Virus record (IMG/VR): IMGVR_UViG_3300037493_005727
Location: 69,091-133,090 of that record
Length of the DNA stretch: 64,000 nucleotides
Source: a virus
Strand: one strand, 5' to 3'
The translations under genes and the position numbers were made by a program. Every line of letters begins with the position of its first letter. Within the stretch, counting starts at the first letter, position 1. This document shows positions 1-64,000 of the stretch, piece by piece. The notes beneath the pieces are model-generated. The model was not told the origin of the DNA, made no database searches, and was given only the letters and a program-made list of their open reading frames with translations.

Positions 1-220
1 GGCGCGCGTTGGGAGTGATCGTCTTGGCGGCTGAAGGGTCCACCAGGATTCGACCTAGACCTTTGTCCATCTCACGCTGTACCGCTGGAGCGAGAAGGGC
101 TCTGACTTCCTTCGGGACTATTTTTTTCTGAAACTCCTGCATCTTGGCGGCGTAGGGGCTCTTCATTTGTGCTTTGGTAGGAATAGCCATAGCCCCCATC
201 ATGCTGAGATCCTTGGGCAT
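1..220 (-). CDS. hypothetical protein, 3' end truncated by window edge
   Basis: Minus-strand ATG at 220-218 opens a reading frame that runs to position 1 with no stop (MPKDLSMMGAMAIPTKAQMKSPYAAKMQEF...). It is not in the supplied ORF track because it runs off the edge. Confidence 0.3.
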   Translation of the reverse strand, partial: MPKDLSMMGAMAIPTKAQMKSPYAAKMQEFQKKIVPKEVRALLAPAVQREMDKGLGRILVDPSAAKTITPNAR

Positions 221-325
221 GCGATCAACTTTGATACGCGGAGCTACAACCTTGTTGAGCGTCGCCAAGTCCAGCGCGAACTTCTCATACGCCGCGAACA
301 CGCCTAGACGGTAGTACCGCAAGGG

Positions 326-886
326 TCACCACCCCTTCGGAATCGAAGCACGGAGGCAGAAGATCGTGTTGTTGCCTCGCTTCAGCCCCAACGTAGTCCA
401 GAAGGACTTCGGGAGCTCCCCTTCGGAGATGGGCCAGCTAGGGAGCTCATTCGGCTTCCTGGTGTGCAGGCCACCCTGCCAGAGCCCAATGATGCGCGTA
501 TGGGCCGCGGCGGTGCACTGCAGCGTGTCGACGAGGTACTTCGAGAAGTCGTAGCCTGCGCTGCCTTGGAACGTTGAGCACGTGCGGAACCAGAGCACGC
601 TGCGTGAGGTGACCTTTCCAACGAGCTTCTTGAAGTAGCTGCGGTCAACGCTCTTGCCCGCCAGCCACGCAGTCCCAGGGCTGCCATGGCCCCAGTACTG
701 AATCGAGCTCAGCGTCCCTGGCTGCTGCTCGAGCCAGGAGAAGGCATCCTCCCAGGACGTCGCGGCGTGGTACGCATCCAGCTTTCCGAAGAGCTTGTGC
801 AGGAAGCAGCCGATCTTCCAGGTGAGGGCGAGAAACGCCTGATTGAAGCCAACACCGGGGTTCTTGTCGTAGATGGCGACGCGCAT
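326..886 (-). CDS. hypothetical protein
   Basis: 186-aa ORF of protein-like composition. The overlapping ORFs 382..687- and 366..554+ are R/S-rich or short. Its start sits 16 bp from a divergent gene. Confidence 0.55.
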   Translation of the reverse strand: MRVAIYDKNPGVGFNQAFLALTWKIGCFLHKLFGKLDAYHAATSWEDAFSWLEQQPGTLSSIQYWGHGSPGTAWLAGKSVDRSYFKKLVGKVTSRSVLWFRTCSTFQGSAGYDFSKYLVDTLQCTAAAHTRIIGLWQGGLHTRKPNELPSWPISEGELPKSFWTTLGLKRGNNTIFCLRASIPKGW

Positions 887-902
887 GTCCTAAATTTAGG
901 TC

Positions 903-1253
903 ATGTACGAATACAAAGCCACGGTGATTCGGGTCGTAGACGGTGACACGGTAGACCTGGACATTGATCTAGGCATGCGCGTCCACGTCAAAGAGCGGGT
1001 TCGCATCGCAGGCATCGACACGCCGGAGAAGAACTCGAAGGTCGCAGAGGAGCGTACGGCTGCGCTCGCTGCTTCAGCGTTCCTGCAGGAGCTGCTCAAG
1101 AACCCCGCCGTCATGGTCCGCACGCAGAAGGACGCCCAGGAGAAGTACGGGCGCTACCTTGCGACGATCATCAATTTCGACGGGGTCGACTGTGGCGCTG
1201 AGCTCATCAAGCTGGGCCACGCAGTGGTGTACTTCGGCGGGGCGAAGAGCTAA
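903..1253 (+). CDS. thermonuclease (staphylococcal nuclease/SNase-like)
   Basis: VIRVVDGDT...RIAGIDTPE...KYGRYLA matches the SNase catalytic/Ca-binding motifs (DGDT, R-x-GID-PE, YGR-LA). Confidence 0.8.
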   Translation: MYEYKATVIRVVDGDTVDLDIDLGMRVHVKERVRIAGIDTPEKNSKVAEERTAALAASAFLQELLKNPAVMVRTQKDAQEKYGRYLATIINFDGVDCGAELIKLGHAVVYFGGAKS

Positions 1254-1282
1254 AGAAAACCGTCGTACAGACCGGTCTTTCT

Positions 1283-2092
1283 TCAACCCTTCCTGATGAG
1301 GTGCTCTCCCAGGAAAGCGTCCAACGCCAGCATCCACTCAGGGTGCGCGTCCTCACGGGAGTACTGAGCCTTGTGCAGCGCGGCCAAGAACTCCTTCACG
1401 TCGTGGATCCCGAGCAGCTTCCGCGCGTACAGCGAGCCGTAGCGCTCCGTACGCATTCCACCGTACGCCTTCGGGTCGGGGACGCTCCGGTAGAGCGTGC
1501 TGTGCTTGCGCTGCAATGCCTGATTGAGCTTCTTGTGGAGGTACGGCGTCTCAGTGAGCAGCTTGCGAAGAAGCTGAACCCTGTAGCCGTCCTGCAGGTA
1601 GGACTTGCCGTACCGGCGCTTCCGCTCAGAAGCGTACTTCGCCTCACGGATCTCCTTCTCCGCGTCGAACTCCTTCAGGAACTGAACGTGCGTCACCGCG
1701 TGACGCCCAATGGTAGTCGGCGGCATCATCGCCCGGAGCTGCGTCAGACGCTCCTTGGGTGCGCCCTCCGTCACCTTGGGAGCCCACCGCATCAGCGGGG
1801 CCACCTTGTCGTAGCTGCGCCGGTCACCGACGACATGCCCCACGTTGATGCGGGTCTTCTTGTCGACGGTCGCGAAGTCCTCTTCGATGTCCGGGAGCTC
1901 GTCGTTGTACGGCTTGTCCCTGGAAGCAAGGTGAGCGAGCGTCTTGACTCCGCGCCGCCCTGCCTTCTTGACCAGCGCTTTCCTCCGCTTGGCCGTGTCT
2001 CGCCGCTTACAGGGCAGAACAGAGCGCATCATGTCCAGCGTCTTCTCCTCGTGATTCTTCACTTTCCCCTCCAAGTAAATGGTGGTCAGCAC
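1283..2092 (-). CDS. hypothetical protein
   Basis: 269-aa ORF with mixed composition. The opposite-strand 1301..2167 ORF is Leu/Arg-rich, as expected for a GC-rich antisense artefact. Confidence 0.55.
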   Translation of the reverse strand: MLTTIYLEGKVKNHEEKTLDMMRSVLPCKRRDTAKRRKALVKKAGRRGVKTLAHLASRDKPYNDELPDIEEDFATVDKKTRINVGHVVGDRRSYDKVAPLMRWAPKVTEGAPKERLTQLRAMMPPTTIGRHAVTHVQFLKEFDAEKEIREAKYASERKRRYGKSYLQDGYRVQLLRKLLTETPYLHKKLNQALQRKHSTLYRSVPDPKAYGGMRTERYGSLYARKLLGIHDVKEFLAALHKAQYSREDAHPEWMLALDAFLGEHLIRKG

Positions 2093-2139
2093 ACCTTATA
2101 CCCAGGAGATCACGTCTCTTTGTGCTCGGGCCTGACGAA

Positions 2140-2391
2140 CTATCCGCCGCTCGTGGTCACACCGTAGACGCTGACCGTGTTCGCGCAGCCGCATGAAGAA
2201 ACGTGCGGAGCGAAGACGTTCCGACACAGAGGGCATTGCCAGCCCTGCGGCACGGAGGGGAAGGGGGTCAGCGTAATAGCCGGGCCAATGATCGTTGTCG
2301 GGATCGTGACGGTTACTTGCGGCGTGTGCATGGGACAGCGCCCCGACGTGGTGAGGCGGCAGGCTTCGCACTCTTCAAGGACTTGCATCAT
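2140..2391 (-). CDS. small Cys-rich hypothetical protein
   Basis: 83 aa with a CEAC...CPMH...CPLC...CGC cysteine pattern. Its 5' end overlaps the stop of the upstream minus-strand gene, consistent with operon chaining. Confidence 0.4.
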   Translation of the reverse strand: MMQVLEECEACRLTTSGRCPMHTPQVTVTIPTTIIGPAITLTPFPSVPQGWQCPLCRNVFAPHVSSCGCANTVSVYGVTTSGG

Positions 2392-2758
2392 CGTCTTTCT
2401 CCTTCTTCATTTCCTCGAGAGGATGACCGAGCTCGTACGCGGTCAGTTGCGGCGCTGGGGGCTCTACGTCCGGCGCGGGGACGAGTTGTACCACCGGCTT
2501 TCCACTGAAACCAGCGGGCGTCAAAGCGAACTCCACGTAGCGCTGCAGCGCGTCGTAGCTAAAAAATTCGACCACGAGGATCAGGCACGACTCCGTGAAG
2601 AGTTGTCCTGGTTGCCAGGGCTGCTTCACCCTGACTTCCACGCGGTCGAACTGAGCGTAGCCCTTGGGCCTGTACGTCCCCACACCCAGAGCCGCGTAGT
2701 ACGCGGATAGGCGGAGGACGTACGGGGTGATCCCAGCGAGTTGTTGCTCTTTGCTCAT
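2375..2758 (-). CDS. hypothetical protein
   Basis: 127-aa ORF. The opposite 2177..2710+ ORF is Arg-rich and rejected. Confidence 0.5.
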   Translation of the reverse strand: MSKEQQLAGITPYVLRLSAYYAALGVGTYRPKGYAQFDRVEVRVKQPWQPGQLFTESCLILVVEFFSYDALQRYVEFALTPAGFSGKPVVQLVPAPDVEPPAPQLTAYELGHPLEEMKKEKDDDASP

Positions 2759-2773
2759 GCTGGCCCCAAAACG

Positions 2774-3016
2774 TCAATCACACCAAGACCGTAAACAGGA
2801 AGGGCACCCTGTCACGAGAACGGTTCCGTCTTCTCCTCGCTGTATGAGGCGTTGAAGGACATCACACCGGCACGTTGGGCACTTCTCGAACATGAAGAAC
2901 GGTGCTCCGGTACGAACGCAAAGCTCCTTCTGGTTATTGGTGAAGGTCTTCCTCTGCGCCTCGGTGACGGGGGCTATTGAGTCTCCTTTCGCCACGGTAA
3001 AGATCAAATCTCTCAT
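2774..3016 (-). CDS. hypothetical zinc-ribbon protein (start trimmed to internal Met)
   Basis: The track ORF 2774..3121 overlaps the upstream gene by >100 nt. The internal Met gives an ATGA overlap at 3013-3016. C-terminal CPTCRC...CPSC pattern. Confidence 0.4.
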   Translation of the reverse strand: MRDLIFTVAKGDSIAPVTEAQRKTFTNNQKELCVRTGAPFFMFEKCPTCRCDVLQRLIQRGEDGTVLVTGCPSCLRSWCD

Positions 3017-3312
3017 GTATTCTCCTGTTCGAGCTCCACCGTCAGCAAGAACACCAAGCAGCACATCGCATGCGCCAGGTGATGGTGCCCCGACTCTTCG
3101 TCGTGACTCTGGCCCATCCACCAGTCGTTGATGTGCCGCATCGCTGCGTCGTAGTAGCGCTTCCTCGAGTCGGGGACCTTGCGCCAGTTGTCTTCCTCGT
3201 ACTTCCTCGCGCCGTACTCGAGCACGTCGACCACGGCGTACAGCGCCTTCGTCGGGAAGAGACTGAACCGACGCTTCTGTTGATCGTTCTTCACGCCTTG
3301 TTTTAGCTTCAA
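3013..3312 (-). CDS. putative dATP/dGTP diphosphohydrolase-like N-terminal-domain protein (DUF550-like)
   Basis: LEYGARKYEEDNWRK resembles the GA-x-KY-x3-NW signature I associate with this phage domain family. Assigned from memory, so moderate confidence. Confidence 0.45.
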   Translation of the reverse strand: MKLKQGVKNDQQKRRFSLFPTKALYAVVDVLEYGARKYEEDNWRKVPDSRKRYYDAAMRHINDWWMGQSHDEESGHHHLAHAMCCLVFLLTVELEQENT

Positions 3313-3629
3313 GACTCCTCCAGAAACTTGATGTGATCGACGAGCTTATCTACGACGACTTCGAACGCCTGAAGGTAGCGGCGGGTAACCACCGCCAACA
3401 ACCACGTGTCATCCCCACGGCTAGGCGAGGTTGCCTCTGCGTAACGCATCTCACCCAAGATCATCTCAACCGTCGTTTCGTCAGGACGGAACTCCGTTGA
3501 GTCGAACGGACACTTCTTGTCGGTGTGGTATTTGAGCGGCTGACTGCAAGAGGTACATGGGATCCAGGACGGAAACATCGATCCGCCCGGGGATAGCTGG
3601 GTCAGAGGAAAATCTGTGTCGGCGGTCAC
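3309..3629 (-). CDS. hypothetical protein
   Basis: 106-aa ORF with ATGA-type chaining to its neighbours. Confidence 0.45.
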   Translation of the reverse strand: MTADTDFPLTQLSPGGSMFPSWIPCTSCSQPLKYHTDKKCPFDSTEFRPDETTVEMILGEMRYAEATSPSRGDDTWLLAVVTRRYLQAFEVVVDKLVDHIKFLEES

Positions 3630-4018
3630 ACACCACCAGGAAACTTCGTGGCCCTCAACATGTCTACGAGCTCTTCCCCGACTTGTGACTCCACGTCACG
3701 AACGACCGTCAGCTCACCGCTCGTACGGAGCAAGTGGACCTGGTCGATGTTGGTGGGATCTTCCCTCGAGGCTACGAACGCTTTCTCGGTGGGGTACACG
3801 AAGAGCTCTGTACTCTCACCGAAGGGGATTCGGTAATACGACTGAGGGAACCAGAGGCGAGCTCCCTCTGCATCGCAGACCACGCCATGCGACCAGCGGG
3901 CAAAGAGCCACCGTACGGCGAGCTCCATCAGCTCGACGGGGTGGCTTGTTGCGATGATTGCGTCGATTCCGCCGGGGGTCATTCGGGCTCCTTCATCACG
4001 GTTTATCCGGTATTCCAT
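3626..4018 (-). CDS. hypothetical protein
   Basis: 130-aa ORF chained to the downstream gene. Confidence 0.45.
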   Translation of the reverse strand: MEYRINRDEGARMTPGGIDAIIATSHPVELMELAVRWLFARWSHGVVCDAEGARLWFPQSYYRIPFGESTELFVYPTEKAFVASREDPTNIDQVHLLRTSGELTVVRDVESQVGEELVDMLRATKFPGGV

Positions 4019-4268
4019 TCCGCTCTAGATCTCTCAACGTTTGTTTCAGGAAGGCTGCCATCTCTTCCTGGACTTTAGGAGTTGCGAACTCCCCAGCGAA
4101 ACGATCCGTGAGTAAGCGCTTGGCTATCTGTGCGCGCGGTTCGTACTCGAACATCGACGCCTGGAAGAGACACTTCCCGTCCAGGTGTCGGTCGGCGAGC
4201 TCACCACAGTGGCGGCAGAAAAACGTGACTACGCACGACGGGCTGAGGACCCAGGCGACCGTCTTCAC
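3996..4268 (-). CDS. small CxHC...KCLF-motif protein (paralog family, member 1)
   Basis: FFCRHCGELADRHLDGKCLFQASMFE shares the C-(R/K)-HC...H...KCLF-(E/D)-A-(S/T) core with ORFs at 9737..10021 and 10018..10221. A GTG at 4268-4266 overlaps the stop of the RyR-domain gene (GTGA). The R-rich N-terminal part of the track ORF (to 4502) is rejected. Confidence 0.45.
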   Translation of the reverse strand: MKTVAWVLSPSCVVTFFCRHCGELADRHLDGKCLFQASMFEYEPRAQIAKRLLTDRFAGEFATPKVQEEMAAFLKQTLRDLERNGIPDKP

Positions 4269-4609
4269 GCCAGCTGCTTGACCACGGCGCGGAAGAGGTA
4301 GTCCTTCGCCTTGTCGACGGGCCTGAGCTCGGCGTACGGAAGGAAGCACGGGTGCTCCTTCTTCTCGGCGTCCTTCACCGGGCCGTACTTCCAGCCGGTC
4401 GCCTTCTTCTCCGCGAGCCACACCTCGTGGGACTGCTCCGGCGTGGTGTCGGGGTTGGCTACGTGGTGCTTCACGCCGTTGATGGCGGAGATCTTCTGCC
4501 ACTCAGGGGCCTGCTCCCAGGGAAGCTGAGAGAAGTCGCTCATGCTCGTGCAGTAGGCGCGGTTCACTTCGTGTGCAACCTTGGCGATGTATTCGACGTC
4601 TTTGTTCAC
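4265..4609 (-). CDS. RyR-domain protein
   Basis: ATGWKYGPVKDAEKKEHPCFLPYAELRPVDKAKDY matches the bacterial/phage RyR-domain motif GW-YGP...K-HP-LVPY-EL. Start placed at GTG 4609-4607, preceded by AGGAG with a 6-nt spacer. The long R-rich N-terminal extension of the track ORF (to 5014) overlaps a membrane-protein gene and is rejected. Confidence 0.6.
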   Translation of the reverse strand: MNKDVEYIAKVAHEVNRAYCTSMSDFSQLPWEQAPEWQKISAINGVKHHVANPDTTPEQSHEVWLAEKKATGWKYGPVKDAEKKEHPCFLPYAELRPVDKAKDYLFRAVVKQLA

Positions 4610-4623
4610 TTGAGACTCCTTGG

Positions 4624-5109
4624 TTACGAGATCGGCCCAACGGGGCCTGTGGGTCCAACTGCCTGCGCGGTGATCGTCCAGGTGTGAATCAGCCCCGCCA
4701 GCATAGCGCGAGGTGGTTTGGGCTCTTTCGAGGCCAAGCCCATCGATACGATGGCGAGTCCCATCGGGCCAAAGGGCGCTGGCTGTGGGATGAGCGAAAG
4801 AATTGGCGGCGTGAGAGTCGCGGGAGTTCCGAGAGTCCCCCACGCCGCCAGCATTGCGTTCCCCAGTGCCGTGAAGAACACGACGGGCACGGGCACGGGC
4901 TCCAATGCTCCCATGAGGATCCCCTTGAAAGACGACTCGACGAGGGCTCGGCCGCCCCCGCCAGGGATCAGATACGTCATGTTTTGCGCGTAGGTCCACC
5001 ACACGTTGAACCATGCTTGCGCTGCCTGCTGCTTGTCCTTGGGGTTCGGCCCGCCGGAGGCGTCGAGCTTCACCAGCTCCTGCTCAAGGATGTTCGGGAG
5101 CAGAGGCAC
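4624..5109 (-). CDS. hypothetical membrane protein
   Basis: 161 aa with long hydrophobic stretches (VPVPVVFFTALGNAMLAAWGTLG..., LIPQPAPFGPMGLAIVSMGLA). Confidence 0.5.
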   Translation of the reverse strand: MPLLPNILEQELVKLDASGGPNPKDKQQAAQAWFNVWWTYAQNMTYLIPGGGGRALVESSFKGILMGALEPVPVPVVFFTALGNAMLAAWGTLGTPATLTPPILSLIPQPAPFGPMGLAIVSMGLASKEPKPPRAMLAGLIHTWTITAQAVGPTGPVGPIS

Positions 5110-5116
5110 GACGCCC

Positions 5117-5320
5117 TCACTTTACCGAGGAAACCGGGAGGTACCCCTCGAAGGCAAATTCCTTCAACGGGTCCGTCCGGGCGAGGACGACCTTCATCGT
5201 CAAGACGCCGGTCTCGCAGACCTTACAGAGAGCGGCGATCTGCGCCCGCCCATTGCCACGAACCACCAGCAGAGCGTTCGTGTGGTCAGTGATCTCAGCG
5301 CCACAGTTTGAGCAGGTCAT
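5117..5320 (-). CDS. small zinc-ribbon protein
   Basis: 67 aa carrying CSNCG...CKVCE. Confidence 0.45.
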   Translation of the reverse strand: MTCSNCGAEITDHTNALLVVRGNGRAQIAALCKVCETGVLTMKVVLARTDPLKEFAFEGYLPVSSVK

Positions 5321-5610
5321 CGGCTTACTCCAACGTAGTCAAAATTCCGGTACCCTACGTCCTCGTGCTTGAAATGCAGCGCGAACAACGCGCCACACTT
5401 CTTACACGGGACGAGCGTCCTAGGGTTGTCGTTCCTGTTGGCGATACAGATCGCCGAGTTCTCGAAGTAATTGTCCACAGGCTCGTGAGCACCTTCGCAC
5501 GAAAGCATCGTCTTCGGATCCGTGGGACGACTGGCCTGCGCGACCGTAGCAGCGAGACCAGCGCCCACGCCGAACAGGCCGCCTAGAGAAAGAAAGCTTC
5601 GTCGGTTCAT
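5317..5610 (-). CDS. secreted protein with Tat-type signal peptide
   Basis: N-terminus MNRRSFLSLGGLFGVGAGLAATVAQA (twin-arginine RRxFL followed by a hydrophobic core and AxA). Confidence 0.5.
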   Translation of the reverse strand: MNRRSFLSLGGLFGVGAGLAATVAQASRPTDPKTMLSCEGAHEPVDNYFENSAICIANRNDNPRTLVPCKKCGALFALHFKHEDVGYRNFDYVGVSR

Positions 5611-6152
5611 TTGACCTCATTCATGTGAGTACGCGCCAGCTTAACTTCACGAACTACGGGACCAAGACGGAGCATCTCCTCCGAAGTGAATCCTGTACCA
5701 CGGATCCGGTTGCAGTCGCCACAACACGGAACGACGTTGCTCTGCGAATACTCTTTGGCGTCGTCTACCCGGTCAAGCCCATGGCCCCACAGAGGCAATG
5801 GGAAGCCGCAGTATCGGCACGCTTGTAGCCTCAGTACCGTGAACTCCTCGAAGGTGATGTTCCACACGATACCACGTTTCTTAGCTAGCCGCTTGCCCTC
5901 AGCGAATCTAGCGACAACCTTGATCTTCTGCGCCTTCTTTGCGGCTTTGCATTTATCAGTCTTGTTGTACGCCTGCTGGTACGCTTTACCTTCAGGACTG
6001 CGGCTCCGGGCTAAAGCGCTCTTTAGGTTGATCGGATCTGTATGGTACGCGTGCGCGTACGCCTTTCGCTCAGGGCGTTGCTGCCAGTGCTTGTTGCAGA
6101 GTCCCCGACCGTAGTGCTTAGCGCCACAGTCGGGGACGGTACAGAGCTTCAT
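5607..6152 (-). CDS. HNH endonuclease
   Basis: CRYCG...GLDRVDDAKEYSQSNVVPCCGDCNRIRG is an HNH core (His/Asn plus CxxC pairs), with an N-terminal CxxC...C-x2-H zinc knuckle. Confidence 0.75.
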   Translation of the reverse strand: MKLCTVPDCGAKHYGRGLCNKHWQQRPERKAYAHAYHTDPINLKSALARSRSPEGKAYQQAYNKTDKCKAAKKAQKIKVVARFAEGKRLAKKRGIVWNITFEEFTVLRLQACRYCGFPLPLWGHGLDRVDDAKEYSQSNVVPCCGDCNRIRGTGFTSEEMLRLGPVVREVKLARTHMNEVK

Positions 6153-8879
6153 TTACCCGCAACCCGTGGTCGAGCCACAAGAGACGCAAACCCAACAACT
6201 ACCGGCGCGAACCGTCAAATTTCCGCAGCTACGACACGGGTCTCCGTGCATGCTAGACGGTGGAAGGACTGGAGTGGGGGCTGAGGAACTCTCCTTAGGC
6301 GCCTGAGGAAGCAGGAACCGGATCTCCATCCACTTCGCTAGGTAATCGGCGATAGAATCGGCTCGAGGGATCTCCTTATTGCCGGTGAATCCGGAGGGCT
6401 CAAAACGAACGCCACGGAACTTCTCAAGGAGCGTACCCAGCGGTACTCCGTACTGGAGTCCTACTGAGATCGCCGTAGCAGCCATATCCACCAGGCCGTG
6501 AAGGGTTGAGCCTGCCTTTGAGATCGAAAGGAAGACTTCCCCAGGGGTACCATCATCATTCAGCCCTGCGTGAATGTAGCCATCTTGGCCCGCGATACTG
6601 AACTTATGGGTCACACTCATCCGCTCATCTGACAGACGCTTACGCTCGCCCCACCGAAGGTGCGACTTGCCTTCCTCGAACTCTTTGATGGTCTTCTTCA
6701 AGGCGCTCTTGAGCTCTTCTGACTGCTCTGCGTCGAGCGTCTTGGCTTCTTCTTTCTTGCTCGTCTTGGCGGACACAGGCTGGCTCGCCTTGCAGCCGTC
6801 GCGGTAGATGGCCACGCACTTCAGGCCAAGTTCCCACGACCGCATGTACGCATTGGCGACGTCACCGACGGTAGCGCTGTTCGGCATGTTGACGGTCTTG
6901 CTGATGCCGCCACTGAGGAACGGCTGAACGGCGGCCATCATCAGCAGGTGTCCATCGGTGCTGATCTGGTCAGAGCCGATGGCCGTCTGGAAGACCTTGC
7001 GGTGAGCGGGGCTGAAGATGGGAGGAGAGTGCGTCCCTTCCAGGTCAGCCATGAGCATCTCGAGGTCTGAGTTCACGTAACCAAGGTTACGCGCTGCATC
7101 TACGGCGATACGGTTCGGCATCTTCACGTAGCCACCACCGACGAGCTTCTTGTGCTGCACCAGCGCCAACATCGGCTCGATGCCCGTCGTGTCGCAGTCC
7201 ATCATGAAGCCGATGGTGCCTGTGGGAGCCAGCACTGAGATCTGGCTGTTGCGGTAGCCGTTCTGCTTGCCTGCTGCGAGAGCGGCGGACCACTCCTCGT
7301 TGGCCATGCGGATCGTCGTGTGGTGGCGCTGCGGAAGCTTCTCCGACGCCTCCTTGTGCATCTCGATGACGTTGAGCATCGCCTGCTTGTTGTCGGCGTA
7401 GTAGTCGAACGCACCGACGGACTGAGCCATGATGGCGCTCATCTTATAGCCCGTCGCGGTCATCAGCGACGTGAGGCCTGCAGCGAACTCACGACCCTCA
7501 GGAGAGTCGTAAGCGAGCCCCTTCACCATCAGCAGCGAGCCGAGGTTCGCGTAGCCAATCCCCAGCGGGCGAGAGGCCTTGGTGTGCTTGGTGATCTGCG
7601 GCGTGGGATAGTCGGCCATCCCACAGAGGATCTCCATCGCTACGATGCAGACTTCAGTGGCCTTGGAGAAAGCCACTGCATCGAACTCGGATCCAGGTCC
7701 CTTGATGAACTTGAGCAGGTTAAAGCTGCCCAGGTTGCACGACGTGTCGTCGAGGTGCAGAAACTCCGAGCACGGGTTGCTGCTGTTGATGCGGCCGGTG
7801 TTGGGGAGTGTGTGCCACTTGTTCGTAGTGGTGTCGAACTGGATTCCGGGGTCACCGCTAGCCCAAGTCGCCTTAGCAATCTCATCCCACAGCTCCCGTG
7901 CCTTGTACGTGTGGACTGTCTCGTTGGTGGTGCGTGACTTCGTCTGAAACGCCTGGTCGTCGATGACCTTGCGCATGAAGAAGTCGGTCACACGAACGGA
8001 GTTGTTGGCGTTCTGGAACGGCGACAGATCGTAGGCGTTGCCCGGCTGGTTGAACTCAGCGCTGAAGCCTGCAGCGATGAGCGCCTGTGCGATCTTCTCT
8101 GCTTCGGTCTTGCAGTGAATGAAGCCAGGCTGGCCGTTTGCCTGTACGAGGATGTCGGGATGGTCCGCGTTCAGCACGACCATCTTGGCAGCGCGCCGCG
8201 TGGTGCCGCCCGACTTGGTGACGCCAGCCCCTGAGTCGAGCCAGCGCATGAAGCTCACCGGGCCTGAGGGCGTGCCGCCACCTGAGAGCGTCTCGTAGCT
8301 ACTACGGATCTTGGAGAGGTTGCTCCCTGCGCCAGAGCCACCCTTGAACAGCTTGATCTCGGTGCGTCCGAGCTCGGTGATGCTCTCCATCGTATCTTCG
8401 ACGCCGTTGATGAAGCAGGCACTCGCCTGCTGAGATACGCCGGGGACGCCGATGTTGAACCACACCGGAGAGTTGAAGGCGAACATCTGGTGCAGCAGCA
8501 TGTACGTGAGCTCCTGCTCGAACACGAGAGAGGTCTCGAGAGAGAGGAGGAACTGCTCGTAGCCCGCTTTCGCGATGGTGTGCGCCACACGAGTGACGAG
8601 CTGCTTGACAGAGTTCTCCTTCACTCCGTTGACGACGCGGAAGTACTTCTCGGCGACGATGTTGACGGCCCTGTCGCTCCAGGACTCCGGCGCCTCGACG
8701 TCCTTCTGCTCGAAGACTGCTTCACCCTTGGCGTTCTTGATGCTGGCGTCGCGCTTCGTCCACTTCACGGAGTCGAACGGGTGACCGTGCTTGCTGAAGT
8801 ACAGATCAAAGGAGAGAGAAGACTTTGTGGGGATGACAGATGCTTGCCCTTCGTTCGAAGGGGTAACTTGCACGTCCAT
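6153..8879 (-). CDS. nrdJ: ribonucleotide reductase, class II (adenosylcobalamin-dependent) large subunit
   Basis: 908 aa. NPCSEFLHLDDTSCNLGSFNL is the RNR active-site NPC(G/S)E...C-N-L loop. The C-terminal Cys-rich tail CRSCGNL...CWVCVSCG is typical of class II RNRs. No partner small-subunit gene is visible nearby. Confidence 0.88.
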   Translation of the reverse strand: MDVQVTPSNEGQASVIPTKSSLSFDLYFSKHGHPFDSVKWTKRDASIKNAKGEAVFEQKDVEAPESWSDRAVNIVAEKYFRVVNGVKENSVKQLVTRVAHTIAKAGYEQFLLSLETSLVFEQELTYMLLHQMFAFNSPVWFNIGVPGVSQQASACFINGVEDTMESITELGRTEIKLFKGGSGAGSNLSKIRSSYETLSGGGTPSGPVSFMRWLDSGAGVTKSGGTTRRAAKMVVLNADHPDILVQANGQPGFIHCKTEAEKIAQALIAAGFSAEFNQPGNAYDLSPFQNANNSVRVTDFFMRKVIDDQAFQTKSRTTNETVHTYKARELWDEIAKATWASGDPGIQFDTTTNKWHTLPNTGRINSSNPCSEFLHLDDTSCNLGSFNLLKFIKGPGSEFDAVAFSKATEVCIVAMEILCGMADYPTPQITKHTKASRPLGIGYANLGSLLMVKGLAYDSPEGREFAAGLTSLMTATGYKMSAIMAQSVGAFDYYADNKQAMLNVIEMHKEASEKLPQRHHTTIRMANEEWSAALAAGKQNGYRNSQISVLAPTGTIGFMMDCDTTGIEPMLALVQHKKLVGGGYVKMPNRIAVDAARNLGYVNSDLEMLMADLEGTHSPPIFSPAHRKVFQTAIGSDQISTDGHLLMMAAVQPFLSGGISKTVNMPNSATVGDVANAYMRSWELGLKCVAIYRDGCKASQPVSAKTSKKEEAKTLDAEQSEELKSALKKTIKEFEEGKSHLRWGERKRLSDERMSVTHKFSIAGQDGYIHAGLNDDGTPGEVFLSISKAGSTLHGLVDMAATAISVGLQYGVPLGTLLEKFRGVRFEPSGFTGNKEIPRADSIADYLAKWMEIRFLLPQAPKESSSAPTPVLPPSSMHGDPCRSCGNLTVRAGSCWVCVSCGSTTGCG

Positions 8880-8891
8880 GAATCACCTTGG

Positions 8892-9446
8892 TTATGTGGA
8901 AATGGTGTTCGCTGAGTAAGAGACCAGCGAGATCTTCTTGTCTGTGTCCCGTAGCTTCTTCAATACTTCGAGCTCAGAGCGGGTTGTCCCCTTGTTGAGG
9001 TGGAAAGACCGCGCTACTTGAGCGAGACCGAATGCGTCGCAGATGTCATCCTGCGCAAAATCTTGCCCCCACTTCTTGAGTACTGCTTGACGCATCTGCT
9101 CTTTTTTAGCTTGACCGTGATCTGCCACGAACTGCTTCAACGACGCAGGCGGAACGATGATGAAAGGAACGGCGGCGTCGTGGAGAACGAGCTTCACCAC
9201 TGCGCCGACTTCGCCGAGCTCGAACACCCGCCCAGCGCCAACATCGTAGGCGTAGCCCTCGAGCGCGGCGTACTTGATGTCAGGCTCTGCGGCCAAGACG
9301 TCACGCAGCGCGTCGCGAATGCAGGCCAAGCGCGGCGCCCCTGTACGCTTCCCAGGGGTCACCGTCCCGGCGTACACGACCTCTTGATTCTCTGAAACTA
9401 CTGCTACCCCGGAACTGCGCAGCGACTGGTCAATTCCAAGGTACAT
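8892..9446 (-). CDS. RuvC-like Holliday junction resolvase
   Basis: MYLGIDQSLRSSGVAVV (RuvC motif I, GID-S), YAALEGYAY, and DICDAFGLAQVA (the terminal catalytic Asp region). Confidence 0.8.
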   Translation of the reverse strand: MYLGIDQSLRSSGVAVVSENQEVVYAGTVTPGKRTGAPRLACIRDALRDVLAAEPDIKYAALEGYAYDVGAGRVFELGEVGAVVKLVLHDAAVPFIIVPPASLKQFVADHGQAKKEQMRQAVLKKWGQDFAQDDICDAFGLAQVARSFHLNKGTTRSELEVLKKLRDTDKKISLVSYSANTIST

Positions 9447-9458
9447 GCGACTCCTAGC

Positions 9459-9674
9459 TTAGGCCCAGTGCTGCTTCACGGCGAGTCGAAGATTCCCTTC
9501 AGCTTCTCGCAAAAGTTCAGCGTCCCCAAAGTCCATTGCCTCGACGTAGTGACGCGCACAGTCAGCGAGGCAACGCTGCATCAGATCTTGGCGACCTGGG
9601 TGAATGTCCGCGAGATTGCGCTCATCGTTCTGGATGTAGCGCTGCAAGACGTCCCGGCGAGAGAGCTCAGTCAT
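9459..9674 (-). CDS. hypothetical protein
   Basis: 71-aa ORF chained in the operon. Confidence 0.4.
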   Translation of the reverse strand: MTELSRRDVLQRYIQNDERNLADIHPGRQDLMQRCLADCARHYVEAMDFGDAELLREAEGNLRLAVKQHWA

Positions 9675-9879
9675 CTTTCCTCACAACGTCCCGCGGGTCC
9701 AAAAGAAGAACCTTCACCTTCCCAGGCTCGTTGCCATCAACTTCCAGCGTTGCGTTGCCGTAGACATGGAGGTCCATCGACATCGACTGAGCGAAGCTTG
9801 CCTGCTTCAGCTTGTCGCGAATGAAATCGGCGCCGATTCCGCCAAGCTCTGCCCACAAGCGCTTGCGCCACCCACTCAC
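9667..9879 (-). CDS. hypothetical protein (start uncertain)
   Basis: 70-aa ORF. It overlaps the 3' part of the 9737..10021 ORF, so one of the two boundaries is wrong, or an internal start at ~9780 is used. Confidence 0.3.
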   Translation of the reverse strand: MSGWRKRLWAELGGIGADFIRDKLKQASFAQSMSMDLHVYGNATLEVDGNEPGKVKVLLLDPRDVVRKDD

Positions 9880-10021
9880 CTGGGGTCAGCGGATCCCAGG
9901 CCGTCGCTTCGAAGAGACACTTGTCCTGGACGTGTTCGTCCGCTGTTTTCTCGCAGTGGCGACACGTCGGGACAAAGTTCTCGATGACTTCGTCGTGAAT
10001 CCTGGTTTGCTTCTGGCTCAT
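9737..10021 (-). CDS. small CxHC...KCLF-motif protein (paralog family, member 2)
   Basis: PTCRHCEKTADEHVQDKCLFEATAWD. Internal Met chosen to give an ATGA overlap with the upstream paralog at 10018-10021. The C-terminal extent is uncertain. Confidence 0.4.
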   Translation of the reverse strand: MSQKQTRIHDEVIENFVPTCRHCEKTADEHVQDKCLFEATAWDPLTPGEWVAQALVGRAWRNRRRFHSRQAEAGKLRSVDVDGPPCLRQRNAGS

Positions 10022-10221
10022 TTCTTCAGCTTCCGGGAGACGGCAAAGGTACTCGCGTCGAAAAGGCATTTCTCTTCCTCACCAACGTGGTCTCTCCGAA
10101 TCAGGTCGCAGTGCTTGCACACGGCGAACTGCTCCAATCCCTGCTTCTGCATGTAGACCGGCGTGACCCAGCCCCGCGGCTCACCGGCCAGCTTCTCATC
10201 GCTCACAGAACCTCCTTCCAA
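10018..10221 (-). CDS. small CxHC...KCLF-motif protein (paralog family, member 3)
   Basis: AVCKHCDLIRRDHVGEEEKCLFDASTFA. First gene of the operon, downstream of the iteron-rich gap. Confidence 0.5.
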   Translation of the reverse strand: MEGGSVSDEKLAGEPRGWVTPVYMQKQGLEQFAVCKHCDLIRRDHVGEEEKCLFDASTFAVSRKLKK

Positions 10222-10683
10222 GGGCCCCAGCGGGGCGGTGGGACGACGACCAGACCGGGTTGCGTGCTTGTCCTCAAAACGGGTGTTGCGCCGCCACAGC
10301 GGCCGTCACGGTCACCAGGGTTTTCCGCACGAAGCCATGGTGCCGGACGGCATGCAGACCCGTTTTCGAAGTACGAACATGTAGGCATCGACCATCGAAG
10401 CAGGTATTCAGCACTTTCAATGAGGTGTTCAGCCTTAACTCACTGATTTTCTTCATTACCTGAATACCTGAAGACCACTGAATAGAATTTAACTAAGTTG
10501 TATGTAAGAAATCGTAGCCGTGACCATATGTGTGGCTATCTGACCGCACTCCCTTCGGGACGCTGTAGCGCCTGGGAAAGTTTCCAACCTGGTATTCAGG
10601 GTGTGGTGGCGTCTTCAGGTGTTCAGCTGTTGAATCTCTACGCGGGTTTACGGCTGAACACGACACGCTCAAACCTGAACACG
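10222..10683. repeat. iteron-rich non-coding region (candidate replication origin/regulatory region)
   Basis: ~460 bp without a convincing ORF. At least 9 copies of CTGAA(T/C)AC / GTGTTCAG / GTATTCAG occur in both orientations (10401-10414, 10423-10435, 10456-10485, 10588-10601, 10615-10635, 10652-10664, 10671-10686). The region is AT-richer than its surroundings and contains a CCC-TTCG-GGG tetraloop hairpin at ~10551. It lies immediately 3' of the primase-helicase gene. Confidence 0.5.
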
Positions 10684-12618
10684 TCACTCGCCGGAGGTCA
10701 CTTTTAGAGGATCTACTGTTGCGAGAGCCTCTTCTAGTTTTTTATCGATGTTATCGGGCTTAGGTGAAGGAACAATGGCGAGGTCCGGGCGATTCTGCAT
10801 GCCAGGGCTAATCCATAGATTACCTTCTTCGGTGTGTTTCTTGACGTAACCACACACTTTAAGGGCGTACGCCATACGCGCTTGTTGTCCTCTGTCGTGA
10901 CAGTCCTTCCCTGTCAAACCGGCAACGGCTTCGAGGAGCTCGTGGATTCGCAGGGCGTCAGTGTTCTTCGCCGCGGCGTGTAGCCCCTGCTTGGCCACCT
11001 TCTTGTCGGTGATGGCGTTACGTAGCCACGCCTTCAAGGGCTCGACGTAGGGCTCGGTCTCGGTGAACTGTTCGTTGAACTTCGCCCTAAACTTGTCCTG
11101 CTCCACGCTCAGCCACCAACGATGCGTCGTGCACCGAGTCTCCCCATCCACCGCCATCTTGCAATCAGCGCACGTCGCCGCAGCGTTGTAGAGAGCCATG
11201 GCCTGCGCCCACAGCTGCGACTTGATCGACTCTACGTAGAGGATGTTGGTCTTTTGAGTCTCGTCCTCCACGACAATGATCCAAAAGCGTCGAGATCCCG
11301 TCGCATCCTTGAGAAACGTATCGTCGTTCGTGGAGCCCACGAAGATGCACCACCGAGGGTTCTTCGTCATCGCTTTCCCATAGGGAAGACGAAGGTCATC
11401 ACTCCGGTCCGTGATCTCACCTTTGACCTGATGGACCTCCTTCTTGTGCATGGCGCTGAGCTCAGCGATCTCTATCCACGTGTTCTGGATGAACGCCATG
11501 CGAGAGTCCTTCGAACCGAACTCGATGTGCGTCGCTGAGAAGCGGCCCGCTGGGGCGAGGGCACGAAACAGCGAGGACTTCTTGGTGCCTTGTGCTGATT
11601 TCAGCACGAGCATCGTGTCCATCTGACAACCTGGGTCGAAAGTGCGTGCGACCGTTCCGATCAGGGTCTTCGTGAGCTGCGTGAGCGCTAACGCGTTCGT
11701 CTGCTGCGTCCACTCCAACGTTTTTCCATCGAGACCCGTCTCCTCTTTCCACCCGCCAATGGCCTTCAGCAGAGGAAGCATGTAGTCGTTGCCATCCCAC
11801 GCGGGGAGTTGGTTGAACCACTCTCGCGCCGGGTGAAACTTGTTCTTGCGGGCGATAGCTTCAATGGCTTGCTGCACGTAGGCCTCGCTTGGAACGAAGC
11901 GGCGCATGCCGCGACGTCCCGGTGTGGGGACGGCGTAGGTCCGAGCAATGGACATACGGATATCACTCGTCGTGACTGCGTCTTCAGCGCGAACTCGATT
12001 GACTGTGATGCAGCAGTCCATCTCGTTCCACTCGAGTTTTCCTCCGACGAGTTCGGGGTCCAGCAGAATCAATGTGACCAAGCAGTAGTAATCGTCAGTG
12101 AGATCCCCGTTCTCCATGCAGGACCCGAACGTCTTACTCTTCACCCAACGAGCCAGCGAGTCGATGCCTACCGGCTCACCGCCACGATGCATGCCCAGCT
12201 TTCGCAGCAGCGCGAACTCAACGTCCGCAGCAGAGGCGGCATCGAAGATGCTGTCGCACAAAGGCTCGAGGAGGAGCTGCCCCTGCGTGAGGACGCCAGC
12301 GTAGTGGGCCTTGAAGTCAACCTTCGCCTTCGCGAGGAGTACGGGATCTTTACCCGCAAAAAACTTGAGGACCCCGGCAAGCTTCTCCAAAACTGGAGGT
12401 TGCGCGGGGTCCGGTGGGGGAAATGTTTTGGGGCCGCTGGGAGGAAGCCCTGAGGCTTGTCTCGCTGCTGCTGCCGATGCAATCTTGTCTGCTTCTACTT
12501 CCAACATCCATTGTGTCTTTTCCCCCTTCGACACTATGAATGCTTCGCTGTGGAATGTTGTTGAGACCAACATCTCCCGCAACTCTGCTGGACTCGGAAC
12601 CGGCATCCCGTCCCCCAA
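10684..12618 (-). CDS. primase C-terminal/D5-like SF3 helicase (VirE / P4-alpha-like replicative helicase)
   Basis: 644 aa. IFVGSTNDDTFLKDATGSRRFWIIVVED matches the VirE/D5 C-terminal motif (...RRFW.I.V). There is a Walker-type NTPase region upstream, and the gene sits directly after the Prim-Pol gene. Confidence 0.75.
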   Translation of the reverse strand: MGDGMPVPSPAELREMLVSTTFHSEAFIVSKGEKTQWMLEVEADKIASAAAARQASGLPPSGPKTFPPPDPAQPPVLEKLAGVLKFFAGKDPVLLAKAKVDFKAHYAGVLTQGQLLLEPLCDSIFDAASAADVEFALLRKLGMHRGGEPVGIDSLARWVKSKTFGSCMENGDLTDDYYCLVTLILLDPELVGGKLEWNEMDCCITVNRVRAEDAVTTSDIRMSIARTYAVPTPGRRGMRRFVPSEAYVQQAIEAIARKNKFHPAREWFNQLPAWDGNDYMLPLLKAIGGWKEETGLDGKTLEWTQQTNALALTQLTKTLIGTVARTFDPGCQMDTMLVLKSAQGTKKSSLFRALAPAGRFSATHIEFGSKDSRMAFIQNTWIEIAELSAMHKKEVHQVKGEITDRSDDLRLPYGKAMTKNPRWCIFVGSTNDDTFLKDATGSRRFWIIVVEDETQKTNILYVESIKSQLWAQAMALYNAAATCADCKMAVDGETRCTTHRWWLSVEQDKFRAKFNEQFTETEPYVEPLKAWLRNAITDKKVAKQGLHAAAKNTDALRIHELLEAVAGLTGKDCHDRGQQARMAYALKVCGYVKKHTEEGNLWISPGMQNRPDLAIVPSPKPDNIDKKLEEALATVDPLKVTSGE

Positions 12619-12745
12619 AAAAGAAAGACAACCCCCCCGGGCGGCACTGACATGCCACCACGGGGGTCCACCGGAAGCGGCAGAAGGTTTGGAAGTGTAG
12701 ACAGTGTCAGCTGTCCGCGGGGCGTCGCTTTAGCAGAAAAGCGCC

Positions 12746-13771
12746 CTACCGTCTAGGTATTCTGCTCCACCACGCCAACCTCGCGGAGTGCAACAGGTTC
12801 TTCGCGTCGGTCGGGTACACGTAGTCTGGGGGCATCCCCGAACGAACCATGTGCTCGAACGACATCGGCCCGTAAGTGGCCGCCACTGTTATGGAGTCCG
12901 TGAAGACCCGGTCGGTCTCCCCCGGCTTGTACCCGGAATACTCCGAGGAGATTTCGTGGAAGGCCTCACGGGCAATATCCATGAGATCAGGATGGCCGAG
13001 ACACGCACAAGCGAGATTGGTTGCGAACCCTCGCCACGTCTCGCGATCAACTTCGTCAGGGTTCTCCCGCATCCACTGAGTCATCTGGCACTCTTTGGAC
13101 AGCATGTCCTCGAGCAGGAACTTGGCCTCAGCCTTCGGCGTGCCCGCTGAATGCAATCCTTGCTTCTCCTCGAGGTTCCCCGCGGGGCTCTTGCGGGGTG
13201 GCTGCTTGACGAGCTTCAGCAGCCAGTCGGGCGCCACAGCCAGCTCTGCATCGGCTGGCCCGTTCTGCCAGTTGTAGCGTCGTCCGCTCTTGTGGAGTGA
13301 ACCGGCGCCCACGACGTAACCCCCATCTCCTCGCGTATCAAGCCCCGCACCCAGAGCACCGGCGGTGTTGCGGTAGTCGGGGCCAGGGAACTGGAAGTAG
13401 AAGTGAAGTCCTCCGGAGCCGGTACGAACTGAGAGAGTCTTCGGAAGCGGTGCATTCTTCTGCTCCAATTCTGCGAGGGTCTCGACGCCGCCATTCTTCG
13501 GGTCAACGTCGAGCACCCAGATGCCTGAGCGAATGCCCGTCGCAATGCCGAACCCGTCGTTGGGCCACTTCTCCCACATGGCAGGCGTCCCGGCTTCCTT
13601 CGACCAGGCGATACGAGGGTGCTTCCCCATGTTGGGGCACGTCTCGTCTTGACAGTCGCACCGAGGGGTCTCTGTACCCATCCCCAAGATCTGGCGAATG
13701 GGGAAGATGTGGTACTTCAGCTTCTCGATGTAGTACGTCGCAACACCGACTCCGAAGGGGACGCTCATCAC
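12746..13771 (-). CDS. bifunctional DNA primase/polymerase (Prim-Pol, AEP family)
   Basis: GKHPRIAW, GIATGIRSGIWVLDVDPKNGG, TGSGGLHFYF and GDGGYVVGAGSLHKSGRRYNW follow the Prim-Pol N-terminal domain pattern (catalytic DxD, SGG-H-YF, and the G-D-RG-GGYVV-P-S-H-G-Y-W motif). Confidence 0.8.
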   Translation of the reverse strand: MMSVPFGVGVATYYIEKLKYHIFPIRQILGMGTETPRCDCQDETCPNMGKHPRIAWSKEAGTPAMWEKWPNDGFGIATGIRSGIWVLDVDPKNGGVETLAELEQKNAPLPKTLSVRTGSGGLHFYFQFPGPDYRNTAGALGAGLDTRGDGGYVVGAGSLHKSGRRYNWQNGPADAELAVAPDWLLKLVKQPPRKSPAGNLEEKQGLHSAGTPKAEAKFLLEDMLSKECQMTQWMRENPDEVDRETWRGFATNLACACLGHPDLMDIAREAFHEISSEYSGYKPGETDRVFTDSITVAATYGPMSFEHMVRSGMPPDYVYPTDAKNLLHSARLAWWSRIPRR

Positions 13772-14031
13772 TTCCCCACGAGGTCCTGCGTTGCGAGTCG
13801 CGTCATCTTCGTCGCCCAGCTCCCCAGGATCATCTCCGCCTTGTCGAAGGCGCGATTCTCGCTGGGGTTGTCGATGAGCTCACACACCAGCACGGCGTGC
13901 ATGAACGCTGTCTGCTCGCGTGAGAGCGCGTGCATCTCTCTGATGATGTCTCGGAGCTTGGCGTTCTGCTCTCGCAGGGCCTTCTCCACGTAGAACGACT
14001 CAGGCTTCTTACGGTTGATCTTCAGACCCAT
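13768..14031 (-). CDS. hypothetical protein (internal-Met start)
   Basis: The track ORF 13768..14169 has an Arg-rich N-terminus. The Met at 14031 gives a compact 87-aa protein. Confidence 0.35.
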   Translation of the reverse strand: MGLKINRKKPESFYVEKALREQNAKLRDIIREMHALSREQTAFMHAVLVCELIDNPSENRAFDKAEMILGSWATKMTRLATQDLVGK

Positions 14032-14215
14032 TTGTTCTCCCTTTCCAAACTTGAAACTTCTTCTCCTCAGCGTCGAGCTCTGGGGAGTTCCGATCTTCCC
14101 ACCGCACCGCCACAGCTTGGCAGTTCTCACAGCCGTAGGGCCCGCTCTGCATCTCCCCGACTCCGACATCGACCATGTCGCACACCATCTCGCACGAGCA
14201 GTAGGGGCACTTCAT
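14009..14215 (-). CDS. small zinc-ribbon protein (internal-Met start)
   Basis: MKCPYCSCEM...YGCENCQAV. Start chosen to remove the Arg-rich leader and to give an ATGA overlap at 14212-14215. Confidence 0.4.
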   Translation of the reverse strand: MKCPYCSCEMVCDMVDVGVGEMQSGPYGCENCQAVAVRWEDRNSPELDAEEKKFQVWKGRTNGSEDQP

Positions 14216-14466
14216 GTTCGTTTGTTCCGCGTGATGTTCCAGGCCGCGAAGACAACGTCGTCGTTGTCGTAGACGTGGAAGCCGTGGTGCTCCGTGAAGA
14301 CCATGAGGTACCCGCGCCATCGAACCGCAAAGGCGCTGTCCCAGCAGAAGTGAGACCCGTCTTCGTGCTGCAGTACGGTGTACCCCCGAAGCCGCGGATC
14401 ATCTGCCCGCAGCTTCTCGTCCCTCTTCTTCGCTTCAGTCATTGCTGCGCTGTACCGAGGTTTCAT
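14212..14466 (-). CDS. hypothetical protein (internal-Met start)
   Basis: MKPRYSAAMTEAKKRDEKLRADDPRLRGYTVLQHEDGSHFCWD.... ATGA chaining at both ends. Confidence 0.4.
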   Translation of the reverse strand: MKPRYSAAMTEAKKRDEKLRADDPRLRGYTVLQHEDGSHFCWDSAFAVRWRGYLMVFTEHHGFHVYDNDDVVFAAWNITRNKRT

Positions 14467-14726
14467 GGTTTCTCTTTTCCCAGCATCTGTTGGAGCTTCT
14501 CTTCTGCCTTTGCTTGGTCCGGTTCCTTGATGAAGTCCGCGAACTCTTTCTCCGCCGCCGCGTACTTCTTCTCTCGTTCGATGAGCGCGGCATCCTGCTG
14601 CCCCACGGCCATCTCTTCGTACCTCTTGCTCCCGAACGTTCCGTCGAACTCCATCTTCAGTAGCCCACGAACTGCTCTGGTGAGCCACTCGATTCGATCT
14701 TCACGGAGCTTCTCTCGTCCAGTCAT
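14463..14726 (-). CDS. hypothetical protein (internal-Met start)
   Basis: MTGREKLREDRIEWLTRAVRGLL.... ATGA chaining. Confidence 0.4.
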   Translation of the reverse strand: MTGREKLREDRIEWLTRAVRGLLKMEFDGTFGSKRYEEMAVGQQDAALIEREKKYAAAEKEFADFIKEPDQAKAEEKLQQMLGKEKP

Positions 14727-15025
14727 TTCTTGTTTCTCCGTAGCAGCAGGTCCAACTTCGAGTTGACCTGAAGCAGCAGCTTTCCCTGGTAGTCCCACTG
14801 CAACTCGTGCACGCCCAGTACGTTCGCACACGAGTCACAGAACCACTTGTCGACGCCTGGGCCTCGATGGGACATGTCGTACTTAGTCAGCTCTCGTTTG
14901 AGCTCACAGCCGTTGCATTCCCCTTTCACGGCAACCTCGTCAGCACGGCCTCTGGATGCCGAGGCCGCGTCGTGTAGCCGATGAGCTCGAACACCCAGTG
15001 GTCTCCACCTGGATCTCCGTTGCAC
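14723..15025 (-). CDS. small Cys-pair protein, paralog of 18729..18950 (start uncertain)
   Basis: ECNGCE...WFCDSCANVLGVHELQWDYQGKLLLQVNSKLDLLLRRNKK versus ARCEACD...KLCSTCADTVSLGFLRNDSLGKVLLQINSKLDVLSRQKKEK. The true start is probably internal. Confidence 0.4.
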   Translation of the reverse strand: MQRRSRWRPLGVRAHRLHDAASASRGRADEVAVKGECNGCELKRELTKYDMSHRGPGVDKWFCDSCANVLGVHELQWDYQGKLLLQVNSKLDLLLRRNKK

Positions 15026-15462
15026 TCTTGCTTCGCATGCTTCTCTGCTTCTTCTCTCGTGTTGAAGGACTCCCCGACGTACTTGTCGTGGGCCCGCATC
15101 ACCATGAACCGCTTCTCTGGAATCACCGTTTTCCCCTCCCGTGCTGGAATTCTTTCTCGCTTCAACGCCGTCTCTGCCTCAAGGAGGCGCTGTTTCACTT
15201 CTCGAGCGCAGGCAGCCACGTCGCCTCCTGTGCCGTAGATGTCGAACTCCTCGAGCGTCTGGTAGGCGCTCTTCAGTTCGGCCTCCAGCTCCTTGACTCG
15301 CCTCTCGAGGATCTGGACCTCGACCCACAGAGTGTGTCGCGCCGCCTTCTCTCCTTGAAGGTCCCGAATGACAGCCAGCGCCTCGTCGCGCTCCGCCACC
15401 ACCTTCTCGGCGAACACCGACCAGTTACCCTCGTTGGGCCCCTTGAGGTGCGAGCTCATTGG
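14926..15462 (-). CDS. hypothetical protein (coiled-coil-like; internal-Met start)
   Basis: MSSHLKGPNEGNW...VEVQILERRVKELEAELKSAYQTLEEF. Start at 15462 abuts the upstream gene's stop. Confidence 0.4.
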   Translation of the reverse strand, partial: PMSSHLKGPNEGNWSVFAEKVVAERDEALAVIRDLQGEKAARHTLWVEVQILERRVKELEAELKSAYQTLEEFDIYGTGGDVAACAREVKQRLLEAETALKRERIPAREGKTVIPEKRFMVMRAHDKYVGESFNTREEAEKHAKQECNGDPGGDHWVFELIGYTTRPRHPEAVLTRLP

Positions 15463-15779
15463 CCCTCCAGACCGGGCAGCTGGTCCTGGCGGTGCTTGAC
15501 GCACACAGGACACGTGCAGGCAGCCCCACCGAAGTACCGTCGTCCATGTGCTGCATGCTCTTCGACTTCGTTGACCGTCTTACCGTACTTGCGAGGCAGC
15601 CCCGCCAGCACGCGCCACACATCGGTGGCGAGGGGCCGTCGAGGGTCGTACCAGTTGTCCCGGTCCCCCGTGAAGTTGTGCAGCTCCGGGATGTCGGGAC
15701 TCTGGTCCGATGCTGCCATCGCCTTCTGAACTTCGCGCAAGACGTCAAGCACGTCGTCCGCGTCCGTTTTGTTGCTCAT
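15456..15779 (-). CDS. hypothetical protein
   Basis: 107-aa ORF. Confidence 0.45.
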   Translation of the reverse strand: MSNKTDADDVLDVLREVQKAMAASDQSPDIPELHNFTGDRDNWYDPRRPLATDVWRVLAGLPRKYGKTVNEVEEHAAHGRRYFGGAACTCPVCVKHRQDQLPGLEGQ

Positions 15780-16591
15780 GGTTTTTCCTCTTTAACCCAC
15801 CAGGGTGTTTCAACTCCGCGTCCCGAGCAGTACAGAGAGATCTTCTCCTTCTGCACGGCAGTCACGTTGTCGTAGTCCTTCGGGAAGATGTGGTGTTCCC
15901 CGTCGCGTTCCTGCAGCTTCACCCACCCGATGGGATCCGTGTCCAGATCTAAACCCCACATCAGCTGATTGTGCCCTCCGTACGCACATGAGTAGAACTT
16001 CCCTTCAGGCGACAACCAGCCGTTGCTGCCGGTGATCGTGTCAGAGGGAACAGGCGCTACCTTCTTTGGCTCAGGCGCCTCGATGCTCCCGAGAACGATG
16101 CTCTCCGTGCGGCGATTCCACTCCGACTGTCTGTAGAGAGGTTCTTTGTCGCCAGGCTCTCCGCTACCTTCCCAGTCGTATCCTTTGATCAGGGTCGGAG
16201 GACCGCCGAAACGTTTCTCCGTCTTACGCTGAGGAACGTGACGCAGCCCCGTAGGTGATGCGACGCCAACGGTGTTACCGGCGATCATCTGGAACGCATC
16301 GTCACGCTCATCCTGCGCCACGTCTCGTTCTTCGCGGAGCTTACTGAGTACATCTTTGAGCGTCTGCATCGGCACGTTGTCTTCTTCCAGCGTGACCCCG
16401 ATCTTGCTGTCACCGACCAGCTTGGCCCGCCCCTCGAGAATGTCGAGCATGGCCGACTGAGGAAGCCCCTCCATGCACTCGAGCAGCTCCATCGCTCGCT
16501 TGTGCTCCCCCTCTTCAGCCCAGAAGGCCCGCGCCTGCCTGGTGATGAACTCTCCGGTGATGACGAACTGAACCATCTCAACAGAGCTCAT
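15776..16591 (-). CDS. hypothetical protein
   Basis: 271-aa ORF with ATGA chaining. Confidence 0.5.
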   Translation of the reverse strand: MSSVEMVQFVITGEFITRQARAFWAEEGEHKRAMELLECMEGLPQSAMLDILEGRAKLVGDSKIGVTLEEDNVPMQTLKDVLSKLREERDVAQDERDDAFQMIAGNTVGVASPTGLRHVPQRKTEKRFGGPPTLIKGYDWEGSGEPGDKEPLYRQSEWNRRTESIVLGSIEAPEPKKVAPVPSDTITGSNGWLSPEGKFYSCAYGGHNQLMWGLDLDTDPIGWVKLQERDGEHHIFPKDYDNVTAVQKEKISLYCSGRGVETPWWVKEEKP

Positions 16592-17076
16592 CGTAACGCC
16601 TCCGCAACTCGATCACGTACGACGTTGTAAAACCGCAGCGCTTCGTGCTCTCGTCCTTCTAGGACCAGGCGTTCGACTCGAACCTCCTCGGACAATTCGG
16701 TCCCGTCGAAACGATTGACCTTCGCACTACTGCAGGCCAACTGTGCCCGCCGCCAGTTCCGTTCCGCGAACCCAAGCAGCTCATTCAGCGCGGTGGTCAG
16801 CTTCTCCACCTTCCCACTGTTCAGGTACGGATTACGGTGCCACCCCGTAGGGCACGAAGCTCCCCCACCATCCGTCCAGCTGAGGGCAGGGAGTCCTTCC
16901 CGCTTGAGCTCCTCATCTATGCGCGAGATGAGCCAGGCTTCGGTGAGGACGGCGTTCTTGTTCGCTGCTTCCAGAGCTTCTACCGTTGCCCGCAGCCTCT
17001 CTGCGGAAACGCGAGTGTCGTGCTTCCACGAAGCAGGGAGCTCCGCAGAAGTGAACGGCGCAGGTGCGTCGCTCAT
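16588..17076 (-). CDS. hypothetical protein (internal-Met start)
   Basis: MSDAPAPFTSAELPASWKHDTRV.... The Arg/Leu-rich N-terminal extension of the track ORF is rejected. ATGA at 17073-17076. Confidence 0.4.
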   Translation of the reverse strand: MSDAPAPFTSAELPASWKHDTRVSAERLRATVEALEAANKNAVLTEAWLISRIDEELKREGLPALSWTDGGGASCPTGWHRNPYLNSGKVEKLTTALNELLGFAERNWRRAQLACSSAKVNRFDGTELSEEVRVERLVLEGREHEALRFYNVVRDRVAEALR

Positions 17077-17597
17077 TGGCACTCCGGACACGGCCGATAG
17101 CCAGCACGACCCTCGTGGTCTTCGAGGATCTTCCGCGTGTTGTTGCAGGAGTTGCAGTAGGCACGAACCGGCTCGCGTCCAGGGTTGAGCCGCTCCCACT
17201 CTTCCTCAGTGATTTCAACGTTCGCCCCGTTGCGGCGTACGAAGATCCCCGAACCAACTTCCTGATGCGTCTGGGGGTTCTTGAACCAGCCTGAGATAGC
17301 CGCCATCCACAGCGCTCGGCAGTCCTTGCAGACCCGAAGCGTGTAGAATGAGCGAACACCGAGGGGCTGGTCCGTGGTCACCTCGCCAGACCCGATGTTG
17401 ATCGTCTGCCCGTTGCTGAGGTTGATGGAAGGGGCAGGCTTGTGCAGCTTGAGGTGCTCCGCCTCTCCCTCGAGCAAAGACTTCCTTGTGAAGGGCAGGC
17501 CGAGCTCCTGCATCTCGTAGAAGCACGCCATCCACAGTGTTCGGCGATCTTCTCCCACTTCGCCGCAGCGTTGGCACAGCTCTCCGTGTTCGCTCAT
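17073..17597 (-). CDS. hypothetical zinc-binding protein (internal-Met start)
   Basis: MSEHGELCQRCGEV...CKDCRALW...YCNSCNN...CPECQ, i.e. four CxxC pairs. Confidence 0.45.
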   Translation of the reverse strand: MSEHGELCQRCGEVGEDRRTLWMACFYEMQELGLPFTRKSLLEGEAEHLKLHKPAPSINLSNGQTINIGSGEVTTDQPLGVRSFYTLRVCKDCRALWMAAISGWFKNPQTHQEVGSGIFVRRNGANVEITEEEWERLNPGREPVRAYCNSCNNTRKILEDHEGRAGYRPCPECQ

Positions 17598-17884
17598 TTC
17601 TTCTTCTCCTTGCGCAGTTGAAAGATGTAGTGACCTCCTCGTCGCGACTGAAGCCAGCAGAGGGCCCAGAACACGTAGTTCTTCTCGAGGGCCCCGATGA
17701 TCGACTCGTTGCCGCTCCAGCCCGCCGTCGAGACCCAATACTTCGAACCACGCTGACGCCAGTACCCTGCGTCGGCGTAGGCCCAACGTTTCTGTACGTA
17801 TTCGAGCAGCCCCACCAGGTCAGTGTGAGGCCACGCCCGAATCTTCTTGAGCTCGGCGCTCGTGGGGTAGCCCTCGGAGTTCAT
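17594..17884 (-). CDS. hypothetical protein (internal-Met start)
   Basis: MNSEGYPTSAELKKIRAW.... Trp/Tyr-rich. Confidence 0.4.
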   Translation of the reverse strand: MNSEGYPTSAELKKIRAWPHTDLVGLLEYVQKRWAYADAGYWRQRGSKYWVSTAGWSGNESIIGALEKNYVFWALCWLQSRRGGHYIFQLRKEKKK

Positions 17885-18231
17885 ACGAGGTACACCAAAT
17901 GCTGCGCGTGTTCGCCTCCGTCGATCATGACGGAGTCGTAGTTGGCCCACTCTTGGGCTGTGGTCATTTTTAGATCAGCGTTCACCCCGATGTAGACTTC
18001 CTCCGGGGAGATCCTCAAATATTTCTCCATGCGGATGCGATCTTCTCGTGCCCTCTTGCGGGTGTACGTCATCTCATACAGCGTGTACGCGATAGCGTTG
18101 AACCACTGCGCGATGTCTTCCGCGGTCAGCGTCTCCGGCTCATGCTGCACCCGAGGCAACAACAGATCGCCGAACGCGTGCATCACACGACCGAAGTCGT
18201 TGTCCCCCTTGAAACGTACGAGCACTTTCAC
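17881..18231 (-). CDS. hypothetical protein (GTG start)
   Basis: GTG at 18231-18229 is preceded by GAGAGGAGGAG with a 5-nt spacer. This removes the R/G-rich N-terminus of the track ORF. Confidence 0.45.
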   Translation of the reverse strand: MKVLVRFKGDNDFGRVMHAFGDLLLPRVQHEPETLTAEDIAQWFNAIAYTLYEMTYTRKRAREDRIRMEKYLRISPEEVYIGVNADLKMTTAQEWANYDSVMIDGGEHAQHLVYLV

Positions 18232-18393
18232 GGCTTCTCCTCCTCTCGTGTTTGAATCTCCTTTACCACCCCGTGGAGTCCGCCCGACGTGAAGGCGTTC
18301 ATGAGCCTGTGGTCGAGGGGCATCTCCGCTGCTTCGCACACCTCACAGTTCCCGTTGACGCAGTTTTCGGCTTTCACTTTCTTTGGCTTCATC
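18228..18393 (-). CDS. small hypothetical protein (53 aa, below ORF-track cutoff)
   Basis: Read by hand: ATG 18393-18391, MKPKKVKAENCVNGNCEVCEAAEMPLDHRLMNAFTSGGLHGVVKEIQTREEEKP, with stop TGA overlapping the downstream GTG start (GTGA) and an ATGA overlap with the upstream gene. It fills an otherwise unexplained 160-nt gap. Confidence 0.4.
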
Positions 18394-18727
18394 GCTTCTT
18401 CCTCTTCGCAGGCTTCCTGTGCACAACGAACCCCATGCTCGATGCGAGTGCCTTCAGGATCTCTTCGTTGGTGTTGCGGTAGCCGCCTCCGTAGCCGAGG
18501 ACAGCGCCCATGTTGCCGCCGATGGCGACCACCGAGAATGCGTCGGCGTGGTGACTCTCGATGGCGGTCGCAGCGTTGACGTGATTCATCGCCGAGATGA
18601 CGGCGTCGTACTTTCGACCGCTCCCCAGCGACATGACAGCGGCGGCCAGCTTCTTCCCGAACTGGGGGTCCTCCGCGATGGCGTGCAGCGCATCATTGAG
18701 CACGATGACGGTGGTGTTGAAGCCCAT
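18389..18727 (-). CDS. hypothetical protein
   Basis: 112-aa ORF of protein-like composition. Confidence 0.5.
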   Translation of the reverse strand: MGFNTTVIVLNDALHAIAEDPQFGKKLAAAVMSLGSGRKYDAVISAMNHVNAATAIESHHADAFSVVAIGGNMGAVLGYGGGYRNTNEEILKALASSMGFVVHRKPAKRKKR

Positions 18728-18728
18728 G

Positions 18729-18950
18729 TCACTTCTCCTTTTTCTGCCGTGAGAGTACGTCCAACTTGGAGTTGATCTGCAGCAGCACCTTTCCGAGGCT
18801 GTCGTTCCGGAGGAACCCGAGGCTCACGGTGTCGGCGCACGTCGAGCACAACTTCGTGGGCTGGGTTTTCAGGCTTCCAGGGATGTTTTCTTCGTAGGTC
18901 TTGAGGGTCCGCACAACGTCGCACGCCTCACAACGAGCTCGTTCGCTCAT
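18729..18950 (-). CDS. small Cys-pair protein, paralog of 14723..15025
   Basis: First gene of the leftward operon. C-terminal GKVLLQINSKLDVLSRQKKEK is shared with the paralog. Confidence 0.5.
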   Translation of the reverse strand: MSERARCEACDVVRTLKTYEENIPGSLKTQPTKLCSTCADTVSLGFLRNDSLGKVLLQINSKLDVLSRQKKEK

Positions 18951-19091
18951 AGGGCTCCGAACAAACTACCCCCGCGAGCGCTATCACACGCTCAGCGGGG
19001 AGGCCTTTCGGCCTTCTGTGAATTTGGGGTGGACGGTGATAGACGTCCAGAGACACCACTTCTCTACTCTTCTCTTGTACCACAAGCAACG

Positions 19092-19100
19092 CCTATACTT
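19092..19100 (+). promoter_or_regulatory. CTATACT box (-10-like), 9 nt upstream of ATG 19109
   Basis: gCCTATACTTgaggcgcaATG. One of five copies of this motif; see the finding on it. Confidence 0.45.
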
Positions 19101-19108
19101 GAGGCGCA

Positions 19109-19513
19109 ATGGCCGCCAGTATCACCCACACGCAGACTCGTACGGACACGGTGCCTCCGGTACCGGACGTGTACCCGAGCATCCCTAACACCCTGGATGC
19201 CAAGTACCGCGTCGTCGACGTTGTAACGGCCACGGTCAACATCGACCCTGAAGTCTTCGTGTACCGCTACAGCGACTGGGTGTTCGATCACGTAGCTACC
19301 GTGCTGGACATGGAGCAGATCCAAGAACTTACGCCAACTCCCGGCGCACCGTTTTACCGCCAGAACTACGTGGTGAGGGACTTCGCGAGTGAGAGCCAGG
19401 CCGCCGCCTTCGCAGAGGAACTGATCTCTCGAATGGAACGTCTGGCGTTGGAATACGTGTTGTACCCGTCGACGTTCGTTGGTACGACGACCGGTACGCT
19501 CCCTCCCCCGTAG
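19109..19513 (+). CDS. hypothetical protein, tandem paralog A
   Basis: 134 aa. VFVYRYSDWVFDHVATVLDM...PFYRQNYVV...LISRMERLALEY aligns with the next gene (LFTYRFSDGLYDHVSTTVDL...PFYRQSTVS...VESRLTSLAKEY). Confidence 0.6.
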   Translation: MAASITHTQTRTDTVPPVPDVYPSIPNTLDAKYRVVDVVTATVNIDPEVFVYRYSDWVFDHVATVLDMEQIQELTPTPGAPFYRQNYVVRDFASESQAAAFAEELISRMERLALEYVLYPSTFVGTTTGTLPPP

Positions 19514-19515
19514 CG

Positions 19516-19524
19516 CTCTATACT
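19516..19524 (+). promoter_or_regulatory. CTATACT box (-10-like), 8 nt upstream of ATG 19533
   Basis: gCTCTATACTgaggaactATG. Confidence 0.45.
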
Positions 19525-19532
19525 GAGGAACT

Positions 19533-19898
19533 ATGGCAGCCACGGTCATCAACTACACGCTGGTTCAGAGCACCATCCCGGGTCCCCCGGCGCAGTATCA
19601 GGTGCAGGCGACGATCAACACATCGCCAAACACCGGCACGTCGCTGTTCACGTACCGCTTCAGTGACGGCCTGTACGATCACGTGTCTACTACCGTGGAC
19701 CTGATGACGTACCCGACCGCGGCCAATCCTTCCTTCCCGTTCTACCGGCAGTCGACGGTGTCCTTTTTGTCCCAGAACGCAACCGAGGCCATCGACTTCT
19801 CCGCGATGGTCGAGTCTCGCTTGACGAGCCTGGCGAAAGAGTACGACGCAGTCGCGACGACCTTCGTGCCTGGTACGTACCCCATCGTTGTTCCGTAA
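19533..19898 (+). CDS. hypothetical protein, tandem paralog B
   Basis: 121 aa, homologous to 19109..19513 as described there. Confidence 0.6.
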   Translation: MAATVINYTLVQSTIPGPPAQYQVQATINTSPNTGTSLFTYRFSDGLYDHVSTTVDLMTYPTAANPSFPFYRQSTVSFLSQNATEAIDFSAMVESRLTSLAKEYDAVATTFVPGTYPIVVP

Positions 19899-19907
19899 GG
19901 ACGCACC

Positions 19908-21062
19908 ATGGCAACTACCCTCGGCCAGCACTGCACCGTCTTCCTGGACGTCGATGGGATCCAGCGGTTCAAGATCGTCTCCAGCGTCGACTCGGTCGAG
20001 GCGGGGGACCTCCCGCTCCACGGCGCCGCTCCGTACACCTCGTACATCTTCGTTCACAAGATCGTCGAGCCCACGGACGCCAAGGCTGACACGTTCCTTC
20101 GGGTTGGCAATGTCGCCGACCTCACCACCATCGCCATTGGGCGTGAGCTCGCGGTAGGCCTCGGGCAGTCGCTGTACCTGGCTATCGAGTTCACCGTCAT
20201 CTACGACGACATCGCCACGGCGAGCCAGGCGAAGACGCTCATTCAGCAGCGAGTCGACAACCTCATCGCCGACTGGCACAAGTACAACGAGGAGTTCCTC
20301 GCCCCTCTGACGACTCCGCCGGATCTCTCAACCATTCCCTTCCCGCTCACCCAGAGCGAAGAGGATGAACGCAAAGCAGCGTACGACGAGGCTCACGCAG
20401 AGCTCCTGGCGGCCAAGGCCGACTCCGCCCTCGCGGCGGTCGAAGCCTCGGCGTCCATCTCAGCGGCGGCTACCTGCAACGACGTCGCGTCCATCACCGT
20501 CGCGAACAGCCAAGAGTGCAGCAAGCTGCTGGGACAGTACAACGGCATCGTCACGGCTGAAGACGCCTTCCGCGGCGCTGTCACCTCATTCGCTCCGTCG
20601 GCGGTCACCTTCTCCGACGCATCGTTGGTCTTCTTCAACGCGTGTACGGCCTACCAGACGGCGAGCGCAACGTACATCAGCTACGGCATCACGCCGACTA
20701 CTCCACAGCGCCAGGCGTTCATGGATGCCAAGCTCACCTGGGATAACGCCCTCACCGCTTGGAACAATGTGCGGGTAACGTTCAACGCCGCGGGCCTCAA
20801 CTCGGCCATCGCAGCTGAGTCCATCAACGGCGCTCCCGCCATGGCGACTCTTCAGACCGACATGTCTAAGGCCTGCACGACAAAGATCTCCGAGGTCACG
20901 GCCGCTGCAAGCAAAAAAACAGAGTGCGACAAGGCGGCGGCCGAGGCCACGACCGCAAAGAAGGCAGCCGACGAAGCTCTGTCGGCCGCCCTCCTCGCAG
21001 ATACGCAAGCCTACCTCGAGGTCAAGGCCCTGTGCCCTGAGTTTGAACGCACTGTCCCGTAG
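19908..21062 (+). CDS. Ala/Thr/Ser-rich hypothetical protein (possibly virion-associated)
   Basis: 384-aa ORF. The opposite-strand ORFs (19518..20279-, 20586..21008-) are Arg/Gly-rich artefacts. Confidence 0.5.
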   Translation: MATTLGQHCTVFLDVDGIQRFKIVSSVDSVEAGDLPLHGAAPYTSYIFVHKIVEPTDAKADTFLRVGNVADLTTIAIGRELAVGLGQSLYLAIEFTVIYDDIATASQAKTLIQQRVDNLIADWHKYNEEFLAPLTTPPDLSTIPFPLTQSEEDERKAAYDEAHAELLAAKADSALAAVEASASISAAATCNDVASITVANSQECSKLLGQYNGIVTAEDAFRGAVTSFAPSAVTFSDASLVFFNACTAYQTASATYISYGITPTTPQRQAFMDAKLTWDNALTAWNNVRVTFNAAGLNSAIAAESINGAPAMATLQTDMSKACTTKISEVTAAASKKTECDKAAAEATTAKKAADEALSAALLADTQAYLEVKALCPEFERTVP

Positions 21063-21234
21063 CCGGGGCGGTGAGGAAGAAAGCGCACATCCTGAGGAAG
21101 TCTATCTTGTCGACAGCGACTTCTCGCTGATCGATGATGATGAACATCCATTTGTCTTCAGTCCCCTCGGCGAACTCGATGTCCTTGGGGTAGCTGTTGG
21201 AGCTGTCCTTCTGAAGCGTGAGTACGAGCTTCAT
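21022..21234 (-). CDS. small hypothetical protein
   Basis: 70 aa. ATGA overlap with the upstream gene at 21231-21234. Its tail overlaps the 3' end of 19908..21062 convergently. Confidence 0.35.
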   Translation of the reverse strand: MKLVLTLQKDSSNSYPKDIEFAEGTEDKWMFIIIDQREVAVDKIDFLRMCAFFLTAPATGQCVQTQGTGP

Positions 21235-22523
21235 GGGCGTACCTCCACTTTGTCCACATCTCCGAGGCGTCCATCAGACAGATGAGAGGCGACTTGGGAG
21301 ATCTTGGTAAGATCCGAGGTGTAGCGAGAAATCCAATTACCGTTCGTCCAAAGAACCGAAACGTAGCGGTCGTTACACCCCACAGCTGTGATGTATCTCC
21401 GATTCCCCCAACCGGTGGCCTGATAGCCGCGGCCAGTCTTGAGCGTGAGCCACAGCAGCGCTCGCAGCGTTGGATCTTTGACGGGCCCACGCTTCGCAGG
21501 CACGTCTGCTTCAATCAGCGCCAACCCAAAGGCCTTGGCGATGTCCTCGTACGTCTTGAGCATCCCGAACTCAGTGATTGACCCCTTGGCTCGGTGCACC
21601 GTCGCAACGACGCCGTCAGTGCCCTGTAGCTTGAGGCCTGTGAGCACAACGTTCCAGCGAGAGACCTTCGCGGTCTCCCCCATGTGCCGGGCAATCTCCC
21701 ATAGCTGCCACTCAGGCCAGGGGGATGCTTTCATCACCGCGGTGAGCCGACGGTCGGCTTCCTCGATGATGCTCGCTTCAGGCGGGTAGGCGCCCTTGCA
21801 GTGCGACGCCCTGTCGCAGCTGTCCTTGATGGGACATTTGACGCACTGCGTCTTCTTGAACCTCTTGGTGTCGGCTCCTTGAGTGGACGCCTCGGAGCGC
21901 TTCTTGTGGTTCTTCTCTGTTGCGTCGAAGTCGTGCTCCCAGTACGGGCGGATCGCCTTCGAGAATGCTTCTGTCCGTGTCGAACCAGGCTTCACGAGGG
22001 TGAACTCCCCCAGCTTGGTGTAGTGCTCCTGCACGTGCTCCCACAGGTCCTCAGCCTCGTGCGCTGGGGACAGCCTCGCTGGGAGCTCAATCCCGACTCC
22101 CTCAGACAAGCACTTCATCCCCTTGTCTGGGCAGTGCGTGCACCCCACCGCCTTGAACAAGGACAGGCACCGGTTGTAGCGCTGTCGCAGGTTCAGAGTG
22201 TATGGCTTCCCTTCGAGAAAGAATTGAAGATCCGGCGTATCGATCTTCGCGTCGTCCGGCAATTGCTCCGCAAGGTGCGTGGAGACGAGGACGAACTCCA
22301 TCTTCGGGGGCGTAGGCTTTTGGTTTCCCCACCAGCTGCTGTTGCGAGGCTGGGCGCCTGCGACCTGCGATACGAAGTACCCGTTTGAAAAGATCTTAGC
22401 GAGCTCCGGCAGGGCAGCTACCTTTTCGACGTCCAACGTCTCGAAGAGAAGAGAAGGGGTCGTAGAATCCTCCCGCCACCGGGATGAGTTGTTATCTGTG
22501 GCGGAACAGACGGTGTATCTCAT
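21231..22523 (-). CDS. hypothetical Cys-rich protein immediately downstream of the RT
   Basis: 430 aa with CTHCPDKGMKC and CVKCPIKDSCDRASHC clusters. ATGA overlap with the RT gene. Confidence 0.55.
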   Translation of the reverse strand: MRYTVCSATDNNSSRWREDSTTPSLLFETLDVEKVAALPELAKIFSNGYFVSQVAGAQPRNSSWWGNQKPTPPKMEFVLVSTHLAEQLPDDAKIDTPDLQFFLEGKPYTLNLRQRYNRCLSLFKAVGCTHCPDKGMKCLSEGVGIELPARLSPAHEAEDLWEHVQEHYTKLGEFTLVKPGSTRTEAFSKAIRPYWEHDFDATEKNHKKRSEASTQGADTKRFKKTQCVKCPIKDSCDRASHCKGAYPPEASIIEEADRRLTAVMKASPWPEWQLWEIARHMGETAKVSRWNVVLTGLKLQGTDGVVATVHRAKGSITEFGMLKTYEDIAKAFGLALIEADVPAKRGPVKDPTLRALLWLTLKTGRGYQATGWGNRRYITAVGCNDRYVSVLWTNGNWISRYTSDLTKISQVASHLSDGRLGDVDKVEVRP

Positions 22524-23716
22524 GTACCTGTCACCTCGAACGGTGGACTCTGGTTCTCGAGATCGACGGGTTCACTCTTCAGCTCCCCGTTTACGAACTC
22601 GAAGGAGGTGACGTCCTCCTGCTTGTGTGTCTCCTTCGCTTTCACGTAGAGCTTGAGCAGCTTCGCTGTCTTGTCCGGCGCGAACCGGGTGAAGTAGTTG
22701 AGCTTGCCTACGATCCACGCATGAAGCTGAGGTACAGACTCCTTCTTCGCGTACTTGAGCTGTGCCTCGAAGCCGTGCTGGTTCGCCTTGTAGAGGAGCA
22801 TGTGCATCTTGTTGTACTCGTTCGCTGGGATGTTCAGCTTACGATTGATGCTGATCCCCAAGAATCGTTGAGGACGCGACCAGTGCTGGACCTGCAGCTT
22901 CTTCCAGTTTACTCGGTAACCTGTGCTCTTGATGACGCGGTCAGCGGCTTGGATCACCTGAGAAACGTCGGGTGAGTTCAGCGGCTTGTCGTAGCTGAAG
23001 TACAGGTCGTCCGCGTACCTGGTGTAGCGCCACCCATCTGGTAGCGTCTTCATCAGCGGCTGGTCAATCTTCCAGTCGCACACCAGGTTGCAGATGTCCC
23101 CTGCCGTGAGCGCTCCCGGCGGAACACCGGTACGTGTCTTGTTCCGGTCGTCCCGGTAGTCGGTCGTGAGCAGCTGGCCCAAGAGCGACGAAGCGTAGTG
23201 GTTGTATCCAACGACCTCGTGGAAGTACTGGCGGATCCATGAACGGCGTGTCGACAAGAAGAAGTCCTTCAGGTCGAGCTTGAACTTGACCCCGCGTCGA
23301 GGGCAATCGTGCTTCACCGGGCTGGTGTGAGGCTTGGTCGTCTCGTCGCAGATCTTGCACTCGCGCAGGTGCAGTGACGCAGCGTCGATTGTGCTTTTAC
23401 CGAGCTGATAGGCCGCCACGTGCTGTCCCAGGTGTGTTGTCAGGGGCTGGAGGATGCGGCTCCGCATCTGCGCCTGGAAGATGCGCAGTAGGTCGTTGGG
23501 GTCGAAGGTTCGGCGCAGTCCGCCGGTCTTCTTCTTGACCATGAACTGCTTGTACATCTGGTCTCTGTGATCGACGATGTACCAGAACGTCTTTCCAGTG
23601 AACCCCAGCCGAAAGGCCAGAGTCCAGTCGTCGATGATGAACGGCACGTTGGGGAGATTTACGAGAGGAGCACGGACCTCGATCTTCTCGAGGAAGTTTT
23701 GTTTGTAGGTGGGCAT
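22520..23716 (-). CDS. reverse transcriptase (stand-alone prokaryotic RT, class unresolved; DGR-like motif 4)
   Basis: KKKTGGLRRTFDPNDLLRIFQAQMRSRIL (RT1-2), AAYQLGKSTIDAASLH (RT3), FKLDLKDFFLSTRR (motif A), GVPPGALTAGDICNLVCD (motif B', P-x-G-x-L-T-x4-N-L as in DGR RTs), RYADDLYFS (YADD catalytic box), FLGISI (motif D/E). Confidence 0.85.
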   Translation of the reverse strand: MPTYKQNFLEKIEVRAPLVNLPNVPFIIDDWTLAFRLGFTGKTFWYIVDHRDQMYKQFMVKKKTGGLRRTFDPNDLLRIFQAQMRSRILQPLTTHLGQHVAAYQLGKSTIDAASLHLRECKICDETTKPHTSPVKHDCPRRGVKFKLDLKDFFLSTRRSWIRQYFHEVVGYNHYASSLLGQLLTTDYRDDRNKTRTGVPPGALTAGDICNLVCDWKIDQPLMKTLPDGWRYTRYADDLYFSYDKPLNSPDVSQVIQAADRVIKSTGYRVNWKKLQVQHWSRPQRFLGISINRKLNIPANEYNKMHMLLYKANQHGFEAQLKYAKKESVPQLHAWIVGKLNYFTRFAPDKTAKLLKLYVKAKETHKQEDVTSFEFVNGELKSEPVDLENQSPPFEVTGT

Positions 23717-24345
23717 CAGTCTTCCTCAGCCAGCAGGTGGTTCTCAGTTGGAGGTGGCAGCGCCAACCCTTCCTGAAAGTGGTTGGTCATCCCGAGCCCC
23801 AGCGACGAGTAGCAAATGTCCTCGCCCAGGCGGCAGTGCCCGTTCTGGTGGTTGATGAAGTTGGGGCAGGCAACACACACCGGCCGAATGTTCTCGGTGG
23901 GCGTTTGCAGGTAGGTGAGCGCCGGGAACGGATCCGCGACTCCCACGGAGGATGCGCGCCGTCGTGAGCGTCGGGGCTTTGCCGGGTTGGTGGGGAGACG
24001 GTACTTGCCCGCGGCGGTGATGTACCGGGGCAAGTTGGACGCAACAAACTTGGCGAGAATGGGCACAGCCATCACCCAGTCCCCTGTCTCGAGAGCTTCT
24101 CGCCACTCCTCGTTGGTTGGCCCCTTCAGGTCATCGTTCCGATTGAACGCGTGCGTGTCGCCCGCTTCGATCTGAACGTGGTCCAGCAGCAGGTCCTTCA
24201 TGGTGTTCTCGACAGGCAATACCAGGGCGTAGCGAAACAGCTTCTTGAAGATGCTGTGTTCCCCGTTGCGAGCCAAATACACTCGATCAAAAGGGAACAC
24301 CTTTCCAGCCGCCTCGCGCTTGACGCGAAGACAGTACAGGTCCAT
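23716..24345 (-). CDS. hypothetical protein upstream of RT
   Basis: 209 aa. Overlaps the RT start by ATGA. CVACPNFINHQNGHC. Confidence 0.5.
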   Translation of the reverse strand: MDLYCLRVKREAAGKVFPFDRVYLARNGEHSIFKKLFRYALVLPVENTMKDLLLDHVQIEAGDTHAFNRNDDLKGPTNEEWREALETGDWVMAVPILAKFVASNLPRYITAAGKYRLPTNPAKPRRSRRRASSVGVADPFPALTYLQTPTENIRPVCVACPNFINHQNGHCRLGEDICYSSLGLGMTNHFQEGLALPPPTENHLLAEED

Positions 24346-24378
24346 GAGGACTCCTTGGTGGTGGTGGTTGTTTGGTGA

Positions 24379-24903
24379 TCAGTACCGCTGAGCAGCGAAC
24401 TCGCTTCGGATGTTCCGCCACTTTCCTGAGAGCCAAAGCGCGTCGAGGCGCTTCAGTTCTTCTTCGATGCGCTTGAGCTGCTTCTTACGCCCTGTCGGGC
24501 GATCCCACGTTTGTGGCTGCGGCACCAGGCATCCTACCCAGTTGATCTTCACCAGCTGAGGCAGCCCGGCCCGCCACGTCGATGTGATGTACAGCGGCCA
24601 ATCTTCGTAGCCGTCGTAAACGATGTACTTGTAGGGTCCGTGGACCTTGTCGCAATGCTTGGTGGGGTACGTCTTCCGCTTCCCAACCTTGAGAGCGACC
24701 CAGGCGCACACTGAGATCATGTAGTCGCTGGTCGACGTTGCATCAAACCCAATGCGACAGGGACCGTGGTCGTACGAGAGGTCACGATCAATCGGTCCCC
24801 GCGCATAGGGGTCCAGTGTGTGGTTGTAGTGTCTCGAGAGGAAGGCCATCATCTCCTTCTTGGCCTTCTCACTCTTGATCGGCGTCGCGATGGAGTAGCC
24901 CAT
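24379..24903 (-). CDS. hypothetical protein
   Basis: 174-aa ORF. Confidence 0.5.
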   Translation of the reverse strand: MGYSIATPIKSEKAKKEMMAFLSRHYNHTLDPYARGPIDRDLSYDHGPCRIGFDATSTSDYMISVCAWVALKVGKRKTYPTKHCDKVHGPYKYIVYDGYEDWPLYITSTWRAGLPQLVKINWVGCLVPQPQTWDRPTGRKKQLKRIEEELKRLDALWLSGKWRNIRSEFAAQRY

Positions 24904-24906
24904 GGC

Positions 24907-25185
24907 TCACGGTGGCAGAATGACGATCTGCCCGCCCGTCTCCTTGACCCGCTTGATGACGTCCATGATGTTGAGCGCCTTCACCTGCTTGGAGCGCTTC
25001 TCGACGTATCCTGACCCGTCATCCGCCCGCATCAGCTCGCCGTCGTGCACGTACTCCGTGCCGTCTTTGCGCCGGTACACGCAGCGGTTCTTCTTCGTCT
25101 CCTCGGAGTACTTGGTATTCCCCGTGAGGTCCGTGTCGTAGTGCTTGATGGTGATGTCTTCTTTTCGGATTGGTGTCGGCATCAT
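24907..25185 (-). CDS. hypothetical protein (internal-Met start)
   Basis: MMPTPIRKEDITIKHYDTD.... ATGA overlap at 25182-25185. Confidence 0.4.
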   Translation of the reverse strand: MMPTPIRKEDITIKHYDTDLTGNTKYSEETKKNRCVYRRKDGTEYVHDGELMRADDGSGYVEKRSKQVKALNIMDVIKRVKETGGQIVILPP

Positions 25186-25394
25186 TGCTCCTTCCAAGTG
25201 GTCACAGCCGCTTCGAATGCTCTGTGGGCATCTTCGCACGCGTTGCTAATCCACATCCTGCCGTGCAAGGACTCTGGTGTCTTGTCCAGGGGCTTCCACT
25301 CCCCGTACTTGAGATCTCTATTTGCGTCCCGCGCGAGATCTCCGATTGGCCCAGTCTCTTTTTTTTGGGTGAGAAGCCAGTCTAGAAACTCCAT
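25182..25394 (-). CDS. hypothetical protein
   Basis: 70-aa ORF immediately downstream of the VWA gene. Confidence 0.4.
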   Translation of the reverse strand: MEFLDWLLTQKKETGPIGDLARDANRDLKYGEWKPLDKTPESLHGRMWISNACEDAHRAFEAAVTTWKEQ

Positions 25395-25396
25395 GG

Positions 25397-27028
25397 TTAC
25401 TCCTCCTTCATTTTGAACATCTCGATCAGTCGGTTGGGTGCGATGTTGTCCATCCCGTCACACGGCGAACAGTTGGGCATGAGCAGCCAGATGATGGGGC
25501 ACTGCGGTTGGTACTTCGGGAAGCATTCGCCCATCAGGCCGACGCCTCCGTCCGTACAGATGACCATCAGGTCGGGAGCAGGGTGCTTCTCCTGCAACCG
25601 AGGGGCTCCTTCGACCCAGTCTTCAGGTTCGTCGCAACCAGCGACTCGCTTGAAGAATGGCGTGTACACCGTACCCCCATGACCTCGGCGGTTCTGGAGC
25701 TCCTTGATGTACGCTTCATCAGGAGGCTCGACGTTGGTGACCTTCACTTCCTTCTGAAGGGCCGCGTCGCACTCGACGTAGGTCACGAAGACCGACTTGT
25801 TCTGAGCGAGCAGTGAGTTGATACAGGCGCAGGCACGGGCGTACTCGTCGTCTCCCATCGAGCCAGACGTGTCCGTCATCCAGGTGATGTTGTACCCGAA
25901 CTCCAGCATCTGCCCCGGCCACGGCTCCAGGTAGTCCTCGTTGATGAGCGACAGGTTCGGTGACCCCATCTCCTCATGCACTCGGGCGGTGATCGCTCCT
26001 TGGATGATGTCGCGGAGGAACGTGTCCCATGGAATCTGCTCAGGCTCGAGCAGCGCGTCGATGATCCTCTGGATGTTTCCCGCCATGTAGCCACGGTCGC
26101 GGTGCACGCGCTCGTTCGCCGCTCTCGCCAGTGATTGAGCGTGCTTCTTCATCTTCGTACCCGCGGAGATGGCTTCTTCCGGCGTCATCTCTTCGGCCTT
26201 CTCGTTCCACTGCTTGTGCGCCTTGCCGGACATCTTGTCGAAGGCCTTTTGCAGCTTCTCGAACGTCTCCGGATTGTTGATGGCCTGGTTGATCAGCGAG
26301 TCCGGGAGGCCAGGAATCTTGTTGGGTACCCCGCCTCCCTTCCCCTTTCCGAAGGGGCTCTCCATGACATCCCCGCTCCCCTCACCCTCGCCTCCTTCGC
26401 CTTCGTCGCCTTCCTCGCCTTCTCCGTCACCATCGACGAATTCGACGTCGCCGCGGTCAAGGGCGTCATTGAGATCCTTCAACATCTGCTCAACCTTGTT
26501 CTTGAACCCCTGGAGATCGTCGAGCATCAGCGTGAAGTACTCTTCCATCGAGAGCCCTGTGGGCATCCCGAACTCTTCAGGGAGCAGGAACGTCCATTCA
26601 CCGACCCCAACGCCTCGAGGGCGATGGACCTCTTTGAACTTTGGCTCCAAGCGAACAATGGCGTCGTTGGCCGCGAAGTCCGCCGCGAAGTTGAAGGTGG
26701 TCAGCACCGCCCTTCGGACGAACGGATCTGTACACGCCGCGAGCATCTTGAAGAGTCGCGGGATGTGATTCAGCGCGATGTGCGCTGCTTCGTGAACCAG
26801 GACGAGCAGCCTCATGTGAGGCGAGCACTGTTCAAAGAACGGCATGTGGCATGTGAGGACGTAGCGCCAGTTCTGCGTAAGGTGCACGGACATCGTGCCC
26901 TCGCTGTTGGTGTAGTTCTTCTGGCACCCGTTGATGAGCATGGCCCAGTAGTTGGCCGAACCGCGCCGCGATACCCAGTAAACCAGCGACTTCGCTAGTT
27001 CGTTTTCTTCAGGATTGGTGGTAGTCAT
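25397..27028 (-). CDS. VWA-domain protein with N-terminal HExxH metallopeptidase-like domain (DUF2201-type MoxR partner)
   Basis: LVHEAAHIALNH (HExxH); a poly-acidic linker GDGEGEEGDEGEGGEGEGSGD; a VWA/MIDAS-like WMTDTSGSMGDD...VICTDGG. The architecture is the one known to pair with MoxR AAA+ ATPases. Confidence 0.7.
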   Translation of the reverse strand: MTTTNPEENELAKSLVYWVSRRGSANYWAMLINGCQKNYTNSEGTMSVHLTQNWRYVLTCHMPFFEQCSPHMRLLVLVHEAAHIALNHIPRLFKMLAACTDPFVRRAVLTTFNFAADFAANDAIVRLEPKFKEVHRPRGVGVGEWTFLLPEEFGMPTGLSMEEYFTLMLDDLQGFKNKVEQMLKDLNDALDRGDVEFVDGDGEGEEGDEGEGGEGEGSGDVMESPFGKGKGGGVPNKIPGLPDSLINQAINNPETFEKLQKAFDKMSGKAHKQWNEKAEEMTPEEAISAGTKMKKHAQSLARAANERVHRDRGYMAGNIQRIIDALLEPEQIPWDTFLRDIIQGAITARVHEEMGSPNLSLINEDYLEPWPGQMLEFGYNITWMTDTSGSMGDDEYARACACINSLLAQNKSVFVTYVECDAALQKEVKVTNVEPPDEAYIKELQNRRGHGGTVYTPFFKRVAGCDEPEDWVEGAPRLQEKHPAPDLMVICTDGGVGLMGECFPKYQPQCPIIWLLMPNCSPCDGMDNIAPNRLIEMFKMKEE

Positions 27029-27035
27029 CAGGTCT

Positions 27036-27044
27036 CCTATACTT
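27036..27044 (+). promoter_or_regulatory. CTATACT box upstream of gene 27076
   Basis: tCCTATACTTcag, 31 nt before the ATG. That gene also has a GAGGTGG ribosome-binding site. Confidence 0.4.
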
Positions 27045-27075
27045 CAGTGGTTCAATCCTCTTTCGAGGTGGCACA

Positions 27076-28065
27076 ATGCCGATTGTCGATCAGTTCTCAG
27101 ACCCTGCCTTCGGTACGCTGTACCGCCAAGTCGCCCGCATGCCCGCTCTCGAGGCGTTCGTGAAGGAGGCCGCGGTCGTCGCCGATGAGGTTGGCGCTCT
27201 CCCCGACACCGCCTTCGCTTGGCCCGCTGAGCGCAAGTTCCCGATCCACACCCCTGAGCACGCAGCGCTGTCCTTCGCGTACTCCAAGGTTGCTTCCGTG
27301 CTCCCCACAGAAGTCCGCAGCAACATCGTGCAGGCTCTCGAGGTCTACGGCGTACCCGAGGACACCTTCGCAGAGCAGGAGATGAAGGTCGCCTCCGACG
27401 AGAACGACTACCTCGTTCCTGAGCACAGGCTCTTCCCGGTGAAGACCGCTGAGCAGTGCAAGCTGGCGCAAGACAACTTGGTGAGGAGCTTGTCGAAGCT
27501 CGACCTCGAGCACCGCGCCATCGCCTGCGGGAACCTCGTCAAGAAGGCCGACGCCCTTGGCGTTGAGCTCCGCCCCGAGGTGCTCCAGCTCGCGGGCTTG
27601 GTCGTGAGCAGCACCAAGACGGCGGCGCAGTGGCTCGACGCTCGGGCTTCTCAGCTCCCTGAGGGGGACACGTACAAGACGGCGTACGAGACCCTCGCGA
27701 ACCACATCCGGAAGGGTCCTGAGGAACTCTCTGAGCGCGCAGGTCTTCTCAAGGTCGCCGCAGCGATCGGTGAGCTCGATGAGAAGTCGGGCCTCGACAA
27801 GCACTACGACCGCCGCCTGCCTGACGCACTGCGTACCGTGTTCAACACGGAGAAGCTGGCCTCCAAGTCGGTGGATCTGGGTGGTACGTACATCACTGTC
27901 GCCAAGCTGGCTCAGCTCCCTGCGTCCTTCTGGGAGGACCTGGGCGGCAAGGAGCTCGGTGACGAGATCGCCCCCGGCGGCGTCGTGGATCAATCGAAGC
28001 TGGCTACCGTGGTGGACACGCTTCCGCTGGATCTCAAGATGCAGCTGAAGGCGCACTGTCGCTAA
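27076..28065 (+). CDS. hypothetical protein
   Basis: 329 aa with a GAGGTGG RBS. The opposite-strand 381-aa ORF (27097..28242-) is Arg/Leu-rich and rejected. Confidence 0.6.
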   Translation: MPIVDQFSDPAFGTLYRQVARMPALEAFVKEAAVVADEVGALPDTAFAWPAERKFPIHTPEHAALSFAYSKVASVLPTEVRSNIVQALEVYGVPEDTFAEQEMKVASDENDYLVPEHRLFPVKTAEQCKLAQDNLVRSLSKLDLEHRAIACGNLVKKADALGVELRPEVLQLAGLVVSSTKTAAQWLDARASQLPEGDTYKTAYETLANHIRKGPEELSERAGLLKVAAAIGELDEKSGLDKHYDRRLPDALRTVFNTEKLASKSVDLGGTYITVAKLAQLPASFWEDLGGKELGDEIAPGGVVDQSKLATVVDTLPLDLKMQLKAHCR

Positions 28066-28083
28066 CTTATTGGAGAATAAGTA

Positions 28084-28320
28084 ATGAACTTCTACCAACT
28101 TGGCGTCACAGACGCCCTCGCGAAATTCGCAGCCAGTCTTCCTCCGCGTCCCCCGCAAAAAGGCGCGCGTCCCTTCGGCGGTGCGTCGTCTGAGTCGCCG
28201 GGCGTGTCCGCGGTAGCGAAGCTGCCTACGGAGACGTCTCACTCCTCTGAGGCGCGTATCCCGGATCTAGGCCTCGACCTGCGGACGCCTTCTCGAGCGG
28301 CCAAGAAAACAACTGCGTGA
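28084..28320 (+). CDS. small hypothetical protein
   Basis: 78-aa ORF preceded by GGAGAATAAGTA. Confidence 0.4.
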   Translation: MNFYQLGVTDALAKFAASLPPRPPQKGARPFGGASSESPGVSAVAKLPTETSHSSEARIPDLGLDLRTPSRAAKKTTA

Positions 28321-29042
28321 ATCTCTCCGAGCTTCAGCGAACTCTGGCGAAAGAGGCCTACGCGGCTTTCTTCCGCACGCCCACGAACGCCCAGAAGGCG
28401 CATGCCAGGACGGTGATGCAGGACTGCGAAGCAGCAGCTACGGCGGTGTTCATCGCTGCCAGGCATCTCCTGGGCCCTACGTTCATTTCTTACGAGCCTG
28501 AGACGCTGTGGTTGGAGCTGGACCCCTGTCACTCGAACAGGGACAAGCTATCCGCAGCCATCGCTCTGGCGATGACCCCGAGCTTCTACTGGGACTACCG
28601 GGTCTTCGGGGCCACAGTGCACGCTCTGAATGACGAGATGGTTTCCCCTGAGGCGGTGCCGCACTGTTCACCCGCCGCGATGGCCTGGGCGACTTTCGAG
28701 GCTGAGCTCTTGTTCGCGCTGTCGGACGGGGAGTCAACGAGGCCCGAGTTCGACGAAACCATTGAGGCGTACGTCGCGGTCTGCTTGTTCGATGAGGGTC
28801 TGACCCTGCCTCCAACAGGCCTCAGCTTCGCGGCTGAAGAGCTTGGGCGGAAGGTCAGCGCGGACGCCTTGAACCTGAAAAAAGAGACCGCCGCAGCCTG
28901 GGCCGCGCTCCCCAAGGAGAAGCTCGAACAAAAGAAGTTCGAGAACTCCCCCCTGGGGGCGCAGCTGGAGAAGCTGGCTACTTCTTGGGTGTACGTCCAA
29001 GAGCGAACGAAGCTGCTGAGAAGCCACTTAGAGAAGCTCTAG
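28317..29042 (+). CDS. hypothetical protein
   Basis: 241 aa, ATGA-chained to the preceding ORF. Confidence 0.5.
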   Translation: MNLSELQRTLAKEAYAAFFRTPTNAQKAHARTVMQDCEAAATAVFIAARHLLGPTFISYEPETLWLELDPCHSNRDKLSAAIALAMTPSFYWDYRVFGATVHALNDEMVSPEAVPHCSPAAMAWATFEAELLFALSDGESTRPEFDETIEAYVAVCLFDEGLTLPPTGLSFAAEELGRKVSADALNLKKETAAAWAALPKEKLEQKKFENSPLGAQLEKLATSWVYVQERTKLLRSHLEKL

Positions 29043-29274
29043 GCTTCTTTGGTTTCTTCGGCTTCAGCTCCTCGGGGTCCTCGACGTAGTAGTTCTTTTC
29101 CCCGTTGGGGCATTCTTCGCGCATGACGACCAAGCAGCGATCAATACTCGCTTGACCGTCGCCGTAGGACTTCACTTCGTTTTGACAGCGCGTACAGGTC
29201 GCACAGACACTCGGGATACTCTGTCCGTGATCTCCCCGCCGGGAAATGTAGTCGATCTCACAGAGGACTTTCAT
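28978..29274 (-). CDS. hypothetical zinc-finger protein
   Basis: CATCTRC...C...CPNGEK. ATGA overlap with the MoxR gene stop at 29271-29274. Confidence 0.4.
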   Translation of the reverse strand: MKVLCEIDYISRRGDHGQSIPSVCATCTRCQNEVKSYGDGQASIDRCLVVMREECPNGEKNYYVEDPEELKPKKPKKPRASLSGFSAASFALGRTPKK

Positions 29275-30551
29275 GCCGTTTCCATCGGGTCTTTGCTCTT
29301 ACCCCGCCCGTGAATCTTCTTCTCTTGTTCGTCGTGAATCCGGTTGATGCGGTCGTTGATCTCCTTCCACAACGGGTACTGGCGATTCGCGACCGTGAGG
29401 TCCTGCATGTACTTCAGGTTCTTCGGTTCCCCGATTCCCCCATGAGCTTGACAGGCTGCGTCGAGCATGGCGTAGAACGGCTGCGCCTGCTCCACCGGCA
29501 TGTCATGCCAGAACTGAACGAGCTGCGGCGCGATGGTCTGGGGCTCAGGCCGTTCACGGAAGATGAACTGCGCGACCTCGTTGACCAGGCTGGTGTAGTC
29601 CCCGCCCGCCTCCTTCTGGAGGTCCAGAACACGAGAGCGGAGCTTGCTCTTCGGCTTGTAGTCGTAGAGCACCGCCTCCGGGGAGATGATGATCTCGTTG
29701 TTCTTGATGAAGGCGCAGAGCGTCTGCGCATTCACGGTGTTGATTGAGGCAGCCAGGCGGAGCTCAGCTTTCTCGCTGTGCAGGTCCACCTTCGCCGCCT
29801 CGAGGTTGTAGAGGGACAGCGAGACCGTCTGCCACGTGGCCGGGCAGGCGAACTGCTTGTTTCCGTCTCGGTCCTTGGCGGTGTACAACATCGCCGGTGT
29901 GGCAGTGAGCAGGCGCACCACCATGGGGTGGCAGGGGCGCCCGCCCTCGAAGTCCGTGTAGTGGAACTCCGGCGTGAGCGCGTGCTTCTTCCAGTCGCTG
30001 AACGTGTTGTACACGTACGCCTTCATCAGGCGGCGATTGAACGCCGAGTTGGTCTCGATCTTCGTGACGTTGTACCCCGCCGTTGAGGGATTCATCAGCG
30101 CGACAATGACGCAGTCGTCTGGTAGGGTGTAGTCGTAGATTCCCCGGTCCTCGAGGAACTTGAAGAACAGAGCGATTGCGTGCTGCTGCCCCTGGTTGAT
30201 TTCATCGAAGATGAGGATGCACTTCTCCCCCTGCTTGGGGTAGTCGTTCGGGATAGCGATCTTGAAGTGTCCCGTTTCATCTGCCCTCTGCGGAACACCG
30301 GCTCCGATCATGGAGAACTGCGACGTGCGAATGTCTACGACCCGCCTTCCGTGCTTCCGAGCGAGCTGGTGAATGCCCTGCGACTTCCCTTCTCCGGCTT
30401 CCGAGATGAGGCACCAAACCCCGCGGGTCTGCTCCATCTCGATGCTGAGGTCGATCTGCCACAGCGCTTCTGTCAGGGTCATGCGCGGGATTCCATAGCG
30501 ATCCCAGTACGCTTCTCCGTGAACGACTTTGTCCTGTGCTGCGTTGCTCAT
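29271..30551 (-). CDS. MoxR-like AAA+ ATPase
   Basis: ISEAGEGKSQGI (Walker A-like GxxGxGKS), ILIFDEINQGQQH (Walker B DE plus sensor), ALMNPSTAGYN...AFNRRL (MoxR/CbbQ-type arginine finger region). Confidence 0.8.
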   Translation of the reverse strand: MSNAAQDKVVHGEAYWDRYGIPRMTLTEALWQIDLSIEMEQTRGVWCLISEAGEGKSQGIHQLARKHGRRVVDIRTSQFSMIGAGVPQRADETGHFKIAIPNDYPKQGEKCILIFDEINQGQQHAIALFFKFLEDRGIYDYTLPDDCVIVALMNPSTAGYNVTKIETNSAFNRRLMKAYVYNTFSDWKKHALTPEFHYTDFEGGRPCHPMVVRLLTATPAMLYTAKDRDGNKQFACPATWQTVSLSLYNLEAAKVDLHSEKAELRLAASINTVNAQTLCAFIKNNEIIISPEAVLYDYKPKSKLRSRVLDLQKEAGGDYTSLVNEVAQFIFRERPEPQTIAPQLVQFWHDMPVEQAQPFYAMLDAACQAHGGIGEPKNLKYMQDLTVANRQYPLWKEINDRINRIHDEQEKKIHGRGKSKDPMETA

Positions 30552-30574
30552 GTCTGCCTCTTTGGTGGTGGTGT

Positions 30575-32191
30575 ATGACTCAAATGAACATCGGCACGAA
30601 GCGGTTGTCGGAAGTCGCAGAGGGTCTGCTCTGGCTGGACGGCGCCCCGTTCAGCTTGGATGACTACCCGATGTACCGGAACATCTACGACGGACGCTAC
30701 AAAGCGACTCTCCTGATGTGTGGCCGACAGGTGGCCAAGTCGACATCCCTGGCGAACTTCATCATCTCGGAGTCTGTCGCTCTTCCGTTCTTCCGGTCCT
30801 ACTACGTCTCTCCTTCAAAAGAGCAGACGCTGATCTTCTCTAACACACGTGTGGGTAAGACGCTTTCGTACTCCCCCATTGTGAAGAAGTTCTTCCAGTC
30901 CCCGGAGCACGCAGACCGCGTGCTTCACCGCTCGTACACCAACGGATCCGAGAACGCGTTCACCTACGCCTGTGATGACGCCGACCGCGCTCGAGGCTTC
31001 TCAGCTGATCGAGTCAGCTACGACGAGTTCCAGGACATGCTGTACGACTCAGTGGTTCCCGTCATCAACGCCTGCATGAAGAACTCGAACTACCGCTTCG
31101 AGACCTACGCAGGAACGCCGAAGACGATGGAAGCCAGCATCCAGTACCTCTGGGACAAGTCGTCTCAGAGCGAGTGGGTGATGAAGTGCGACGGCTGCTC
31201 GAAGTACAACTTCGTCGTCGACGAGAAGTCCCTAGGACTGCACGGGCCCATCTGCCTCAACTGCGGTAAGGTGCTCAACCCCCGTATCGGGCAGTGGGTC
31301 GACATGAAGAAGGTCGATTCCAAAACCGGGAGACACTCGGTGAAGGGGTTTCACATCCCCCAGCTGATCATGCCTCTGAACATCCCGTCTTGCGTGAACA
31401 ACACGCCGGAAAAGCCGGATGCCAAAAAAGACGCTCAAGAGCGTTGGGACGACATCCTTCGAGACCACGACATGTTCTCGTCGGCGAAGTTTCGCAACGA
31501 GGTGTTGGGAGTCTCTGACGCCATCGGTCGTCGTCTCATCTCTCTCGAGGAGCTTGAGGCTCTTTGTACGGGCCCTAAGATTTCAGCGTACCCCGACAAG
31601 AATCTCGAGGGATGCACCGTCACCTTCGCCGGGGTGGACTGGTCTGGCGGCGGGACCACTGGAGTAAGCCGCACCGTGCTTTGGATCTGGGGCTGGCACC
31701 CCGGCAGTCAGAAGCTACGGACGCTGTACTACCGCATCTACCCTGGCAACAACGCCGTCACGGACGTCGAGGACATCGCCAAGATTTGTCAGCAGTACTC
31801 AGTCGCTCTGGTTGTCGGAGACGCTGGAGAAGGCGCTCTGCCTAACGCCACCCTTCGCGCTCGCCTTGGTGCCCACCGAGTGACGATGGTGCAGTACGGC
31901 GCGCTGGGCCAGCCCATCAAGTGGAACGGTCTCGACCGATACTTGGCTGACCGAACCACGCTGATCGACAACTACCTCATGTTCCTGAAGAGAGGCGCGG
32001 TGGTCTACCCGCCACAGGAAGAGGCGCGGGAAGCCATCAAGGACATCCTCAACGTCTACGAAGAGGTGACCACCGCGGGCAAGAAGGTGTGGAGGCACAG
32101 CCCACAACTCCCAGATGATTGTCTCCACGCCCAGCTCTTTGGGTGGTTCGCCTCGAAGATTCACATGAACGACCTTAAGTTCTACGCTTAA
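30575..32191 (+). CDS. terminase large subunit
   Basis: LLMCGRQVAKSTSLANF (Walker A) and the T7 gp19-like ATPase/nuclease layout (...FQDMLYD..., DAGEG). The track ORF begins at 30536, but that would overlap the divergent MoxR start (30551). The Met at 30575, after GGTGGTGG, is preferred; the Met at 30584 is also possible. Confidence 0.75.
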   Translation: MTQMNIGTKRLSEVAEGLLWLDGAPFSLDDYPMYRNIYDGRYKATLLMCGRQVAKSTSLANFIISESVALPFFRSYYVSPSKEQTLIFSNTRVGKTLSYSPIVKKFFQSPEHADRVLHRSYTNGSENAFTYACDDADRARGFSADRVSYDEFQDMLYDSVVPVINACMKNSNYRFETYAGTPKTMEASIQYLWDKSSQSEWVMKCDGCSKYNFVVDEKSLGLHGPICLNCGKVLNPRIGQWVDMKKVDSKTGRHSVKGFHIPQLIMPLNIPSCVNNTPEKPDAKKDAQERWDDILRDHDMFSSAKFRNEVLGVSDAIGRRLISLEELEALCTGPKISAYPDKNLEGCTVTFAGVDWSGGGTTGVSRTVLWIWGWHPGSQKLRTLYYRIYPGNNAVTDVEDIAKICQQYSVALVVGDAGEGALPNATLRARLGAHRVTMVQYGALGQPIKWNGLDRYLADRTTLIDNYLMFLKRGAVVYPPQEEAREAIKDILNVYEEVTTAGKKVWRHSPQLPDDCLHAQLFGWFASKIHMNDLKFYA

Positions 32192-32378
32192 CAGCCAAGG
32201 CGTAGACATCTTCGATCAACTTGGCAAAGTCTTCGTAAGGCACGTAGCCTTCAACAGTTCCATGCCCTCGACAGGCGGGGCAGGCAACCATTTCTCCGTA
32301 TTCCCGCTGCCCTCCGGGGATCTTCTTTTCCCCGTGGCAGTACTCACATCCCAGACGAACAACGAACGACTTGATCAC
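32175..32378 (-). CDS. small DnaJ-type zinc-finger protein
   Basis: CEYCHGEKK...CPACRGHGTV (CxxCxGxG repeats). Probable GTG start after TAGGAGTCACC. Confidence 0.45.
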   Translation of the reverse strand: MIKSFVVRLGCEYCHGEKKIPGGQREYGEMVACPACRGHGTVEGYVPYEDFAKLIEDVYALAVKRRT

Positions 32379-32698
32379 GGTGACTCCTAAGCGCGCACGG
32401 TTCGGATCACCCGATCCGAAACCTGCGGCACGTGGTGACTCCTACGATTGTAATTCCCACACCCCCGGGAATTACATCACGGTACAGCTTTAGAGATCAT
32501 GACCGCACTACGCGGTCGGTGCTTTACAGCACTCTGAACGAATCACCAGAGCCAACAGAACTCTTCTTTGTTTTATCATCTGCAGCAGCTCGAGGCGGCC
32601 GCGGCGGACATCTTCGAGGAGGACCTCGTCGAAGCACGGCCGTATGAAAACATCCTGGGTGTAGCGAGAGCTAGGCTCTGCGTATCACCCACGGCCAA

Positions 32699-32742
32699 AA
32701 TGTCTCCACTACGGAGACGCCGGGTAGGTACCGGAGCAAGAG
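32699..32742. repeat. 42-bp hairpin-containing direct repeat, copy 1
   Basis: AATGTCTCCaCTACGGAGACGCCGGGTAGGTACCGGAGCAAGA contains a GTCTCC(g)...CGGAGAC stem-loop and a CCGG-GTAGGTA-CCGG element. An AGCTAGGCT box sits ~30 nt upstream. Confidence 0.6.
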
Positions 32743-32899
32743 TTCACGACGTTTCCCTTCTTTCCTCTTTGTTCTATCGGTCCGAGCTGGGACCTGGTCG
32801 AGGGGTCTTCTTGTTCGAGGAGCTCGAAGGAGCTCCCCAGTCAAGGATGACCCTCGTCGTCGGCAAAGCAGCTGGGCTGCGCGCCGACCGTAAGTGTTC

Positions 32900-32941
32900 A
32901 TGTCTCCGCTACGGAGACGCCGGATAGGTACCGGGGCAGGA
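32900..32941. repeat. 42-bp hairpin-containing direct repeat, copy 2
   Basis: ATGTCTCCGCTACGGAGACGCCGGaTAGGTACCGGgGCAgGA. An AGCTGGGCT box sits upstream. Confidence 0.6.
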
Positions 32942-33090
32942 AAGGTAAGGCAGATCTTCTGAGTTCCAACATGTCTGAAGAGCTCGGCGATGGCGCTGCA
33001 TAACGAAAGCCTCCAACGCGGCTAACAGCTCGTCCCTCGAGGACGTCCAGGTGTCGAAGTAGCTAGGCTACAAGACACCACCGGGAGGGA

Positions 33091-33134
33091 AATGTCTCCG
33101 CTACGGAGACGCCGGGTAGGTACCGGAGCAAGAT
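33091..33134. repeat. 42-bp hairpin-containing direct repeat, copy 3
   Basis: AATGTCTCCGCTACGGAGACGCCGGGTAGGTACCGGAGCAAGA. AGCTAGGCT upstream. Ends 12 bp before the exonuclease gene stop. Confidence 0.6.
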
Positions 33135-33145
33135 CTTTTATCGAA

Positions 33146-33709
33146 TCACTTCGCCGCCGTGGCCCACTTCTCCATCAGCTTCAGGTAGACCTGTCGGCAA
33201 GCTTCGGCGTCCGCGAGCGCCCTGTGCTGCGGCTTCGCGTCGACTCCGAGGAACGAACACAGCTTCTCAAGGCTCAGCCCAGGCAACCCCGTGTAGCAGA
33301 ACAGAGGCCAGGCCAGCGCCACCGTATCCACCTTGTGGTAGCCCCATGGCGGCTTCATTCCAAGTCGCACGAACAGGGGCGAAAGAAAGCCCTCGTCAAA
33401 CGACACGTTCTGCCCGACCAGCACCGTGTTGCCCGCCATCTGCTGGAGAGCATCCACGACGATCTCCGGCTTCACGCACTTCTCGTCCGTCCACTCCTCG
33501 GGCTTGTAGTTGTTGACCTGCAGAGCTTTGGGCTCGGCAGTCTCGAGGTGGAGTGGCTTCAGCTTCGCTTCGAACGTCTTGATGATGGTCTTCCCATCAG
33601 GGCTTGTGCGGATCGCTGCCACTTCCAGCAGTTCGTGCTTCGTGGGGTCCAGCCCCGTCGTTTCCGTGTCCACGAACAGCAGGTCCTGCGGCTTGTTTGT
33701 CGGGAGCAT
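33146..33709 (-). CDS. DnaQ-like 3'-5' exonuclease (DEDDh family)
   Basis: LLFVDTETTGL (Exo I), VLVGQNVSFDEGFL (Exo II), HRALADAEAC (Exo III, H-x4-D). Confidence 0.8.
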   Translation of the reverse strand: MLPTNKPQDLLFVDTETTGLDPTKHELLEVAAIRTSPDGKTIIKTFEAKLKPLHLETAEPKALQVNNYKPEEWTDEKCVKPEIVVDALQQMAGNTVLVGQNVSFDEGFLSPLFVRLGMKPPWGYHKVDTVALAWPLFCYTGLPGLSLEKLCSFLGVDAKPQHRALADAEACRQVYLKLMEKWATAAK

Positions 33710-33938
33710 TCTTGGCCTGGTACATCGAGACTATGTGCTTTCGCTGCACACAGGTTTTGGGTGAAATGATCAGTGACTTGCGGTCGTGCTTGATGAGTCT
33801 CCCCGTCAAGCAGCCACCTGTCACGGTGAACACCTTTACGAGGGTGTCTTTCCACTCATCGAGGATGTCATCCTGGATCGGCTTATACTTCGGCAAGCGC
33901 GGTTCGGACTTCTTCCTCCGTGTAGGCTTCGGCGGCAT
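33597..33938 (-). CDS. questionable small ORF overlapping the pol/exonuclease junction
   Basis: 113-aa ORF. Its N-terminal half (KVFTVTGGCLTGRLIKHDRKSLIISPKTCVQ) looks protein-like, but it overlaps the exonuclease gene by >100 nt and its tail is G/A/P-rich. It may be an overprinted gene, a frameshifted C-terminus, or an artefact. Confidence 0.2.
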   Translation of the reverse strand: MPPKPTRRKKSEPRLPKYKPIQDDILDEWKDTLVKVFTVTGGCLTGRLIKHDRKSLIISPKTCVQRKHIVSMYQAKNAPDKQAAGPAVRGHGNDGAGPHEARTAGSGSDPHKP

Positions 33939-36798
33939 CGTTTGAGTACTCCTTGATCAGGGTATTGGCTAGGTAAGCATCTAGTGACTTGAGCTCTCCG
34001 TATGAGGGTCCTACTTCGTAGTCCCACTTGAAGGCAACCGGGAGCCAGGGATGCGCAATCGCTGCCCCCTTTTCCAAGTGGGTGTAGATGAAGTCCGGCA
34101 ACTGCGCTGCGTACTTCTTCTTGATCTGGAAACCTATGCTGTCATGTACGGTCAAGAGCAACCGGCCTCCTAGTTCCCGCAACGGCTCTTCGATTGCTAC
34201 GAGGCGTCCCATGACGATGTCAGAGCTCGTGCTCTGGATCTTGAAGTTCACCGTCTGTCGTTCGGCGCGCCCAAGCAAGTACTTCGGGGCTCCCACGACG
34301 CTAAAACGACGGCGCCTCCCGAAGAACGTCTCGACGAATCCGAACTGCTGCAGCTCCCATCGAGTCTGAGCCATGTACGTTTTGATCGACGGGAACATTG
34401 CGAACAGCATGTGAATGAGACGTTCTGCTTGCTGAACACTGATACCAATTGTCTCCGCGATTTTATGAGGCCCGGCTCCGTACAGGATCCCGAACACCAC
34501 TCGCTTCACAGCCGTTCGAAACTTGTCCAACATCTCGCCGTACTTCTTGTTGATCTCCTTGATCTTCTCCCTGTTCGCGAAGTCCTCGTACGTCAAGGGG
34601 TATGCGTCGTCCAGGTTCATGCTCGTCAGCACTTCGGCGGCACCTTCGCTTTCGCGAACGAGCTCGATGATCTTGGAGGCGATGAAGCAGTGCGTGTCCT
34701 GCCCTGCGTTCAGAGACGCTATGAGGGCGGGGTCCTGGCAGTAAGCGGTGAGGATTCGGACTTCAGCGCCCTTGGCGTCCGCGTTGACGAAGAGGTCCTC
34801 ATCTTCGTCGTCCACGACGAACACCTTCTTGATGTTCACGCCCGCCAGCTTCTTCGGGATGTTTTGCATGTTCTCATCGTTGGATGAGAGTCGCCCTGAG
34901 TTCGTCCCGTGCTGGTTGTAGTTCGTGTGTAGGAACCCGTCGAGCTCTGACAGGTCACCCACGTTCTGGCAGAACGTGTTCTTCGCCTTGAACGCTTTGG
35001 CGTAGATCAGTTTCTTGGACGCGAAGGGGCACCCGTACTTAGCCACCAGGAACTGCATGACCTTCTCGGTGGTCTGAGTCTGCCCTTTCTTGGTCTTCGA
35101 GACTCCTTCCAGCGGATACTTGGTGTGCACGCCTGTCGTCGGATGCACGAAGCCTGTGTCGAACAACACTCGGGCAATCTCTGCGGGGCTGTTGAGCTTG
35201 AGCTCGGTCCCCGCCATGGCGTACAGCGCGTCCGTCGATTCCTGAACCACCTTCCCCAGGTCCTCCTGCAACTTCATCAAGTAGGGACGGTCGATTCGAA
35301 TGCCCTGAAACTCCATACGAGCGAGCGCCGGGGTCACGGGGAAAACGATCTTCCTCGCGAGCTGCCGTACTGGCTGCGGGTCCTTGCACAGCTGAGGAAT
35401 TTCGTAGGAGGGGATGTTCTTGGCGGCGAGGGTAGCGTTGTAGCGCCCCACCTTGACCTTCTTGTCGATGACCGCGTTGTTCTCGAGGACGATACGCTTC
35501 TCTTGCAGTCCGACGAGTCGGCGGGTCATGTCGGCGTCTACCGCCGCGTACAGGAGCAGCGTCGCGAGAGGGATGTTTTCGAACCCCCCGTCATTCTCCA
35601 TCCCCGCCTTCTTCTTTCGACCGCCAGCGACGGTGGCCTTGAGAGCCTTGCGGAGGTTGTGCAGCTGCGAGTCCCCTTCTTCCTTCGTGAGGATCTCGTG
35701 CAGAGAGTCCGCGTAGGATGCGAAGTCGGGGAAGTTGGTCCGGGTCAGAGGCTTGAGACCGTACTGGCCCTTCTTATCCTCCTCGAGCACGTGCTCGCCC
35801 GTCATGCTGTCCCAGATGAAGTTGACTAGCGCCCACCCCATCTTCAGAAAGACTTTGTAGTCGAACTTGAAGTTGTGGAAGAACTTCGGCTTCTTACACG
35901 CGAGCACTTCGAGGACGTACGGGACGACCTCTTCTGGCGTGTACTGGACTCCGGGGTGCCACAGAGGAATGGCTGTCGCTTTTCCCTCGGCCCACGCGAA
36001 GGACACTGCGAGGACCTTCAGCTTCTCCCGATGCGGGAACTTGGTGTTCGTCTCAGTGTCGACTGAGATGGGCCAGTTCTCTGGGGCGACGTTTCCCTCC
36101 GAGTAGTTGATGATCTCTTGGCAGACAGCTTTGACCTCTTCGACCGTCGTTGGGATCTTGTAATCTTTAGTCAGCGTTTCCAGCGCAGGGACAGTGTTGA
36201 AGCCCCCGGATTTTACCGCGTCAGCGGCTCGCCGTAGATCGGAGGTGAACGATGTATAGAGCCCTGGCATTGCCACGAGCTGCTTGGTTGAGATAGTGAC
36301 GACCACGTCGAAACGCCGTTCGCCTGTGAAGATCCCCCCCACTGTCTGCTGGGGCAGAAGGCGCCCCTGCATGTCTTTTAACTTCATCGCTTTGATGTCC
36401 AGCGCTCTGACCGCGGTCATCCCCATGATGAGGAGAACCGGCTTCTTCTTGGAGAGCGTTAGATCGGACTGAAGGAGCGTCTTGCACCGCTGGAGTACGG
36501 CTTTAGCCGGTTCAGGATCGCCTTGATTACTTGTGCACTTGACCGCGTAGGTATACGCGAAGGTCAGGTCTTTGTAGTCCGGGAACTGGCGGAGATTTTC
36601 TATCGCTGTTCGGATGATCTTTCCGCTGTCGTCCTGGAAAAGTAGAGGTACTTTCCCGTAGCGGTCACATACCGGCGCCTCTGCGATGATGATGAGATCG
36701 GCGTTGGAGGCGACCGGCGAGTCTATGTACTCGTACGGGTGCGTCGCCGATGATTGTTCTCGAGGACACCCAACGCAAATCGGGTGAAGCTTAGGCAT
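33883..36798 (-). CDS. DNA polymerase, family A (Pol I-like) with 3'-5' exonuclease domain and N-terminal family-4 UDG-like domain
   Basis: 971 aa. SVDTETN (Exo I) and YAAVDADMTRRL (Exo III). Motif B KRVVFGILYGAGPHKIAE (R-x3-K-x3-FG-x2-YG). Motif C LLTVHDSIGF (HDE-type). N-terminal CVGCPRE...IIIAEAPVCDRYGKVPLLFQ...GKII resembles a 4Fe-4S family-4 uracil-DNA glycosylase (GEAPG-like). Confidence 0.88.
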   Translation of the reverse strand: MPKLHPICVGCPREQSSATHPYEYIDSPVASNADLIIIAEAPVCDRYGKVPLLFQDDSGKIIRTAIENLRQFPDYKDLTFAYTYAVKCTSNQGDPEPAKAVLQRCKTLLQSDLTLSKKKPVLLIMGMTAVRALDIKAMKLKDMQGRLLPQQTVGGIFTGERRFDVVVTISTKQLVAMPGLYTSFTSDLRRAADAVKSGGFNTVPALETLTKDYKIPTTVEEVKAVCQEIINYSEGNVAPENWPISVDTETNTKFPHREKLKVLAVSFAWAEGKATAIPLWHPGVQYTPEEVVPYVLEVLACKKPKFFHNFKFDYKVFLKMGWALVNFIWDSMTGEHVLEEDKKGQYGLKPLTRTNFPDFASYADSLHEILTKEEGDSQLHNLRKALKATVAGGRKKKAGMENDGGFENIPLATLLLYAAVDADMTRRLVGLQEKRIVLENNAVIDKKVKVGRYNATLAAKNIPSYEIPQLCKDPQPVRQLARKIVFPVTPALARMEFQGIRIDRPYLMKLQEDLGKVVQESTDALYAMAGTELKLNSPAEIARVLFDTGFVHPTTGVHTKYPLEGVSKTKKGQTQTTEKVMQFLVAKYGCPFASKKLIYAKAFKAKNTFCQNVGDLSELDGFLHTNYNQHGTNSGRLSSNDENMQNIPKKLAGVNIKKVFVVDDEDEDLFVNADAKGAEVRILTAYCQDPALIASLNAGQDTHCFIASKIIELVRESEGAAEVLTSMNLDDAYPLTYEDFANREKIKEINKKYGEMLDKFRTAVKRVVFGILYGAGPHKIAETIGISVQQAERLIHMLFAMFPSIKTYMAQTRWELQQFGFVETFFGRRRRFSVVGAPKYLLGRAERQTVNFKIQSTSSDIVMGRLVAIEEPLRELGGRLLLTVHDSIGFQIKKKYAAQLPDFIYTHLEKGAAIAHPWLPVAFKWDYEVGPSYGELKSLDAYLANTLIKEYSNDAAEAYTEEEVRTALAEV

Positions 36799-36843
36799 TA
36801 CACGCTCCTCGGTTAGGGCCGCCGCACGAGGAGAGCTCGTGGG

Positions 36844-37659
36844 CTATTTCTTGAAGTTGGGGCAGATCCCCTTGTAGCCGCACCAGTCACACCACCAACC
36901 CTCCTTCGGAGCGGGCGGTGCTTGCAGCCCGGCGCAGGAATCAGTGAGGAACTTGATGAGCCACGGGTGGTACTCGTTCCGAATGGTCTCCGCGCTGACG
37001 CGCGGATTCCACAACAGCTGGTCCGTCTGAACAAAGTTGATGGCCGTCTGTACACCCTTGAGCTCTGGGCGGAAGGCGAGCGCCAGGACGCAGTACGCTT
37101 TGCACTGGTCCTCGTACATCGACATCTCTTTTTGCTTTCCCGACTTGTGGTCGATGACGACGGCGTCGCCATGCCCTGTGATCATAGTGAAGTCGAGAAC
37201 CCCGCGGAATAGCCCGGTCTTGTCGAAGAACTGGATGTTCTTGAAGTCTTTGGACATCCCGATCTTGTACTCAATCAGGACGTTTTGAGGCTTGACGCCG
37301 TGCTTCAGCTTGAATCGGTTGATGTATTCCACGAACCGTGCGACCTGGTCGTAGAAGCTCATCACCGTCTCAGCTTCGTCGTTGGTCATCTCGCCTTGGT
37401 CGATGGCGAAGCGGAAGGAGTCCTTCACCTTCAATCCGTCGAGCGCGAACTCGAGCGCCTTGTGCACCACGACCCCGACGCGGCTTTCCACCGAGGAAGC
37501 TCGAGGCTCCTCCGGCTGCCTCTGCGTTCCGTACTTGAAGTCGTATTGGAGCGAACACTTGGCGATCACCCCCGCCTTGGAGAAGGACCACGGACCGTTT
37601 TTCTGGACGTACTCGGGGACGACGAGATCCATGGCACACCTCGCAAGAAGAAGGTGCAC
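36844..37659 (-). CDS. Cas4-like PD-(D/E)XK nuclease (RecB-family exonuclease with 4-Cys cluster)
   Basis: GHGDAVVIDHKSGK (D...D/E-x-K), QCKAYCVLA (QxxxY), and the N-terminal Cys plus C-terminal CDWCGYKGICP cluster typical of Cas4/AddB-type Fe-S nucleases. Confidence 0.7.
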   Translation of the reverse strand: MHLLLARCAMDLVVPEYVQKNGPWSFSKAGVIAKCSLQYDFKYGTQRQPEEPRASSVESRVGVVVHKALEFALDGLKVKDSFRFAIDQGEMTNDEAETVMSFYDQVARFVEYINRFKLKHGVKPQNVLIEYKIGMSKDFKNIQFFDKTGLFRGVLDFTMITGHGDAVVIDHKSGKQKEMSMYEDQCKAYCVLALAFRPELKGVQTAINFVQTDQLLWNPRVSAETIRNEYHPWLIKFLTDSCAGLQAPPAPKEGWWCDWCGYKGICPNFKK

Positions 37660-37711
37660 GAGCAGACGCAGGGCCCTGTCGAGGAGCCCTGCGCCCGCTG
37701 TGCGTTACTGC

Positions 37712-38764
37712 TTAGACGTCCTTCGAGTAGTCCGGCGCTGTATCAGTGTCGCCCTTGACGAACGCCTTCTCGTCGAATGCCGGGGTGGACCCAGCACCAG
37801 CTGCACCACCGGCTTCCGTGCTGTTCTTCAGACGGTCGTGGATGTTGGCCAGCGCCGCGTAGTAGATGTCCGTGTCGATGATCTTGGACAGCGCGGTGAA
37901 CAGCGGGTGCAGCTTCGGGTCGGTGTTCGCCTTGGTCGCGTCAGCTACCGGGTTCGTCTGGATGACGTACCACTTCTTGTCGCCCTCGACGCGCTCCTTC
38001 GCCTCGAAGGTGAACCAGCGGTCCCAGAGGCTGTTGGACTTCTTCATGATGCCCATCAGCGCACGGCCAGCGCCTTCGCTGGTCTTGCTGAACTTCAGCT
38101 CGTAGATGGACGTCATCTCCTGGTCGAGCAGGTACGCGGTGACTTCCCGCATGCAGCCGCCCTGGCTGTACTGGCGGACGCTGGGGTTGAGCGGGCAGGC
38201 GTCGCAGTTGCCGTACTTGCTCCCGGTCTTTCGGTCGACCGACACGCAGATCGGCGCCTTGCTTTCCTTGCTGTCGTTGGACTTCGGCGGCCAGAGGATC
38301 TGGCCTTCGTAGATGGCCAGGGGGACGGCGGTGAACTTCTCCCCGAGGATGCGGGAATCCGCCGAGTAGAACTGGCCAGGCAGGCACTGGCGCGGGCGGA
38401 GCGGGTCATTGCCGGTGCCGTGGTACGGCTTCAGGGCGGTCGGCTCGAACCCGGTGGACGAAGTGTGCAACCCCTGCTTCTCGGGGTTGGTCTTCGACAC
38501 CAGCGTCATCATCGCTTCTTGTCCCGCCTCCGGGAGCTTCATCACGATGTCCATGAGCTCGGAGGGGGTGGGGCGCTTGAGCATCAGCGCTCGGGCGCGA
38601 ACTTCCTCGGGGAGACGCGCTGCCAGGGCCTTGCGGGCGGCGAAATCCGAGGAGATACTCGCATCTGCCGCCGGAACGATAGCAGCGGGTGCAGGAGCGG
38701 CAGCGGTTTCGATGGGCGCGGCGGGTGCTTCCACTGCGGGGGTGGTATCAGGCTTCTTGGCCAT
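37712..38764 (-). CDS. hypothetical protein (candidate ssDNA-binding/annealing partner of the adjacent nuclease)
   Basis: 350 aa with an Ala/Pro-rich N-terminus and a GNCDACP motif. Function inferred only from its position next to the Cas4-like exonuclease. Confidence 0.45.
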   Translation of the reverse strand: MAKKPDTTPAVEAPAAPIETAAAPAPAAIVPAADASISSDFAARKALAARLPEEVRARALMLKRPTPSELMDIVMKLPEAGQEAMMTLVSKTNPEKQGLHTSSTGFEPTALKPYHGTGNDPLRPRQCLPGQFYSADSRILGEKFTAVPLAIYEGQILWPPKSNDSKESKAPICVSVDRKTGSKYGNCDACPLNPSVRQYSQGGCMREVTAYLLDQEMTSIYELKFSKTSEGAGRALMGIMKKSNSLWDRWFTFEAKERVEGDKKWYVIQTNPVADATKANTDPKLHPLFTALSKIIDTDIYYAALANIHDRLKNSTEAGGAAGAGSTPAFDEKAFVKGDTDTAPDYSKDV

Positions 38765-38885
38765 GTCGGTACTCCGTTGATTTTGCGGGTGAGTTGGTTT
38801 TGTGGTTTACAGGTGTTGTTTTGGTCCGGCGACCCTACCGCGTCGTCGGGGTGGATACAAGCTCTAAAGCGAGGGTCATTAGGGA
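38765..38885. promoter_or_regulatory. T-rich divergent promoter region
   Basis: TTGATTTTGCGGGTGAGTTGGTTTTGTGGTTTACAGGTGTTGTTTTGGTCC contains three TTGnTTTTG repeats, and is unusually AT-rich for this genome. It lies between a leftward gene start (38764) and the rightward sigma gene (38886). Confidence 0.4.
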
Positions 38886-39719
38886 ATGAGCGCTATGGAA
38901 AACGACCGCGTTGTCTCAGCGTATTTCGCCGATTTACGCGGTAACTCGTTTGTTCCTCAGAAGGAAGAGTACGACCTTGTTAAGGCGTACAGGACCTGCT
39001 CCTCCTGCCGAGCGTCTTACGCTCTTGGAGCGTCTACCTCCAAGTGCGCCAAGTGCGGGACTCCGCGAAACTTCAAGGCGCGAGATCGCCTGATCTCTGG
39101 CGCCCTGAGATTCGTTGTGAAGCTCGCCAAGGAATACTCCTTTCGAACGAAAGGTCCCAATTTCGATAACGAAGTTCTCACCGCTTTGATCTCCGCGGGG
39201 AATGTAGGGCTACTGGTCGCAGCTGACCGCTTTGACGTGACACGCAATACGAAGTTCTTGACGTACGCGGCTTGGTGGGTTCGAGAGAAGATCCTCGAGG
39301 AGTTGGACAGCCAGGGCATTATTCGCGTGCCCGCCCACAAGCAGAAGGCTCTCCGCGCCCAGCGAAAACACGGCGGAGGTACTGAAGTTGAAGCGCCCCA
39401 CGTCACACTAGATGACGTCGAGGCGATCGATGACGCTGGTCATTGTGAGCAGCGTCTTGAGAAAGATCTCGTCAATACCTACGGCCTTGCGCTGCTCCGC
39501 GCAGCCCTGGATGAGCTCTCGCTTCGTGAGCGAGACAAGTACATCGTCCTGGCGTACTACGGTTCCCGAGAGGAGCCGAAGAATCTTCGACAGATCTCCA
39601 AACGCGTAGACCTCTCCTCGGAACGCGTGCGCCAGATCAAGAAGGACACGATGGACCAGCTCCGCACGTACCTGGCGGCCAATCAAGTATCGGCCACCAG
39701 GGACGTGTTCGCGGAGTAG
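38886..39719 (+). CDS. RNA polymerase sigma factor, sigma-70 family (regions 2-4 only)
   Basis: LISAGNVGLLVAADRFDVTRNTKFLTYAAWWVREKI (region 2.1-2.4). LSLRERDKYIVLAYYG...NLRQISKRVDLSSERVRQIKKDTMDQLR (region 4 HTH). Confidence 0.8.
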   Translation: MSAMENDRVVSAYFADLRGNSFVPQKEEYDLVKAYRTCSSCRASYALGASTSKCAKCGTPRNFKARDRLISGALRFVVKLAKEYSFRTKGPNFDNEVLTALISAGNVGLLVAADRFDVTRNTKFLTYAAWWVREKILEELDSQGIIRVPAHKQKALRAQRKHGGGTEVEAPHVTLDDVEAIDDAGHCEQRLEKDLVNTYGLALLRAALDELSLRERDKYIVLAYYGSREEPKNLRQISKRVDLSSERVRQIKKDTMDQLRTYLAANQVSATRDVFAE

Positions 39720-40685
39720 CTACTTCAGCCGGAGGTCGGCCGCGAGCGTGATGCCCTTGAGGATCAGGCGGTATTCCTCACGCTTCTTGGCGCTCTCCGC
39801 GTTCACTTCTTTCCGTTTGTAGCTGACCATCAGCTCGCGGATGTCTTCCTTCTTGAGCGGGTGGAAGTCCGAGTCGACGTAGTACTCGACAGCCTTCTCC
39901 GTCGGCGCAGGCTTCGCGACCTTCTTCTTCTTGGGCTTGGCTTCTCCGTCTTCTCCTTCGTCGTCAGGCTCAGCTTCCGCCGCGGCTTCCTTCGCCTTGG
40001 CAGCCAAGTGGGACACCTTGGCGTCGAGCGCTGCGACCGTGAGGTCCTCGGCCTCGAACATCAGGTCGTCGATGGCCTTGACGTCCGGCAGCAACCGGCA
40101 GAGCGCCCGTGCGTGCGTGAACGAGATTTTCCCGTCACGAAGCGCGTCAAGCACTGACTTCGGCAGCTCCAGCAGCGCCAGGTACTGCGACACGTAGCCC
40201 GGCGCAACGCCGATGGCCTGCGCCACTTCCTGCTGCTCGAGGCCGGTGTTCTTGATGAGCTTCGACAGGGCTCTGGCCTTGTCGATGGCGCTCATATCCT
40301 CCCTGTGGATGTTCTCAATGAGCGCCAACTTCAGGCGGCGATCCGCGTCCGCGTCGATGACGAGCGCCGGAATGGTGAGCATGTCCTCCAGGCTGCGTAC
40401 CGCGGTGAGGCGTCGATGGCCTGCGACCACGGAGTACTTCCCGGGGGTCTCAGACGCAGTTACGATGATGGGCTCCATGAGCCCTTCGGCTTGGATGCTC
40501 TTGGCGAGTCCTTCGATGTCGGGGAGCTCCCCGGTACGGACGTTGTCCCCAGCCTTGGTGACGATGTCCTTGAGCGGGAGATCTACGTACCTGCCCGGAG
40601 TTCTGGTTGATGACGCCTTCTTCTCGGGAACTGGAACAACGGGCGCGGCGGCTTCAGGTGACACAGGTGCTTCGGCGGTAGCCAT
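39720..40685 (-). CDS. ParB-like nuclease-domain protein
   Basis: GLMEPIIVTASETPGKYSVVAGHRRLTAVR is the ParB/Srx box (G-x-x-R), followed by an HTH-like region and an acidic/lysine-rich tail. Confidence 0.75.
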   Translation of the reverse strand: MATAEAPVSPEAAAPVVPVPEKKASSTRTPGRYVDLPLKDIVTKAGDNVRTGELPDIEGLAKSIQAEGLMEPIIVTASETPGKYSVVAGHRRLTAVRSLEDMLTIPALVIDADADRRLKLALIENIHREDMSAIDKARALSKLIKNTGLEQQEVAQAIGVAPGYVSQYLALLELPKSVLDALRDGKISFTHARALCRLLPDVKAIDDLMFEAEDLTVAALDAKVSHLAAKAKEAAAEAEPDDEGEDGEAKPKKKKVAKPAPTEKAVEYYVDSDFHPLKKEDIRELMVSYKRKEVNAESAKKREEYRLILKGITLAADLRLK

Positions 40686-40724
40686 AGGGCTCCTCCAGGT
40701 GAGGGGTGAATTGTTGGGAATGCG

Positions 40725-40982
40725 TTACCGGTCGTGGAACTCGCGAAGGAACGCGTCACGACTGATGTTGTGCATGACGAGTTTCTCCACCACCGTGCCC
40801 TCAACGATCTCGCCGACGAGGAAGAGGAATTCCCTCTCCATCTTCTCGACGGCCTGAGGCGTATTGTGGGCGGTGACCCACAGAGCACGGATCGCTTTGA
40901 GCTTGTAGACGAGGTGTTCTTGCGCAGCGAGGTGCCTGCGCGCTCTCGCCGTATTCTTGTTAGCGAGGCTTCGTAGGGGCAT
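40725..40982 (-). CDS. hypothetical protein (internal-Met start)
   Basis: The track ORF 40725..41063 has a Cys/Ala-rich leader that overlaps the upstream zinc-ribbon gene. The Met at 40982 is preferred. Confidence 0.35.
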   Translation of the reverse strand: MPLRSLANKNTARARRHLAAQEHLVYKLKAIRALWVTAHNTPQAVEKMEREFLFLVGEIVEGTVVEKLVMHNISRDAFLREFHDR

Positions 40983-41166
40983 GGGTCTCAGCCTCGAAAG
41001 GTTTGGAGCCGCATTTTTGGCACAACAGGATCCCTGTGACATCCAGAGGGCGAAGAGCTCCACCGCAGGAGGGACACTTCTTGGTCCCGGCTGCGGCTGT
41101 CTTCACATCGTCTTCTGTTTCCTCGACTCCGTACTTCTCGGTGTCTGTCACAGGGATCCCTTTCAT
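40960..41166 (-). CDS. small zinc-ribbon protein
   Basis: CPSCGG...CQKCG. Confidence 0.45.
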   Translation of the reverse strand: MKGIPVTDTEKYGVEETEDDVKTAAAGTKKCPSCGGALRPLDVTGILLCQKCGSKPFEAETHAPTKPR

Positions 41167-41170
41167 GAAG

Positions 41171-41515
41171 TTACGCCTTCTCGGGCGCTGCCTTTTCCTT
41201 CTTGGTCCGCGGCTTCCGCTCGCCGAGCTCGCTCACGCCCTCGAGCAGGTCTCCGACGCGGGTCGCGCACGAACGCTTTCCATCGTCCTTCGGGTCGCAC
41301 AGGTAGCTGTGCACCAGGCTCTTGTCGCCCAGAACCGCGAAGAAGTCCGGCAGGTCCTCCACGGGGAGGCTGGCGACGAAGTCCTGAAGCTTCTTCAAGA
41401 CGACCGCCTTACGCTTCTGATGCTCTTCGAGGGCCGTCGCTTCCGCGAGGGTCTCGAGGTTGATGATGTCTTCTCGATGACATCGGCTGCAGCTCATGCT
41501 CATCTTGATCGTCAC
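41171..41515 (-). CDS. hypothetical protein
   Basis: 114-aa ORF. Confidence 0.45.
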   Translation of the reverse strand: MTIKMSMSCSRCHREDIINLETLAEATALEEHQKRKAVVLKKLQDFVASLPVEDLPDFFAVLGDKSLVHSYLCDPKDDGKRSCATRVGDLLEGVSELGERKPRTKKEKAAPEKA

Positions 41516-41532
41516 TTGTGGCTCCTTGGGGG

Positions 41533-42435
41533 TTACTTCTTACCGCGGCACAGGTGGTAGAACGAGCAGTGGTCCTTGTTACAGGCCCAGTTGTCGATCT
41601 CCGTCTTGGGGAATACACCTTTTCGTACGAACTCCGCAACTTCGTTCACGTGGTCGATGAGGATTTCCACGTCTCTCGGGGCCCGCGTGCTCTCCGCCTG
41701 CAGGAAGGTCGGGGCCTTCTTGTGGGCGATGAGTTGGTCGATGCGCACATCCGGCGTGCCCTCCACGTGTGAGTAGAGGGTCAGCTGCGGGTCCAGGGCT
41801 ACTTCTTTGTCGCTCCACTTCGCCTTTCCGGTCTTCAGGTCGGCGACTACCAGCTTGGTCGGTGCTTCGGCCAACTGCGCTGCGCTCATTCCAGGCACGG
41901 CGATGGCGGACTGTCGGTCGATTAGGTCGATCCATCCGATCATCGGAACATCGCCAACCTTCTTGGCGAAGCCCTTCTCGATGGCGACCGGGTTGATCTT
42001 GGGCAGGGCGTACGTGGTGTACGTTTTGAACAAGTTCAGGGCCAGGTCCTTCGTCTTCCCGGGATCCTCTTCGCCCCAGTCAAGAACACCCTTCGCCTTC
42101 TCGTCGAAGGTTCGGCTCACGACTTCACGCCCCTCGTCGACGCTGGGCACCTTGCCCTCCATCTTCGCCTTGAGAACGTGTTCCACCCCCGCGTGAACCG
42201 CGTTGCCCCGGCTCGTTGAGGCGTAGTCCGGGGTTGAAATCTGCTGCACGTACTTGAACTCGTACGCCTTACCGCAGATCATCCAGCTGTTGTACTGCGA
42301 GTTCGAGAAGAAGCCTTTGGGGAGCTTCGGGTCGAGGAAGTCCCTCGTGATGTTCAGATTGCGGAGCAGTACGTCCGTCCGAGACTCTTTCATGTGGACT
42401 ACCTCTGGGTGATCGAGAACGTTTCCCTTTGTCAT
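41533..42435 (-). CDS. second Cas4-like PD-(D/E)XK nuclease
   Basis: IGWIDLIDRQ...KLVVADLKTGKAKW (D...D-x-K), QLTLYSHVE (QxxxY), an N-terminal Cys (WMICGKAY) and a C-terminal CNKDHCSFYHLC cluster. Confidence 0.65.
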   Translation of the reverse strand: MTKGNVLDHPEVVHMKESRTDVLLRNLNITRDFLDPKLPKGFFSNSQYNSWMICGKAYEFKYVQQISTPDYASTSRGNAVHAGVEHVLKAKMEGKVPSVDEGREVVSRTFDEKAKGVLDWGEEDPGKTKDLALNLFKTYTTYALPKINPVAIEKGFAKKVGDVPMIGWIDLIDRQSAIAVPGMSAAQLAEAPTKLVVADLKTGKAKWSDKEVALDPQLTLYSHVEGTPDVRIDQLIAHKKAPTFLQAESTRAPRDVEILIDHVNEVAEFVRKGVFPKTEIDNWACNKDHCSFYHLCRGKK

Positions 42436-42870
42436 TCAAACCTCATCGTCTTGACTGGTTGGCGCGATATCCGACCACCGACCCGATCGACGGGCCAGCT
42501 TCGGGTTTTCCCTGTCCAGCTGTGCTTCGAGGGCCTTGCTCGTGGCAAGCACGGACGCCGGGTGCACGGCTTCGTCGGACCCTTCTGACCCGTCTCTCCC
42601 GGGAGGCGGCGGTTCATCAGAGGCGTCGGGGTCGTCCCGCTGCCGTACCTCCTCCTTCGGAGCCTCTACCCTCTCTTTCGCGGCTCGACGCGCTGGAGCG
42701 TTGAAAGCGACCACGTTCTCCTCCCTCGGAGGTGCGTCGGTCATGGGGAGCCCGCTGACTTCGATTTCGAACGGGTCTGTTTTGATGATGACCTTCTCCG
42801 GATCGAGCTCAACGTCGAAGTGCTTCCCGAGGATGGCCACGACTTCACTCTTCTCCAAGATCAATCTCAT
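42436..42870 (-). CDS. hypothetical acidic protein
   Basis: 144-aa ORF, ATGA-chained to the helicase gene. Confidence 0.4.
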   Translation of the reverse strand: MRLILEKSEVVAILGKHFDVELDPEKVIIKTDPFEIEVSGLPMTDAPPREENVVAFNAPARRAAKERVEAPKEEVRQRDDPDASDEPPPPGRDGSEGSDEAVHPASVLATSKALEAQLDRENPKLARRSGRWSDIAPTSQDDEV

Positions 42871-44924
42871 GTAAGCACCTTTGCTTTAGCTACGGTTCGT
42901 TTGACGCTGCGCTGATAGATGCACGCGGGGTCGAAGATCTCCACCCCCGCCCGCAGACACCGCTCGTATCGCGGGCAGGTGGCGCAGACGATCTTGTTTG
43001 TCAGCATCGCGCTGAGGTCTCTCTTCTCACTCAAGGCGACGGCCTTGAAGTGGTCTACCGTCCCCGCCGCGATGAGGCGATAGACGAAGGTCTTCATCCG
43101 CTGCCCGGCCCTAAAATTTCTGTCGATGGCTTGAAGGTAGTGTCCCAACGACCATGGCAGAGCGTAGAAGATCATATACGCTGCGGAGTTCAGGGTGATG
43201 CCGACCCCCGTCGCAACATGACTCAAGTAGACGCGGCAGTCAGGCGTCAAGTTGAACTCGTCGATCCGTTTCTGGATGTTCCCTTCGCCGCCACGAACGT
43301 ATCCCAGTTTCTTCTTCTTGAGCAGCTCTTCGATGGCGTCAAGCTCAGCGTGGTACTGCCCCCAGATGATGACCTTCGACTTTTCGTTGGCCAGGATCTC
43401 ATCGAGCAGCCCCTCGAGGGCGTCGAGCTTCGGGTTCTCCTTCAGAGTGTTCAGCAGTCCTGGGGGCGCCTTCTGGACGACCTGACACTTCGCGGTGTAG
43501 GGCTGGATGTTGGAGTCAACGCACTTCACCAGGTGTTCACAGGTGTCGCAGAGGCCCGCTTTTTTCTGGCTGTCGATGATAAACGCCGAAGTCACCTGCG
43601 CCAGCTTGTTGAGGAGCACGGCCGCGTTCTGAACGGCGAGTGTGCTCTCGGAGGTGAAGAACTCCTGGAGGTCCGCGGACATCTCTTCGACCAGCTTGTT
43701 GTAGAGCTTCTTCTGCTCCCCGGAGAGTTCGATGGGGACGTCAATGATCGTACGCGGTGGAAGGTCTAGACACTCTTCCTTCGTCTTACGAATAGCGACG
43801 CGATTGACTCGCTCGTTCAGGATGTTGATGTTCTTGAACCCCGTAACGATTCTCTTGTTGTAGGGGTTCCTGGTTAAGAACATGTCAGAGAACTGAAGCC
43901 AGTCTTCCGGGATGATCGCAGGCGAAAGAAATTTCATCTGGGGATAGAGATGTCGCGGATCCCCCAGTGTCGGAGTCCCCGACATCAGGTACCTTCGCCG
44001 CGCCTTCTTTGATAGCGCTATGGCAGCCTTCGTTTGGTCCGCCCCAGAGTTGTTCAGATTCTGACTTTCATCGGCAGCGATGATCTGGAAGTCGATGTCC
44101 TTCAGCCACTGCGGGCTTTGTTTCGATTCGTCCGCGGCCCACTGGCAAACGTGTTTGATGGGTGCTCCGAGCGCCCAGGCCACTGCGAGCTCGAACTGCC
44201 GCTCGGGGTCCGAAAGAAAGCGTATCCCGTTGACCAACGTCTTGAGTGCGTTGGCGGTCAGCGGAACCCCGTTCTCATTCGCCTCCTTCAACGCTTTGAG
44301 GGTCGCGGGGTAGAGCCTCGGGTGCCCAAGGTTTCGAGCCGTTCCGTAGGAAGCTACGATTACGTCGTACTCCTTGTACCTGCGTATGATCTCCCTTTTT
44401 TGCTCAGGCGTGCCTGTGAGCGCGACCGCTTTGAGCTCACCCCCAGAGTGGAGCGCAGCTTCTCGCACCCAACCGGGAACGGTCACTTTTGGCGTTAGCA
44501 CCAGCATTCTGCTGCCGGGGAAGCACCGCTTCAGGTCGACCATGACCTTGGTCTTTCCGGTCCCGGGATCCCAGTAGAGGGCGAACCGCGGGTAGTTGAC
44601 GAGGTGCGACAGCCCGTCTATCTGGTGGTCGAAGGGCTTGGTGGCGAACGAGAAATGCTCGGGGAGGATGCGTTCTTTCAGCCGCTGTGGTACGTCTTGC
44701 AGCCAGGCAATCTGCTGCTCTGCCTCGGTGGAGAAGGCCACATCCTTCACCACTTTTTTGAGATCCTGTACGGCCAAGAGTCCAAATGGAGGGTAGGCTG
44801 GAAACATCCAACGCTTCTTCTCCACATCCAGACCCCCAGCGTGTACTCTCTCCAGCCCGGGGATCATCCCGGATGAGACGAAGACCGGGGTGCCATTCAC
44901 GGTCTCCAGTGAAATCAGGGGCAT
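42867..44924 (-). CDS. SNF2-family (SF2) helicase
   Basis: LYWDPGTGKT (motif I), IIAADESQNL (DExx box), MSGTPTLGDPRHLYPQMKFL (Snf2 motif III region), and a C-terminal helicase domain ...AGQRMKTFVYRLIAAGTVDH (motif VI-like). Confidence 0.8.
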   Translation of the reverse strand: MPLISLETVNGTPVFVSSGMIPGLERVHAGGLDVEKKRWMFPAYPPFGLLAVQDLKKVVKDVAFSTEAEQQIAWLQDVPQRLKERILPEHFSFATKPFDHQIDGLSHLVNYPRFALYWDPGTGKTKVMVDLKRCFPGSRMLVLTPKVTVPGWVREAALHSGGELKAVALTGTPEQKREIIRRYKEYDVIVASYGTARNLGHPRLYPATLKALKEANENGVPLTANALKTLVNGIRFLSDPERQFELAVAWALGAPIKHVCQWAADESKQSPQWLKDIDFQIIAADESQNLNNSGADQTKAAIALSKKARRRYLMSGTPTLGDPRHLYPQMKFLSPAIIPEDWLQFSDMFLTRNPYNKRIVTGFKNINILNERVNRVAIRKTKEECLDLPPRTIIDVPIELSGEQKKLYNKLVEEMSADLQEFFTSESTLAVQNAAVLLNKLAQVTSAFIIDSQKKAGLCDTCEHLVKCVDSNIQPYTAKCQVVQKAPPGLLNTLKENPKLDALEGLLDEILANEKSKVIIWGQYHAELDAIEELLKKKKLGYVRGGEGNIQKRIDEFNLTPDCRVYLSHVATGVGITLNSAAYMIFYALPWSLGHYLQAIDRNFRAGQRMKTFVYRLIAAGTVDHFKAVALSEKRDLSAMLTNKIVCATCPRYERCLRAGVEIFDPACIYQRSVKRTVAKAKVLT

Positions 44925-44967
44925 GCTATTCTCCTTAGCACAAGAACGTTTATCCGGCCAACATACT

Positions 44968-44980
44968 CTTTACGTGGTAC
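44968..44980 (+). promoter_or_regulatory. CTTTACGTGGTAC box upstream of portal-like gene
   Basis: acATACTCTTTACGTGGTACggtcacc, 35 nt before ATG 45015. Identical 13-mer at 58201-58213. Confidence 0.4.
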
Positions 44981-45014
44981 GGTCACCTAGATTTGGGAAC
45001 AATGAGGAACTCGA

Positions 45015-46745
45015 ATGGCTGACACCCCGAACAACGATGCGATGTCGGCCTTTGACAGAGCCGCCTCCCACCCGAACCCCGCCTTTGACTTTCTCACCGG
45101 ATTCGTTCCGAGGAAGCTCAAAGATCTTTTCAAATGGTGCGAGTACCTGCTGTACAACAGCGCCCACGTCTACGCCGCTCTGCGGAAGTTCGGTGAACTC
45201 GTAGTTACGGACATCGAGTACGGCACTTCCAACGAGGCGCTGCGTCGGAACTACCGACGTCTCTTCGAGAAGACACTAAAGATCAAGAGCGCCCTGTTGA
45301 TGGCCTCCCTAGACAAGCACGTCTACGGAAACCACTTCACGTCGATCTACAAGCCGTTCGTCCGAAGCCTCAAGTGTCCGAAGTGTCAGACGCTTACTTC
45401 GATCAACCACACCGACTACAAGTTCGAGTTGAAGCGTCTCTCTTTCACCTACTTCTGTACGCGCTGCAAGATAGAGGTGAAAGGCGCCGTCGTTGACCGG
45501 AAGATCCTCGCCGCCAGCAAGGTTCACATCATCCGCTGGGACCCCAAGCTGATGGACATCGACTACAACCCGATCACAGGCCAGTCGGTGTACTACTACA
45601 ACATTCCGCAGGACATCAAAGACCAGGTGAAGTCGGGGTCGAAGCACCTCATCAACTCCATGCCGATGGAGTTCCTCGAGAACATCCGGGACAACAAGAC
45701 GTTCCGCTTCGAGAAGGACGCACTGTTCCACATCAAGGTGCCGAGTCCCTCAGGCATCGACCAGCAGTGGGGCTTTCCTCCTCTCGCTTCGACCATCAAG
45801 CTGTTCCTCTACACCTTGGTCCTCCGCAAGGCGAACGAAGCCATCGCACTCGAGCACGTCGTGCCCATGCGCATCCTGCACCCGGCTCAGAACGGCCAGC
45901 AGGACTTCACGCAGATGATTTCTCTCGCCCGCTGGCAGGACGAGATGAAGACGAACATCCGGCGGTGGCGCCGTGACCCGCTACACATCATGATGGCCCC
46001 CGTTGCCCTCGGTGTGTCGAACCTGGGTGGCGACGGTCGAGCGATGCTCACCATCGGCGAGCTCCAGGAAGCAGAGAAGTCCATCATGGCTGCCCTCGGC
46101 ATCCCGCAGGAGTTCCTGTACGGCGGCCTCACTAAGGCAGGCATGGAGGCCACGCTTCGTCTGATTCAGAACCAGACGCAGGGCCACGCCGACGACATGA
46201 ACGACCTGCTCCAGTGGTACGCTGACCAGCTGGCGCGCTTCCTTGGATGGGAGAAGGTCGAGACCAAGCTCACGCAGCTCAAGATGGTGGACGACACCGA
46301 GTCGAAGCAGATGCTCATCAACATGGCGACGGGACAGGCAGGCCAGCAGTACGTCTCGATGACTACGGTGATGGAGAAGCTCGACATCGACCTCGACGAG
46401 GAACGCGAGAAGCGTCTGCAAGAGACTCTCGACGAGACTCGCCACCAGATGCGCGTGCAGAACGAGGTCAAGAAGCTCCAGAACAACCTGGCGCAGCAGG
46501 TCCAGAACCAAGCCAACATGGCTTCCGGTCTCAACTACGACCAGCAGGCAGTCATCGGCCAGGCAGACCAGATCGTGCAGCAGCTCATGGGCCTGGACCC
46601 TGGTTCGCGGCGTTCCCAAATGCACAGCCTCCAAGCCGAGGACGCCGTGATGTACGCAGTCGTCGTGCAGCGGCTCGAGGACATGCAGAACCAACAGGGC
46701 GCACAGGCGAAGGCACAAGCCAACGGCGCTCAGCCCCCGATGTAA
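45015..46745 (+). CDS. putative portal (head-tail connector) protein
   Basis: 576 aa. First gene of the rightward structural block. The Gln/Met-rich C-terminal tail resembles podovirus portal C-termini. Assignment is by architecture and position only. Confidence 0.4.
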   Translation: MADTPNNDAMSAFDRAASHPNPAFDFLTGFVPRKLKDLFKWCEYLLYNSAHVYAALRKFGELVVTDIEYGTSNEALRRNYRRLFEKTLKIKSALLMASLDKHVYGNHFTSIYKPFVRSLKCPKCQTLTSINHTDYKFELKRLSFTYFCTRCKIEVKGAVVDRKILAASKVHIIRWDPKLMDIDYNPITGQSVYYYNIPQDIKDQVKSGSKHLINSMPMEFLENIRDNKTFRFEKDALFHIKVPSPSGIDQQWGFPPLASTIKLFLYTLVLRKANEAIALEHVVPMRILHPAQNGQQDFTQMISLARWQDEMKTNIRRWRRDPLHIMMAPVALGVSNLGGDGRAMLTIGELQEAEKSIMAALGIPQEFLYGGLTKAGMEATLRLIQNQTQGHADDMNDLLQWYADQLARFLGWEKVETKLTQLKMVDDTESKQMLINMATGQAGQQYVSMTTVMEKLDIDLDEEREKRLQETLDETRHQMRVQNEVKKLQNNLAQQVQNQANMASGLNYDQQAVIGQADQIVQQLMGLDPGSRRSQMHSLQAEDAVMYAVVVQRLEDMQNQQGAQAKAQANGAQPPM

Positions 46746-46754
46746 GGATCCCGA

Positions 46755-47255
46755 ATGCCTCCTCCGAAATCAGACGCCGGGTCCGACTTCGCGTCGGTCC
46801 TCAATGCTGCGATGCAGATCCCTGAGGGGTTCGAGACCAAGGGGACAGACCTTCCTGATGGTTTCCCTCTTCCTCGACAGGGGTCCCACCGGACCGTAGA
46901 CACCACTGACGAGGGGATCCCCGGAGTCACGGCGTTCGACTTCAAGATTCACCGCAAGGTCTTTACTATCTTCCGTCCGTGGGACAACTGTGCCCGCTGC
47001 GGGCAAGATATCGCGGGCGGGGCGGTAACCCTACCGGATAGTGGCGACCACGAGTGTCCGCACACCGCCCTGGACGAGTACGAGACCATCGTCAACGACA
47101 TCCTCGCGGGCAAAATGATCTTCGGATCTGAGCAGGAAATCACGCAGAAGGACGGAAGCGTTCTCGTCTCTCTTCGTTGGTACGAAAAAATTCCGTCGAA
47201 GAAAAAGAAACCGCAAGTCCGTGTGGACGGAACGGTCGAAGAGTCTGATCTCTGA
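46755..47255 (+). CDS. hypothetical protein
   Basis: 166-aa ORF. Confidence 0.45.
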   Translation: MPPPKSDAGSDFASVLNAAMQIPEGFETKGTDLPDGFPLPRQGSHRTVDTTDEGIPGVTAFDFKIHRKVFTIFRPWDNCARCGQDIAGGAVTLPDSGDHECPHTALDEYETIVNDILAGKMIFGSEQEITQKDGSVLVSLRWYEKIPSKKKKPQVRVDGTVEESDL

Positions 47256-47271
47256 CCCCCACCAAGACTCC

Positions 47272-47296
47272 CCCGCGAGACGCACATCCTCGCGGG
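47272..47296. terminator. bidirectional stem-loop terminator between convergent genes
   Basis: CCCGCGAG-acgcacatc-CTCGCGGG (8-bp GC stem). The only strong hairpin in the 47256-47361 convergent gap. Confidence 0.5.
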
Positions 47297-47361
47297 AGAG
47301 CCGCCTTGGTCTTAAACCCGGAACAGAATCCGAGCGACCAAAGCCACGTACCTGATGTTCA

Positions 47362-48093
47362 TTAGGTGGCTGGTGCCTCTGACGCTTTCGTCAGCGCCTC
47401 AAAGGGTGGTAGCGACGGCACTTCCTTGCCGCCCCTCTTAGGTGTCTTGATCTTGTTGATCTTCGCGGCAGGGCCCGTCTTGGGAGACGCGATCTGGGGC
47501 ACCTGCTTCTGCGCCTGCTGCTGCGCCTTCCACCGAGTAACGTCTTTCTGGTGGCAGGCGTAGCACTTGCGGCGTCGGACATGCTTCTTGTACTTCTTGA
47601 GTCCCGACGCGACTTCCCGGACCGTCACGACGATCGCCTTGTCGCTTCCGCAGGGCTGGCAGAAGTACTGATACACTTCCGCAGACCCGGACAGCGTTCC
47701 GGCGTCGAACTGATCGACGATGGTCTTACGCCCCTCTGGCGTGTCCCAGCGCTCGATGTAGTCGAATGCCATTCGTCGCAGAGGAACGAGGCACTCGCAC
47801 AACGGGTACTCCGGGTGGAAGCCCAGCACCTTATCCGCAGGCACGGGGTCCTTCTTCGTACCGCAGAAGAAGCACTTCGTTCCGGCGCACCGGATCGCGG
47901 CTTCTTCGGCGTAAGCGGGAAGCCGAGACATCGGCAGCCCTGTCTTCGCCCACCTCCGCGGCTCATCCACCGCGCAGATGATTGCCTCCTTCAATTCCGG
48001 AACGGACGGTCCCGGCTTGAAGGATTCCTTCAAGACCACTTTCGTGGTCTTCTTCTTCTTCGTCACGGCCTTCTTCTTCACGGCCTTCTGCAT
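47362..48093 (-). CDS. lysine-rich zinc-finger DNA-binding-like protein
   Basis: 243 aa, poly-Lys at both ends, CFFCG...CEC...CQPCG...CYACH Cys pairs. A lone minus-strand gene between plus-strand blocks, just upstream of the RNAP gene. Confidence 0.5.
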   Translation of the reverse strand: MQKAVKKKAVTKKKKTTKVVLKESFKPGPSVPELKEAIICAVDEPRRWAKTGLPMSRLPAYAEEAAIRCAGTKCFFCGTKKDPVPADKVLGFHPEYPLCECLVPLRRMAFDYIERWDTPEGRKTIVDQFDAGTLSGSAEVYQYFCQPCGSDKAIVVTVREVASGLKKYKKHVRRRKCYACHQKDVTRWKAQQQAQKQVPQIASPKTGPAAKINKIKTPKRGGKEVPSLPPFEALTKASEAPAT

Positions 48094-48185
48094 GGTATAC
48101 CCCTCGATGGTAATGGTTGCCCGAGGTGCGACCCCGGGTGTAATGAGTCCCTAGATTGCGACTCAACTACTGATACCAAATAAGG

Positions 48186-48194
48186 GGCTATACT
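48186..48194 (+). promoter_or_regulatory. CTATACT box 7 nt upstream of RNAP gene ATG (leaderless-type promoter)
   Basis: aaggGGCTATACTtacggacATG. Confidence 0.45.
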
Positions 48195-48201
48195 TACGGA
48201 C

Positions 48202-51200
48202 ATGGCGCTGACATCCGTGCTCACCGATGCCGAGTCCCGGCGGACTCAAATCCGAGCGAAAGCGCTTGAGGCGCTCCGCGCCGCCTTTCCCTTGCCCCTT
48301 AGGGACAAGCAGATCCAAGTCTCTGATCTGCAGGTCCACCACAAAGACTACGGGCCGAACGACCAGAAGCAGGCGCTGCTCAGCGGCGGATCCCTCTTCG
48401 AGCCCGTCAAGGGGACCATCACTCTTCGAGGCGCTGACGGCAAAGAGATCGAGAAGGTAAAAGGTTTTACCTTGCTCAACCTCCCGTTCTTCACTGGGCG
48501 GCACACCTTCATCTTGGACGGCAACGAGTACAACGTCTCAAACCAGCTCCGTCTGAAGCCGGGCGTGTACACTCGACGGCGAGGAAACGAAGAGCTCGAA
48601 GCGGCCTTCAACCTTTCGAAGGGGGCTAACTTTCGGTTGTCCCTGGACCCCGCCCAAGGGCACCCGTACGTCGAGTACGGAACTACCGCCATTCCGCTTT
48701 ACTCAGTATTGCGGAAGTTGGGAGTCCCGCACGCAGACATCTCGTCGCACTGGGGATCCGATGTAGCGGGGCAGAACGAGGCTGCGTTCGCAGGGAAGCA
48801 CGACAAGCACCTCGCCAAGCTCTACGAGAAAGTGACGCATCCGTCCAAGCGCACGGCCACCAACCCTGAGACGCAACTAGAGGCAGTGCGCGCCGCTTAC
48901 GCTGCGACCGCGATGGACCCTGAGGTCAACAAGGAGACTCTGGGGCACGAGTTCTCGTCGGTCACCCCTCAGGCGCTGCTGGTTGCGTCGAAGCGCCTCC
49001 TCAACGTCTACAAGAACAACGCCCCTGTAGATGATCGTGACGCTCTGCAATTCAAGACCTATCACTCGGTCGACGACTTCATCAAAGAGCGCATCACTCT
49101 CGACGCCCGAGCCCTGGCCAGCAAGGTGAAAGGGCGGGCGACGCACAAGACCGGGCTCCGAGAAATCCTCCCGTCGTCGCCTTTCTCTGGTGGCATCCGG
49201 AGCTTCCTCACCGGCTCACAGCTGAGCTCGATTCCGACGCACATCAACCCGATGGAGGCCATTGATCACGCCGTTAGGGTTACTTCTCTGGGTGAAGGCG
49301 GCATTGCCAACGAACGGGCAATCCCCGCAGAAGCCCGAACCATCCACTCAAGCCATCTCGGTATCCTGGACCCGATTCGTACCTCAGAGTCGTTCCGTGC
49401 AGGCATCGACATCCGTACGGCATTCGGGGCTCATCGGGATGAGCGAGGGAATCTGTACACGATGGTAAAGGATGTGAAAACAGGTAAGGGGGTCATGCTC
49501 TCGGCGTCTGAGATGTCTAGCGCCGTGGTGGCATTCCCGAAGCAGAAGATGTCTGGGATGATCGCCGCGATGGACAAGGGAGAAGTCGCTCACGTCCCTG
49601 CGTCCAAGGTGACCCACGAACTCTACGACGCTGCTCAGCTCTACTCTCCCGCGACGAACCTCGTACCCTTCCTCGAGTCTGTTCAGGGGAACCGTGGAAT
49701 CATGGGCGGCAAGGTTCAGACGCAGGCTCTACCGCTCGTTCACAGAGAAGCTCCCCTCGTACAGTCGGGGGTCTCTTCATCGGACAAGAACGGACAAAGC
49801 ATCAGCTGGGAGCGGCAGCTCGCTCACCTCGCGCTCCCCGTTTCTCCCGTTGCAGGGAAGGTAGTGAAGATCGACGGGCAGTACATCTACATCGACCCGT
49901 CTGGGAAGAAGCACGCTGAGGACTTCGGGATCGAGAAGAACTCGTTCGAGAAGCGCGGCGGGGCAGTCAAACGACAGAAGACCATCAAAGGACTTTGCTT
50001 CAAGCTTGAGCTCGAGCCTGGAGACATCCGCTCTGGCGTATCCCCCGAAGGTAAGAAGTGGGAGAAGAAGATGTCCCTCGCCTACGGGCACATTCCCAAG
50101 ACGGTTGGGGATGACGGCGAGACCGTAGACATCTACTTGAAGGAAGATGGCGTCTTCGATCACGTGTACGTTGTTCGTCAGAAGAAGCGCGACGGATCAC
50201 ACGATGAAGATAAGTGCATGGTGGGGTTCGACTCGAAGGACGCCGCGAAAGACGCCTACGAGAAGCACGGACCGGAATGGGGTTACGGGTCGTTGGAAGA
50301 GTATACCTGGGATGAGTTCCAGGACGACTACCTTTCAGAGCGGCAGCGCGAGAAGGCCGCTGCTGAGAAGGATCTCGTACGCGTTCCGTATGACAGCAAC
50401 TTGCCTTTCGCGTCCAAGACCTATCTACACCACGATCTCTTAGTGAAGCCGGGGGACCACGTCACCGCTGACCAGCATCTCGCTGAGTCCAACTTCACGC
50501 GGGACGGCGCCTTTGCTCTGGGCCGCAACATGACCATCGGGTACATCCCTTACTACGGGATGAACTCGAACGACGCTGTCGTCATTTCGGAGGGCGCTGC
50601 GGACAAGCTCACGTCTGAGCACATGTACAAGGAGATCGTTGAAGTCGAGAGGGACGCAATCGTGGGGCGCGACGTCCACCAGCAGTACTACGGGCCCAAG
50701 TACACCGCGGAACAGTACCGCAAGCTCGACGCCAACGGCGTAGTACGCAAGGGCATGAAGGTGATGCCTCACGACATCCTGATCGCCGGAGTTACCAAAG
50801 GAAAACTTTCCGCGTCAGACGCCCTGCTAGGCAACCTGAAGAAGACTCTGGTTCACCCCTATCGCGAGCTCGTTCGCACCTGGGATCACGACTACGAGGG
50901 GGACGTCATCGACGTGCACGTCACAGACAAGCGCGTCGTGGTGACCGTTAGGACGAAAGAGCCGATGCGCGTCGGCGACAAGCTCACGGGACGGCACGGA
51001 AACAAGGGCGTTGTTTCCATGATCGTACCGGACCACAAGATGCTTCAGGATGAGAAGGGTAAGCCGCTCGAGGTGCTCTACACCTCAGCAGGCGTCATCT
51101 CGCGTATCAACCCGGCGCAGATTCTTGAAACGGTGGTAGCCAAGGTCGCCAAGAAGATTGGGAAGCCCATCATCGTTGAGAACTTCTCGGGGAGGGACAA

Positions 51201-53016
51201 CGTGCAGTGGGCGAAGGACTTGCTCAAAGAGCACGGGGTCAAGGACAAGGAAACGCTTTTCGACCCTGTCTCTGGGAAGAAGATCCCCGGCATTCTGGTT
51301 GGGCCGCAGTTCGTGCTCCGCTTGTTCAAAACCACGGAGACTAACTTCGCAGCCCGCGGCACGGGGGCCTACGACGTCAACCAGCAGCCCATCAAAGGCG
51401 GAGACGAGGGCGCAAAGGCCGTCGGCAAGATGGAGTTCAATGCACTGGTTGCGCACAACGCCCGTAACGTGCTGCGAGAGACAGCGACGATCAAGAGTCA
51501 GAAGAACGACGAGTTCTGGCGCTGCGTCCAGTTGGGGCTACCGCTCCCTCCGCTGAAGTCTTCGTTCGCCTACGACAAGTTCGTGGGAATGCTCCACGGG
51601 GCAGGAGTGAAAGTGGACACCCGGGGGAGTGTGAGCACTCTGTCTCCTTTGACGGACCACGACATCCTGAAGATGTCCTCCGGCGCGATTCAGAACGAGA
51701 AGCTGGTTCGGGCCAAGGATCTCGCCCCTGAGCGCGGAGGCTTGTTCGACCCGGCGGTGACGGGCGGGACCGTCGGTACCCGCTGGAGCCACATCGAGCT
51801 CGCCGAGCCCATCATCAACCCCATCTTCGCTGACCCCGCTCGCCGTTTGCTCGGGATGACGTTGAAGGAGTTCGACAAGTTTCACCACGACAATGGTGGG
51901 GCGCAGATCAAGAAAAAGCTAAACGCCATCAACGTGAGTGGGCGTATCGACGAGCTGCGGAGCTCCATCAAGAAGTTGAACGGGGTGAAGCTCGACGACG
52001 CAGTGAAGCAGCTCAAGTTCCTAGAGGCTCTGCACCGGCAGAAGCTCCAGCCTGGGGACGCCTACGTGCTGTCCAAGCTCCCAGTTCTGCCTCCGCTCAT
52101 GCGTCCGATCCTCCCAGGAAAGAGCGGGTCTGAGCTCGTCGTAGGGGATTCGAACTACCTCTACCAGAGCGCCATGCTCCACAACCGCTCACTCCAGCGG
52201 CAGGTCGACTCTCCTGTTCTCCCCCCCGATGAGCACGCCAAGCTGCGGCAGAATCTCTTCAACGCAGTGGGCGCCGTCGTCGGAACGCACGAGTCCGACA
52301 ACCCCAAGCTCTTGAAGCGCAACGTGAAGGGTCTGCTCGAGCACCTCACGGGGAAGACGACTCCGAAGAGCAGCTACTTCCAGAAGAAGATCATGAAGCG
52401 GCAGCAGGACATCTCCGGGCGCGGAACCATCGCTCCTGACGGGTCCTTGGGCATGGACGAGATCGGTCTCCCAGAAGACATGCTCTGGGGGATGTACGGG
52501 AAGTTCGTAATCGCTCGTTTGGTTCGTCGAGGCTTTGGCGCCGTCGCTGCGAAGGAGATGGTGGAGAAGAAGCACCCCGCGGCGCACGACGCGCTGATGG
52601 CCGAGCTCAAAGAACGCCCCGTGATGGTGAACCGCGCCCCCACACTGCATCGGTACGGCTTTGTTGGCGCCAACCCTGTGCCCGTGGCGGGTAAGACGAT
52701 CCGGGTGAACCCCTTCATCGAGCTCGGAATGAACGCCGACTATGACGGCGACACCTTCCAGATTCACGTCCCAGTTCTTCCTGGGGCCGTGCAAGAGGTG
52801 AAGGGGATGACTCTCTCCAATCTTCTCTTCTCTGACCGAGAGAAGGATAGCTTGATGGTCGCTCCCCGCATGGAGGCTATGCTAGGAGTTCACCTGGCTT
52901 CCAAAGCAGAAGGATCTGCCAACGGGCAGACTCACAAGTACAAAACGAAGGCGGACGCCATGGCAGCATACAAACGTGGTGAGATCACGCTCAGCTCGAA
53001 GGTAGAGGTAGGCTAA
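48202..53016 (+). CDS. fused multisubunit RNA polymerase beta subunit + N-terminal half of beta' subunit
   Basis: 1604 aa. Beta: ...SLGEGGIANERAIPAEARTIHSSHLGILDPIRTSESFRAGIDIRTA, LVPFLESVQGNRGIMGGKVQTQALPLV, MRVGDKLTGRHGNKGVVSMI, GKMEFNALVAHNARNVLRETATIKSQKND. Beta'-N: HIELAEPIINPIF, MVNRAPTLHRYGF, NADYDGDTFQIHVPV (the catalytic Mg triad). The usual N-terminal beta' zinc-finger cysteines are absent. Confidence 0.9.
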   Translation: MALTSVLTDAESRRTQIRAKALEALRAAFPLPLRDKQIQVSDLQVHHKDYGPNDQKQALLSGGSLFEPVKGTITLRGADGKEIEKVKGFTLLNLPFFTGRHTFILDGNEYNVSNQLRLKPGVYTRRRGNEELEAAFNLSKGANFRLSLDPAQGHPYVEYGTTAIPLYSVLRKLGVPHADISSHWGSDVAGQNEAAFAGKHDKHLAKLYEKVTHPSKRTATNPETQLEAVRAAYAATAMDPEVNKETLGHEFSSVTPQALLVASKRLLNVYKNNAPVDDRDALQFKTYHSVDDFIKERITLDARALASKVKGRATHKTGLREILPSSPFSGGIRSFLTGSQLSSIPTHINPMEAIDHAVRVTSLGEGGIANERAIPAEARTIHSSHLGILDPIRTSESFRAGIDIRTAFGAHRDERGNLYTMVKDVKTGKGVMLSASEMSSAVVAFPKQKMSGMIAAMDKGEVAHVPASKVTHELYDAAQLYSPATNLVPFLESVQGNRGIMGGKVQTQALPLVHREAPLVQSGVSSSDKNGQSISWERQLAHLALPVSPVAGKVVKIDGQYIYIDPSGKKHAEDFGIEKNSFEKRGGAVKRQKTIKGLCFKLELEPGDIRSGVSPEGKKWEKKMSLAYGHIPKTVGDDGETVDIYLKEDGVFDHVYVVRQKKRDGSHDEDKCMVGFDSKDAAKDAYEKHGPEWGYGSLEEYTWDEFQDDYLSERQREKAAAEKDLVRVPYDSNLPFASKTYLHHDLLVKPGDHVTADQHLAESNFTRDGAFALGRNMTIGYIPYYGMNSNDAVVISEGAADKLTSEHMYKEIVEVERDAIVGRDVHQQYYGPKYTAEQYRKLDANGVVRKGMKVMPHDILIAGVTKGKLSASDALLGNLKKTLVHPYRELVRTWDHDYEGDVIDVHVTDKRVVVTVRTKEPMRVGDKLTGRHGNKGVVSMIVPDHKMLQDEKGKPLEVLYTSAGVISRINPAQILETVVAKVAKKIGKPIIVENFSGRDNVQWAKDLLKEHGVKDKETLFDPVSGKKIPGILVGPQFVLRLFKTTETNFAARGTGAYDVNQQPIKGGDEGAKAVGKMEFNALVAHNARNVLRETATIKSQKNDEFWRCVQLGLPLPPLKSSFAYDKFVGMLHGAGVKVDTRGSVSTLSPLTDHDILKMSSGAIQNEKLVRAKDLAPERGGLFDPAVTGGTVGTRWSHIELAEPIINPIFADPARRLLGMTLKEFDKFHHDNGGAQIKKKLNAINVSGRIDELRSSIKKLNGVKLDDAVKQLKFLEALHRQKLQPGDAYVLSKLPVLPPLMRPILPGKSGSELVVGDSNYLYQSAMLHNRSLQRQVDSPVLPPDEHAKLRQNLFNAVGAVVGTHESDNPKLLKRNVKGLLEHLTGKTTPKSSYFQKKIMKRQQDISGRGTIAPDGSLGMDEIGLPEDMLWGMYGKFVIARLVRRGFGAVAAKEMVEKKHPAAHDALMAELKERPVMVNRAPTLHRYGFVGANPVPVAGKTIRVNPFIELGMNADYDGDTFQIHVPVLPGAVQEVKGMTLSNLLFSDREKDSLMVAPRMEAMLGVHLASKAEGSANGQTHKYKTKADAMAAYKRGEITLSSKVEVG

Positions 53017-53636
53017 TGGCTCGTTACAAGATCGCTGCAGGCGCTGGGTTCGATGCCGCGTACGCTGAAGCGGAACAGGCGCAGGCCCCCGAGGCTCAGC
53101 CCGCTGGGGAGGTGGAATCTGCGGTTCAGCCCCCGCAGCCCACTGCCTCTGAGGGGGTTCACCCGCTGGCCGTGTCCCCGGAGGAAGGGTTGTTCGCAGT
53201 TCCTCAGGAGAAGGTCGTCGGCCAGTGCGTGAAGCTGCTCAAGCTCAAGTACACGATGATGATGATGTACATCAACTACGGTGACCGGATCCGGGCGCAT
53301 TTCCGGGACGTCATCTACGACCACTTCAAAGAGCACGCCGACGAAGAGCGTCAGGACGCCTACCACCTGACGATGAAGATCACGGCGTTGGGCGGGGAGC
53401 CCACTCCGAAGGTGAGCACCATCCCCGACATCAACGACCTGCACCAGATGTTCATGGCTCTTCTTCAGGCGGAGAAGCAGATCATCCAGGAGCTGCGGAA
53501 CCTGTCCCTCATGGCGGGGGAGAATTTGTCACTCAAGGTCATGCTCGAGCAGATGGTCTTCACGGATCAGCAGCACGCGGACGATTTGCGTCGGATGATG
53601 TTCTGCGAAGGAGGCGGCGGTGGAACCGTTCCTTAA
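53016..53636 (+). CDS. ferritin-like four-helix-bundle protein
   Basis: FKEHADEERQDAYHL and MLEQMVFTDQQHADDL give paired E...E-x-x-H-like motifs on predicted helices. Start overlaps the RNAP stop (TAATG). Confidence 0.45.
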   Translation: MARYKIAAGAGFDAAYAEAEQAQAPEAQPAGEVESAVQPPQPTASEGVHPLAVSPEEGLFAVPQEKVVGQCVKLLKLKYTMMMMYINYGDRIRAHFRDVIYDHFKEHADEERQDAYHLTMKITALGGEPTPKVSTIPDINDLHQMFMALLQAEKQIIQELRNLSLMAGENLSLKVMLEQMVFTDQQHADDLRRMMFCEGGGGGTVP

Positions 53637-53778
53637 ACAGGCGTACGAAGAAGGCCAACGCGCCGCGGCAGAAGAGCTTGACCAAAAACTGAAGGACGCC
53701 GTCAAGAAGCGAAAGACGTCGGTGGGCTGGAAAGAGGACTCCGTAGCACCCAACCGATTGTCCAGCGTGAACAAGTAA
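53620..53778 (+). CDS. small hypothetical protein (52 aa, GTG start, below track cutoff)
   Basis: Read by hand: GTG 53620 after GAAGGAGG, VEPFLKQAYEEGQRAAAEELDQKLKDAVKKRKTSVGWKEDSVAPNRLSSVNK, stop TAA 53776-53778. Confidence 0.35.
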   Translation: MEPFLKQAYEEGQRAAAEELDQKLKDAVKKRKTSVGWKEDSVAPNRLSSVNK

Positions 53779-53791
53779 CCTAGGCTCTGCC

Positions 53792-54082
53792 ATGATGAAT
53801 CTTGCGTACCAAGAGGGGAAAGCTCGTGCGGAGGAGGATTTCGGTCTTCGCACGGCCGCTGATGCGTATCAGCGGGGTATCCCTCACGGGGATCAGCGCC
53901 TGCCTGTTGAGCGCTTCGCCAAACATCTCTCTACGATGGACCCGGAAGTCGGCCCCTTGCCGGATGAGCGTAAGAAGCGTTTTGGCAACCCGGTGCGTTG
54001 GGGCGGAGTCACCTCCCCGTATGGAACGGGCGCGCAGTCGAACGACTACTCTAACATTGGACCAGACCAGGCGGCGATATGA
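53792..54082 (+). CDS. hypothetical protein (MxxLAY family, copy 1)
   Basis: MMNLAYQEGKA.... Its N-terminus is paralogous to the next ORF (MISDLAYKSGA...). Confidence 0.45.
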   Translation: MMNLAYQEGKARAEEDFGLRTAADAYQRGIPHGDQRLPVERFAKHLSTMDPEVGPLPDERKKRFGNPVRWGGVTSPYGTGAQSNDYSNIGPDQAAI

Positions 54083-54483
54083 TCAGTGACCTTGCGTACA
54101 AATCGGGCGCCTCTGCGGCCTGGGGAACTTTCATGAAATCTTCGGGCGCCACACCACGTGCGGCCATTCACAGCTTTACGCCTAAGCCCAAACTCGGTAC
54201 CCCCGCTGGTGCGCCACTCGGCGCTGTCGGGTCCCCCGTCGCCCCAGCCCCCGCCGCAGCAGTAGCTCCTCCCGCCGCCGCCGCTCCTCCTGTCGCGCCC
54301 ATCAAGGGCGGCGCCGCCGCTCCGGCAGCAGCGCCAGCAGCGGCAGCGCCCGCAGCAGCAGCCGCGGGTGGGGGTTGGAAGGGGTTCGCACGGGACGCCG
54401 CCGTTCAGATGGCCGTCCCTATCGGGATGATGGGTCTCCAGAAAATCATGGAGCCGTCGCAAAAAGATCCGAACGCCACCTAA
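54079..54483 (+). CDS. Ala/Pro-rich hypothetical protein (MxxLAY family, copy 2)
   Basis: 134 aa with a long poly-Ala/Pro linker. ATGA overlap with the previous ORF. Confidence 0.45.
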   Translation: MISDLAYKSGASAAWGTFMKSSGATPRAAIHSFTPKPKLGTPAGAPLGAVGSPVAPAPAAAVAPPAAAAPPVAPIKGGAAAPAAAPAAAAPAAAAAGGGWKGFARDAAVQMAVPIGMMGLQKIMEPSQKDPNAT

Positions 54484-54489
54484 GGTCTT

Positions 54490-56289
54490 ATGGCGCAAAC
54501 TCTCGGCAAGTACCTTGTAAACGATCTCCTTCCCACCAAGCATCACATCACGGGGACGTTGAACAAGAAGGAGTTCCAGCAGAAGATGCTGGCACTCGCG
54601 CAGGAAGACCCCGCCGGGTACGTCGAGATCGTTTCCAAGCTGAAGTCTCTGGGTGACGACATCTCTACGCTGGAGGGCATCTCAGTAGGGTTGGACGACA
54701 TCACCCCGGCGTACAAATCCCGCGATGCCATCATGGCGCCGGGAATCGCCGCGATGAAGAACGCTGTCGGGCGTGACGCCAAAGAGAAGATCATTCTCGA
54801 CGTACAAAAGAGAATGCTCGAGCACACCAAGGTACACCCGGGGTCAATGACGGCGATGGCGCTCTCTGGGGCGCGTGGAAACATTCCCCAGCTGATGAAG
54901 ACCATCGCATCCCCAGTTGCTACGACTACGGGGAAGGGGGACATCAACCCCTGGCTCATCAGTCGGTCGTACGCCGAGGGCCTCTCCGCGGCTGACCACT
55001 GGGCCGCAGGAAACGAAGCTCGACACAACACCGTCCAGACGTACACCGCCATCGCGGAGCCTGGCGACATGTCGAAGGTCATGACCAACAATATGTACCC
55101 GATGGTCATCACCAAGGACGACTGCGGCACGCACAACGGTTTGGCGATGGACAGTCACGACGGAAACATCGTCGACCGGTACCTTTCACGGGATCAGGCC
55201 GGATACCACCGGAACGACGTCGTGACGAAAGCCGTCGCCTCCAAACTCCAGGCCAAGGTGAAGAAGGTCTACGTCCGCTCACCCATGACTTGCGACGCCA
55301 CCGACGGGATCTGCCGCAAGTGCCAGGGGCTTGATGAGCGGGGGCGCCCTCACGCGATCGGCGTCAACGTTGGCGTTCGAGCTGCTCAATCTATCTCCGA
55401 GCCTCTGACCCAAATGGCTCTCGGGGCCAAGCACGGAATGCGCGTCTTGAAGGGCGCGTCGCCCAAACTGGAAGGCATCGCTGGCATCCGTCAGCTCCTG
55501 GAAGTTCCTCAGAGCTTCATCAACAAGGCGCCTCTAGCTGAACACGCGGGTACGGTGACTAAGATCGTTCCTGCGTCCCATGGCGGAACGCACGTCTACG
55601 TGGACGCGGTGCAGCACTACGCTGGTCCTAACTTGAAAATCCTGGTAACCCCGGGACAGAAAGTCGAGGCAGGCGATGTCCTCTCAGAAGGGATCCCGAA
55701 GCCAGATGAGCTCATTCACCACAAGGGTTTTGGTGCGGGACGACAGTACCTCGTGGACACACTTCATGACATCTATTCCGGTCAAGGAATCAACGTCGAC
55801 AAGCGGCACCTTGAGCTGGTCGCCCGCGCAGACCTCAACCACGTCAAAATTCTCGAGCATTCGGATGAGCACCCTGAGCTCGTAAAGGGGGAGACGCTCC
55901 CCTATTCCACGTACCGTGATGCGGCGCGGAGTCGCAACAAGCTGCTCCCCTTGGCCCAAGCGGAAGGCGCTGTACTCGGTAAAGAGGTTCTTCACTTCAC
56001 CGTAGGTACTCGACTGTCTTCCTCCGTCATCAACACCCTTCGGGCACACGACATCAAGGAAGTTGAAGCGACGTCAACGCTCCCGAGAGTTGAGTTTCTG
56101 ATGCGCCCGATGGCGCGAAATCCTCTCCTGCATCCGGACTGGATGGCGCGACTGGCGCACCGGTACCTGAAAGACAGCCTGCTGCAGGGAGCCCGAACGG
56201 GCGCGGCATCAGACCGCCACAGCACGCACCCAGTACCCGCCTATGCTTACGGCGCTGAATTCGGGATCGGACCTGAGGGGCACTACTGA
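54490..56289 (+). CDS. RNA polymerase beta' subunit, C-terminal half
   Basis: ALSGARGNIPQLMKTI...YAEGLSAADHWAAGNEARHN...VITKDDCGTHNGL aligns with E. coli beta' GARG...FREGL...HGARKG...TEDDCGT (bridge-helix/F-loop region). The downstream trigger-loop-like G-rich segment is also present. Confidence 0.85.
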   Translation: MAQTLGKYLVNDLLPTKHHITGTLNKKEFQQKMLALAQEDPAGYVEIVSKLKSLGDDISTLEGISVGLDDITPAYKSRDAIMAPGIAAMKNAVGRDAKEKIILDVQKRMLEHTKVHPGSMTAMALSGARGNIPQLMKTIASPVATTTGKGDINPWLISRSYAEGLSAADHWAAGNEARHNTVQTYTAIAEPGDMSKVMTNNMYPMVITKDDCGTHNGLAMDSHDGNIVDRYLSRDQAGYHRNDVVTKAVASKLQAKVKKVYVRSPMTCDATDGICRKCQGLDERGRPHAIGVNVGVRAAQSISEPLTQMALGAKHGMRVLKGASPKLEGIAGIRQLLEVPQSFINKAPLAEHAGTVTKIVPASHGGTHVYVDAVQHYAGPNLKILVTPGQKVEAGDVLSEGIPKPDELIHHKGFGAGRQYLVDTLHDIYSGQGINVDKRHLELVARADLNHVKILEHSDEHPELVKGETLPYSTYRDAARSRNKLLPLAQAEGAVLGKEVLHFTVGTRLSSSVINTLRAHDIKEVEATSTLPRVEFLMRPMARNPLLHPDWMARLAHRYLKDSLLQGARTGAASDRHSTHPVPAYAYGAEFGIGPEGHY

Positions 56290-56291
56290 CC

Positions 56292-56756
56292 ATGCGCGAT
56301 CTGAGCCACAGGGCGGGCGTTACCGCGGCGCTGCGAGATTTCGCGGTGGCCAAGTACGCCGGATTCTGGGGCGATGTCGCGTCGTCCGCCCGTCACCAAG
56401 CGTTCGGGCAGCCTGGTGAAGCGCTAAAACAGATTCGCGCCGGGACTCTGTTCAACCCTGAGACGGGGCTGTATCACCACGGGCTTCCCAGATCGCTTGG
56501 AGGTCTAGCAGGCAATCTCGCTGTGCCTCTGGCGCTGACCGCGTTGTTCGCAAAGATGCATCCTGAGGGAAGCCGGGGAGAACTCATCGGCGATATGATT
56601 GGTAGGACGACGGGATCTTTGCTAGGAGCTCCTTTGTTTGGAGCTGTAGGTCAAGTAGGTGGCGGTATGTTGCTTTCGAATGTCGGTCGTGCCCTCGGGC
56701 GCCAATATGACTTGGCGTCAGCACCGCGTAATTCAGAGGTTGCGTCTGAAGAGTGA
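56292..56756 (+). CDS. Gly-rich hypothetical protein
   Basis: 154-aa ORF directly after the beta'-C stop. Confidence 0.4.
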   Translation: MRDLSHRAGVTAALRDFAVAKYAGFWGDVASSARHQAFGQPGEALKQIRAGTLFNPETGLYHHGLPRSLGGLAGNLAVPLALTALFAKMHPEGSRGELIGDMIGRTTGSLLGAPLFGAVGQVGGGMLLSNVGRALGRQYDLASAPRNSEVASEE

Positions 56757-56855
56757 TTTTTCCTATGTTGGCTGTACCGGCGCTGAACGCCCGCAAATTG
56801 TAAAACCACAACCTCTGGCCTACACTCCGGCCATCGTACGAAGGAGCAAAATTTC

Positions 56856-58130
56856 ATGGGTCTCTTTAAGCGTGCAGCAGCCCGAGGCGTAGCACACGAA
56901 CTTGTTCGTCGCGGAGTCATCGCGTTCCCGTCGAAGCAGGCGATGGACGAGGCGGCTGACGCCGTCGCTGACGGTCCTCCTGGCGAGGCCATGCCGGAGA
57001 TGTCCCCCGAGGGCGGTCACTCCCCCGAGGAGCTCGCCACCGTTGCCAACAAGCTGATGGAGATCGCCCACGCTCTGATGGAGCAGGCGGGTGCTTCGGC
57101 TCCTGGCGCTGGCGGGATGCCTCCTGGGATGGAGCATGAAGGCGCCGCTCCTGAAGGCCCTCCCCCGTCACCCGAGGCCGCCAAGGCAGCCATGGATCTG
57201 ACCAAGACCGCCGCGGAGGCGAACTACGAATCGCTGGCAGCGTCTATCGCGGTCGAGTGCATGGAGAAGGCCGCGGCCGAGGTGAAGCAGGCCACTGGTG
57301 GCGCGCTGATTCACGGCGGCGACAAGGGCAATGACGCGGCGCAGGCTGCGACGCACGGCGAAGTGGCCGCACTCGACAAGAAGCAGCGCCCCGAGGGTGC
57401 CTACCACCACGGCGTGGGCAACACCGAGCTGGACACGATGAAGGGCCACATCGGTGACCTGAGCAAGAATCCGAAGGGTCCTGCGAACAGCCCGTCGGGC
57501 AGCAACTCTGTGAGCAGCGACGCAGGCTCAGGCAAAGCTGCAAGCCTGGACGAGCAGCTCAAGAAGATCGCCAACAAGCTGGTTGGCCTGCACGACGGTG
57601 AGGACAAGAACAAGCTCACCGACGCGGCGAAGATCGACACCCTCGCGCAGCTGGACAACAAGAACCGCCCCCAGGGGAAGTACCTGGTCGGCATGGGCAA
57701 CGCGAACTTCTCCGAGCCGCAGACTCATCGCATCGGCCATGAGCAGCCGCACCCCAACGCGCCGAAGAACAGCCCTTCGGGCACCAACTCGGTGATTCAG
57801 GCCTCGAAGACCTCTGAGGAGGACGCGTTCCTGGTGCTCTTCAAGAAGACCGCCGAGGACGTTGGCCCGTACCTCCCCGCGATGAGCGACGACGAGAAGG
57901 TCGCGCACATCTCCAAGATGATCGGCTTCGACCACGACGGACGCCAGGAGTACCTGAACGGTCTCCACAAGACCGCGGGTGGCGATGAGTCGAAGGAGAC
58001 GAAGGCGCACGAGAAGAGCGAGTCGCCCAAATACGAGAAGAAGGAAGAGAAGGGCGAGTCCAAGAAGGAGAGCGCGCTCCTCGGCAAGATCCGTGAAATC
58101 GCCGCCGCGTCTTCAGCCTCGGCGAGCTAA
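56856..58130 (+). CDS. acidic Ala-rich repeat protein (scaffolding-like)
   Basis: 424 aa. Internal repeat KKQRPEGAYHHGVGNTELDTMKGHIGDLSKNPKGPANSPSGSNSV / NKNRPQGKYLVGMGNANFSEPQTHRIGHEQPHPNAPKNSPSGTNSV. GAAGGAG RBS. Its position before a large structural gene suggests a scaffold. Confidence 0.45.
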   Translation: MGLFKRAAARGVAHELVRRGVIAFPSKQAMDEAADAVADGPPGEAMPEMSPEGGHSPEELATVANKLMEIAHALMEQAGASAPGAGGMPPGMEHEGAAPEGPPPSPEAAKAAMDLTKTAAEANYESLAASIAVECMEKAAAEVKQATGGALIHGGDKGNDAAQAATHGEVAALDKKQRPEGAYHHGVGNTELDTMKGHIGDLSKNPKGPANSPSGSNSVSSDAGSGKAASLDEQLKKIANKLVGLHDGEDKNKLTDAAKIDTLAQLDNKNRPQGKYLVGMGNANFSEPQTHRIGHEQPHPNAPKNSPSGTNSVIQASKTSEEDAFLVLFKKTAEDVGPYLPAMSDDEKVAHISKMIGFDHDGRQEYLNGLHKTAGGDESKETKAHEKSESPKYEKKEEKGESKKESALLGKIREIAAASSASAS

Positions 58131-58157
58131 AGCCGCAGCTCCCAACAAGAGGGCCCA

Positions 58158-58198
58158 AAACGGCCGTTGGGTCCTATACTTGGACCTGACGGCCGTTT
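58158..58198 (+). terminator. long stem-loop with TATACTT loop (terminator-like; also carries a CTATACT box)
   Basis: AAACGGCCGTtgGGTCC-TATACTT-GGACCtgACGGCCGTTT gives a 10+5 bp stem with a 2-nt internal loop, immediately followed by CGCTTTACGTGGTAC. It lies 28 nt after the scaffold-like gene stop. Confidence 0.45.
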
Positions 58199-58200
58199 CG

Positions 58201-58213
58201 CTTTACGTGGTAC
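58201..58213 (+). promoter_or_regulatory. CTTTACGTGGTAC box upstream of large structural gene
   Basis: Identical 13-mer to 44968-44980. 24 nt before ATG 58237. Confidence 0.4.
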
Positions 58214-58236
58214 ACTGACCGCTGTAGGAGAATTAC

Positions 58237-61131
58237 ATGCCCGCAATTTCGCCGCGAACACAAGCGATGGGACAGCCTGGTGGGACCAGCGATCAGGCGA
58301 AAGCCATGTTCGACCAAGGCTTGTCGCAGATGGCCTACAACGTTCTGCTGAGCAAGCTGCCCAACGTGGCGCCAGACGTTGTCACCTTCAAGGTTCTGGA
58401 GACAGACCACGAGGAGGGCTCAGGTGTCGGGGCCTTCGTCATCATCCGCCGGGGGCAGACGCTCTACATCCCCGTCGTGATGGCGGACAATCAAATCAAG
58501 CCGCTCGACATCCTGTACTACAAGGATCTCAACGCCTTCATGCCGCTGAGCAAGGAGTGGCTCGAGGAGCTCGACAAGCAGTCGATGGGTGAGCTCGGAA
58601 AGGGCGTGACCCCGCCCAAGACGATGCCGACCGACGTCGACATCCGCAACACCGTCGTTCCGCCCACTACAGGTCGGTACAGCTACGCCGCGGATGCTAC
58701 GGAGAAGGCGGAGGATCTCAAGAAGAAGATGCGCCCGCCGAAGCACGCCATTCCGAAGACGGCGGAGACGGAGACGAAACAGGCCGGTCGCGTCTTTGAC
58801 GAGGCACGCAACCAAGTCGAGCCCAAGCTCGCCTTCCTCGACTTCCTTTCGAAGGCCCCGAACCGTATCAAGAAGGCCGCGGCGAAGATGCTCGAGACCC
58901 GGCCCACCATGCTGAAGCAGGCAGTGTGGTTCTACGGCGAGAGGCCTCTCATCGACGCCCTGAAGCTTGCGGACTACGGCGGTGGGATCAAGAATCACGG
59001 TGGCGCTCTGTACGTCGCCGACGACAAGACGTCTCCTCAGGAGTTCAAGGACATCTTTGGTCCGAAGTCCCCCGCCGCGTTCCAAGGCGTAAAGGTGAAG
59101 GGGTACTACGCCAAGGATGACCGCAAGAAGGTCAACCGCGCCCTGGCGGTCCAGCCGTACCTCGACCTGCATGAGCCGAAGGACTCTGGGGCCTACAAGC
59201 TCTGGAAGAAGGACGGCAGGCCCGTCGTCGCGCTTGTCATCGCGAATCCGATCAACATGTTCGGAGACCCTCAGGGTAAGCGGATTCCTTCGCGCAACAT
59301 CCGTTTCGTCAACCAGTCGGCGGGCCCCGCCAATGAACTGGAAGGGCATAACTCCCGGTACCGCGTGCCTGGGGAGACCGGCTACCGTGATGAGTTCCAC
59401 ATCGATCGGTACATTGGGGTCACTGAAGACGGCGACTTGATTGACTCGACCGATCTCTTGGGCACACAGGTGGCGATGAGCCAGCTCGAAGGGTCCGAGG
59501 TGTTCAAGAAGACGGTCGGCGAAGCCTCGGCCGCTGGCCCTCGTAAGGGACAGAGAGGCATCTTCGTTCAGCGCCGCGGTGCGTCCTTCATCGCGACGGC
59601 TCCCGTGACCATTGAGTCGGTCACTTCAGATTTCGACGGCGGACGTCGTGTTGAGGTGCTGGGCTCCTGGGGCAAGAAGACGCTGGTGACGGACGCCCGC
59701 CACCCCGGCAGCAAGCTGATGATCCCGACGGACAGCGACGTTGTCTACATGCCGAGCAACTTCGTCTGGTTCCCCATCAAGAGTGAGCTCACCCGGAAGG
59801 ACTTCCTCACCACGCCGAAGGACATCTTCAACTGGACCACCGACGCGATGTTGTCGGAGGGCGCCGAGAAGGTGAAGGTGTCGAAGTACACCGGCGAGAA
59901 CGGCTTCAACATCGCAGGGGAGTACGTCGGTGACTTCGTCTCCGCTCTCCGCAAGCTGGCGACCGAAGCCGTCATCCCGGTTGAGGACGCGGAGTTCGCG
60001 CTCAAGACGGCCGCGGAGAAGGGGAACTACTCCTTCTGGATCATCGAGTCGGAGAAGCTCGAGAAGGTGGCGGCGAAGCTCAGCGTGGCTGAGGGGGCGC
60101 CCGAGAAGCAAAAGAAGAAAGGTTTCAAGCACTATCTCGCAGACGGGGTGATGGGCGGCCTGGGGCAGAAGTGGATCGACCACAAAGACGGGACGCGGAC
60201 CTACATCGAGAAGGACGAGTTCTCGCCTGGGGGCTACAAGGTCGCCGCCGAGAAGCAGCCTGAGCAGCCGGATCCCGCCGAGCAGGCGATGATGCAGATG
60301 CAGCAGGCGCAGATGCAGCAGCCGCAGGGCCCTTCGCCCGTCGACATGGCGGTCGCCGAGCAGATGCAGAGCATCCAGAGCCAGATGCAGGCGCTGACCC
60401 AGATGCAGCAGATGGTGCAGACCATTCAGCAGCGGGCGAGCATGATCGCCAGCGGTGGTGGAGCAGGCGCTGCTCCGGCAGCCGCAGCCGCGGCAATGGG
60501 CGGCCCGATGGATCCCTCAATGATGGGGGCGGGCGCACCGGTTCAGGGAATGGGCGGGCAGGACCCCAACGCTCAAGCGCAGCAGGGACAGCCGCAGGGG
60601 CAGCCTCCGCCTGGAATGGGCCAGCCGCAAGGTCAACAGCAGCCCGGACAAGCTCCTGCGGCTGGTCAGCCGGGGATGGACTCCAACGCCGCAGCACAGC
60701 AAGGGCAGGATCCCAATGCCCAGGCTCAGCAGCAGCCTCCGCAGGCGATGATGGCCGCAGACGATGGGTCTGTGGACACCATGCAGTCGCAGGTGAACCC
60801 GCAGTTCATTGAGCAGGCGGGACAGCTCAACGACGCAGGCACCTTCGACGCGGCGGCGCTGTCGTCGATGGCGCAGACTCCTTCTCTCAAGGAGATGGTC
60901 GCGGGCTACCTGCCGAACCTCGAGAAGTCTCTCGACAACCTGGGCCGGGTGCTCCTCACGCTCTGGATGGACGAGATGCGTATCAAGGGTGACATCGGTG
61001 ACGACGCGTTCATCGCTCTGGAAGACAATCTGCGCTCGACATTCCGCGGCATGGGTGATTTGATTCTGAAGATCAACCAGAACACATTGGTTCTCCGGGA
61101 ACAGCACGAACACAGCGCCTACCAAGGGTGA
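58237..61131 (+). CDS. large virion structural protein with Gln/Met/Pro-rich low-complexity region
   Basis: 964 aa with a GGAG RBS. Residues ~690-830 are a QMQQ / PQGQ low-complexity tract. The opposite-strand ORFs are Arg/Leu-rich artefacts. Specific role (capsid, portal or other) is not resolvable from sequence alone. Confidence 0.55.
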   Translation: MPAISPRTQAMGQPGGTSDQAKAMFDQGLSQMAYNVLLSKLPNVAPDVVTFKVLETDHEEGSGVGAFVIIRRGQTLYIPVVMADNQIKPLDILYYKDLNAFMPLSKEWLEELDKQSMGELGKGVTPPKTMPTDVDIRNTVVPPTTGRYSYAADATEKAEDLKKKMRPPKHAIPKTAETETKQAGRVFDEARNQVEPKLAFLDFLSKAPNRIKKAAAKMLETRPTMLKQAVWFYGERPLIDALKLADYGGGIKNHGGALYVADDKTSPQEFKDIFGPKSPAAFQGVKVKGYYAKDDRKKVNRALAVQPYLDLHEPKDSGAYKLWKKDGRPVVALVIANPINMFGDPQGKRIPSRNIRFVNQSAGPANELEGHNSRYRVPGETGYRDEFHIDRYIGVTEDGDLIDSTDLLGTQVAMSQLEGSEVFKKTVGEASAAGPRKGQRGIFVQRRGASFIATAPVTIESVTSDFDGGRRVEVLGSWGKKTLVTDARHPGSKLMIPTDSDVVYMPSNFVWFPIKSELTRKDFLTTPKDIFNWTTDAMLSEGAEKVKVSKYTGENGFNIAGEYVGDFVSALRKLATEAVIPVEDAEFALKTAAEKGNYSFWIIESEKLEKVAAKLSVAEGAPEKQKKKGFKHYLADGVMGGLGQKWIDHKDGTRTYIEKDEFSPGGYKVAAEKQPEQPDPAEQAMMQMQQAQMQQPQGPSPVDMAVAEQMQSIQSQMQALTQMQQMVQTIQQRASMIASGGGAGAAPAAAAAAMGGPMDPSMMGAGAPVQGMGGQDPNAQAQQGQPQGQPPPGMGQPQGQQQPGQAPAAGQPGMDSNAAAQQGQDPNAQAQQQPPQAMMAADDGSVDTMQSQVNPQFIEQAGQLNDAGTFDAAALSSMAQTPSLKEMVAGYLPNLEKSLDNLGRVLLTLWMDEMRIKGDIGDDAFIALEDNLRSTFRGMGDLILKINQNTLVLREQHEHSAYQG

Positions 61132-61133
61132 GC

Positions 61134-61826
61134 ATGAAACGCGTATCTCCACGGCACCGGTTCGAGTCTGTGCTCGCAACGGTAAAGACAGCGTCTCCTC
61201 CTCCCCCCGGGGAAATGGAGGCGGCGCTGCACAGCCTCATCAAACGGAGCGGTCCCCCGGATCCGTGGGTGGAGTACGCGTACGATCTATACCTCGATGT
61301 ACAGCACCGTTCGGTCCTGGACGCGTTCATTCTCTCGAGCGCTCCAATGGACGTCGTAAGCAAGGTCCTGGGAATCCCTGTCCTCGTGCTGATGGCTTAC
61401 GAGTACCTCTTCTTCGACATGGCGACTTTCCGTAACCGCCTCGAGAAGATCACGTACGCGTCGAATTACGACGGTGACGCTTACGCCGCTGAGCTACTGA
61501 AGACGGGCATCATGGTGGGCTCGGACTACCTGATTTGGACGTACGGCGGCAAAGATACCGTCGACACCCGGGCGGTCGTGCGCCATACGATGATCGATGC
61601 GTTCTACCGCGGCATGTCACACAAGGGGAACAGCCTCACGAGCGCCGTATCCAAGGAGTCCCAGAAGTGGTGGGCGACGGCCATCAAGAACGCCGAGATC
61701 CTTGAGAAGATGGACCCGCAGGCGACGAAGCAGGCGTATGAGGAGCTTCGCATCGCACTGAACGGCGTTGATGAAACCTTGCCGGTTGAAAAATCTCCGG
61801 TGCCCGTCGAAGACATTCTTCACTAG
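61134..61826 (+). CDS. hypothetical protein
   Basis: The track ORF begins at GTG 61128, which overlaps the upstream stop. The ATG at 61134 is preferred. Confidence 0.5.
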   Translation: MKRVSPRHRFESVLATVKTASPPPPGEMEAALHSLIKRSGPPDPWVEYAYDLYLDVQHRSVLDAFILSSAPMDVVSKVLGIPVLVLMAYEYLFFDMATFRNRLEKITYASNYDGDAYAAELLKTGIMVGSDYLIWTYGGKDTVDTRAVVRHTMIDAFYRGMSHKGNSLTSAVSKESQKWWATAIKNAEILEKMDPQATKQAYEELRIALNGVDETLPVEKSPVPVEDILH

Positions 61827-61835
61827 GATACTGCC

Positions 61836-62648
61836 ATGCCACGTTGGAACGAGAGCGAATTCGTAAAGCACGCCCAGGGGCTCGCGGAGCAGCACCTGGT
61901 GACCAAGAAAAGCCTGAACGAGCTCTCTGAGAAGTTCGCTCAGGAGAACCAGCTCAACCCCGAGGAGATTCGTACCCTCGTGCGGCTGGCGAACGTGGCA
62001 ACGTTTCAAGAGCTCTTCAAGAAAAAGGACGGCGGGGACAAGATGATTGAGTTCGACACCGGAGATCCCGAGGCTGTCATTCGCAACATGGTGGCCTCAG
62101 CTAGCGCACCGCCGCAGACCGCGAACATCAACAACGACAAGCTCGCCAGCGAAGTCCCCGACATGATGCGGGAGAAGCGCCTGGGCAAGAAGTTCGACCT
62201 CGCGCCTGAGGCCGAGAAGGTAGCGGAGTACGCCGAGAAGCCCGCCCGCGAGGACATTGTCGTGATGAATCTCCGCAAGCTGGCGTCGGAGTTTACCATC
62301 GCGAAGATCTCTGCGGGGGCGAAGTGGGAGGAGAAGCTGGCGTCCCTGGCTCGTGTCTTCAAGCGCGCCCCAGGGTACGGACCCAAGTTCATGGACTTCG
62401 AGAAGTGCGCCTGGGCTGAGCTCGGGGCAGACGCGTCGCCTGAGATGGCCTTCCTCTACGAGGAGCTTCGAGTCAATCACTCTCGGCCCGACCTCGAGAA
62501 GGTGGCCTTCCTACAGGAGCGCCTGGTGGTAGAGGACACCCCCGAGCTCCGGCTGTTGAAGGAAGCCCACGATGCCCGGCAGACCTACGAGAAGATGATC
62601 GGTGCGCTGGCGTGGGTCGACAAGAACATGCCCGCTCTTGGGCGGTAA
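61836..62648 (+). CDS. hypothetical protein
   Basis: 270-aa ORF. Confidence 0.5.
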   Translation: MPRWNESEFVKHAQGLAEQHLVTKKSLNELSEKFAQENQLNPEEIRTLVRLANVATFQELFKKKDGGDKMIEFDTGDPEAVIRNMVASASAPPQTANINNDKLASEVPDMMREKRLGKKFDLAPEAEKVAEYAEKPAREDIVVMNLRKLASEFTIAKISAGAKWEEKLASLARVFKRAPGYGPKFMDFEKCAWAELGADASPEMAFLYEELRVNHSRPDLEKVAFLQERLVVEDTPELRLLKEAHDARQTYEKMIGALAWVDKNMPALGR

Positions 62649-62649
62649 C

Positions 62650-63762
62650 GTGAAGAACCCCATTTTCCAAGCCCAGGTCGCCGCACTGTTCGACAAGACG
62701 TCGAATGCCCACGTGCGTCGTGGAGAGGAGATCATCTCCGGGGCAAAGGACATTGGGTCCGCGGCTCAGGGGGTCCTTGGAGTAGCGAATCGGGGACTGT
62801 CGAAGTTCGTAGACCCCGCCGGAGATAGCGTTCTAGCCAAGGGGCTTGGGCGAGCTGCCGATTTCGCTTCAAAGCGGCCAGGCCTTGCGACAGGCGTGAT
62901 TGGCGCAGCCGCTTTGGCGCCTATACTGGGGAACGCTTTCAGTTCGTCACAGGCACATCACCAGAGAGAGCTCATGGACGCATACGCTCAGCCCGAAAGG
63001 GTCATCACCGCCAACCTGGACGAGTTCATTGAGAAGAAGGCGGAGCTCTACTCAATGACCAAGGTAGCGGCGAAGCCCCCTCCGAAGCCGCCTTGGCTGT
63101 CGAACCAGCTGCTGAAGAACATCGCAAATCGGGCGGCCCGCGGCGCTGGAAACGTTGCCCGGAGCGAAGCGCGTAAGCGTAGCGAATCAGCAGCGGCCGA
63201 AGCTCGTCAGCGCGCTTCGGAGCAGATGAAGCGCTTTCAGGCAGCTACGGAGAAGCAGCGGGCGCAGCACAAGGGCGACATCAAATCAGTCGCTCGTTCC
63301 GCCGCGAATGCCGTCAAGAAGAGCCTCCCGCCGGAGCCTGGATTCTGGTCTGCCTCGGGCGAGGCCATGGTCGGCGGCTTGAGCAAGGGGATCGGTTCGG
63401 CGCTTGGTGGCTCGTTGGTGGGGCTGATGGCCCACGGCATCGGGACCGGCGTTGACGCTCTCCGCGATCACTTCATGCTGGACCCGAAGCGTAAGGCTCT
63501 CGTGGACACCCTCGTCCGCACGGATCCTGTGCTCAGCGATGCGGTTGACCGGAGCCCGGACAGCAAGGCGATTATCCGTGAGTCCTACGGGACGATGGAG
63601 CGGTTCGCCCCTACTCTGTCCCTGGACATCAACGCTGTTCGGTCTTTCCTCCGGGAAGCTGTTCTCGGCGGGTCCGGCGTGAACTACGCCACCATCAAAA
63701 ATCTGGTAGACACCGAGAAGTCTATCGCTGAGGCAAAGCCCCGTTACGGGGGAGGATACTGA
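62650..63762 (+). CDS. hypothetical protein (probable GTG start)
   Basis: The track ORF 62602.. overlaps the previous gene. The in-frame GTG at 62650 immediately follows the TAA stop (VKNPIFQAQV...). Ala/Gly-rich. Confidence 0.45.
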   Translation: MKNPIFQAQVAALFDKTSNAHVRRGEEIISGAKDIGSAAQGVLGVANRGLSKFVDPAGDSVLAKGLGRAADFASKRPGLATGVIGAAALAPILGNAFSSSQAHHQRELMDAYAQPERVITANLDEFIEKKAELYSMTKVAAKPPPKPPWLSNQLLKNIANRAARGAGNVARSEARKRSESAAAEARQRASEQMKRFQAATEKQRAQHKGDIKSVARSAANAVKKSLPPEPGFWSASGEAMVGGLSKGIGSALGGSLVGLMAHGIGTGVDALRDHFMLDPKRKALVDTLVRTDPVLSDAVDRSPDSKAIIRESYGTMERFAPTLSLDINAVRSFLREAVLGGSGVNYATIKNLVDTEKSIAEAKPRYGGGY

Positions 63763-63763
63763 C

Positions 63764-63973
63764 ATGGACAACATCGATCAGCACATTTCGCCGGAGCTGC
63801 ACGAGGCCATCCAGCGCTTCGGCTTCGACAAGGTCGCGGCCCGGATGTTCGGAGTGGAAGAGATCAACGAAAAGACGGCTTCGACCATCGTCGGCACGAA
63901 CTTGATGACCCGCTTGGCGGAGTGGCGGCAGGTCGCCACAGGTCTCGCGGCGTTGAAAGACCTCGGGGGCTGA
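63764..63973 (+). CDS. small hypothetical protein
   Basis: 69 aa. The stop of the previous gene overlaps this start (TGACATGG). Confidence 0.4.
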   Translation: MDNIDQHISPELHEAIQRFGFDKVAARMFGVEEINEKTASTIVGTNLMTRLAEWRQVATGLAALKDLGG

Positions 63974-64000
63974 GATGCACTACGTCACGTTCTGGAAGAA

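Follow-up and report, generated by a model that had tools for sequence, protein, structure and literature searches.

A probable SaPI-like replication origin beside the Rep1-like helicase gene of a clade of uncultivated large phages

The region 10404-10682 of the 64-kb stretch of viral DNA analysed here (the window) is most likely a replication origin of an already known type, served by the helicase whose gene adjoins it. We hold this reading with good confidence because the layout of the region matches that of the origins used by the related and experimentally studied Rep helicases of the SaPI satellites (Staphylococcus aureus pathogenicity islands); at the level of sequence, every item of the published SaPI origin description is present at this locus. 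A first-pass annotation had interpreted the gap beside the primase and helicase genes as a candidate origin, and this interpretation is now indirectly supported by the homology of the helicase to Rep1, by positional conservation combined with concerted change of the repeated word, and by local enrichment of that word. The origin may extend into the conserved distal stretch as far as 10222.

This would be the first origin described for an uncultivated clade with genomes of ~180-196 kb, whose nearest isolates share only ~30% terminase identity, and it would mean that the pri-rep-ori arrangement of small satellites and plasmids is also used by large phages. The module of about 3.6 kb, composed of the Prim-Pol gene, the Rep1-like helicase gene and a cis site of ~300-480 bp, provides a directly testable minimal replicon that could aid vector building or host prediction. 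The 16 orthologous arrays, in which the geometry is kept while the words drift, constitute a data set on how the winged helix of a hexameric helicase reads iterons.

Gene context of the gap

The placement given in the first-pass annotation is correct: the gap lies between the stop codon of the VapE/D5-like helicase gene and a small minus-strand ORF, with the Prim-Pol gene directly upstream of the helicase gene (Table 1), an order that is the same in every relative. The downstream ORF probably begins at GTG 10206, and the gap would therefore span 10207-10683 and not 10222-10683, as first annotated. It is followed on the same strand by a cluster comprising small genes, RuvC and class II ribonucleotide reductase. 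The phage also carries an RNA-polymerase-beta-like gene and seemingly encodes its own RNA polymerase. A scan of the window revealed no tRNA or tmRNA, and no DGR-type repeats are present near the reverse transcriptase gene. No match was obtained when the 4-kb region was compared at the nucleotide level with 50,697 phage records, or when IMG/VR was scanned with the helicase and with an 18-mer from the array. Scanning bacterial genomes retrieved relatives at <= 37% identity only, which therefore give no clue to the host.

Table 1. Features of the gap and of the flanking genes, in window coordinates
Feature	Position	Strand	Basis or remarks
First gene past the gap, Cys-containing protein of ~62 aa	10018..10206	-	probable start GTG 10206; GGAGG at 10211-10215
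GC-rich distal gap part, 170 bp	10222..10392	-	block-conserved across relatives (alignments)
Distal outer iteron pair GTATTCAG, GTGTTCAG	10404-10411, 10425-10432	-	21 bp apart; pointing outward from centre
IHF-like site AATCAGTGAGTTA	10436..10448	-	12/13 positions of WATCAANNNNTTR; between distal triplet and distal outer pair
Distal inner iteron triplet CTGAATAC, CTGAAGAC, CTGAATAG	10460-10467, 10468-10475, 10478-10485	+	facing centre
Least stable duplex in the gap, candidate unwinding element	10476..10517	.	nearest-neighbour stability and AT profile; within AT island 10413-10533
Central element, at the array's dyad axis (~10543)	10521..10549	.	alignments of relatives
Conserved block TTGGAAACTTTCC (TTTCGAAACTTC in relatives)	10574..10589	-	alignments; adjoins innermost proximal iteron
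Proximal inner iteron triplet GTATTCAG, GTCTTCAG, GTGTTCAG	10592-10599, 10611-10618, 10619-10626	-	facing centre
Proximal outer iteron pair CTGAACAC	10654-10661, 10675-10682	+	21 bp apart; pointing outward from centre
Candidate initiator-helicase, 644 aa, VapE/D5-like SF3	10684..12618	-	homolog of SaPI1 Rep1
Prim-Pol (archaeo-eukaryotic type primase-polymerase) gene	12746..13771	-	Pfam Prim-Pol E 1.1e-37; PHROG DNA primase

A mirror array of ten short sites

At least nine copies of CTGAAYAC and its complement had been noted in the gap. The exact count is seven, and it rises to ten sites in 279 bp once the one-mismatch variants CTGAAGAC (two copies) and CTGAATAG (one copy) are counted. The whole window holds ten exact copies (3.0 +/- 2.0 expected), of which seven lie inside 10404-10682 and only three elsewhere, so that the word does not occur at similar density in the rest of the 64 kb. 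Any other 290-bp segment contains at most one exact or three one-mismatch words, and by Poisson statistics such an enrichment has a probability of about 2e-17 for the exact sites, or 8e-13 if one mismatch is allowed.

All ten sites together make up a mirror array, [<< >>>] centre [<<< >>], that begins 1 nt past the helicase stop codon (10684-10686). There are five sites per side, in both orientations on each side: an outer pair with 21-bp spacing and an inner triplet, the two triplets being separated by a centre of ~105 bp. The mirror symmetry extends to a 24-nt arm (10611-10634) that is 83% complementary to the arm of the distal inner triplet, across 135 nt. The words ACCTGAATACC and GGTATTCAGG, previously described as abutting inverted pairs, are in fact 122 bp apart; the pairs that do abut are direct repeats (10460-10475 and 10611-10626), and they mirror each other across the centre. 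The original repeat observation thus holds for the cluster, its placement and the local rise in AT content, and fails for the inverted pairs and for a tetraloop hairpin discussed below.

Conservation of the array in relatives

We compared the locus with 16 relatives for which DNA is available (metagenomic contigs of up to 196 kb, labelled L001 and so on; 40-86% helicase identity), among which L004 is near-identical to L001. The gap after the helicase gene is kept in 16/16. It measures 447-667 bp between called genes in the ten relatives whose calls leave it free of small ORFs; within the gaps of L002 and L086, ORFs of 52 and 38 aa, respectively, are called. Small genes homologous to the first gene past the gap are called in L001, L002 and L090, and a DUF4031 gene takes this place in other relatives, where the gap is still conserved.

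Most of the 16 relatives retain both the positions of the sites and the 21-bp distance within the outer pairs, the closer ones most clearly; the spacing of the proximal outer pair is conserved, the proximal inner triplet has positional homologs, and the array occupies the same position and register in relatives down to 40-55% helicase identity. The word itself is lineage-specific (CTGACKAC, GTGAAYAC, CTGAACC, CTGACCCC, CTACCCC and others), and several sites change together within a genome. For example, L001 carries CTGACKAC, L005 carries CTGAACCA, and both L003 and L085 carry GGTGTTCAC. An array whose position is kept while its word changes in concert is what one would expect if the sites co-evolve with a single binding protein. 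When 7-mers are counted in the 340 nt past the helicase gene, the most frequent one has few copies elsewhere in the locus in most relatives (for example, 9 vs 1, 7 vs 0 and 6 vs 1), the exceptions being L084, L086 and L089. Among distant loci encoding VapE-type helicases, the most repeat-rich 350-bp window lies directly past the helicase stop codon in 14/47.

The candidate initiator helicase

The protein encoded next to the array matches the Pfam VapE-like domain with E 7.5e-54, and its profile aligns with SaPI1 Rep1 (PDB 7PDS) with E 1.3e-40 over query residues 182-476. Searching with its AF2 model, Foldseek returns 7pds chains as the top six matches (E 3e-19 to 1e-17; target-normalised TM 0.66-0.69 over about 490 columns). 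A CxxC...CxxH motif formed by C483, C486, C496 and H499 is invariant. The C-terminus has a predicted H-H-H-beta-beta topology and retrieves winged-helix DNA binders including 7pds_A; a winged helix is predicted at residues ~555-603, with a recognition helix at 576-588 and a wing at 592-603. Residue 580, located in the predicted recognition helix, varies with position 7 of the iteron: it is A, S or M with words in ..AC and K, R or N with words in ..CC. This correlation could be accounted for by one or two evolutionary events and is imperfect, with L084 and L090 carrying Met together with mixed words. SaPI Reps are reported to diverge faster in the C-terminal domain than elsewhere in the protein; the helicases of this clade show no such difference.

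Other elements of the gap

The locally elevated AT content noted in the first-pass annotation is real and stronger than stated. The island 10413-10533 is the longest and most AT-rich of the 64-kb window, with a peak of 75% AT vs an average of 41%. The AT-rich stretch sits off the dyad axis, on its distal side. Each of the 12 relatives profiled has one too, centre-distally in the gap (12/12), displaced by as much as ~90 nt in those more distantly related. The IHF consensus is perfect at the position homologous to the IHF-like site in 6/16 relatives, against a background of 0.04 per kb. No DnaA box TTATCCACA is found in the gap within one mismatch, and a scan for sigma-70 promoters and terminators detects none there.

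The central element consists of the imperfect palindrome GTGYGG-N8-CCACAC (10530-10549) followed by the near-invariant CACATATGGTCA, the whole 17-mer occupying 10521-10537. The 17-mer has no second copy in the window, even with three mismatches allowed. We considered and discarded a recurring promoter motif in the gap, given that the 17-mer, its 7-8-mers and 12-mers of the distal part are all unrepeated in the window; the conserved blocks of the distal part likewise do not recur elsewhere in it. The conserved centre and the 170-bp distal part are not required by the origin model and, like the off-axis position of the AT-rich stretch, count against it.

The distal part 10222..10392 is noncoding and has no conserved fold (no preferred reading frame; SCI 0.12). 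A structured RNA, searched for in the distal and central blocks on both strands, was rejected on RNAalifold SCI values of 0.12-0.23 and a covariation term of ~0, the short central palindrome excepted; this palindrome is the sole element recovered by RNAalifold and scores better on the + strand of the window. Rfam gives no match with E <= 1 inside the gap when 9500-11500 is searched, the one hit outside the gap being a miRNA family at chance level. The CCC-UUCG-GGG tetraloop hairpin of the first-pass annotation corresponds only to TCCC-TTC-GGGA (10550-10560), with a 4-bp stem and a 3-nt loop, in a segment that is unconserved in relatives. A hidden small gene was also rejected: stop codons interrupt all six frames of the gap and tblastn scores are equal across frames. 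A 7-aa mini-ORF (MTICVAI/F) running over the central block on the + strand was dismissed because neither its start codon nor its length is conserved.

Proposed mechanism

We propose that replication initiates at this array through the adjoining helicase. The anatomy of the array, its conservation, the joint change of its word across lineages and the homology of the helicase are established here; from that homology to the SaPI Reps we infer iteron binding, melting, double-hexamer loading and priming as follows. The C-terminal winged helix of the 644-aa Rep1-like SF3 helicase would recognise the 8-10 bp word (C/G)CTGAAYACC, and the ten-site mirror array would gather protomers at both sides of the centre. 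With protomers gathered on both sides, two hexamers could load in opposite orientation without a separate loader. The duplex would open in the adjoining AT-rich stretch, at about 10476-10517, and a host bending protein may assist at the IHF-like site. The Prim-Pol from the gene just upstream would lay the first primers, which the phage DNA polymerase (gene at 33883-36798) would extend.

The cumulative GC skew, named in the first-pass annotation as a check, lends no support to an origin here: within the window it reaches its lowest point at about 49-50 kb, at a switch of the coding strand, and there is no inflection at 10.5 kb. We take the skew as uninformative and not as refuting, because roughly a third of a genome of ~180-196 kb is covered by the window and the skew follows the direction of transcription. 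Additional origins may exist in a ~190-kb phage, or its replication may be largely recombination-dependent.

Alternative explanations

Clustered sites next to a gene cluster could also be an operator array, in which the ten words bind a transcription regulator of the phage instead of the helicase, a promoter in the gap drives the downstream operon, and the conserved centre and GC-rich distal part act as promoter and leader. The gap does lie 5' of the next same-strand gene cluster, its centre and distal 170 bp are conserved without coding, and a concerted change of words would suit any cognate DNA-binding protein. The lack of a sigma-70-like promoter or terminator in the gap speaks against such a function, although the RNA-polymerase-beta-like gene means that phage promoters need not look sigma-70-like, and a promoter of another type in the gap is possible. 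However, a phage promoter type should recur, and neither the central 17-mer nor the AT island has a counterpart elsewhere in the 64 kb. The array moreover stays put though the downstream gene varies among relatives, and ten sites in a 290-bp mirror array starting at the stop codon of a Rep1 homolog reproduce a documented origin layout item by item. We regard a purely regulatory role as unlikely; operator function would in any case be compatible with an origin, many origins being also transcribed. Other DNA-handling sites are built from clustered short repeats too, namely packaging (pac) sites and partition centromeres. P1 pac consists of two hexamer clusters flanking the cut site, and the two repeat clusters on either side of ~100 bp, together with the adjacent IHF-like site, bear a superficial resemblance to P1 pac and P1 parS. 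The large terminase subunit gene (30536-32191) is nevertheless 20 kb away, no ParA/ParB-like gene is found among the neighbours scanned, and in all relatives the site accompanies the Prim-Pol and helicase genes, not packaging genes. As repeats also follow the helicase gene directly in the 14/47 distant loci, a packaging or partition site appears most improbable.

The terminal inverted repeats of the array could suggest a selfish, MITE-like repeat element, or a chance cluster, with no role for the phage. This reading is contradicted by the conservation of the array, at the same position and register down to 40-55% helicase identity; the element is present as a single copy in 64 kb and the enrichment has P ~1e-17, leaving this explanation a practically negligible chance. 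A further candidate is a stem-loop origin of the pRN1 type, in which a large imperfect inverted repeat would be extruded as a hairpin or cruciform and iteron recognition would play no part. The halves of the array pair together when folded as single strands, and replication of pRN1, and of some phages in which one replication protein unites prim-pol, SF3 helicase and winged helix, depends on a stem-loop of ~100 nt lying 3' of the gene for that protein (PMC4234260). The fold, however, is within the range of shuffled sequences (z -1.43 and -1.84), the complementarity is limited to the iteron words themselves, and a plain stem needs neither both orientations in each half nor a conserved 21-bp phasing. 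An extruded stem-loop as the operative element is thus very unlikely.

Returning to the SaPI-like origin, we see a small chance that the element exceeds this type and is an undescribed origin module, because the conserved palindrome GTGYGG-N8-CCACAC, CACATATGGTCA and the GC-rich 170-bp segment are unneeded by the SaPI model. The additional parts could, for example, be a specific site at which the separate Prim-Pol starts, or an element in cis through which origin firing is coupled with transcription by the phage RNA polymerase. If so, the replication start of an uncultivated ~190-kb phage clade would be defined, with a double-hexamer loading geometry recalling eukaryotic viral SF3 origins.

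Comparison with known replication systems

In SaPIs, the origin follows rep immediately and contains 6-12 short iterons. These fall into two sets flanking an AT-rich centre, and on each side at least two of them point in opposite directions; they are bound by the C-terminal winged helix of Rep, and pri is found upstream of rep (PMC9371898). Rep1 and PriRep5 of SaPI are self-loading initiator-helicases (PDB 7PDS, 7OLA; PMC9371898). The locus described here shares a helicase homologous to Rep1 by sequence and fold, an upstream primase gene, an array right after the stop codon whose ten short iterons form two sets flanking an AT-rich region, at least two of them opposed per side, a predicted C-terminal winged helix and a lineage-specific iteron word. 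It differs in belonging to a lytic-type metagenomic phage genome of ~180-196 kb vs a 15-kb satellite, in words of 8-10 bp vs 5-6 bp, and in the presence, on either side, of words in both orientations and of an outer pair fixed at 21 bp. Further differences are the palindrome on the dyad axis, the off-centre AT-rich stretch, the extra conserved GC-rich 170 bp, an additional ~170 aa at the N-terminus of the helicase together with the CxxC...CxxH motif, and a primase of the Prim-Pol type.

The iteron origins of plasmids (pPS10, R6K, RK2, pSC101) place initiator sites beside an AT-rich unwinding element, sometimes with IHF sites, and the specificity of their iterons co-evolves with the initiator (PMC4980987). 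Their iterons, 17-22 bp long, are repeated directly and all point the same way, DnaA boxes are usual, and Rep is a non-helicase with two winged-helix domains, the host DnaB helicase being loaded (PMC4980987). The gap resembles them in its repeated candidate initiator sites next to an AT-rich element and in the IHF-like site. It departs from the RepA/pi/TrfA type in its 8-10 bp words, their two orientations and the lack of a DnaA box, and its candidate initiator is itself a helicase.

In pRN1, ORF904 unites prim-pol, SF3 helicase and winged helix, and a stem-loop origin lies downstream, an arrangement that the authors proposed to extend to bacteriophages (PMC4234260, PMC2777425). Our locus encodes the same three activities, with a candidate cis element directly 3' of the replication gene. 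The pRN1 element, however, is a ~100-nt stem-loop of poorly conserved sequence and without iterons, whereas iterons are present here and the fold is no better than that of shuffled sequences.

SV40 large T and papillomavirus E1 are SF3 helicases that read short words in inverted sets and assemble as two hexamers head to head; in their origins, an AT-rich tract and a palindrome lie beside these words, within a compact core of ~64 bp. Inverted word sets, an AT-rich tract and a palindrome are present here as well. The origin-binding domain of the viral proteins differs in fold and is N-terminal to the helicase, and the sequence relationship is limited to the SF3 core.

The alpha protein of satellite phage P4, an SF3 helicase, binds its origin through a C-terminal winged-helix domain (1KA8; PMC2777425). 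Unlike the genes described here, P4 has its primase, of the DnaG type, and its helicase in one polypeptide, and its ori is not directly past the alpha gene. Alpha is said to recognise octamer iterons in both orientations (TGTTCACC), a result reportedly obtained by Ziegelin et al. in 1993. The SF3 helicase, the predicted C-terminal winged helix and the octamer words in both orientations are thus common to both systems. P4 requires a second cis site, crr, some kb from ori, and no such second iteron cluster is found within the 64-kb window. The word GGTGTTCAC of L003 and L085 even contains TGTTCAC, a resemblance to P4 that is probably coincidental.

An array of sites with mirror symmetry follows the helicase gene

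The gap between the helicase gene and the next minus-strand ORF (Table) lies in phage-like DNA of ~59% G+C, where the minus strand carries most genes from 1 to ~45 kb; genes for a DNA polymerase, a second helicase and the large terminase lie farther along. The word CTGAAYAC (Y is T or C) has ten exact copies in the 64 kb, 7/10 of them within 10404-10682, and allowing one mismatch gives ten sites within 279 bp. Any other 290-bp window of the 64 kb holds at most one exact or three approximate copies, which confirms the local enrichment proposed in the first-pass annotation (Poisson P of clustering, ~2e-17 for exact and 8e-13 for approximate copies); its count of nine or more copies holds with mismatches included, but not for exact words. 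When extended, the consensus is (C/G)CTGAAYACC. From the helicase stop codon, 1 nt from the end of the first site, the array runs as an outer pair pointing back towards the helicase gene (21 bp apart), an inner triplet pointing forward, a centre of ~105 bp, a second triplet pointing back and a second pair pointing forward, again 21 bp apart, with mirror symmetry about ~10543. The core of the earlier observation is real, and some of its details are wrong: the words of the pair quoted as abutting and inverted are 122 bp apart, the truly abutting pairs being direct, and where a CCC-UUCG-GGG tetraloop hairpin was described, 10550-10560 has just a 4-bp stem closing a 3-nt loop, in an unconserved segment.

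The raised AT content reported for the gap is borne out by the AT-rich island. The 17-mer near the axis has no second copy in the window, even at three mismatches. In the central palindrome, the gene-sense strand shows C.A where the plus strand has G.T; any folding would be on the plus strand. The IHF consensus WATCAANNNNTTR is perfect at the homologous aligned position in 6/16 relatives (L002, L003, L084, L085, L087 and L090), with a background of 0.04 perfect matches per kb. No DnaA box is present in the gap. The cumulative GC-skew minimum of the window, proposed earlier as a check, falls at ~49-50 kb with no inflection at 10.5 kb, which by that criterion speaks against an origin. It coincides with the coding-strand switch, and we regard the skew as uninformative because the window covers about one third of the genome and skew follows transcription.

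Table. Features of the gap and its surroundings (window coordinates; distal, farther from the helicase gene)
Feature	Position	Strand	Remarks
Class II ribonucleotide reductase	6153-8879		After RuvC in transcription order
RuvC	8892-9446		After the small ORFs in transcription order
Further small ORFs			Between Cys-containing ORF and RuvC
Small Cys-containing ORF, ~62 aa	10018-10206	-	First gene after gap; likely start GTG 10206 behind GGAGG
Gap	10207-10683		Directly after helicase gene in transcription order
GC-rich segment	10222-10392		Between array and next gene
Site starts	10404, 10425, 10592, 10611, 10619	-
Site starts	10460, 10468, 10478, 10654, 10675	+
AT-rich island	10413-10533		Peak 75% AT; longest and richest of whole window
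IHF-like word	10436-10448	-	12/13 positions; between distal triplet and distal outer pair
Least stable duplex of gap	~10476-10517		Distal to palindrome and 17-mer, inside AT-rich island
17-mer	10521-10537
Imperfect palindrome GTGYGG-N8-CCACAC	10530-10549		On dyad axis; followed by CACATATGGTCA
VapE/D5-like helicase, 644 aa	10684-12618	-	Pfam E 7.5e-54; second, after Prim-Pol
Prim-Pol	12746-13771	-	Pfam E 1e-37; first in transcription order around gap
Direct repeat, 57 nt, 72% identity	19256-19312, 19647-19703		Spans ORFs 19064-19552 and 19518-20279 (both -)
Reverse transcriptase, 398 aa	22520-23716	-	Pfam RVT_1 E 1.4e-16; PHROG polymerase/RT
RNA polymerase beta-subunit-like protein	54490-56289	+	Phage multisubunit type; phrog_3015, E 2.7e-14

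The arrangement is conserved while the word changes

Phage, IMG/VR and bacterial genome collections contain no close-range relatives; the nearest isolates are Salmonella phage Arash and Vibrio phages of ~187 kb (terminase identity ~30%). The protein database holds ~27 full-length helicase homologs (34-86% identity), on metagenomic contigs of up to 196 kb. We compared the DNA of 16 such loci (L001-L007, L009 and L084-L091; L004 is near-identical to L001). The order Prim-Pol, helicase, gap is found in 16/16. In ten loci no small ORF is called in the gap, which there spans 447-667 bp from called gene to called gene; L002 and L086 have ORFs of 52 and 38 aa, respectively, called inside it. In alignment, the ten-site layout, the 21-bp outer-pair spacing and the 35-bp offset to the triplets are clear in closer relatives and fade in the most distant (L088, L089, L007 and L009). 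An AT-rich stretch occupies the centre-distal part of the gap in 12/12 relatives profiled, displaced where the relationship is more distant.

The word varies from lineage to lineage: CTGACKAC (L001, L002), GTGAAYAC (L003, L085), GTGAAYCS (L086), CTGAACC(A/C) (L087, L005, L006, L088), CTGACCCC (L091), GTGAAGGA (L007) and CTACCCC (L009, 40% helicase identity). Within one genome several positionally homologous sites change in concert, which is the behaviour of binding sites tracking one protein; TGAATA is retained clade-wide only at the innermost site pair. For most relatives, the commonest 7-mer of the 340 nt behind the helicase gene has few copies in the rest of the locus (for example 9 vs 1, 7 vs 0, 6 vs 1), a contrast absent in L084, L086 and L089. 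Among much more distant VapE-helicase loci, 14/47 are richest in repeats in the 350-bp window that directly follows the helicase stop, where ~2 are expected at the 5% level (L015, L016, L017, L031, L033, L034, L037, L038, L039, L042, L046, L066, L079 and L082). In these 14 (27-37% identity), a 7-mer occurs 4-10 times in that window, a count that no other window of the locus exceeds, and the helicase-then-iterons arrangement thus seems widespread.

A PF04447 dATP/dGTP pyrophosphohydrolase gene (L089:1-76) lies upstream of the Prim-Pol/helicase module in L089 (helicase P0022), which hints at modified-base metabolism of the 2-aminoadenine type; the domain was not seen among the window ORFs scanned.

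The helicase resembles SaPI initiators

The helicase family profile strongly matches one solved structure, 7PDS, the initiator-helicase Rep1 of Staphylococcus aureus pathogenicity island SaPI1 with DNA (E 1.3e-40). The best fold matches of an AF2 model (pLDDT 82.7) are six 7pds chains (E 3e-19 to 1e-17, ~490 aligned columns, TM 0.66-0.69 normalised to target), followed by the NrS-1 helicase region, the poxvirus E5 and ASFV primase-helicases, and MCM. Between the ATPase core and the predicted winged helix, 27/27 homologs carry an invariant CxxC...CxxH motif (C483, C486, C496, H499), probably a zinc site. A SaPI Rep is an initiator-helicase that loads itself, and a winged helix at its C-terminus binds iterons of five or six nucleotides; these number 6-12 and lie directly 3' of the rep reading frame, at least two on either side in opposite directions and an AT-rich region near their centre, and the primase gene lies upstream of rep (PMC9371898). 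Those features of this list that a sequence can show are all found at the phage locus, the winged helix as a prediction. Residue 580, in the predicted recognition helix, is A/S/M with words ending in ..AC and K/R/N with ..CC; this pairing is suggestive, with few independent changes behind it, and the words are mixed in two relatives that carry Met.

A probable replication origin

In our view the array is probably a replication origin, and likely one of SaPI/P4 type with an SF3 initiator-helicase to serve it; the phages that carry it form an uncultivated clade with genomes of ~190 kb. An array of operators for the downstream operon, which could coexist with an origin, is unlikely, as the repeats follow the helicase and not the downstream gene, and neither the AT island nor the central motif, each of them unique, looks like a recurring promoter type. 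A stem-loop origin like that of pRN1 (PMC4234260) is less probable still and is disfavoured, since shuffled sequence folds comparably well; a pac or partition site is the most improbable, the array being without linkage to packaging or partition genes. Conservation rules out chance or a selfish insertion.

For the favoured SaPI/P4-type origin, we infer a mechanism in which the word would be read by the predicted winged helix of the helicase, and the mirror array would collect protomers on both sides, yielding two hexamers in opposite orientation. The AT-rich stretch would melt, perhaps with the aid of DNA bending at the IHF-like site, with priming by Prim-Pol and extension by the phage polymerase. 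The ten-site mirror geometry and the extra conserved elements of this probable origin are worth experiments.

The GC-rich segment and neighbouring genes

The GC-rich segment is non-coding and conserved in blocks, although the following gene varies among relatives. It contains no reading frame, conserved fold (SCI 0.12, covariation absent), Rfam match, sigma-70 promoter or terminator, and has no copies elsewhere in the window. Given the beta-subunit-like protein, transcription may rely on a polymerase that the phage itself encodes, which makes scans for sigma-70 promoters uninformative. The segment may serve such a polymerase as promoter or leader, or be an auxiliary origin element. A comparison with L003, L085, L087 and L091 shows that the gene following the gap is not constant, coding either for the Cys-rich small protein or for DUF4031; the gap thus marks a module boundary.

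The reverse transcriptase gene lies amid phage replication genes, and no DGR-like template/variable repeat pair of at least 40 nt was found around it (18-28 kb). The two adjoining ORFs spanned by the 57-nt direct repeat are probably tandem paralogs.

Follow-up and report, generated by a model that had tools for sequence, protein, structure and literature searches.

What does the heptamer CTATACT do in front of the phage genes where it recurs, and what reads it? We analyzed a 64,000-nt stretch of DNA (the window) from the genome of an uncultivated phage (~190 kb, 59% GC), whose lineage is distantly related to Salmonella phage Arash. The initial annotation of this DNA had noticed the box upstream of plus-strand genes and proposed that it marks promoters of leaderless mRNAs. 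We counted six copies of CTATACT in the window against 0.98 expected (19093, 19518, 27037, 48188, 58174 and 62921, all on the plus strand), and none of 100 shuffled sequences reached six. The hexamer TATACT occurs eight times in the window against 2.99 expected. The motif is not equally frequent inside genes: intergenic DNA makes up 7.9% of the window, yet it holds five of the six copies (binomial P = 1.7e-5). These five are all co-oriented with the next gene. The sixth, at 62921, lies inside an open reading frame and had been overlooked. An unbiased k-mer count placed TATACTT (5/5) and CTATACTT (4/4) among the top intergenic-specific k-mers. The pattern originally described, C(C/T)TATACT, does not fit the copies at 19518 (tCTATACT) and 48188 (gCTATACT); the common core is C plus TATACT, and the box coordinates first given were off by 1-2 nt. 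The distance from the end of the box to the ATG is 9 nt for the gene at 19109, 8 nt at 19533 and 7 nt at 48202, matching the 7-9 nt that had been reported for these three, and is 32 nt at 27076 and 56 nt at 58237.

The box is most plausibly a promoter element of the -10 type that has no -35 partner. C would occupy position -13 and the hexamer positions -12 to -7, and the element would define one promoter class of this phage. The sigma-70-family -10 pattern (T-12, A-11, T-7) is found at all six CTATACT sites and at two variants with TACACT. This pattern, the orientation toward genes and the retention of the box in relatives, at orthologous positions where the flanking sequence diverges (the polymerase, 27037 and 19109-family loci), all support the promoter assignment. 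Among 12 non-orthologous sites, information is confined to positions -13 to -7 and nothing is conserved upstream of -13, in line with the earlier remark that no convincing -35 element is present. Sigma-70-type -35/-10 pairs are enriched nowhere in the window, and the window contains zero copies of TATAAT. Among the box sites examined for a paired -35, TTGGCG was seen 16 bp upstream at 62921 only. The lack of a paired -35 hexamer at 16-18 bp places the box in the -10-only or extended -10 subclass. Transcription is predicted to start 7-8 nt downstream of the hexamer. This start would coincide with the A of the ATG of the polymerase gene and give a leaderless mRNA, would fall ~3 nt before the ATG in the 19109/19533 family, and would leave ordinary 20-50-nt leaders with Shine-Dalgarno (SD) sequences at the remaining sites.

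The strongest case for a leaderless mRNA comes from the polymerase gene. Its box (48188..48194, plus strand) ends 7 nt before the ATG of a gene for a fused RNA polymerase beta subunit and N-terminal half of beta' (48202..53016, plus strand; 1604 aa with an InPase domain insert, assigned with Pfam and NCBIfam). The C-terminal half of beta' (599 aa, NCBIfam) is encoded at 54490..56289 on the same strand. The fused protein shares 37% identity with Arash gp206. Of 17 orthologous upstream regions that we aligned, 16 contain CTATACTT; overall column identity across the alignment is 46%. When we considered distinct upstream sequences from the clade with 60% or more RNAP identity, 13 of 19 had the arrangement box-N7-ATG. 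None of these N7 orthologues has an SD sequence, and in each of them the ATG directly follows a pyrimidine (C or T). The spacing is N12 in three orthologues and N6 in one, which shows that a short leader is tolerated. In one relative (L028), a 25-nt insertion destroyed the old box and a new CTAAGTT stands at N7; in more distant relatives, TATAAT or CATAAT is found 5-9 nt before the polymerase ATG. A clade of roughly 50% identity (L033-L035) uses gTATAAT. Judged from these alignments, 48188 is the best-supported leaderless promoter of the set, and the polymerase mRNA likely begins at the start codon. We tried ACTACTGATACCAAA (48166-48180) as a -35-like partner of this box and rejected it, as relatives place it anywhere from 9 to 33 bp away from the box. 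On the opposite strand, ACTACTGATACCAAA reads as TGGTAnnAG and is aimed at the divergent gene.

The boxes at 19093..19099 and 19518..19524 (both plus strand) precede tandem paralogues and are not independent. The first lies between divergent genes and ends 9 nt short of the ATG of an open reading frame for 134 aa with no assigned function and no Pfam or PHROG match (19109..19513, plus strand). The second, a duplicate of the 19093 unit, occupies a gap of 19 nt between genes, and 8 nt separate it from the ATG of a gene whose 121-aa product is similar to the first (19533..19898, plus strand). The arrangement CTATACT-N9-ATG persists in orthologues from L066, L067/L011 and L068 with other bases in the spacer, and N8-9 spacing is found in five copies of this family from four genomes. 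In the window, a GAGG precedes the ATG of both genes at 4 nt, the distance most common for SDs of this phage, and this SD would be absent from an mRNA begun 7 nt after the box. The family members in L066 and L067 have no SD before the start codon. Leaderless transcription of these two genes is thus plausible but ambiguous. Searches of PHROGs and Pfam with the genes that follow the boxes were uninformative about function.

At 27037, 56820, 58174 and 62921, the box or its variant stands 29-56 nt upstream of a start codon led by an SD. The box at 27037..27043 (plus strand) precedes the ATG of the gene at 27076 by 32 nt, and the sequence CTCCTATACTTC is kept here in relatives L009 and L010. The predicted 5' leader contains a hairpin, CCTCtttcGAGG (27057..27068, plus strand), which was read from the sequence, encloses the SD and is conserved in the same two relatives. 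A CTACACT variant at 56820..56826 (plus strand) lies 29 nt before the ATG of the gene at 56856. A second CTACACT, at 12694..12700 on the minus strand, lies upstream of a VapE-like helicase gene, and relative L011 has cTATACTT in the matching primase-helicase gap.

The copy at 58174-58180 falls in the loop of a hairpin (58158..58198, plus strand) that follows the gene at 56856-58130. This hairpin, which had been pointed out in the initial annotation, is real: it has a 17-bp stem, a UAUACUU loop, a folding energy of -36 kcal/mol and z = -5.7. All relatives preserve the stem. The loop TATACT persists in L004, L005 and L006, whereas L007 and L008 have lost it. The hairpin is likely a terminator or stabiliser, and the box copy in this terminator-like loop, given its loss in two relatives, may be non-functional. 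We rejected a hairpin-loop promoter like those of phage N4 for the box in general; a real hairpin is present at the 58174 copy only, and the repeats flanking the others are 2-4 bp. The copy at 62921..62927 (plus strand) lies inside the open reading frame 62602-63762, where it is translated as A-P-I-L. A conserved in-frame ATG follows 46 nt further on, at 62974, and a public gene call starts there. The rare codons CCT and ATA at this site are kept in four of five relatives, and ATA accounts for 2.4% of Ile codons. It is possible that 62921 marks an internal promoter.

The proposal that the box generally produces leaderless mRNAs is therefore strongly supported for the polymerase gene, is ambiguous for 19109/19533 and fails as a general property. 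The polymerase-gene box can be likened to PRM of phage lambda, where a -10 box lies close to the start codon of the leaderless cI mRNA. The initial annotation also pointed to a host among the Deinococcus-Thermus or Actinobacteria, where leaderless mRNAs are common. This guess found no support: an SD core is present in 49 of the 79 genes called, and the hosts of all isolated relatives are Salmonella and Vibrio, the nearest in culture being Arash and the Vibrio phages D69, D148 and D181. The polymerase gene shares with the leaderless promoters of those bacteria a short fixed distance between -10 element and ATG and the lack of an SD, but here the arrangement is limited to one or two gene families and is not genome-wide. 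A TANNNT box ~12 nt before the start codon is an accepted signature of bacterial leaderless genes (PMC3160421). The first T of our box is 13-15 nt before the ATG, compared with 12 nt in that signature, and the phage box carries far more information than TANNNT.

The sequence of the box suggests what might read it. The extended -10 consensus of E. coli sigma-S is TCTATACTTAA, whose C at -13 is contacted by K173 in helix 3.0 (PMC3367168), and CTATACTT is identical to the core of that consensus. C is present at -13 in all 12 non-orthologous sites, which were selected for it, and in none of six non-candidate coding copies of TAYACT. The resemblance does not extend beyond the core. At -14, the 12 sites have C in seven, G in three and T in two, which does not follow the sigma-S preference for T (or G), and T is found at -6 in six of 12 with no AA preference, so the sigma-S TAA tail is not conserved.

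The window encodes a sigma-70-family factor of 277 aa (38886..39719, plus strand), in which Pfam and NCBIfam models identify regions 2 and 4 (region 4 = PF04545). We aligned this protein with E. coli RpoS, using an RpoS sequence checked against PDB entries. Lys154 of the phage sigma aligns with sigma-S K173, and a His stands at the position of H170. A K173-type lysine was present in 120 of 120 phage sigma homologues. The TYAAWW melting motif is conserved in the phage sigma family, and the protein has a Cys-rich N-terminal insert. Where sigma-70 has Q437 and T440, the factor has E and L, a point against its role as reader of the box. It does not behave as an RpoS orthologue: the TIGR02394 model gave 95.6 bits against a cut-off of 378.7 bits, and the RpoD, SigB and RpoH models score similarly. 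The Arash orthologue of this sigma, gp196, has Q at the K173 position, and Arash shows no CTATACT enrichment, a hint of residue-base covariation.

We propose that region 2 and helix 3.0 of the phage sigma would bind the box, that Lys154 would read C(-13), and that the factor would work with the phage-encoded beta-beta' polymerase. On the evidence of motif and protein sequences, this model, in which C-TATACT(-T) is a -10 element read by the phage's own sigma, is probably correct. The box thus resembles sigma-S promoters in its C-TATACT-T core and in having a weak or absent -35 element. It differs from them in that the proposed reader is a phage-encoded sigma other than RpoS, in that neither T(-14) nor the TAA tail is conserved, and in that the core enzyme is probably the phage beta-beta'. 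The phage-sigma-dependent class suggested in the initial annotation is plausible; the match of CTATACT(T) to the sigma-S core had been missed. Relatives carry a second sigma (Gp10 in Arash), and one of our phage may likewise lie outside the window, which makes the sigma assignment provisional.

A less likely explanation is that a host sigma reads the box, either the housekeeping factor through an extended -10 or RpoS on the host core, in which case the polymerase gene would be an early gene transcribed by the host. TATACT matches TATAAT at five of six positions, and both the exact identity of CTATACTT with the sigma-S core and the plain TATAAT before the polymerase gene in more distant relatives are in keeping with a host factor. 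A polymerase gene also needs a transcriber made earlier, unless the enzyme comes with the virion. The polymerase beta, beta' and a sigma of Arash are indeed virion proteins (PMC10585845), which removes the need for a host enzyme. The heptamer is moreover identical at all sites and across diverged relatives, which is more readily explained by a dedicated factor than by a housekeeping sigma, since the latter tolerates variation. The missing -35 elements and TATAAT in the window, together with the invariant C(-13)-reading lysine of the phage sigma homologues, also weigh against a host sigma. Were a host sigma to read the box, the finding would be ordinary.

It is quite improbable that the box is no promoter at all and that it acts as an RNA element, enhances translation through its A/U-rich sequence, or serves as an operator just ahead of start codons for a DNA-binding regulator. 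In favour of such roles, the box is rich in A/T although the genome has 59% GC, it immediately precedes the SD-less start codons of the polymerase genes, and short inverted repeats flank it at 58174 (GGTCC/GGACC), 19093 (CGCC/GGCG) and 19518 (CTC/GAG). These repeats are short and inconsistent, however, and the copies that lie 29-56 nt upstream of starts with their own SD show that the box can stand well away from where ribosomes bind. The exact T-12, A-11, T-7 pattern and the replacement of the box by canonical TATAAT at the same distance from the ATG in distant relatives are features of a -10 element. Chance or base composition, inflated by the tandem duplication and by coding constraint at 62921, has next to no probability as an explanation. 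The boxes at 19093 and 19518 do amount to one duplicated unit, the A-P-I-L encoded at 62921 is conserved, and the relaxed motif CTAYACT is not over-represented in number (eight in the window against 4.5 expected). Against this stand the shuffling result, the intergenic and gene-oriented placement of the copies, and the retention of the box at orthologous positions in many relatives amid diverged flanks.

Several phage systems offer points of comparison. Late promoters of phage T4 (TATAAATA) are -10-only elements read by gp55, a factor without region 4 that depends on gp33 and the sliding clamp. Unlike gp55, the sigma in our window has a region 4. Thermus phage P23-45 has extended -10 middle and late promoters (PMC7403470). 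As in T4 and P23-45, a short and near-invariant -10-region motif without a -35 element would define a phage promoter class here. The P23-45 class uses the host sigma-A holoenzyme, whereas we propose a phage sigma. Jumbo phages of the phiKZ/AR9 type also encode a beta/beta'-type polymerase, but theirs is a multisubunit enzyme with split subunits and no sigma factor (PMC7824862), while our phage joins beta to the N-terminal half of beta' in one protein and also has a sigma-70-family gene. The phiKZ/AR9 promoters are unrelated to the CTATACT box. The prevailing view is that sigma-encoding phages use the core enzyme of their host (PMC7824862). A blastn search of the region against phage genomes gave no match, Rfam found no family and no tRNA genes were found in the window, and the library that we searched for literature yielded no description of promoters from this lineage. 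Moraphage represents an unrelated lineage without polymerase genes.

Homology to Arash identifies only the portal gene (45015), a structural protein gene (58237), the sigma and the polymerase. We rejected the idea that the box is shared with Arash, in which five CTATACT copies in 94 kb show no gene-upstream pattern and a different motif recurs. TGGTAnnAG in our phage matches the Arash motif GGTATAAG and sits before early-type operons. We offer a broader scheme tentatively and regard it as doubtful in its full form. The phage would run a self-contained, sigma-dependent programme on its own fused beta-beta' enzyme, with at least two promoter classes (TGGTAnnAG, and C-TATACT-T read by an RpoS-like sigma through the K173-type lysine) set back to back in divergent control regions, and with an obligatorily leaderless polymerase mRNA. 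If true, it would be the first phage multisubunit polymerase that uses a sigma and has a defined promoter code. A bacterial-type beta-beta' and a sigma-70-family factor occur together in this lineage, unlike in phages of the phiKZ/AR9 type. The analysis yields a concrete promoter motif, a candidate residue-base pairing (K154/C(-13)) and a deeply conserved, putatively leaderless arrangement at the polymerase gene. The box can also serve as a cue for annotators who place start codons, for example in the polymerase gene of relative L015, where the public gene call begins too far upstream.

The heptamer CTATACT occurs six times in the 64-kb window, on the plus strand only (19093, 19518, 27037, 48188, 58174 and 62921), against 0.98 copies expected, and none of 100 shuffles reached six. 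Five of the six copies lie in intergenic DNA, which by our own gene calls makes up 7.9% of the window (P = 1.7e-5). The recurrence of this box ahead of plus-strand genes, claimed in the initial annotation, was thus borne out, and the box was not equally frequent inside genes. That annotation had found five of the sites, with coordinates off by 1-2 nt, and had missed the copy at 62921; two sites deviate from its pattern C(C/T)TATACT. An unbiased k-mer count placed TATACTT (5/5) and CTATACTT (4/4) among the most intergenic-specific words. As previously noted for three genes, the box ends 7-9 nt before the ATG at 19109 (9 nt), 19533 (8 nt) and 48202, the polymerase gene (7 nt); the gap is 32 nt at 27076 and 56 nt at 58237. 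Because 19109 and 19533 are tandem paralogues, their boxes represent one duplicated unit. The variant CTACACT is found twice, before 56856 (+) and before the VapE-like helicase gene (-). CTAYACT as a whole is not enriched in the window (8 versus 4.5 expected). The related locus L017 equals the window over a 12,165-nt overlap and continues rightward past its end. It carries CTACACT at 15501-15507 and CTATACT at 18007-18013, both on the plus strand (window-equivalent 67336 and 69842). Both boxes lie inside the 3' ends of small genes, with the next structural-module genes 165 and 108 nt on.

The window belongs to a phage genome of about 190 kb with a GC content of 59%. The window encodes an RNA polymerase beta subunit fused to the N-terminal half of beta' (48202-53016, +, 1604 aa), the C-terminal half of beta' (54490-56289, +) and a sigma-70-family factor (38886-39719, +). 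Genes for terminase, DNA polymerase A, ribonucleotide reductase, primase, a VapE-like helicase and a reverse transcriptase are also present. A metagenomic contig of 190,250 bp encodes a sigma factor 100% identical to this one. IMG/VR contigs of 167-189 kb represent close relatives; among isolates, the phages nearest to it are Salmonella phage Arash, with a syntenic, 37% identical polymerase, and Vibrio phages D69, D148 and D181. The earlier suggestion of a Deinococcus-Thermus or Actinobacteria host is unsupported.

We examined the polymerase-gene box in orthologous upstream regions gathered from IMG/VR, Logan, NCBI and JGI contigs. In an alignment of 17 such sequences, where column identity overall is just 46%, 16 carry CTATACTT. 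The clade with at least 60% polymerase identity yielded 19 distinct upstream sequences, with the window counted and duplicates collapsed. Thirteen of these read CTATACT-N7-ATG (N being the nucleotides between box and start codon), three CTATACT-N12-ATG and one CTATACT-N6-ATG; one (L028) reads CTAAGTT-N7-ATG, and the box is absent from one (L029/L030). In L028 (about 2450-2510), the old box survives in decayed form as CTGACTTACGGAC, 25 nt further upstream, and the N7 position is occupied by a new C-TAAGTT, indicating that the spacing was restored after an insertion. A clade at about 50% identity has gTATAAT-N9-ATG, cCATAAT-N8-ATG or TATATAAT-N5-ATG in the box position, and a few relatives have an ordinary Shine-Dalgarno (SD) leader instead.

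The polymerase start codon is fixed by the conserved N-terminus M-x-L-T-P-V-L-T-D. The N7 spacers differ in sequence (tacggac, tatggct, tgccact, tctgagc, tccaggc, tggcggc, tcccagc), and none contains an SD. The base before the ATG is C or T throughout the N7 set, matching the preference of bacterial start-site choice for a pyrimidine at -1 and a purine at +1. The accepted signature by which leaderless genes of bacteria are recognised computationally is a TANNNT box some 12 nt ahead of the start codon (PMC3160421). The polymerase gene carries this signature, with the first T 13 nt before the ATG, no SD and a deeply conserved layout. Its mRNA is likely leaderless or nearly so.

The leaderless layout proposed in the initial annotation for these boxes does not extend to all of them. 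In the 19109 family, CTATACT-N9-ATG recurs in the related loci L066, L067/L011 and L068 with the spacers ggggccact, tgggccact and gggagcacc, and all N9 copies have a purine at position 7 past the box, preceded by C. A spacing of 8-9 nt would give 19109 and 19533 a leader of about 3 nt. In both window copies, however, a GAGG lies 4 nt upstream of the ATG, and this is the commonest SD distance in the phage (13/49 SD-bearing genes). L066 and L067 have no SD core at the 19109-family site, and the reading for this family is therefore ambiguous. Its G-rich run may represent a chance SD, a secondary SD or a discriminator element. The remaining boxes precede ordinary SD leaders, and the box is therefore best described as a general promoter element with a gene-specific leaderless layout. 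At 27037, the box and an SD-enclosing hairpin are both kept in L009 and L010. This hairpin, CCTCtttcGAGG (27057-27068), lies in the predicted leader of 27076; in it, an anti-SD-like CCTC base-pairs with the SD.

Two box copies call for separate readings. The copy at 58174 sits in the loop (UAUACUU) of the previously described hairpin at 58158-58198, which has a 17-bp stem (-36 kcal/mol, z = -5.7). Three relatives retain the loop copy and two have lost it, whereas both the stem and the downstream 12-mer CTTTACGTGGTA are invariant; the loop copy may be non-functional. The exact 12-mer occurs twice, at 44968-44979 before a portal-like gene (45015) and at 58201-58212 before the gp218-like structural gene 58237. 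The second copy is invariant in five relatives, unlike the neighboring TATACT loop. Reading TGG+TAYAYT, the 12-mer is a possible extended -10. The copy at 62921 encodes A-P-I-L in an ORF that is continuous in all six genomes. Four of five relatives retain its rare codons CCT and ATA (the latter 2.4% of Ile codons), and synonymous sites around them have diverged. The box is followed at 46 nt by a conserved in-frame ATG that has an SD-like purine run, and a public gene call starts at this ATG. Possibly this box acts as an internal promoter from which a shorter product is made.

Across 12 non-orthologous box sites, information is found only at -13 to -7, as C-TA(T/C)ACT. The -35 region has no conserved position, in agreement with the earlier failure to see a -35 partner. 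CTATACTT is the core of the extended -10 consensus of E. coli sigma-S promoters, TCTATACTTAA, in which selectivity is determined mainly by C(-13), the base that K173 of helix 3.0 contacts (PMC3367168). The phage sigma can be aligned with RpoS (sequence checked against PDB entries), SigA and SigB across regions 1.2 to 3.0 and conserves the melting motif TYAAWW. Its His151 and Lys154 occupy the positions of sigma-S H170 and K173, whereas sigma-70 and SigA have Glu in place of Lys154. All 120 homologues retrieved (46-100% identity) share the lysine. The Arash orthologue, gp196, has Gln at this position, and Arash shows no CTATACT pattern, a covariation that is weak but consistent. At 95.6 bits, the phage sigma falls below the RpoS-family cut-off of 378.7 bits and is not an RpoS orthologue. 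Among known systems, sigma-S-type extended -10 promoters come closest: the box would work like theirs and the phage sigma has the matching lysine, but the candidate reader is not RpoS. Conservation in relatives makes the interpretation of the box as a promoter element, put forward in the initial annotation, well supported.

TATAAT is absent from both strands of the window, and sigma-70-type -35/-10 pairs are not enriched (0, 3 and 3 versus about 4 expected per 20 kb). Polymerase beta, beta' and a sigma (Gp10) are abundant in Arash virions (PMC10585845). Together these observations favor phage-autonomous transcription but do not prove it.

The window also holds a second motif class, TGGTAnnAG(T). 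The conserved block ACTACTGATACCAAA (48166-48180) adjoins the polymerase box, at 9 to 33 bp from it among relatives, and reads on the minus strand as TTGGTATCAGT (48170-48178), aimed at the divergent gene 47362-48093. The similar TGGTACAAG (19074-19082, -), 10 bp away from the 19093 box, is aimed at the leftward operon. In both divergent control regions, TGGTAnnAG(T) stands back to back with a CTATACT box and is aimed at leftward genes. Further copies are TGGTATCAG (38743-38751, +), 135 nt upstream of the sigma gene, and 34439-34447 (-). Arash (L012, L013) has about 20 copies of GGTATAAG-N6-GTAAACA, followed by an SD, before leftward small genes. TGGTAnnAG(T) is probably a second, family-wide promoter class.

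Several other features were noted. The fused polymerase contains an inorganic-pyrophosphatase-like (InPase) domain (residues 589-708) and is directly followed by a ferritin-like gene (53016-53636). Vibrio phages D148 and D181 carry a homing endonuclease inside the polymerase gene. In the related locus L003, the polymerase ORF is broken shortly past its start (L003/L023 about 3082-3156, 12 stops), pointing to a frameshift, inserted sequence or an assembly error. Another related locus, L015 (267-4436), encodes a DNA polymerase with Hint and LAGLIDADG (intein) domains. The reverse transcriptase gene (RVT_1, 22520-23716, -) lies within a leftward operon and could be part of a diversity-generating retroelement or a defence element. 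A 767-nt region free of genes contains three near-identical 39-nt repeats (32700-32738, 32900-32938 and 33092-33130) at intervals of about 200 nt; each has two short hairpins, GTCTCCnCTACGGAGAC and CCGGnTAGGTACCGG, and Rfam gave no match. The region 10207-10683 is gene-free, locally A/T-richer and adjoins the VapE-like helicase and primase genes. It holds seven copies of an iteron-like repeat, CTGAAYAC and its complement GKRTTCAG, and is a candidate replication origin.

Follow-up and report, generated by a model that had tools for sequence, protein, structure and literature searches.

A retron-clade reverse transcriptase in a conserved three-gene module of large uncultured phages

Gene content of the locus

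The window, as we term the whole stretch of phage DNA that was analysed, spans 64 kb of a ~190-kb genome and holds a reverse transcriptase (RT) gene directly flanked by the genes of two partner proteins, W_209 and W_430. The genes and features considered here are given below, with the evidence by which each was delimited.

19908..21062, plus strand: W_384, conserved convergent 384-aa gene, downstream boundary of the module (synteny)
21231..22523, minus strand: W_430, 430-aa partner directly downstream of the RT (ORF list and homologues)
21798..21845, minus strand: W_430 cysteine cluster 2, C227-x2-C230-x5-C236-x5-C242, invariant (alignment A2)
22110..22169, minus strand: W_430 cysteine cluster 1, C119-x8-C128-x2-C131-x6-C138, invariant (alignment A2)
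22520..23716, minus strand: reverse transcriptase, 398 aa, retron-clade (ORF list, profile searches and family alignments)
22856..22864, minus strand: region Y triplet FLG, aa 285-287 of the RT (family alignments)
23006..23017, minus strand: YADD catalytic box, aa 234-237 of the RT (sequence reading)
23297..23368, minus strand: Cys/His insertion between region X and RT motif 3, aa ~117-140 (alignment A1)
23369..23386, minus strand: region X, DAASLH, aa 111-116 of the RT (alignments A1 and A9)
23716..24345, minus strand: W_209, 209-aa partner directly upstream of the RT (ORF list and homologues)
23812..23877, minus strand: W_209 invariant cysteines, C157-x2-C160-x10-C171-x6-C178 (alignment A3, 38 sequences)
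25397..27028, minus strand: DUF2201_N peptidase and vWA-like protein, upstream boundary of the module in most relatives (Pfam and synteny)

The RT open reading frame aligns with Pfam RVT_1 over the entire profile (positions 1-205 of 205, E 1.4e-16). Y234, D236 and D237 of its YADD box are invariant or nearly so across the RT family (alignment A1), and all four residues of the box are invariant in alignment A9, which includes cellular retron-type RTs. The gene and its catalytic box, as reported in a preliminary description of this DNA, are thus real, and the phage RT, with every catalytic residue retained, is predicted to be catalytically intact. Its family consists of compact proteins (340-400 aa) that fall into more than 110 clusters at 90% identity; 275 relatives were recovered from IMG/VR, a metagenome scan for close relatives yielded 6 loci, and the relative searches found no closest cultured phage.

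All three genes point the same way and touch or overlap one another, with zero intergenic space on either side of the RT, and in this respect the ORF coordinates agree with the preliminary description. The same description had ATGA overlaps chaining the RT to both neighbours, which is true of the RT/W_430 junction (ACATGAGA) but not of the W_209/RT junction, where the genes meet in a TGATG with a 1-nt overlap.

Synteny and inheritance of the module

The RT, at first regarded as stand-alone, belongs to a gene order (W_209, RT, W_430) that almost every related contig of 143-197 kb retains, even where RT identity has dropped to 28%. The fuller locus in relatives reads DUF2201, W_209, RT, W_430 and then the convergent W_384. 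The DUF2201_N/vWA-like protein has been read as a co-chaperone of a MoxR ATPase (PMC7824862); we record its gene as locus context, with no functional link to the module shown.

Identity across relatives decays in parallel for the RT (77/49/39/31), an ATPase (85/56/36/25) and W_329 (84/53/46/38), and therefore the module is passed down vertically, within a clade of large uncultured phages (~143-197 kb) with PolA, RNR, helicase-primase and split RNAP beta-like subunit genes of their own. All three module genes are under purifying selection (dN/dS 0.13-0.38), and W_430 is the fastest-evolving of the trio, its divergence being 2-3 times that of the RT. By these dN/dS values and the existence of conserved homologues for both, W_209 and W_430 are genuine genes. 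A two-fold lower dS of the RT gene was apparent only, as it vanished against other conserved neighbours.

In a survey of loci anchored on W_329 (which used a subset alignment of this protein), the RT and W_209 were found together in 31 of 41, and W_430 accompanied them in all but one of those; the other 10 had none of the three genes in the fetched range, the RT of one (L155) lying just outside it. Five RT-less loci form a single clade, in which the whole module was lost as a unit: DUF2201, W_329, W_241 and W_384 are retained, and small orphan ORFs fill the place of the module. Because this subclade keeps the neighbours without the module, the latter appears dispensable for the basic lytic cycle in the RT-less lineage.

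Partner proteins

The two flanking ORFs (209 and 430 aa, both Cys-containing) are as had been described. In W_209, an alpha/beta domain at the N-terminus is joined by a basic low-confidence linker to a Cys4 domain at the C-terminus, and W_430 carries two cysteine clusters, the second of which is preceded by a basic helix; judging from their sequence, the Cys4 clusters of both proteins are putatively metal-binding. AF2 models of the partners are mixed alpha/beta, not helical repeats. Neither protein has a recognisable fold or domain, a Pfam match or a match to PADLOC models (effector models included), and no homology between the two was detected. The Avd-like or C-type-lectin fold that had been proposed for checking in these ORFs was sought, and neither partner resembles either. 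A similarity of W_430 aa 206-242 to Pfam DDE_Tnp_1_6 was rejected, being sub-threshold (E 7e-4) and confined to a CxxCP..C motif.

Affiliation with retron reverse transcriptases

In a PADLOC search with the window RT the top 25 matches were all retron RT models, the best being type XIII (Mx162-like; RT_XIII, 155 bits), a model that family members without the Cys/His insertion match at 232-241 bits. The family profile, compared with PDB structures, scored highest against the RT of Ec67 (9i2f/9lm3; 121 bits), followed by Ec86 (112 bits), Ec78/St85 (87-88 bits), Kva2 (81 bits), Ec83 (79 bits) and Eco8 (46 bits), with group II RTs at ~36 bits and DRTs at 29 bits or less. By these scores the phage RT is assigned to the retron RT radiation, which bears out the retron-like option among the earlier readings. 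A group II intron RT was rejected, as TIGR04416 scored 46.8 bits (cutoff 300) and Rfam identified no group II intron in the window.

The N-terminal and thumb regions of the RT align end-to-end with retron RT models, the thumb/region-Y domain being located at aa ~290-370. Hence, the earlier statement that the protein has no X domain is valid solely for the maturase domain of group II RTs, since a thumb/region Y alignable to retron RTs exists. The motif 4 string previously likened to those of diversity-generating retroelements is present (PPGALTAGDICNL), but its family consensus VPQGAPTSGDICNL aligns with the cellular retron-type LPQGACTSPALSN.

The nearest cellular relatives of the phage RT are myxobacterial, planctomycete and verrucomicrobial RTs, which carry a bona fide msr-msd element. 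The nearest characterised ones are those of type XIII (from Myxococcota, Planctomycetota and Verrucomicrobiota), to which its identity is 32% or less. Type XIII retrons correspond to RT clade 10 (Mx162/Retron-Mxa1, Mx65, Sa163, Ne144; Mestre et al. 2020, PMC7736814); one of their partners is a WH protein with a SWIM Zn-finger (CxCx12CxH, DEDE; cluster 114) and a second accessory is a HEAT/ARM-repeat (WGR-like) protein, and they are inherited vertically, with non-defence functions suggested for them (PMC7736814). The phage module resembles them in its best-matching RT model, in the phyla of its nearest cellular RTs, in the layout of the RT (N-terminal LA..LG helix region, RT0-7 and thumb), in the association of an RT with two genes and in its vertical, not island-like, inheritance. 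However, it resides in phage genomes, and W_209 and W_430 never occur beside cellular RTs; in the phage module the WH-SWIM partner was not found with PADLOC, nor the HEAT/ARM-repeat partner with AF2 models, PADLOC and Pfam.

The RT itself departs from the retron signature at several positions. Region X, the retron motif NAxxH between RT2 and RT3 in which His is most conserved (PMC7736814), reads TNAxxH in the cellular relatives (alignment A9) and D-(A/T)-A-x-x-H in the phage family, where A113 and H116 do not vary and another residue takes the place of the Asn. The VTG of region Y, which in RT7 steers a retron RT to its own msr and has Gly as its most conserved residue, occurs in all aligned cellular type XIII-like RTs and is absent from the phage family, which has x-L-G instead (L286 and G287 invariant; only the Gly retained). 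Additionally, the TSP of cellular type XIII RTs is changed to TSG, and the insertion that these carry before motif 4 is missing. Most of the family has gained a Cys/His insertion (C120, C123, H136 and C138), a putative zinc-binding element that is absent in P0110-P0114 and in cellular type XIII-like RTs, and a clade at ~50% identity carries a longer version with a second CxxC.

Search for a template RNA

The ncRNA of a retron is a contiguous msr-msd between a1/a2 inverted repeats, and the retron product is a branched msDNA with a 2'-5' linkage to the priming G; in type XIII retrons, a type-specific ncRNA precedes the RT gene. We made use of a covariance model (R1), built de novo from the msr element of 21 cellular type XIII-like loci, which recovered 23 further cellular loci, unseen in building, at 26-111 bits. 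With filters off, its best match in the window reached 13.3 bits (E 0.2) and lay away from the RT, and among 62 phage loci it found nothing credible: one match of 20.6 bits (L003) was discarded, for it falls within a 73-aa ORF and the hairpin is missing from it. Thus, the msr-msd found at cellular loci was detected neither in the window nor in these phage loci. Rfam gave no match in the window and the phage loci either, but this null result carries no information, since the msr of the cellular positive controls escapes Rfam too; as the de novo type XIII msr model shows, Rfam 15 overlooks this RNA at the loci examined.

Generic scans were applied as well. A synonymous-constraint scan for an embedded ncRNA revealed no block of msr-msd size, only peaks of ~45 nt, the strongest of which (RT codons 259-273) coincides with a local structure peak; no covariation was found for the RT-internal structure peak. 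Across 39 loci, no positionally conserved RNA structure was seen except at the 3' end of the operon, where the W_430/W_384 junction gave the sole such signal, which we read as a terminator (for the structured 3' stretch at 20850-21240, the overall z is -1.4). A divergent, embedded or distant ncRNA may nonetheless have escaped these searches. In a second family of solitary phage RTs, the ORF-free upstream regions share no conserved block.

Other phage-borne reverse transcriptases

The E. coli retrons Ec67 and Ec73 are prophage-borne, cargo of temperate P2/P4-type elements, and have a canonical msr-msd together with a known effector (Toprim), which is either fused or adjacent. They are likewise retron RTs on phage-derived elements, Ec67 being the top PDB match; here, in contrast, the module runs syntenically through a whole lineage of large phages, its partners are orphans and no ncRNA was detected. 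The Staphylococcus jumbo phage MarsHill encodes a retron-like RT (gp206) without a recognised effector (bioRxiv 10.1101/2020.12.14.422802), which is comparable as a non-DGR retron-type RT of a large lytic phage with multisubunit RNAPs. The Staphylococcus phage RTs are, however, only ~26% identical over half the protein, and gp206 is extended by ~200 aa at its N-terminus and preceded by 1.2 kb of non-coding DNA in which an ncRNA has been proposed, whereas here two conserved partner genes flank the RT gap-free.

Function of the module

We regard it as rather probable that the module encodes an RT complex of retron origin, domesticated by the phages, and that this complex makes cDNA from an RNA other than a type XIII-like msr. 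The RT and its two basic, putatively metal-binding partners W_209 and W_430 would act as one complex during infection and would synthesise a small cDNA on such a template, which may be part of the module's own transcript or lie elsewhere in the genome, and the fast-evolving W_430 could be the part that confronts the host or a competitor. The most likely role would be host takeover or counter-defence, or the exclusion of rival phages; one in genome replication seems less probable, given that an entire subclade lacks the module. Against this stand the failure to find a template RNA in the window or the 62 phage loci searched and the partner proteins, which give no functional clue; moreover, conflict systems are normally patchy and mobile, and stable synteny with core-like divergence is unusual for them.

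A diversity-generating retroelement (DGR) with its template repeat embedded in coding sequence, as had been proposed earlier, would agree with an RT encoded by a phage (as in BPP-1-type DGRs) and with the motif 4 similarity, which is superficial. Yet a repeat search and a sensitive self-blastn with an A/T-mismatch test found no TR/VR-like pair with A- or T-confined mismatches in the 64-kb window (none had been spotted by eye either), the PDB matches of the family profile (E up to 1) include no DGR RT, the neighbours are neither Avd-like nor C-type-lectin-like, and the RT groups with those of retrons; lacking the TR/VR (in this window), Avd, variable target and DGR-type RT of such elements, the locus is extremely unlikely to be one. 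Membership of the UG/DRT class had also been among the options; an RT of the UG/Abi/DRT type would act by untemplated, protein-primed or concatemeric cDNA synthesis, comparable to UG27. An undetected retron ncRNA leaves room for non-retron priming, and UG27 is itself a virus-resident multi-gene RT system, conserved within phage lineages and proposed to be an addiction or anti-defence module instead of a host defence (PMC9226505). But the RTs of UG27 belong to UG/Abi class 2 and are not of retron type, an ncRNA is predicted for UG27 in an intergenic region, and its hosts and phages are gut Crassvirales-like. Here, Drt3a gives just 21 bits with a cutoff of 200, DRT structures stay at or below 29 bits compared with 79-121 bits for the majority of retron RTs (46 for Eco8), and the end-to-end alignment of the N-terminal and thumb regions is with retron models, so that we deem this membership very improbable.

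It is doubtful that the locus is a canonical tripartite retron carried by a phage for abortive infection or superinfection exclusion, in which msDNA would restrain a toxic W_430 (W_209 being accessory) until a rival phage triggers it. The retron-clade RT, a three-gene layout that parallels type XIII (RT and two accessory genes; PMC7736814), a fast-evolving putative effector (W_430) and the dispensability of the module in one subclade all speak for it, but neither a validated probe for the closest cellular type nor generic scans found an ncRNA, the msr-directing region Y is invariantly altered (T to L), inheritance is vertical and syntenic as opposed to island-like, and the partners match no PADLOC effector model. 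A housekeeping function (cDNA or a primer for genome replication, end maintenance, packaging or virion assembly) would fit the core-like vertical inheritance at divergence rates equal to those of neighbouring core genes, the fixed position beside the MoxR/vWA chaperone pair, terminase and replication genes, and the non-defence functions suggested for the vertically inherited type XIII relatives (PMC7736814). We nevertheless deem it quite unlikely, as a monophyletic subclade lacks the whole module yet keeps DUF2201, W_329, W_241 and W_384, and replication proteins are linked to it by proximity alone. A virus-specific RT machine that has abandoned msr-msd and copies another RNA into a cDNA needed in infection is also a rather unlikely reading. 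The RT would then have been retargeted via the altered region Y and the new zinc insertion, and be assisted by two metal-cluster proteins of novel fold; its template might be a phage or host transcript, or a conserved array of ~200-nt hairpin-bearing units situated 9 kb away, at 32.4-33.1 kb. If so, DNA phages would possess reverse transcription of a functionally new class.

In bacteria, retron RTs are known to work against phages, together with an ncRNA of their own and a toxic effector. In the present case the RT derives from a retron but belongs to the phage: it has long been fixed in a clade of large environmental phages that is widespread, its two partner proteins occur nowhere else, and the RNA by which its cellular cousins are defined was not detected. 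Compact RTs with a different RNA-recognition motif may be of interest for retron-based genome editing. If cDNA is indeed made, the module would represent either the repurposing of host immune hardware by phages or a new use of reverse transcription by DNA viruses.

A retron-clade reverse transcriptase between two overlapping genes

The ORF of the reverse transcriptase (RT) covers the whole Pfam RVT_1 profile (E 1.4e-16) and is enclosed by two ORFs (W_209 and W_430, named, like the other neighbours, by their amino acid length):

22520..23716, minus strand: RT ORF, 398 aa
23006..23017, minus strand: YADD box, RT residues 234-237, read in the sequence
23716..24345, minus strand: W_209, 209-aa ORF adjoining the RT without intergenic space
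21231..22523, minus strand: W_430, 430-aa ORF adjoining the RT without intergenic space

The preliminary description of the gene and its flanks was correct, save for one junction and the reading of motif 4. The ATGA chaining reported for both sides holds for the RT/W_430 overlap, while the W_209/RT junction reads TGATG (an overlap of one base). Motif 4, formerly taken as typical of diversity-generating retroelements (DGRs), reads VPQGAPTSGDICNL as a consensus of the family and lines up with its counterpart LPQGACTSPALSN in cellular retron-type RTs.

The best matches to the window RT were all retron RT models in PADLOC (RT_XIII leading, 6.5e-46) and retron families in NCBIfam, where Group II RT/maturase reached 46.8 bits (cutoff 300) and Drt3a 21 bits (cutoff 200). 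By searching a profile of 23 RT family members against all PDB sequences, we recovered retron RTs on top (Ec67, 121; Ec86, 112; Ec78/St85, 87-88; Kva2, 81; Ec83, 79; Eco8, 46 bits), with Group II RTs at ~36 bits, DRT enzymes at 29 or less, and no DGR RT among the matches. The sequence of the window RT shows a catalytically intact retron-clade enzyme. A repeat search across all 64 kb revealed nothing like a template/variable repeat pair, and the self-alignment formerly proposed for finding adenine-mismatch repeats (sensitive self-blastn of the 64 kb, word size 7) returned zero candidates in which only A or only T positions of one copy were mismatched. Judged by repeats and RT class, the grounds named in the preliminary description itself, the DGR idea fails within the available 64 kb.

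Conservation and loss of the three-gene module

The RT, previously regarded as stand-alone, has company: the gene order W_209-RT-W_430 recurs across related contigs. The RT family forms >110 clusters at 90% identity (IMG/VR holds 275 relatives), and contigs at 77, 49, 39, 34 and 31% RT identity have one block in common, consisting (in order) of an AAA_5 ATPase, W_241 and W_329 (divergent unknown genes), DUF2201, W_209, RT, W_430 and the convergent W_384. According to iterated HMMs over 88 loci, the gene immediately upstream of the RT is a W_209 homologue in 67 and the one immediately downstream a W_430 homologue in 55, with the three genes overlapping or abutting in the relatives' loci. Some close relatives have an ORF of 82-84 aa between W_209 and RT, and a few RT-bearing lineages (e.g., loci L003, L046, L059) lack W_430. 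This arrangement shows an RT tightly linked to two Cys4 proteins, with predicted translational coupling.

The identities of RT (77/49/39/31%) and W_209 (69/41/29/30%) fall in parallel with those of their neighbours (ATPase 85/56/36/25%, W_329 84/53/46/38%), which points to vertical descent and not to horizontal spread. Purifying selection acts on W_209, RT and W_430 alike (dN/dS 0.13-0.38), and W_430 evolves at two to three times the rate of RT. A two-fold lower synonymous change in RT was only apparent, and vanished once other conserved genes were compared.

The presence of the module was assessed with W_329, and not the RT, as the anchor; 41 loci had sufficient flanking sequence. RT and W_209 were found in 31 of them (30 also with W_430), and the other ten had none of the three genes in the fetched range (one, L155, belongs to the same contig as L064, with the RT just beyond that range). 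When W_329 is used for a neighbour-joining tree, five of the RT-less loci group as one clade, whose sister is the subclade of the window, and a sixth (L139) is rearranged; the module's place in RT-less genomes is taken by orphan ORFs (382-397 or 188-190 aa) for which PADLOC gave no match and Pfam no significant one. Considering that all three genes are present or absent together, the module behaves, as far as gene content tells, as one functional unit, inherited and lost as such, which at least one lineage does without.

Between DUF2201 and W_209, which abut in most relatives, the window has three small ORFs of 174, 110 and 70 aa (24379-25394, minus strand). Within the 88 loci, the 174-aa and 70-aa ORFs have zero homologues and the 110-aa ORF is limited to the closest relatives; the region resembles an insertion hotspot, specific to this lineage, at the upstream edge of the module.

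Phage genome and lineage

The window encodes a class I RNR, helicase-primase, PolA, SNF2-type helicase, GpA-type terminase and a pair of large proteins that contain regions resembling RNA-polymerase beta subunits, and has no tRNA genes. Its MoxR (AAA_5) ATPase gene adjoins the DUF2201 peptidase/vWA gene; a MoxR-vWA chaperone reading exists for such genes (PMC7824862). A DNA-level search found no cultured phage relatives, PolA is at most 26% identical to that of any INPHARED phage, and W_329 has zero matches among INPHARED phages. The identical RT protein also occurs on a 190,250-bp contig, and RT relatives sit on contigs of 143-197 kb; the source is an uncultured lineage of large, jumbo-like phages. 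Three contigs of this clade, L164 (QMZE01000001.1, the same 78,677-bp contig as IMGVR_UViG_3300014914_000004), L165 and L166 (CAYTFY010000008.1, 169,868 bp), were binned in MAGs labelled Archaeoglobales, Bathyarchaeia and Gemmatimonadaceae, probably as binning artefacts and not as evidence of hosts.

A 1604-aa protein (48202-53016, plus strand) combines RNAP beta-subunit-like regions with a PHROGs-linked virion/lytic-transglycosylase-type region (aa ~590-720), which suggests a virion-packaged RNAP fusion. Two adjacent small genes (19109-19513 and 19533-19898, plus strand; 134 and 121 aa) are paralogous, with a 57-nt match at 72% identity and a common FxYRxSDxxxDHV motif; another repeat match (14729-14794 and 18738-18803; 66 nt, 74%) lies in ORFs ~4 kb apart.

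Relation to type XIII retrons

For RT family members without the Cys insertion, the best match was invariably the RT model of type XIII (232-241 bits). Type XIII retrons (Mx162, Mx65, Sa163, Ne144) are inherited vertically, have an ncRNA type of their own and are partnered by WH-SWIM and HEAT/ARM proteins (Mestre et al. 2020, PMC7736814). In 185,579 species genomes, the first matches were three phage contigs mis-binned in MAGs, followed by RTs of Myxococcota, Planctomycetota and Verrucomicrobiota (25-32% identity); the W_209 and W_430 profiles matched only in the three mis-binned contigs, and at no cellular locus. A joint alignment shows the phage family as a lineage separate from the cellular type XIII-like RTs. 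Where the cellular enzymes carry TNAxxH, VTG and TSPALSN, those of the phages read D(A/T)AxxH, xLG (invariant) and TSGDICN; an insertion before motif 4 occurs only on the cellular side. In most of the phage enzymes, region X and motif 3 are separated by a Cys/His insertion (C120, C123, H136, C138). The phage family keeps the two residues named as most conserved by Mestre et al. (PMC7736814), which are the His in region X (retron NAxxH) and the Gly in region Y (retron VTG).

Search for a template RNA

Rfam gave zero matches in the window and the phage loci, and also (Rfam 15, gathering thresholds) beside the cellular type XIII-like RTs (L167-L243); since it misses the element at cellular loci too, its phage negatives carry little weight. 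A ~240-nt block conserved at the nucleotide level, derived de novo, lies upstream of the RT in most cellular loci and has terminal inverted repeats (e.g., CCAGCTTTCAAGGAGA and TCTCCTTGGAAGCTGG), a conserved hairpin (GCUGCGGCG-UUCC-GCCGCGGU) and a long variable hairpin maintained by covariation. It is the type XIII-like msr-msd (retron ncRNA) element of Myxococcota, Planctomycetota, Verrucomicrobiota and others (e.g., L174:3861-4100). A covariance model of its conserved 5' part found the element in 23 further cellular loci outside the seed (26-111 bits), in each case on the RT strand and upstream of the gene. With filters off, the model scored at most 13.3 bits in the window (E 0.2, unrelated position), and 62 phage loci gave no match save one of 20.6 bits in L003, dismissed because it falls within a 73-aa ORF and leaves out the hairpin. 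As judged with this model, a type XIII-like msr is not present; the phage family is shown to combine a changed RNA-recognition motif with the absence of the ancestral RNA.

Synonymous-site conservation (nine to ten close relatives per gene) yielded only ~45-nt peaks. The strongest of the module, TACCGAGTAAACTGGAAGAAGCT (window 22898-22942, RT codons 259-273), overlaps a peak of local stability but had no covariation support; its synonymous sites are almost invariant in nine relatives, with a rare GTA (Val) codon in 9/9 and mostly also CGA (Arg). Folding z-scores, scanned by anchored position in 39 diverse loci, showed their sole consistent dip at the convergent W_430/W_384 junction, where a near-perfect 20-bp hairpin (window ~20950-21000), downstream of W_430 and an extra 70-aa ORF (21022-21234), sits inside the 3' end of the 384-aa gene and is probably the operon terminator. 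With a third of the genome in view, no cis ncRNA was detectable, and the template may be divergent, embedded or distant.

In the window's largest non-coding stretch (32390-33145), flanked by the terminase and an exonuclease-like gene, four units of ~200 nt form an array. Every unit contains a T-rich box, a middle part of ~90 nt that varies, a GCTAGGCT box and two hairpins in tandem (GTCTCC-RCTAC-GGAGAC followed by GCCGG-RTAGGTA-CCGG). The syntenic site of the 77%-identity relative holds five units (L001:262-1250), with conserved ends, diverged middles and stems that still pair via compensatory changes. The array has no Rfam match and could represent hairpin promoters, small RNAs, ori/pac or, speculatively, RT templates; we found no evidence linking it to the RT. 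Beside it, a ~66-aa ORF read by eye, outside the called ORFs (~32177-32375, minus strand), has two CxxC pairs in a DnaJ-like CxxCxGxG pattern; the AGGAG box ahead of it recurs at a distance of 55 nt (GGTGACTCCTA in both copies).

A second phage retron-type RT family (L071, L072, L073, L080-L084, L086; IMG/VR contigs up to 185 kb) has 43-60% identity among its members, ~25% to the window's family, and VCG as region Y. At least four of its RTs (L072, L073, L082, L083) are solitary and follow an ORF-free stretch of 500-700 nt, where a retron ncRNA would classically lie; no conserved block is common to the regions upstream of second-family RTs, and the type XIII msr model had no match at their loci.

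Possible role of the module

We reason that RT, W_209 and W_430 may form a complex that would make cDNA on some other RNA, with the fast-evolving W_430 as its putative outward-facing component, and that its role would be host manipulation, counter-defence or competitor exclusion rather than core replication, the latter being disfavoured because one subclade dispenses with the module. Two main rivals, from which the computed results do not firmly separate this reading, have to be set beside it: a classical toxin-antitoxin retron serving superinfection exclusion, and a housekeeping role.

Viral RTs have precedents, as the Staphylococcus jumbo phage MarsHill carries a retron-like RT of unknown function (bioRxiv 10.1101/2020.12.14.422802) and UG27 RT systems reside in viruses (PMC9226505). 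Our literature searches found no description of the present RT family, its partners or its clade-wide conservation, and we regard it as a retron-type RT that lacks a canonical RNA and has both a new set of partners and a new genomic lifestyle.
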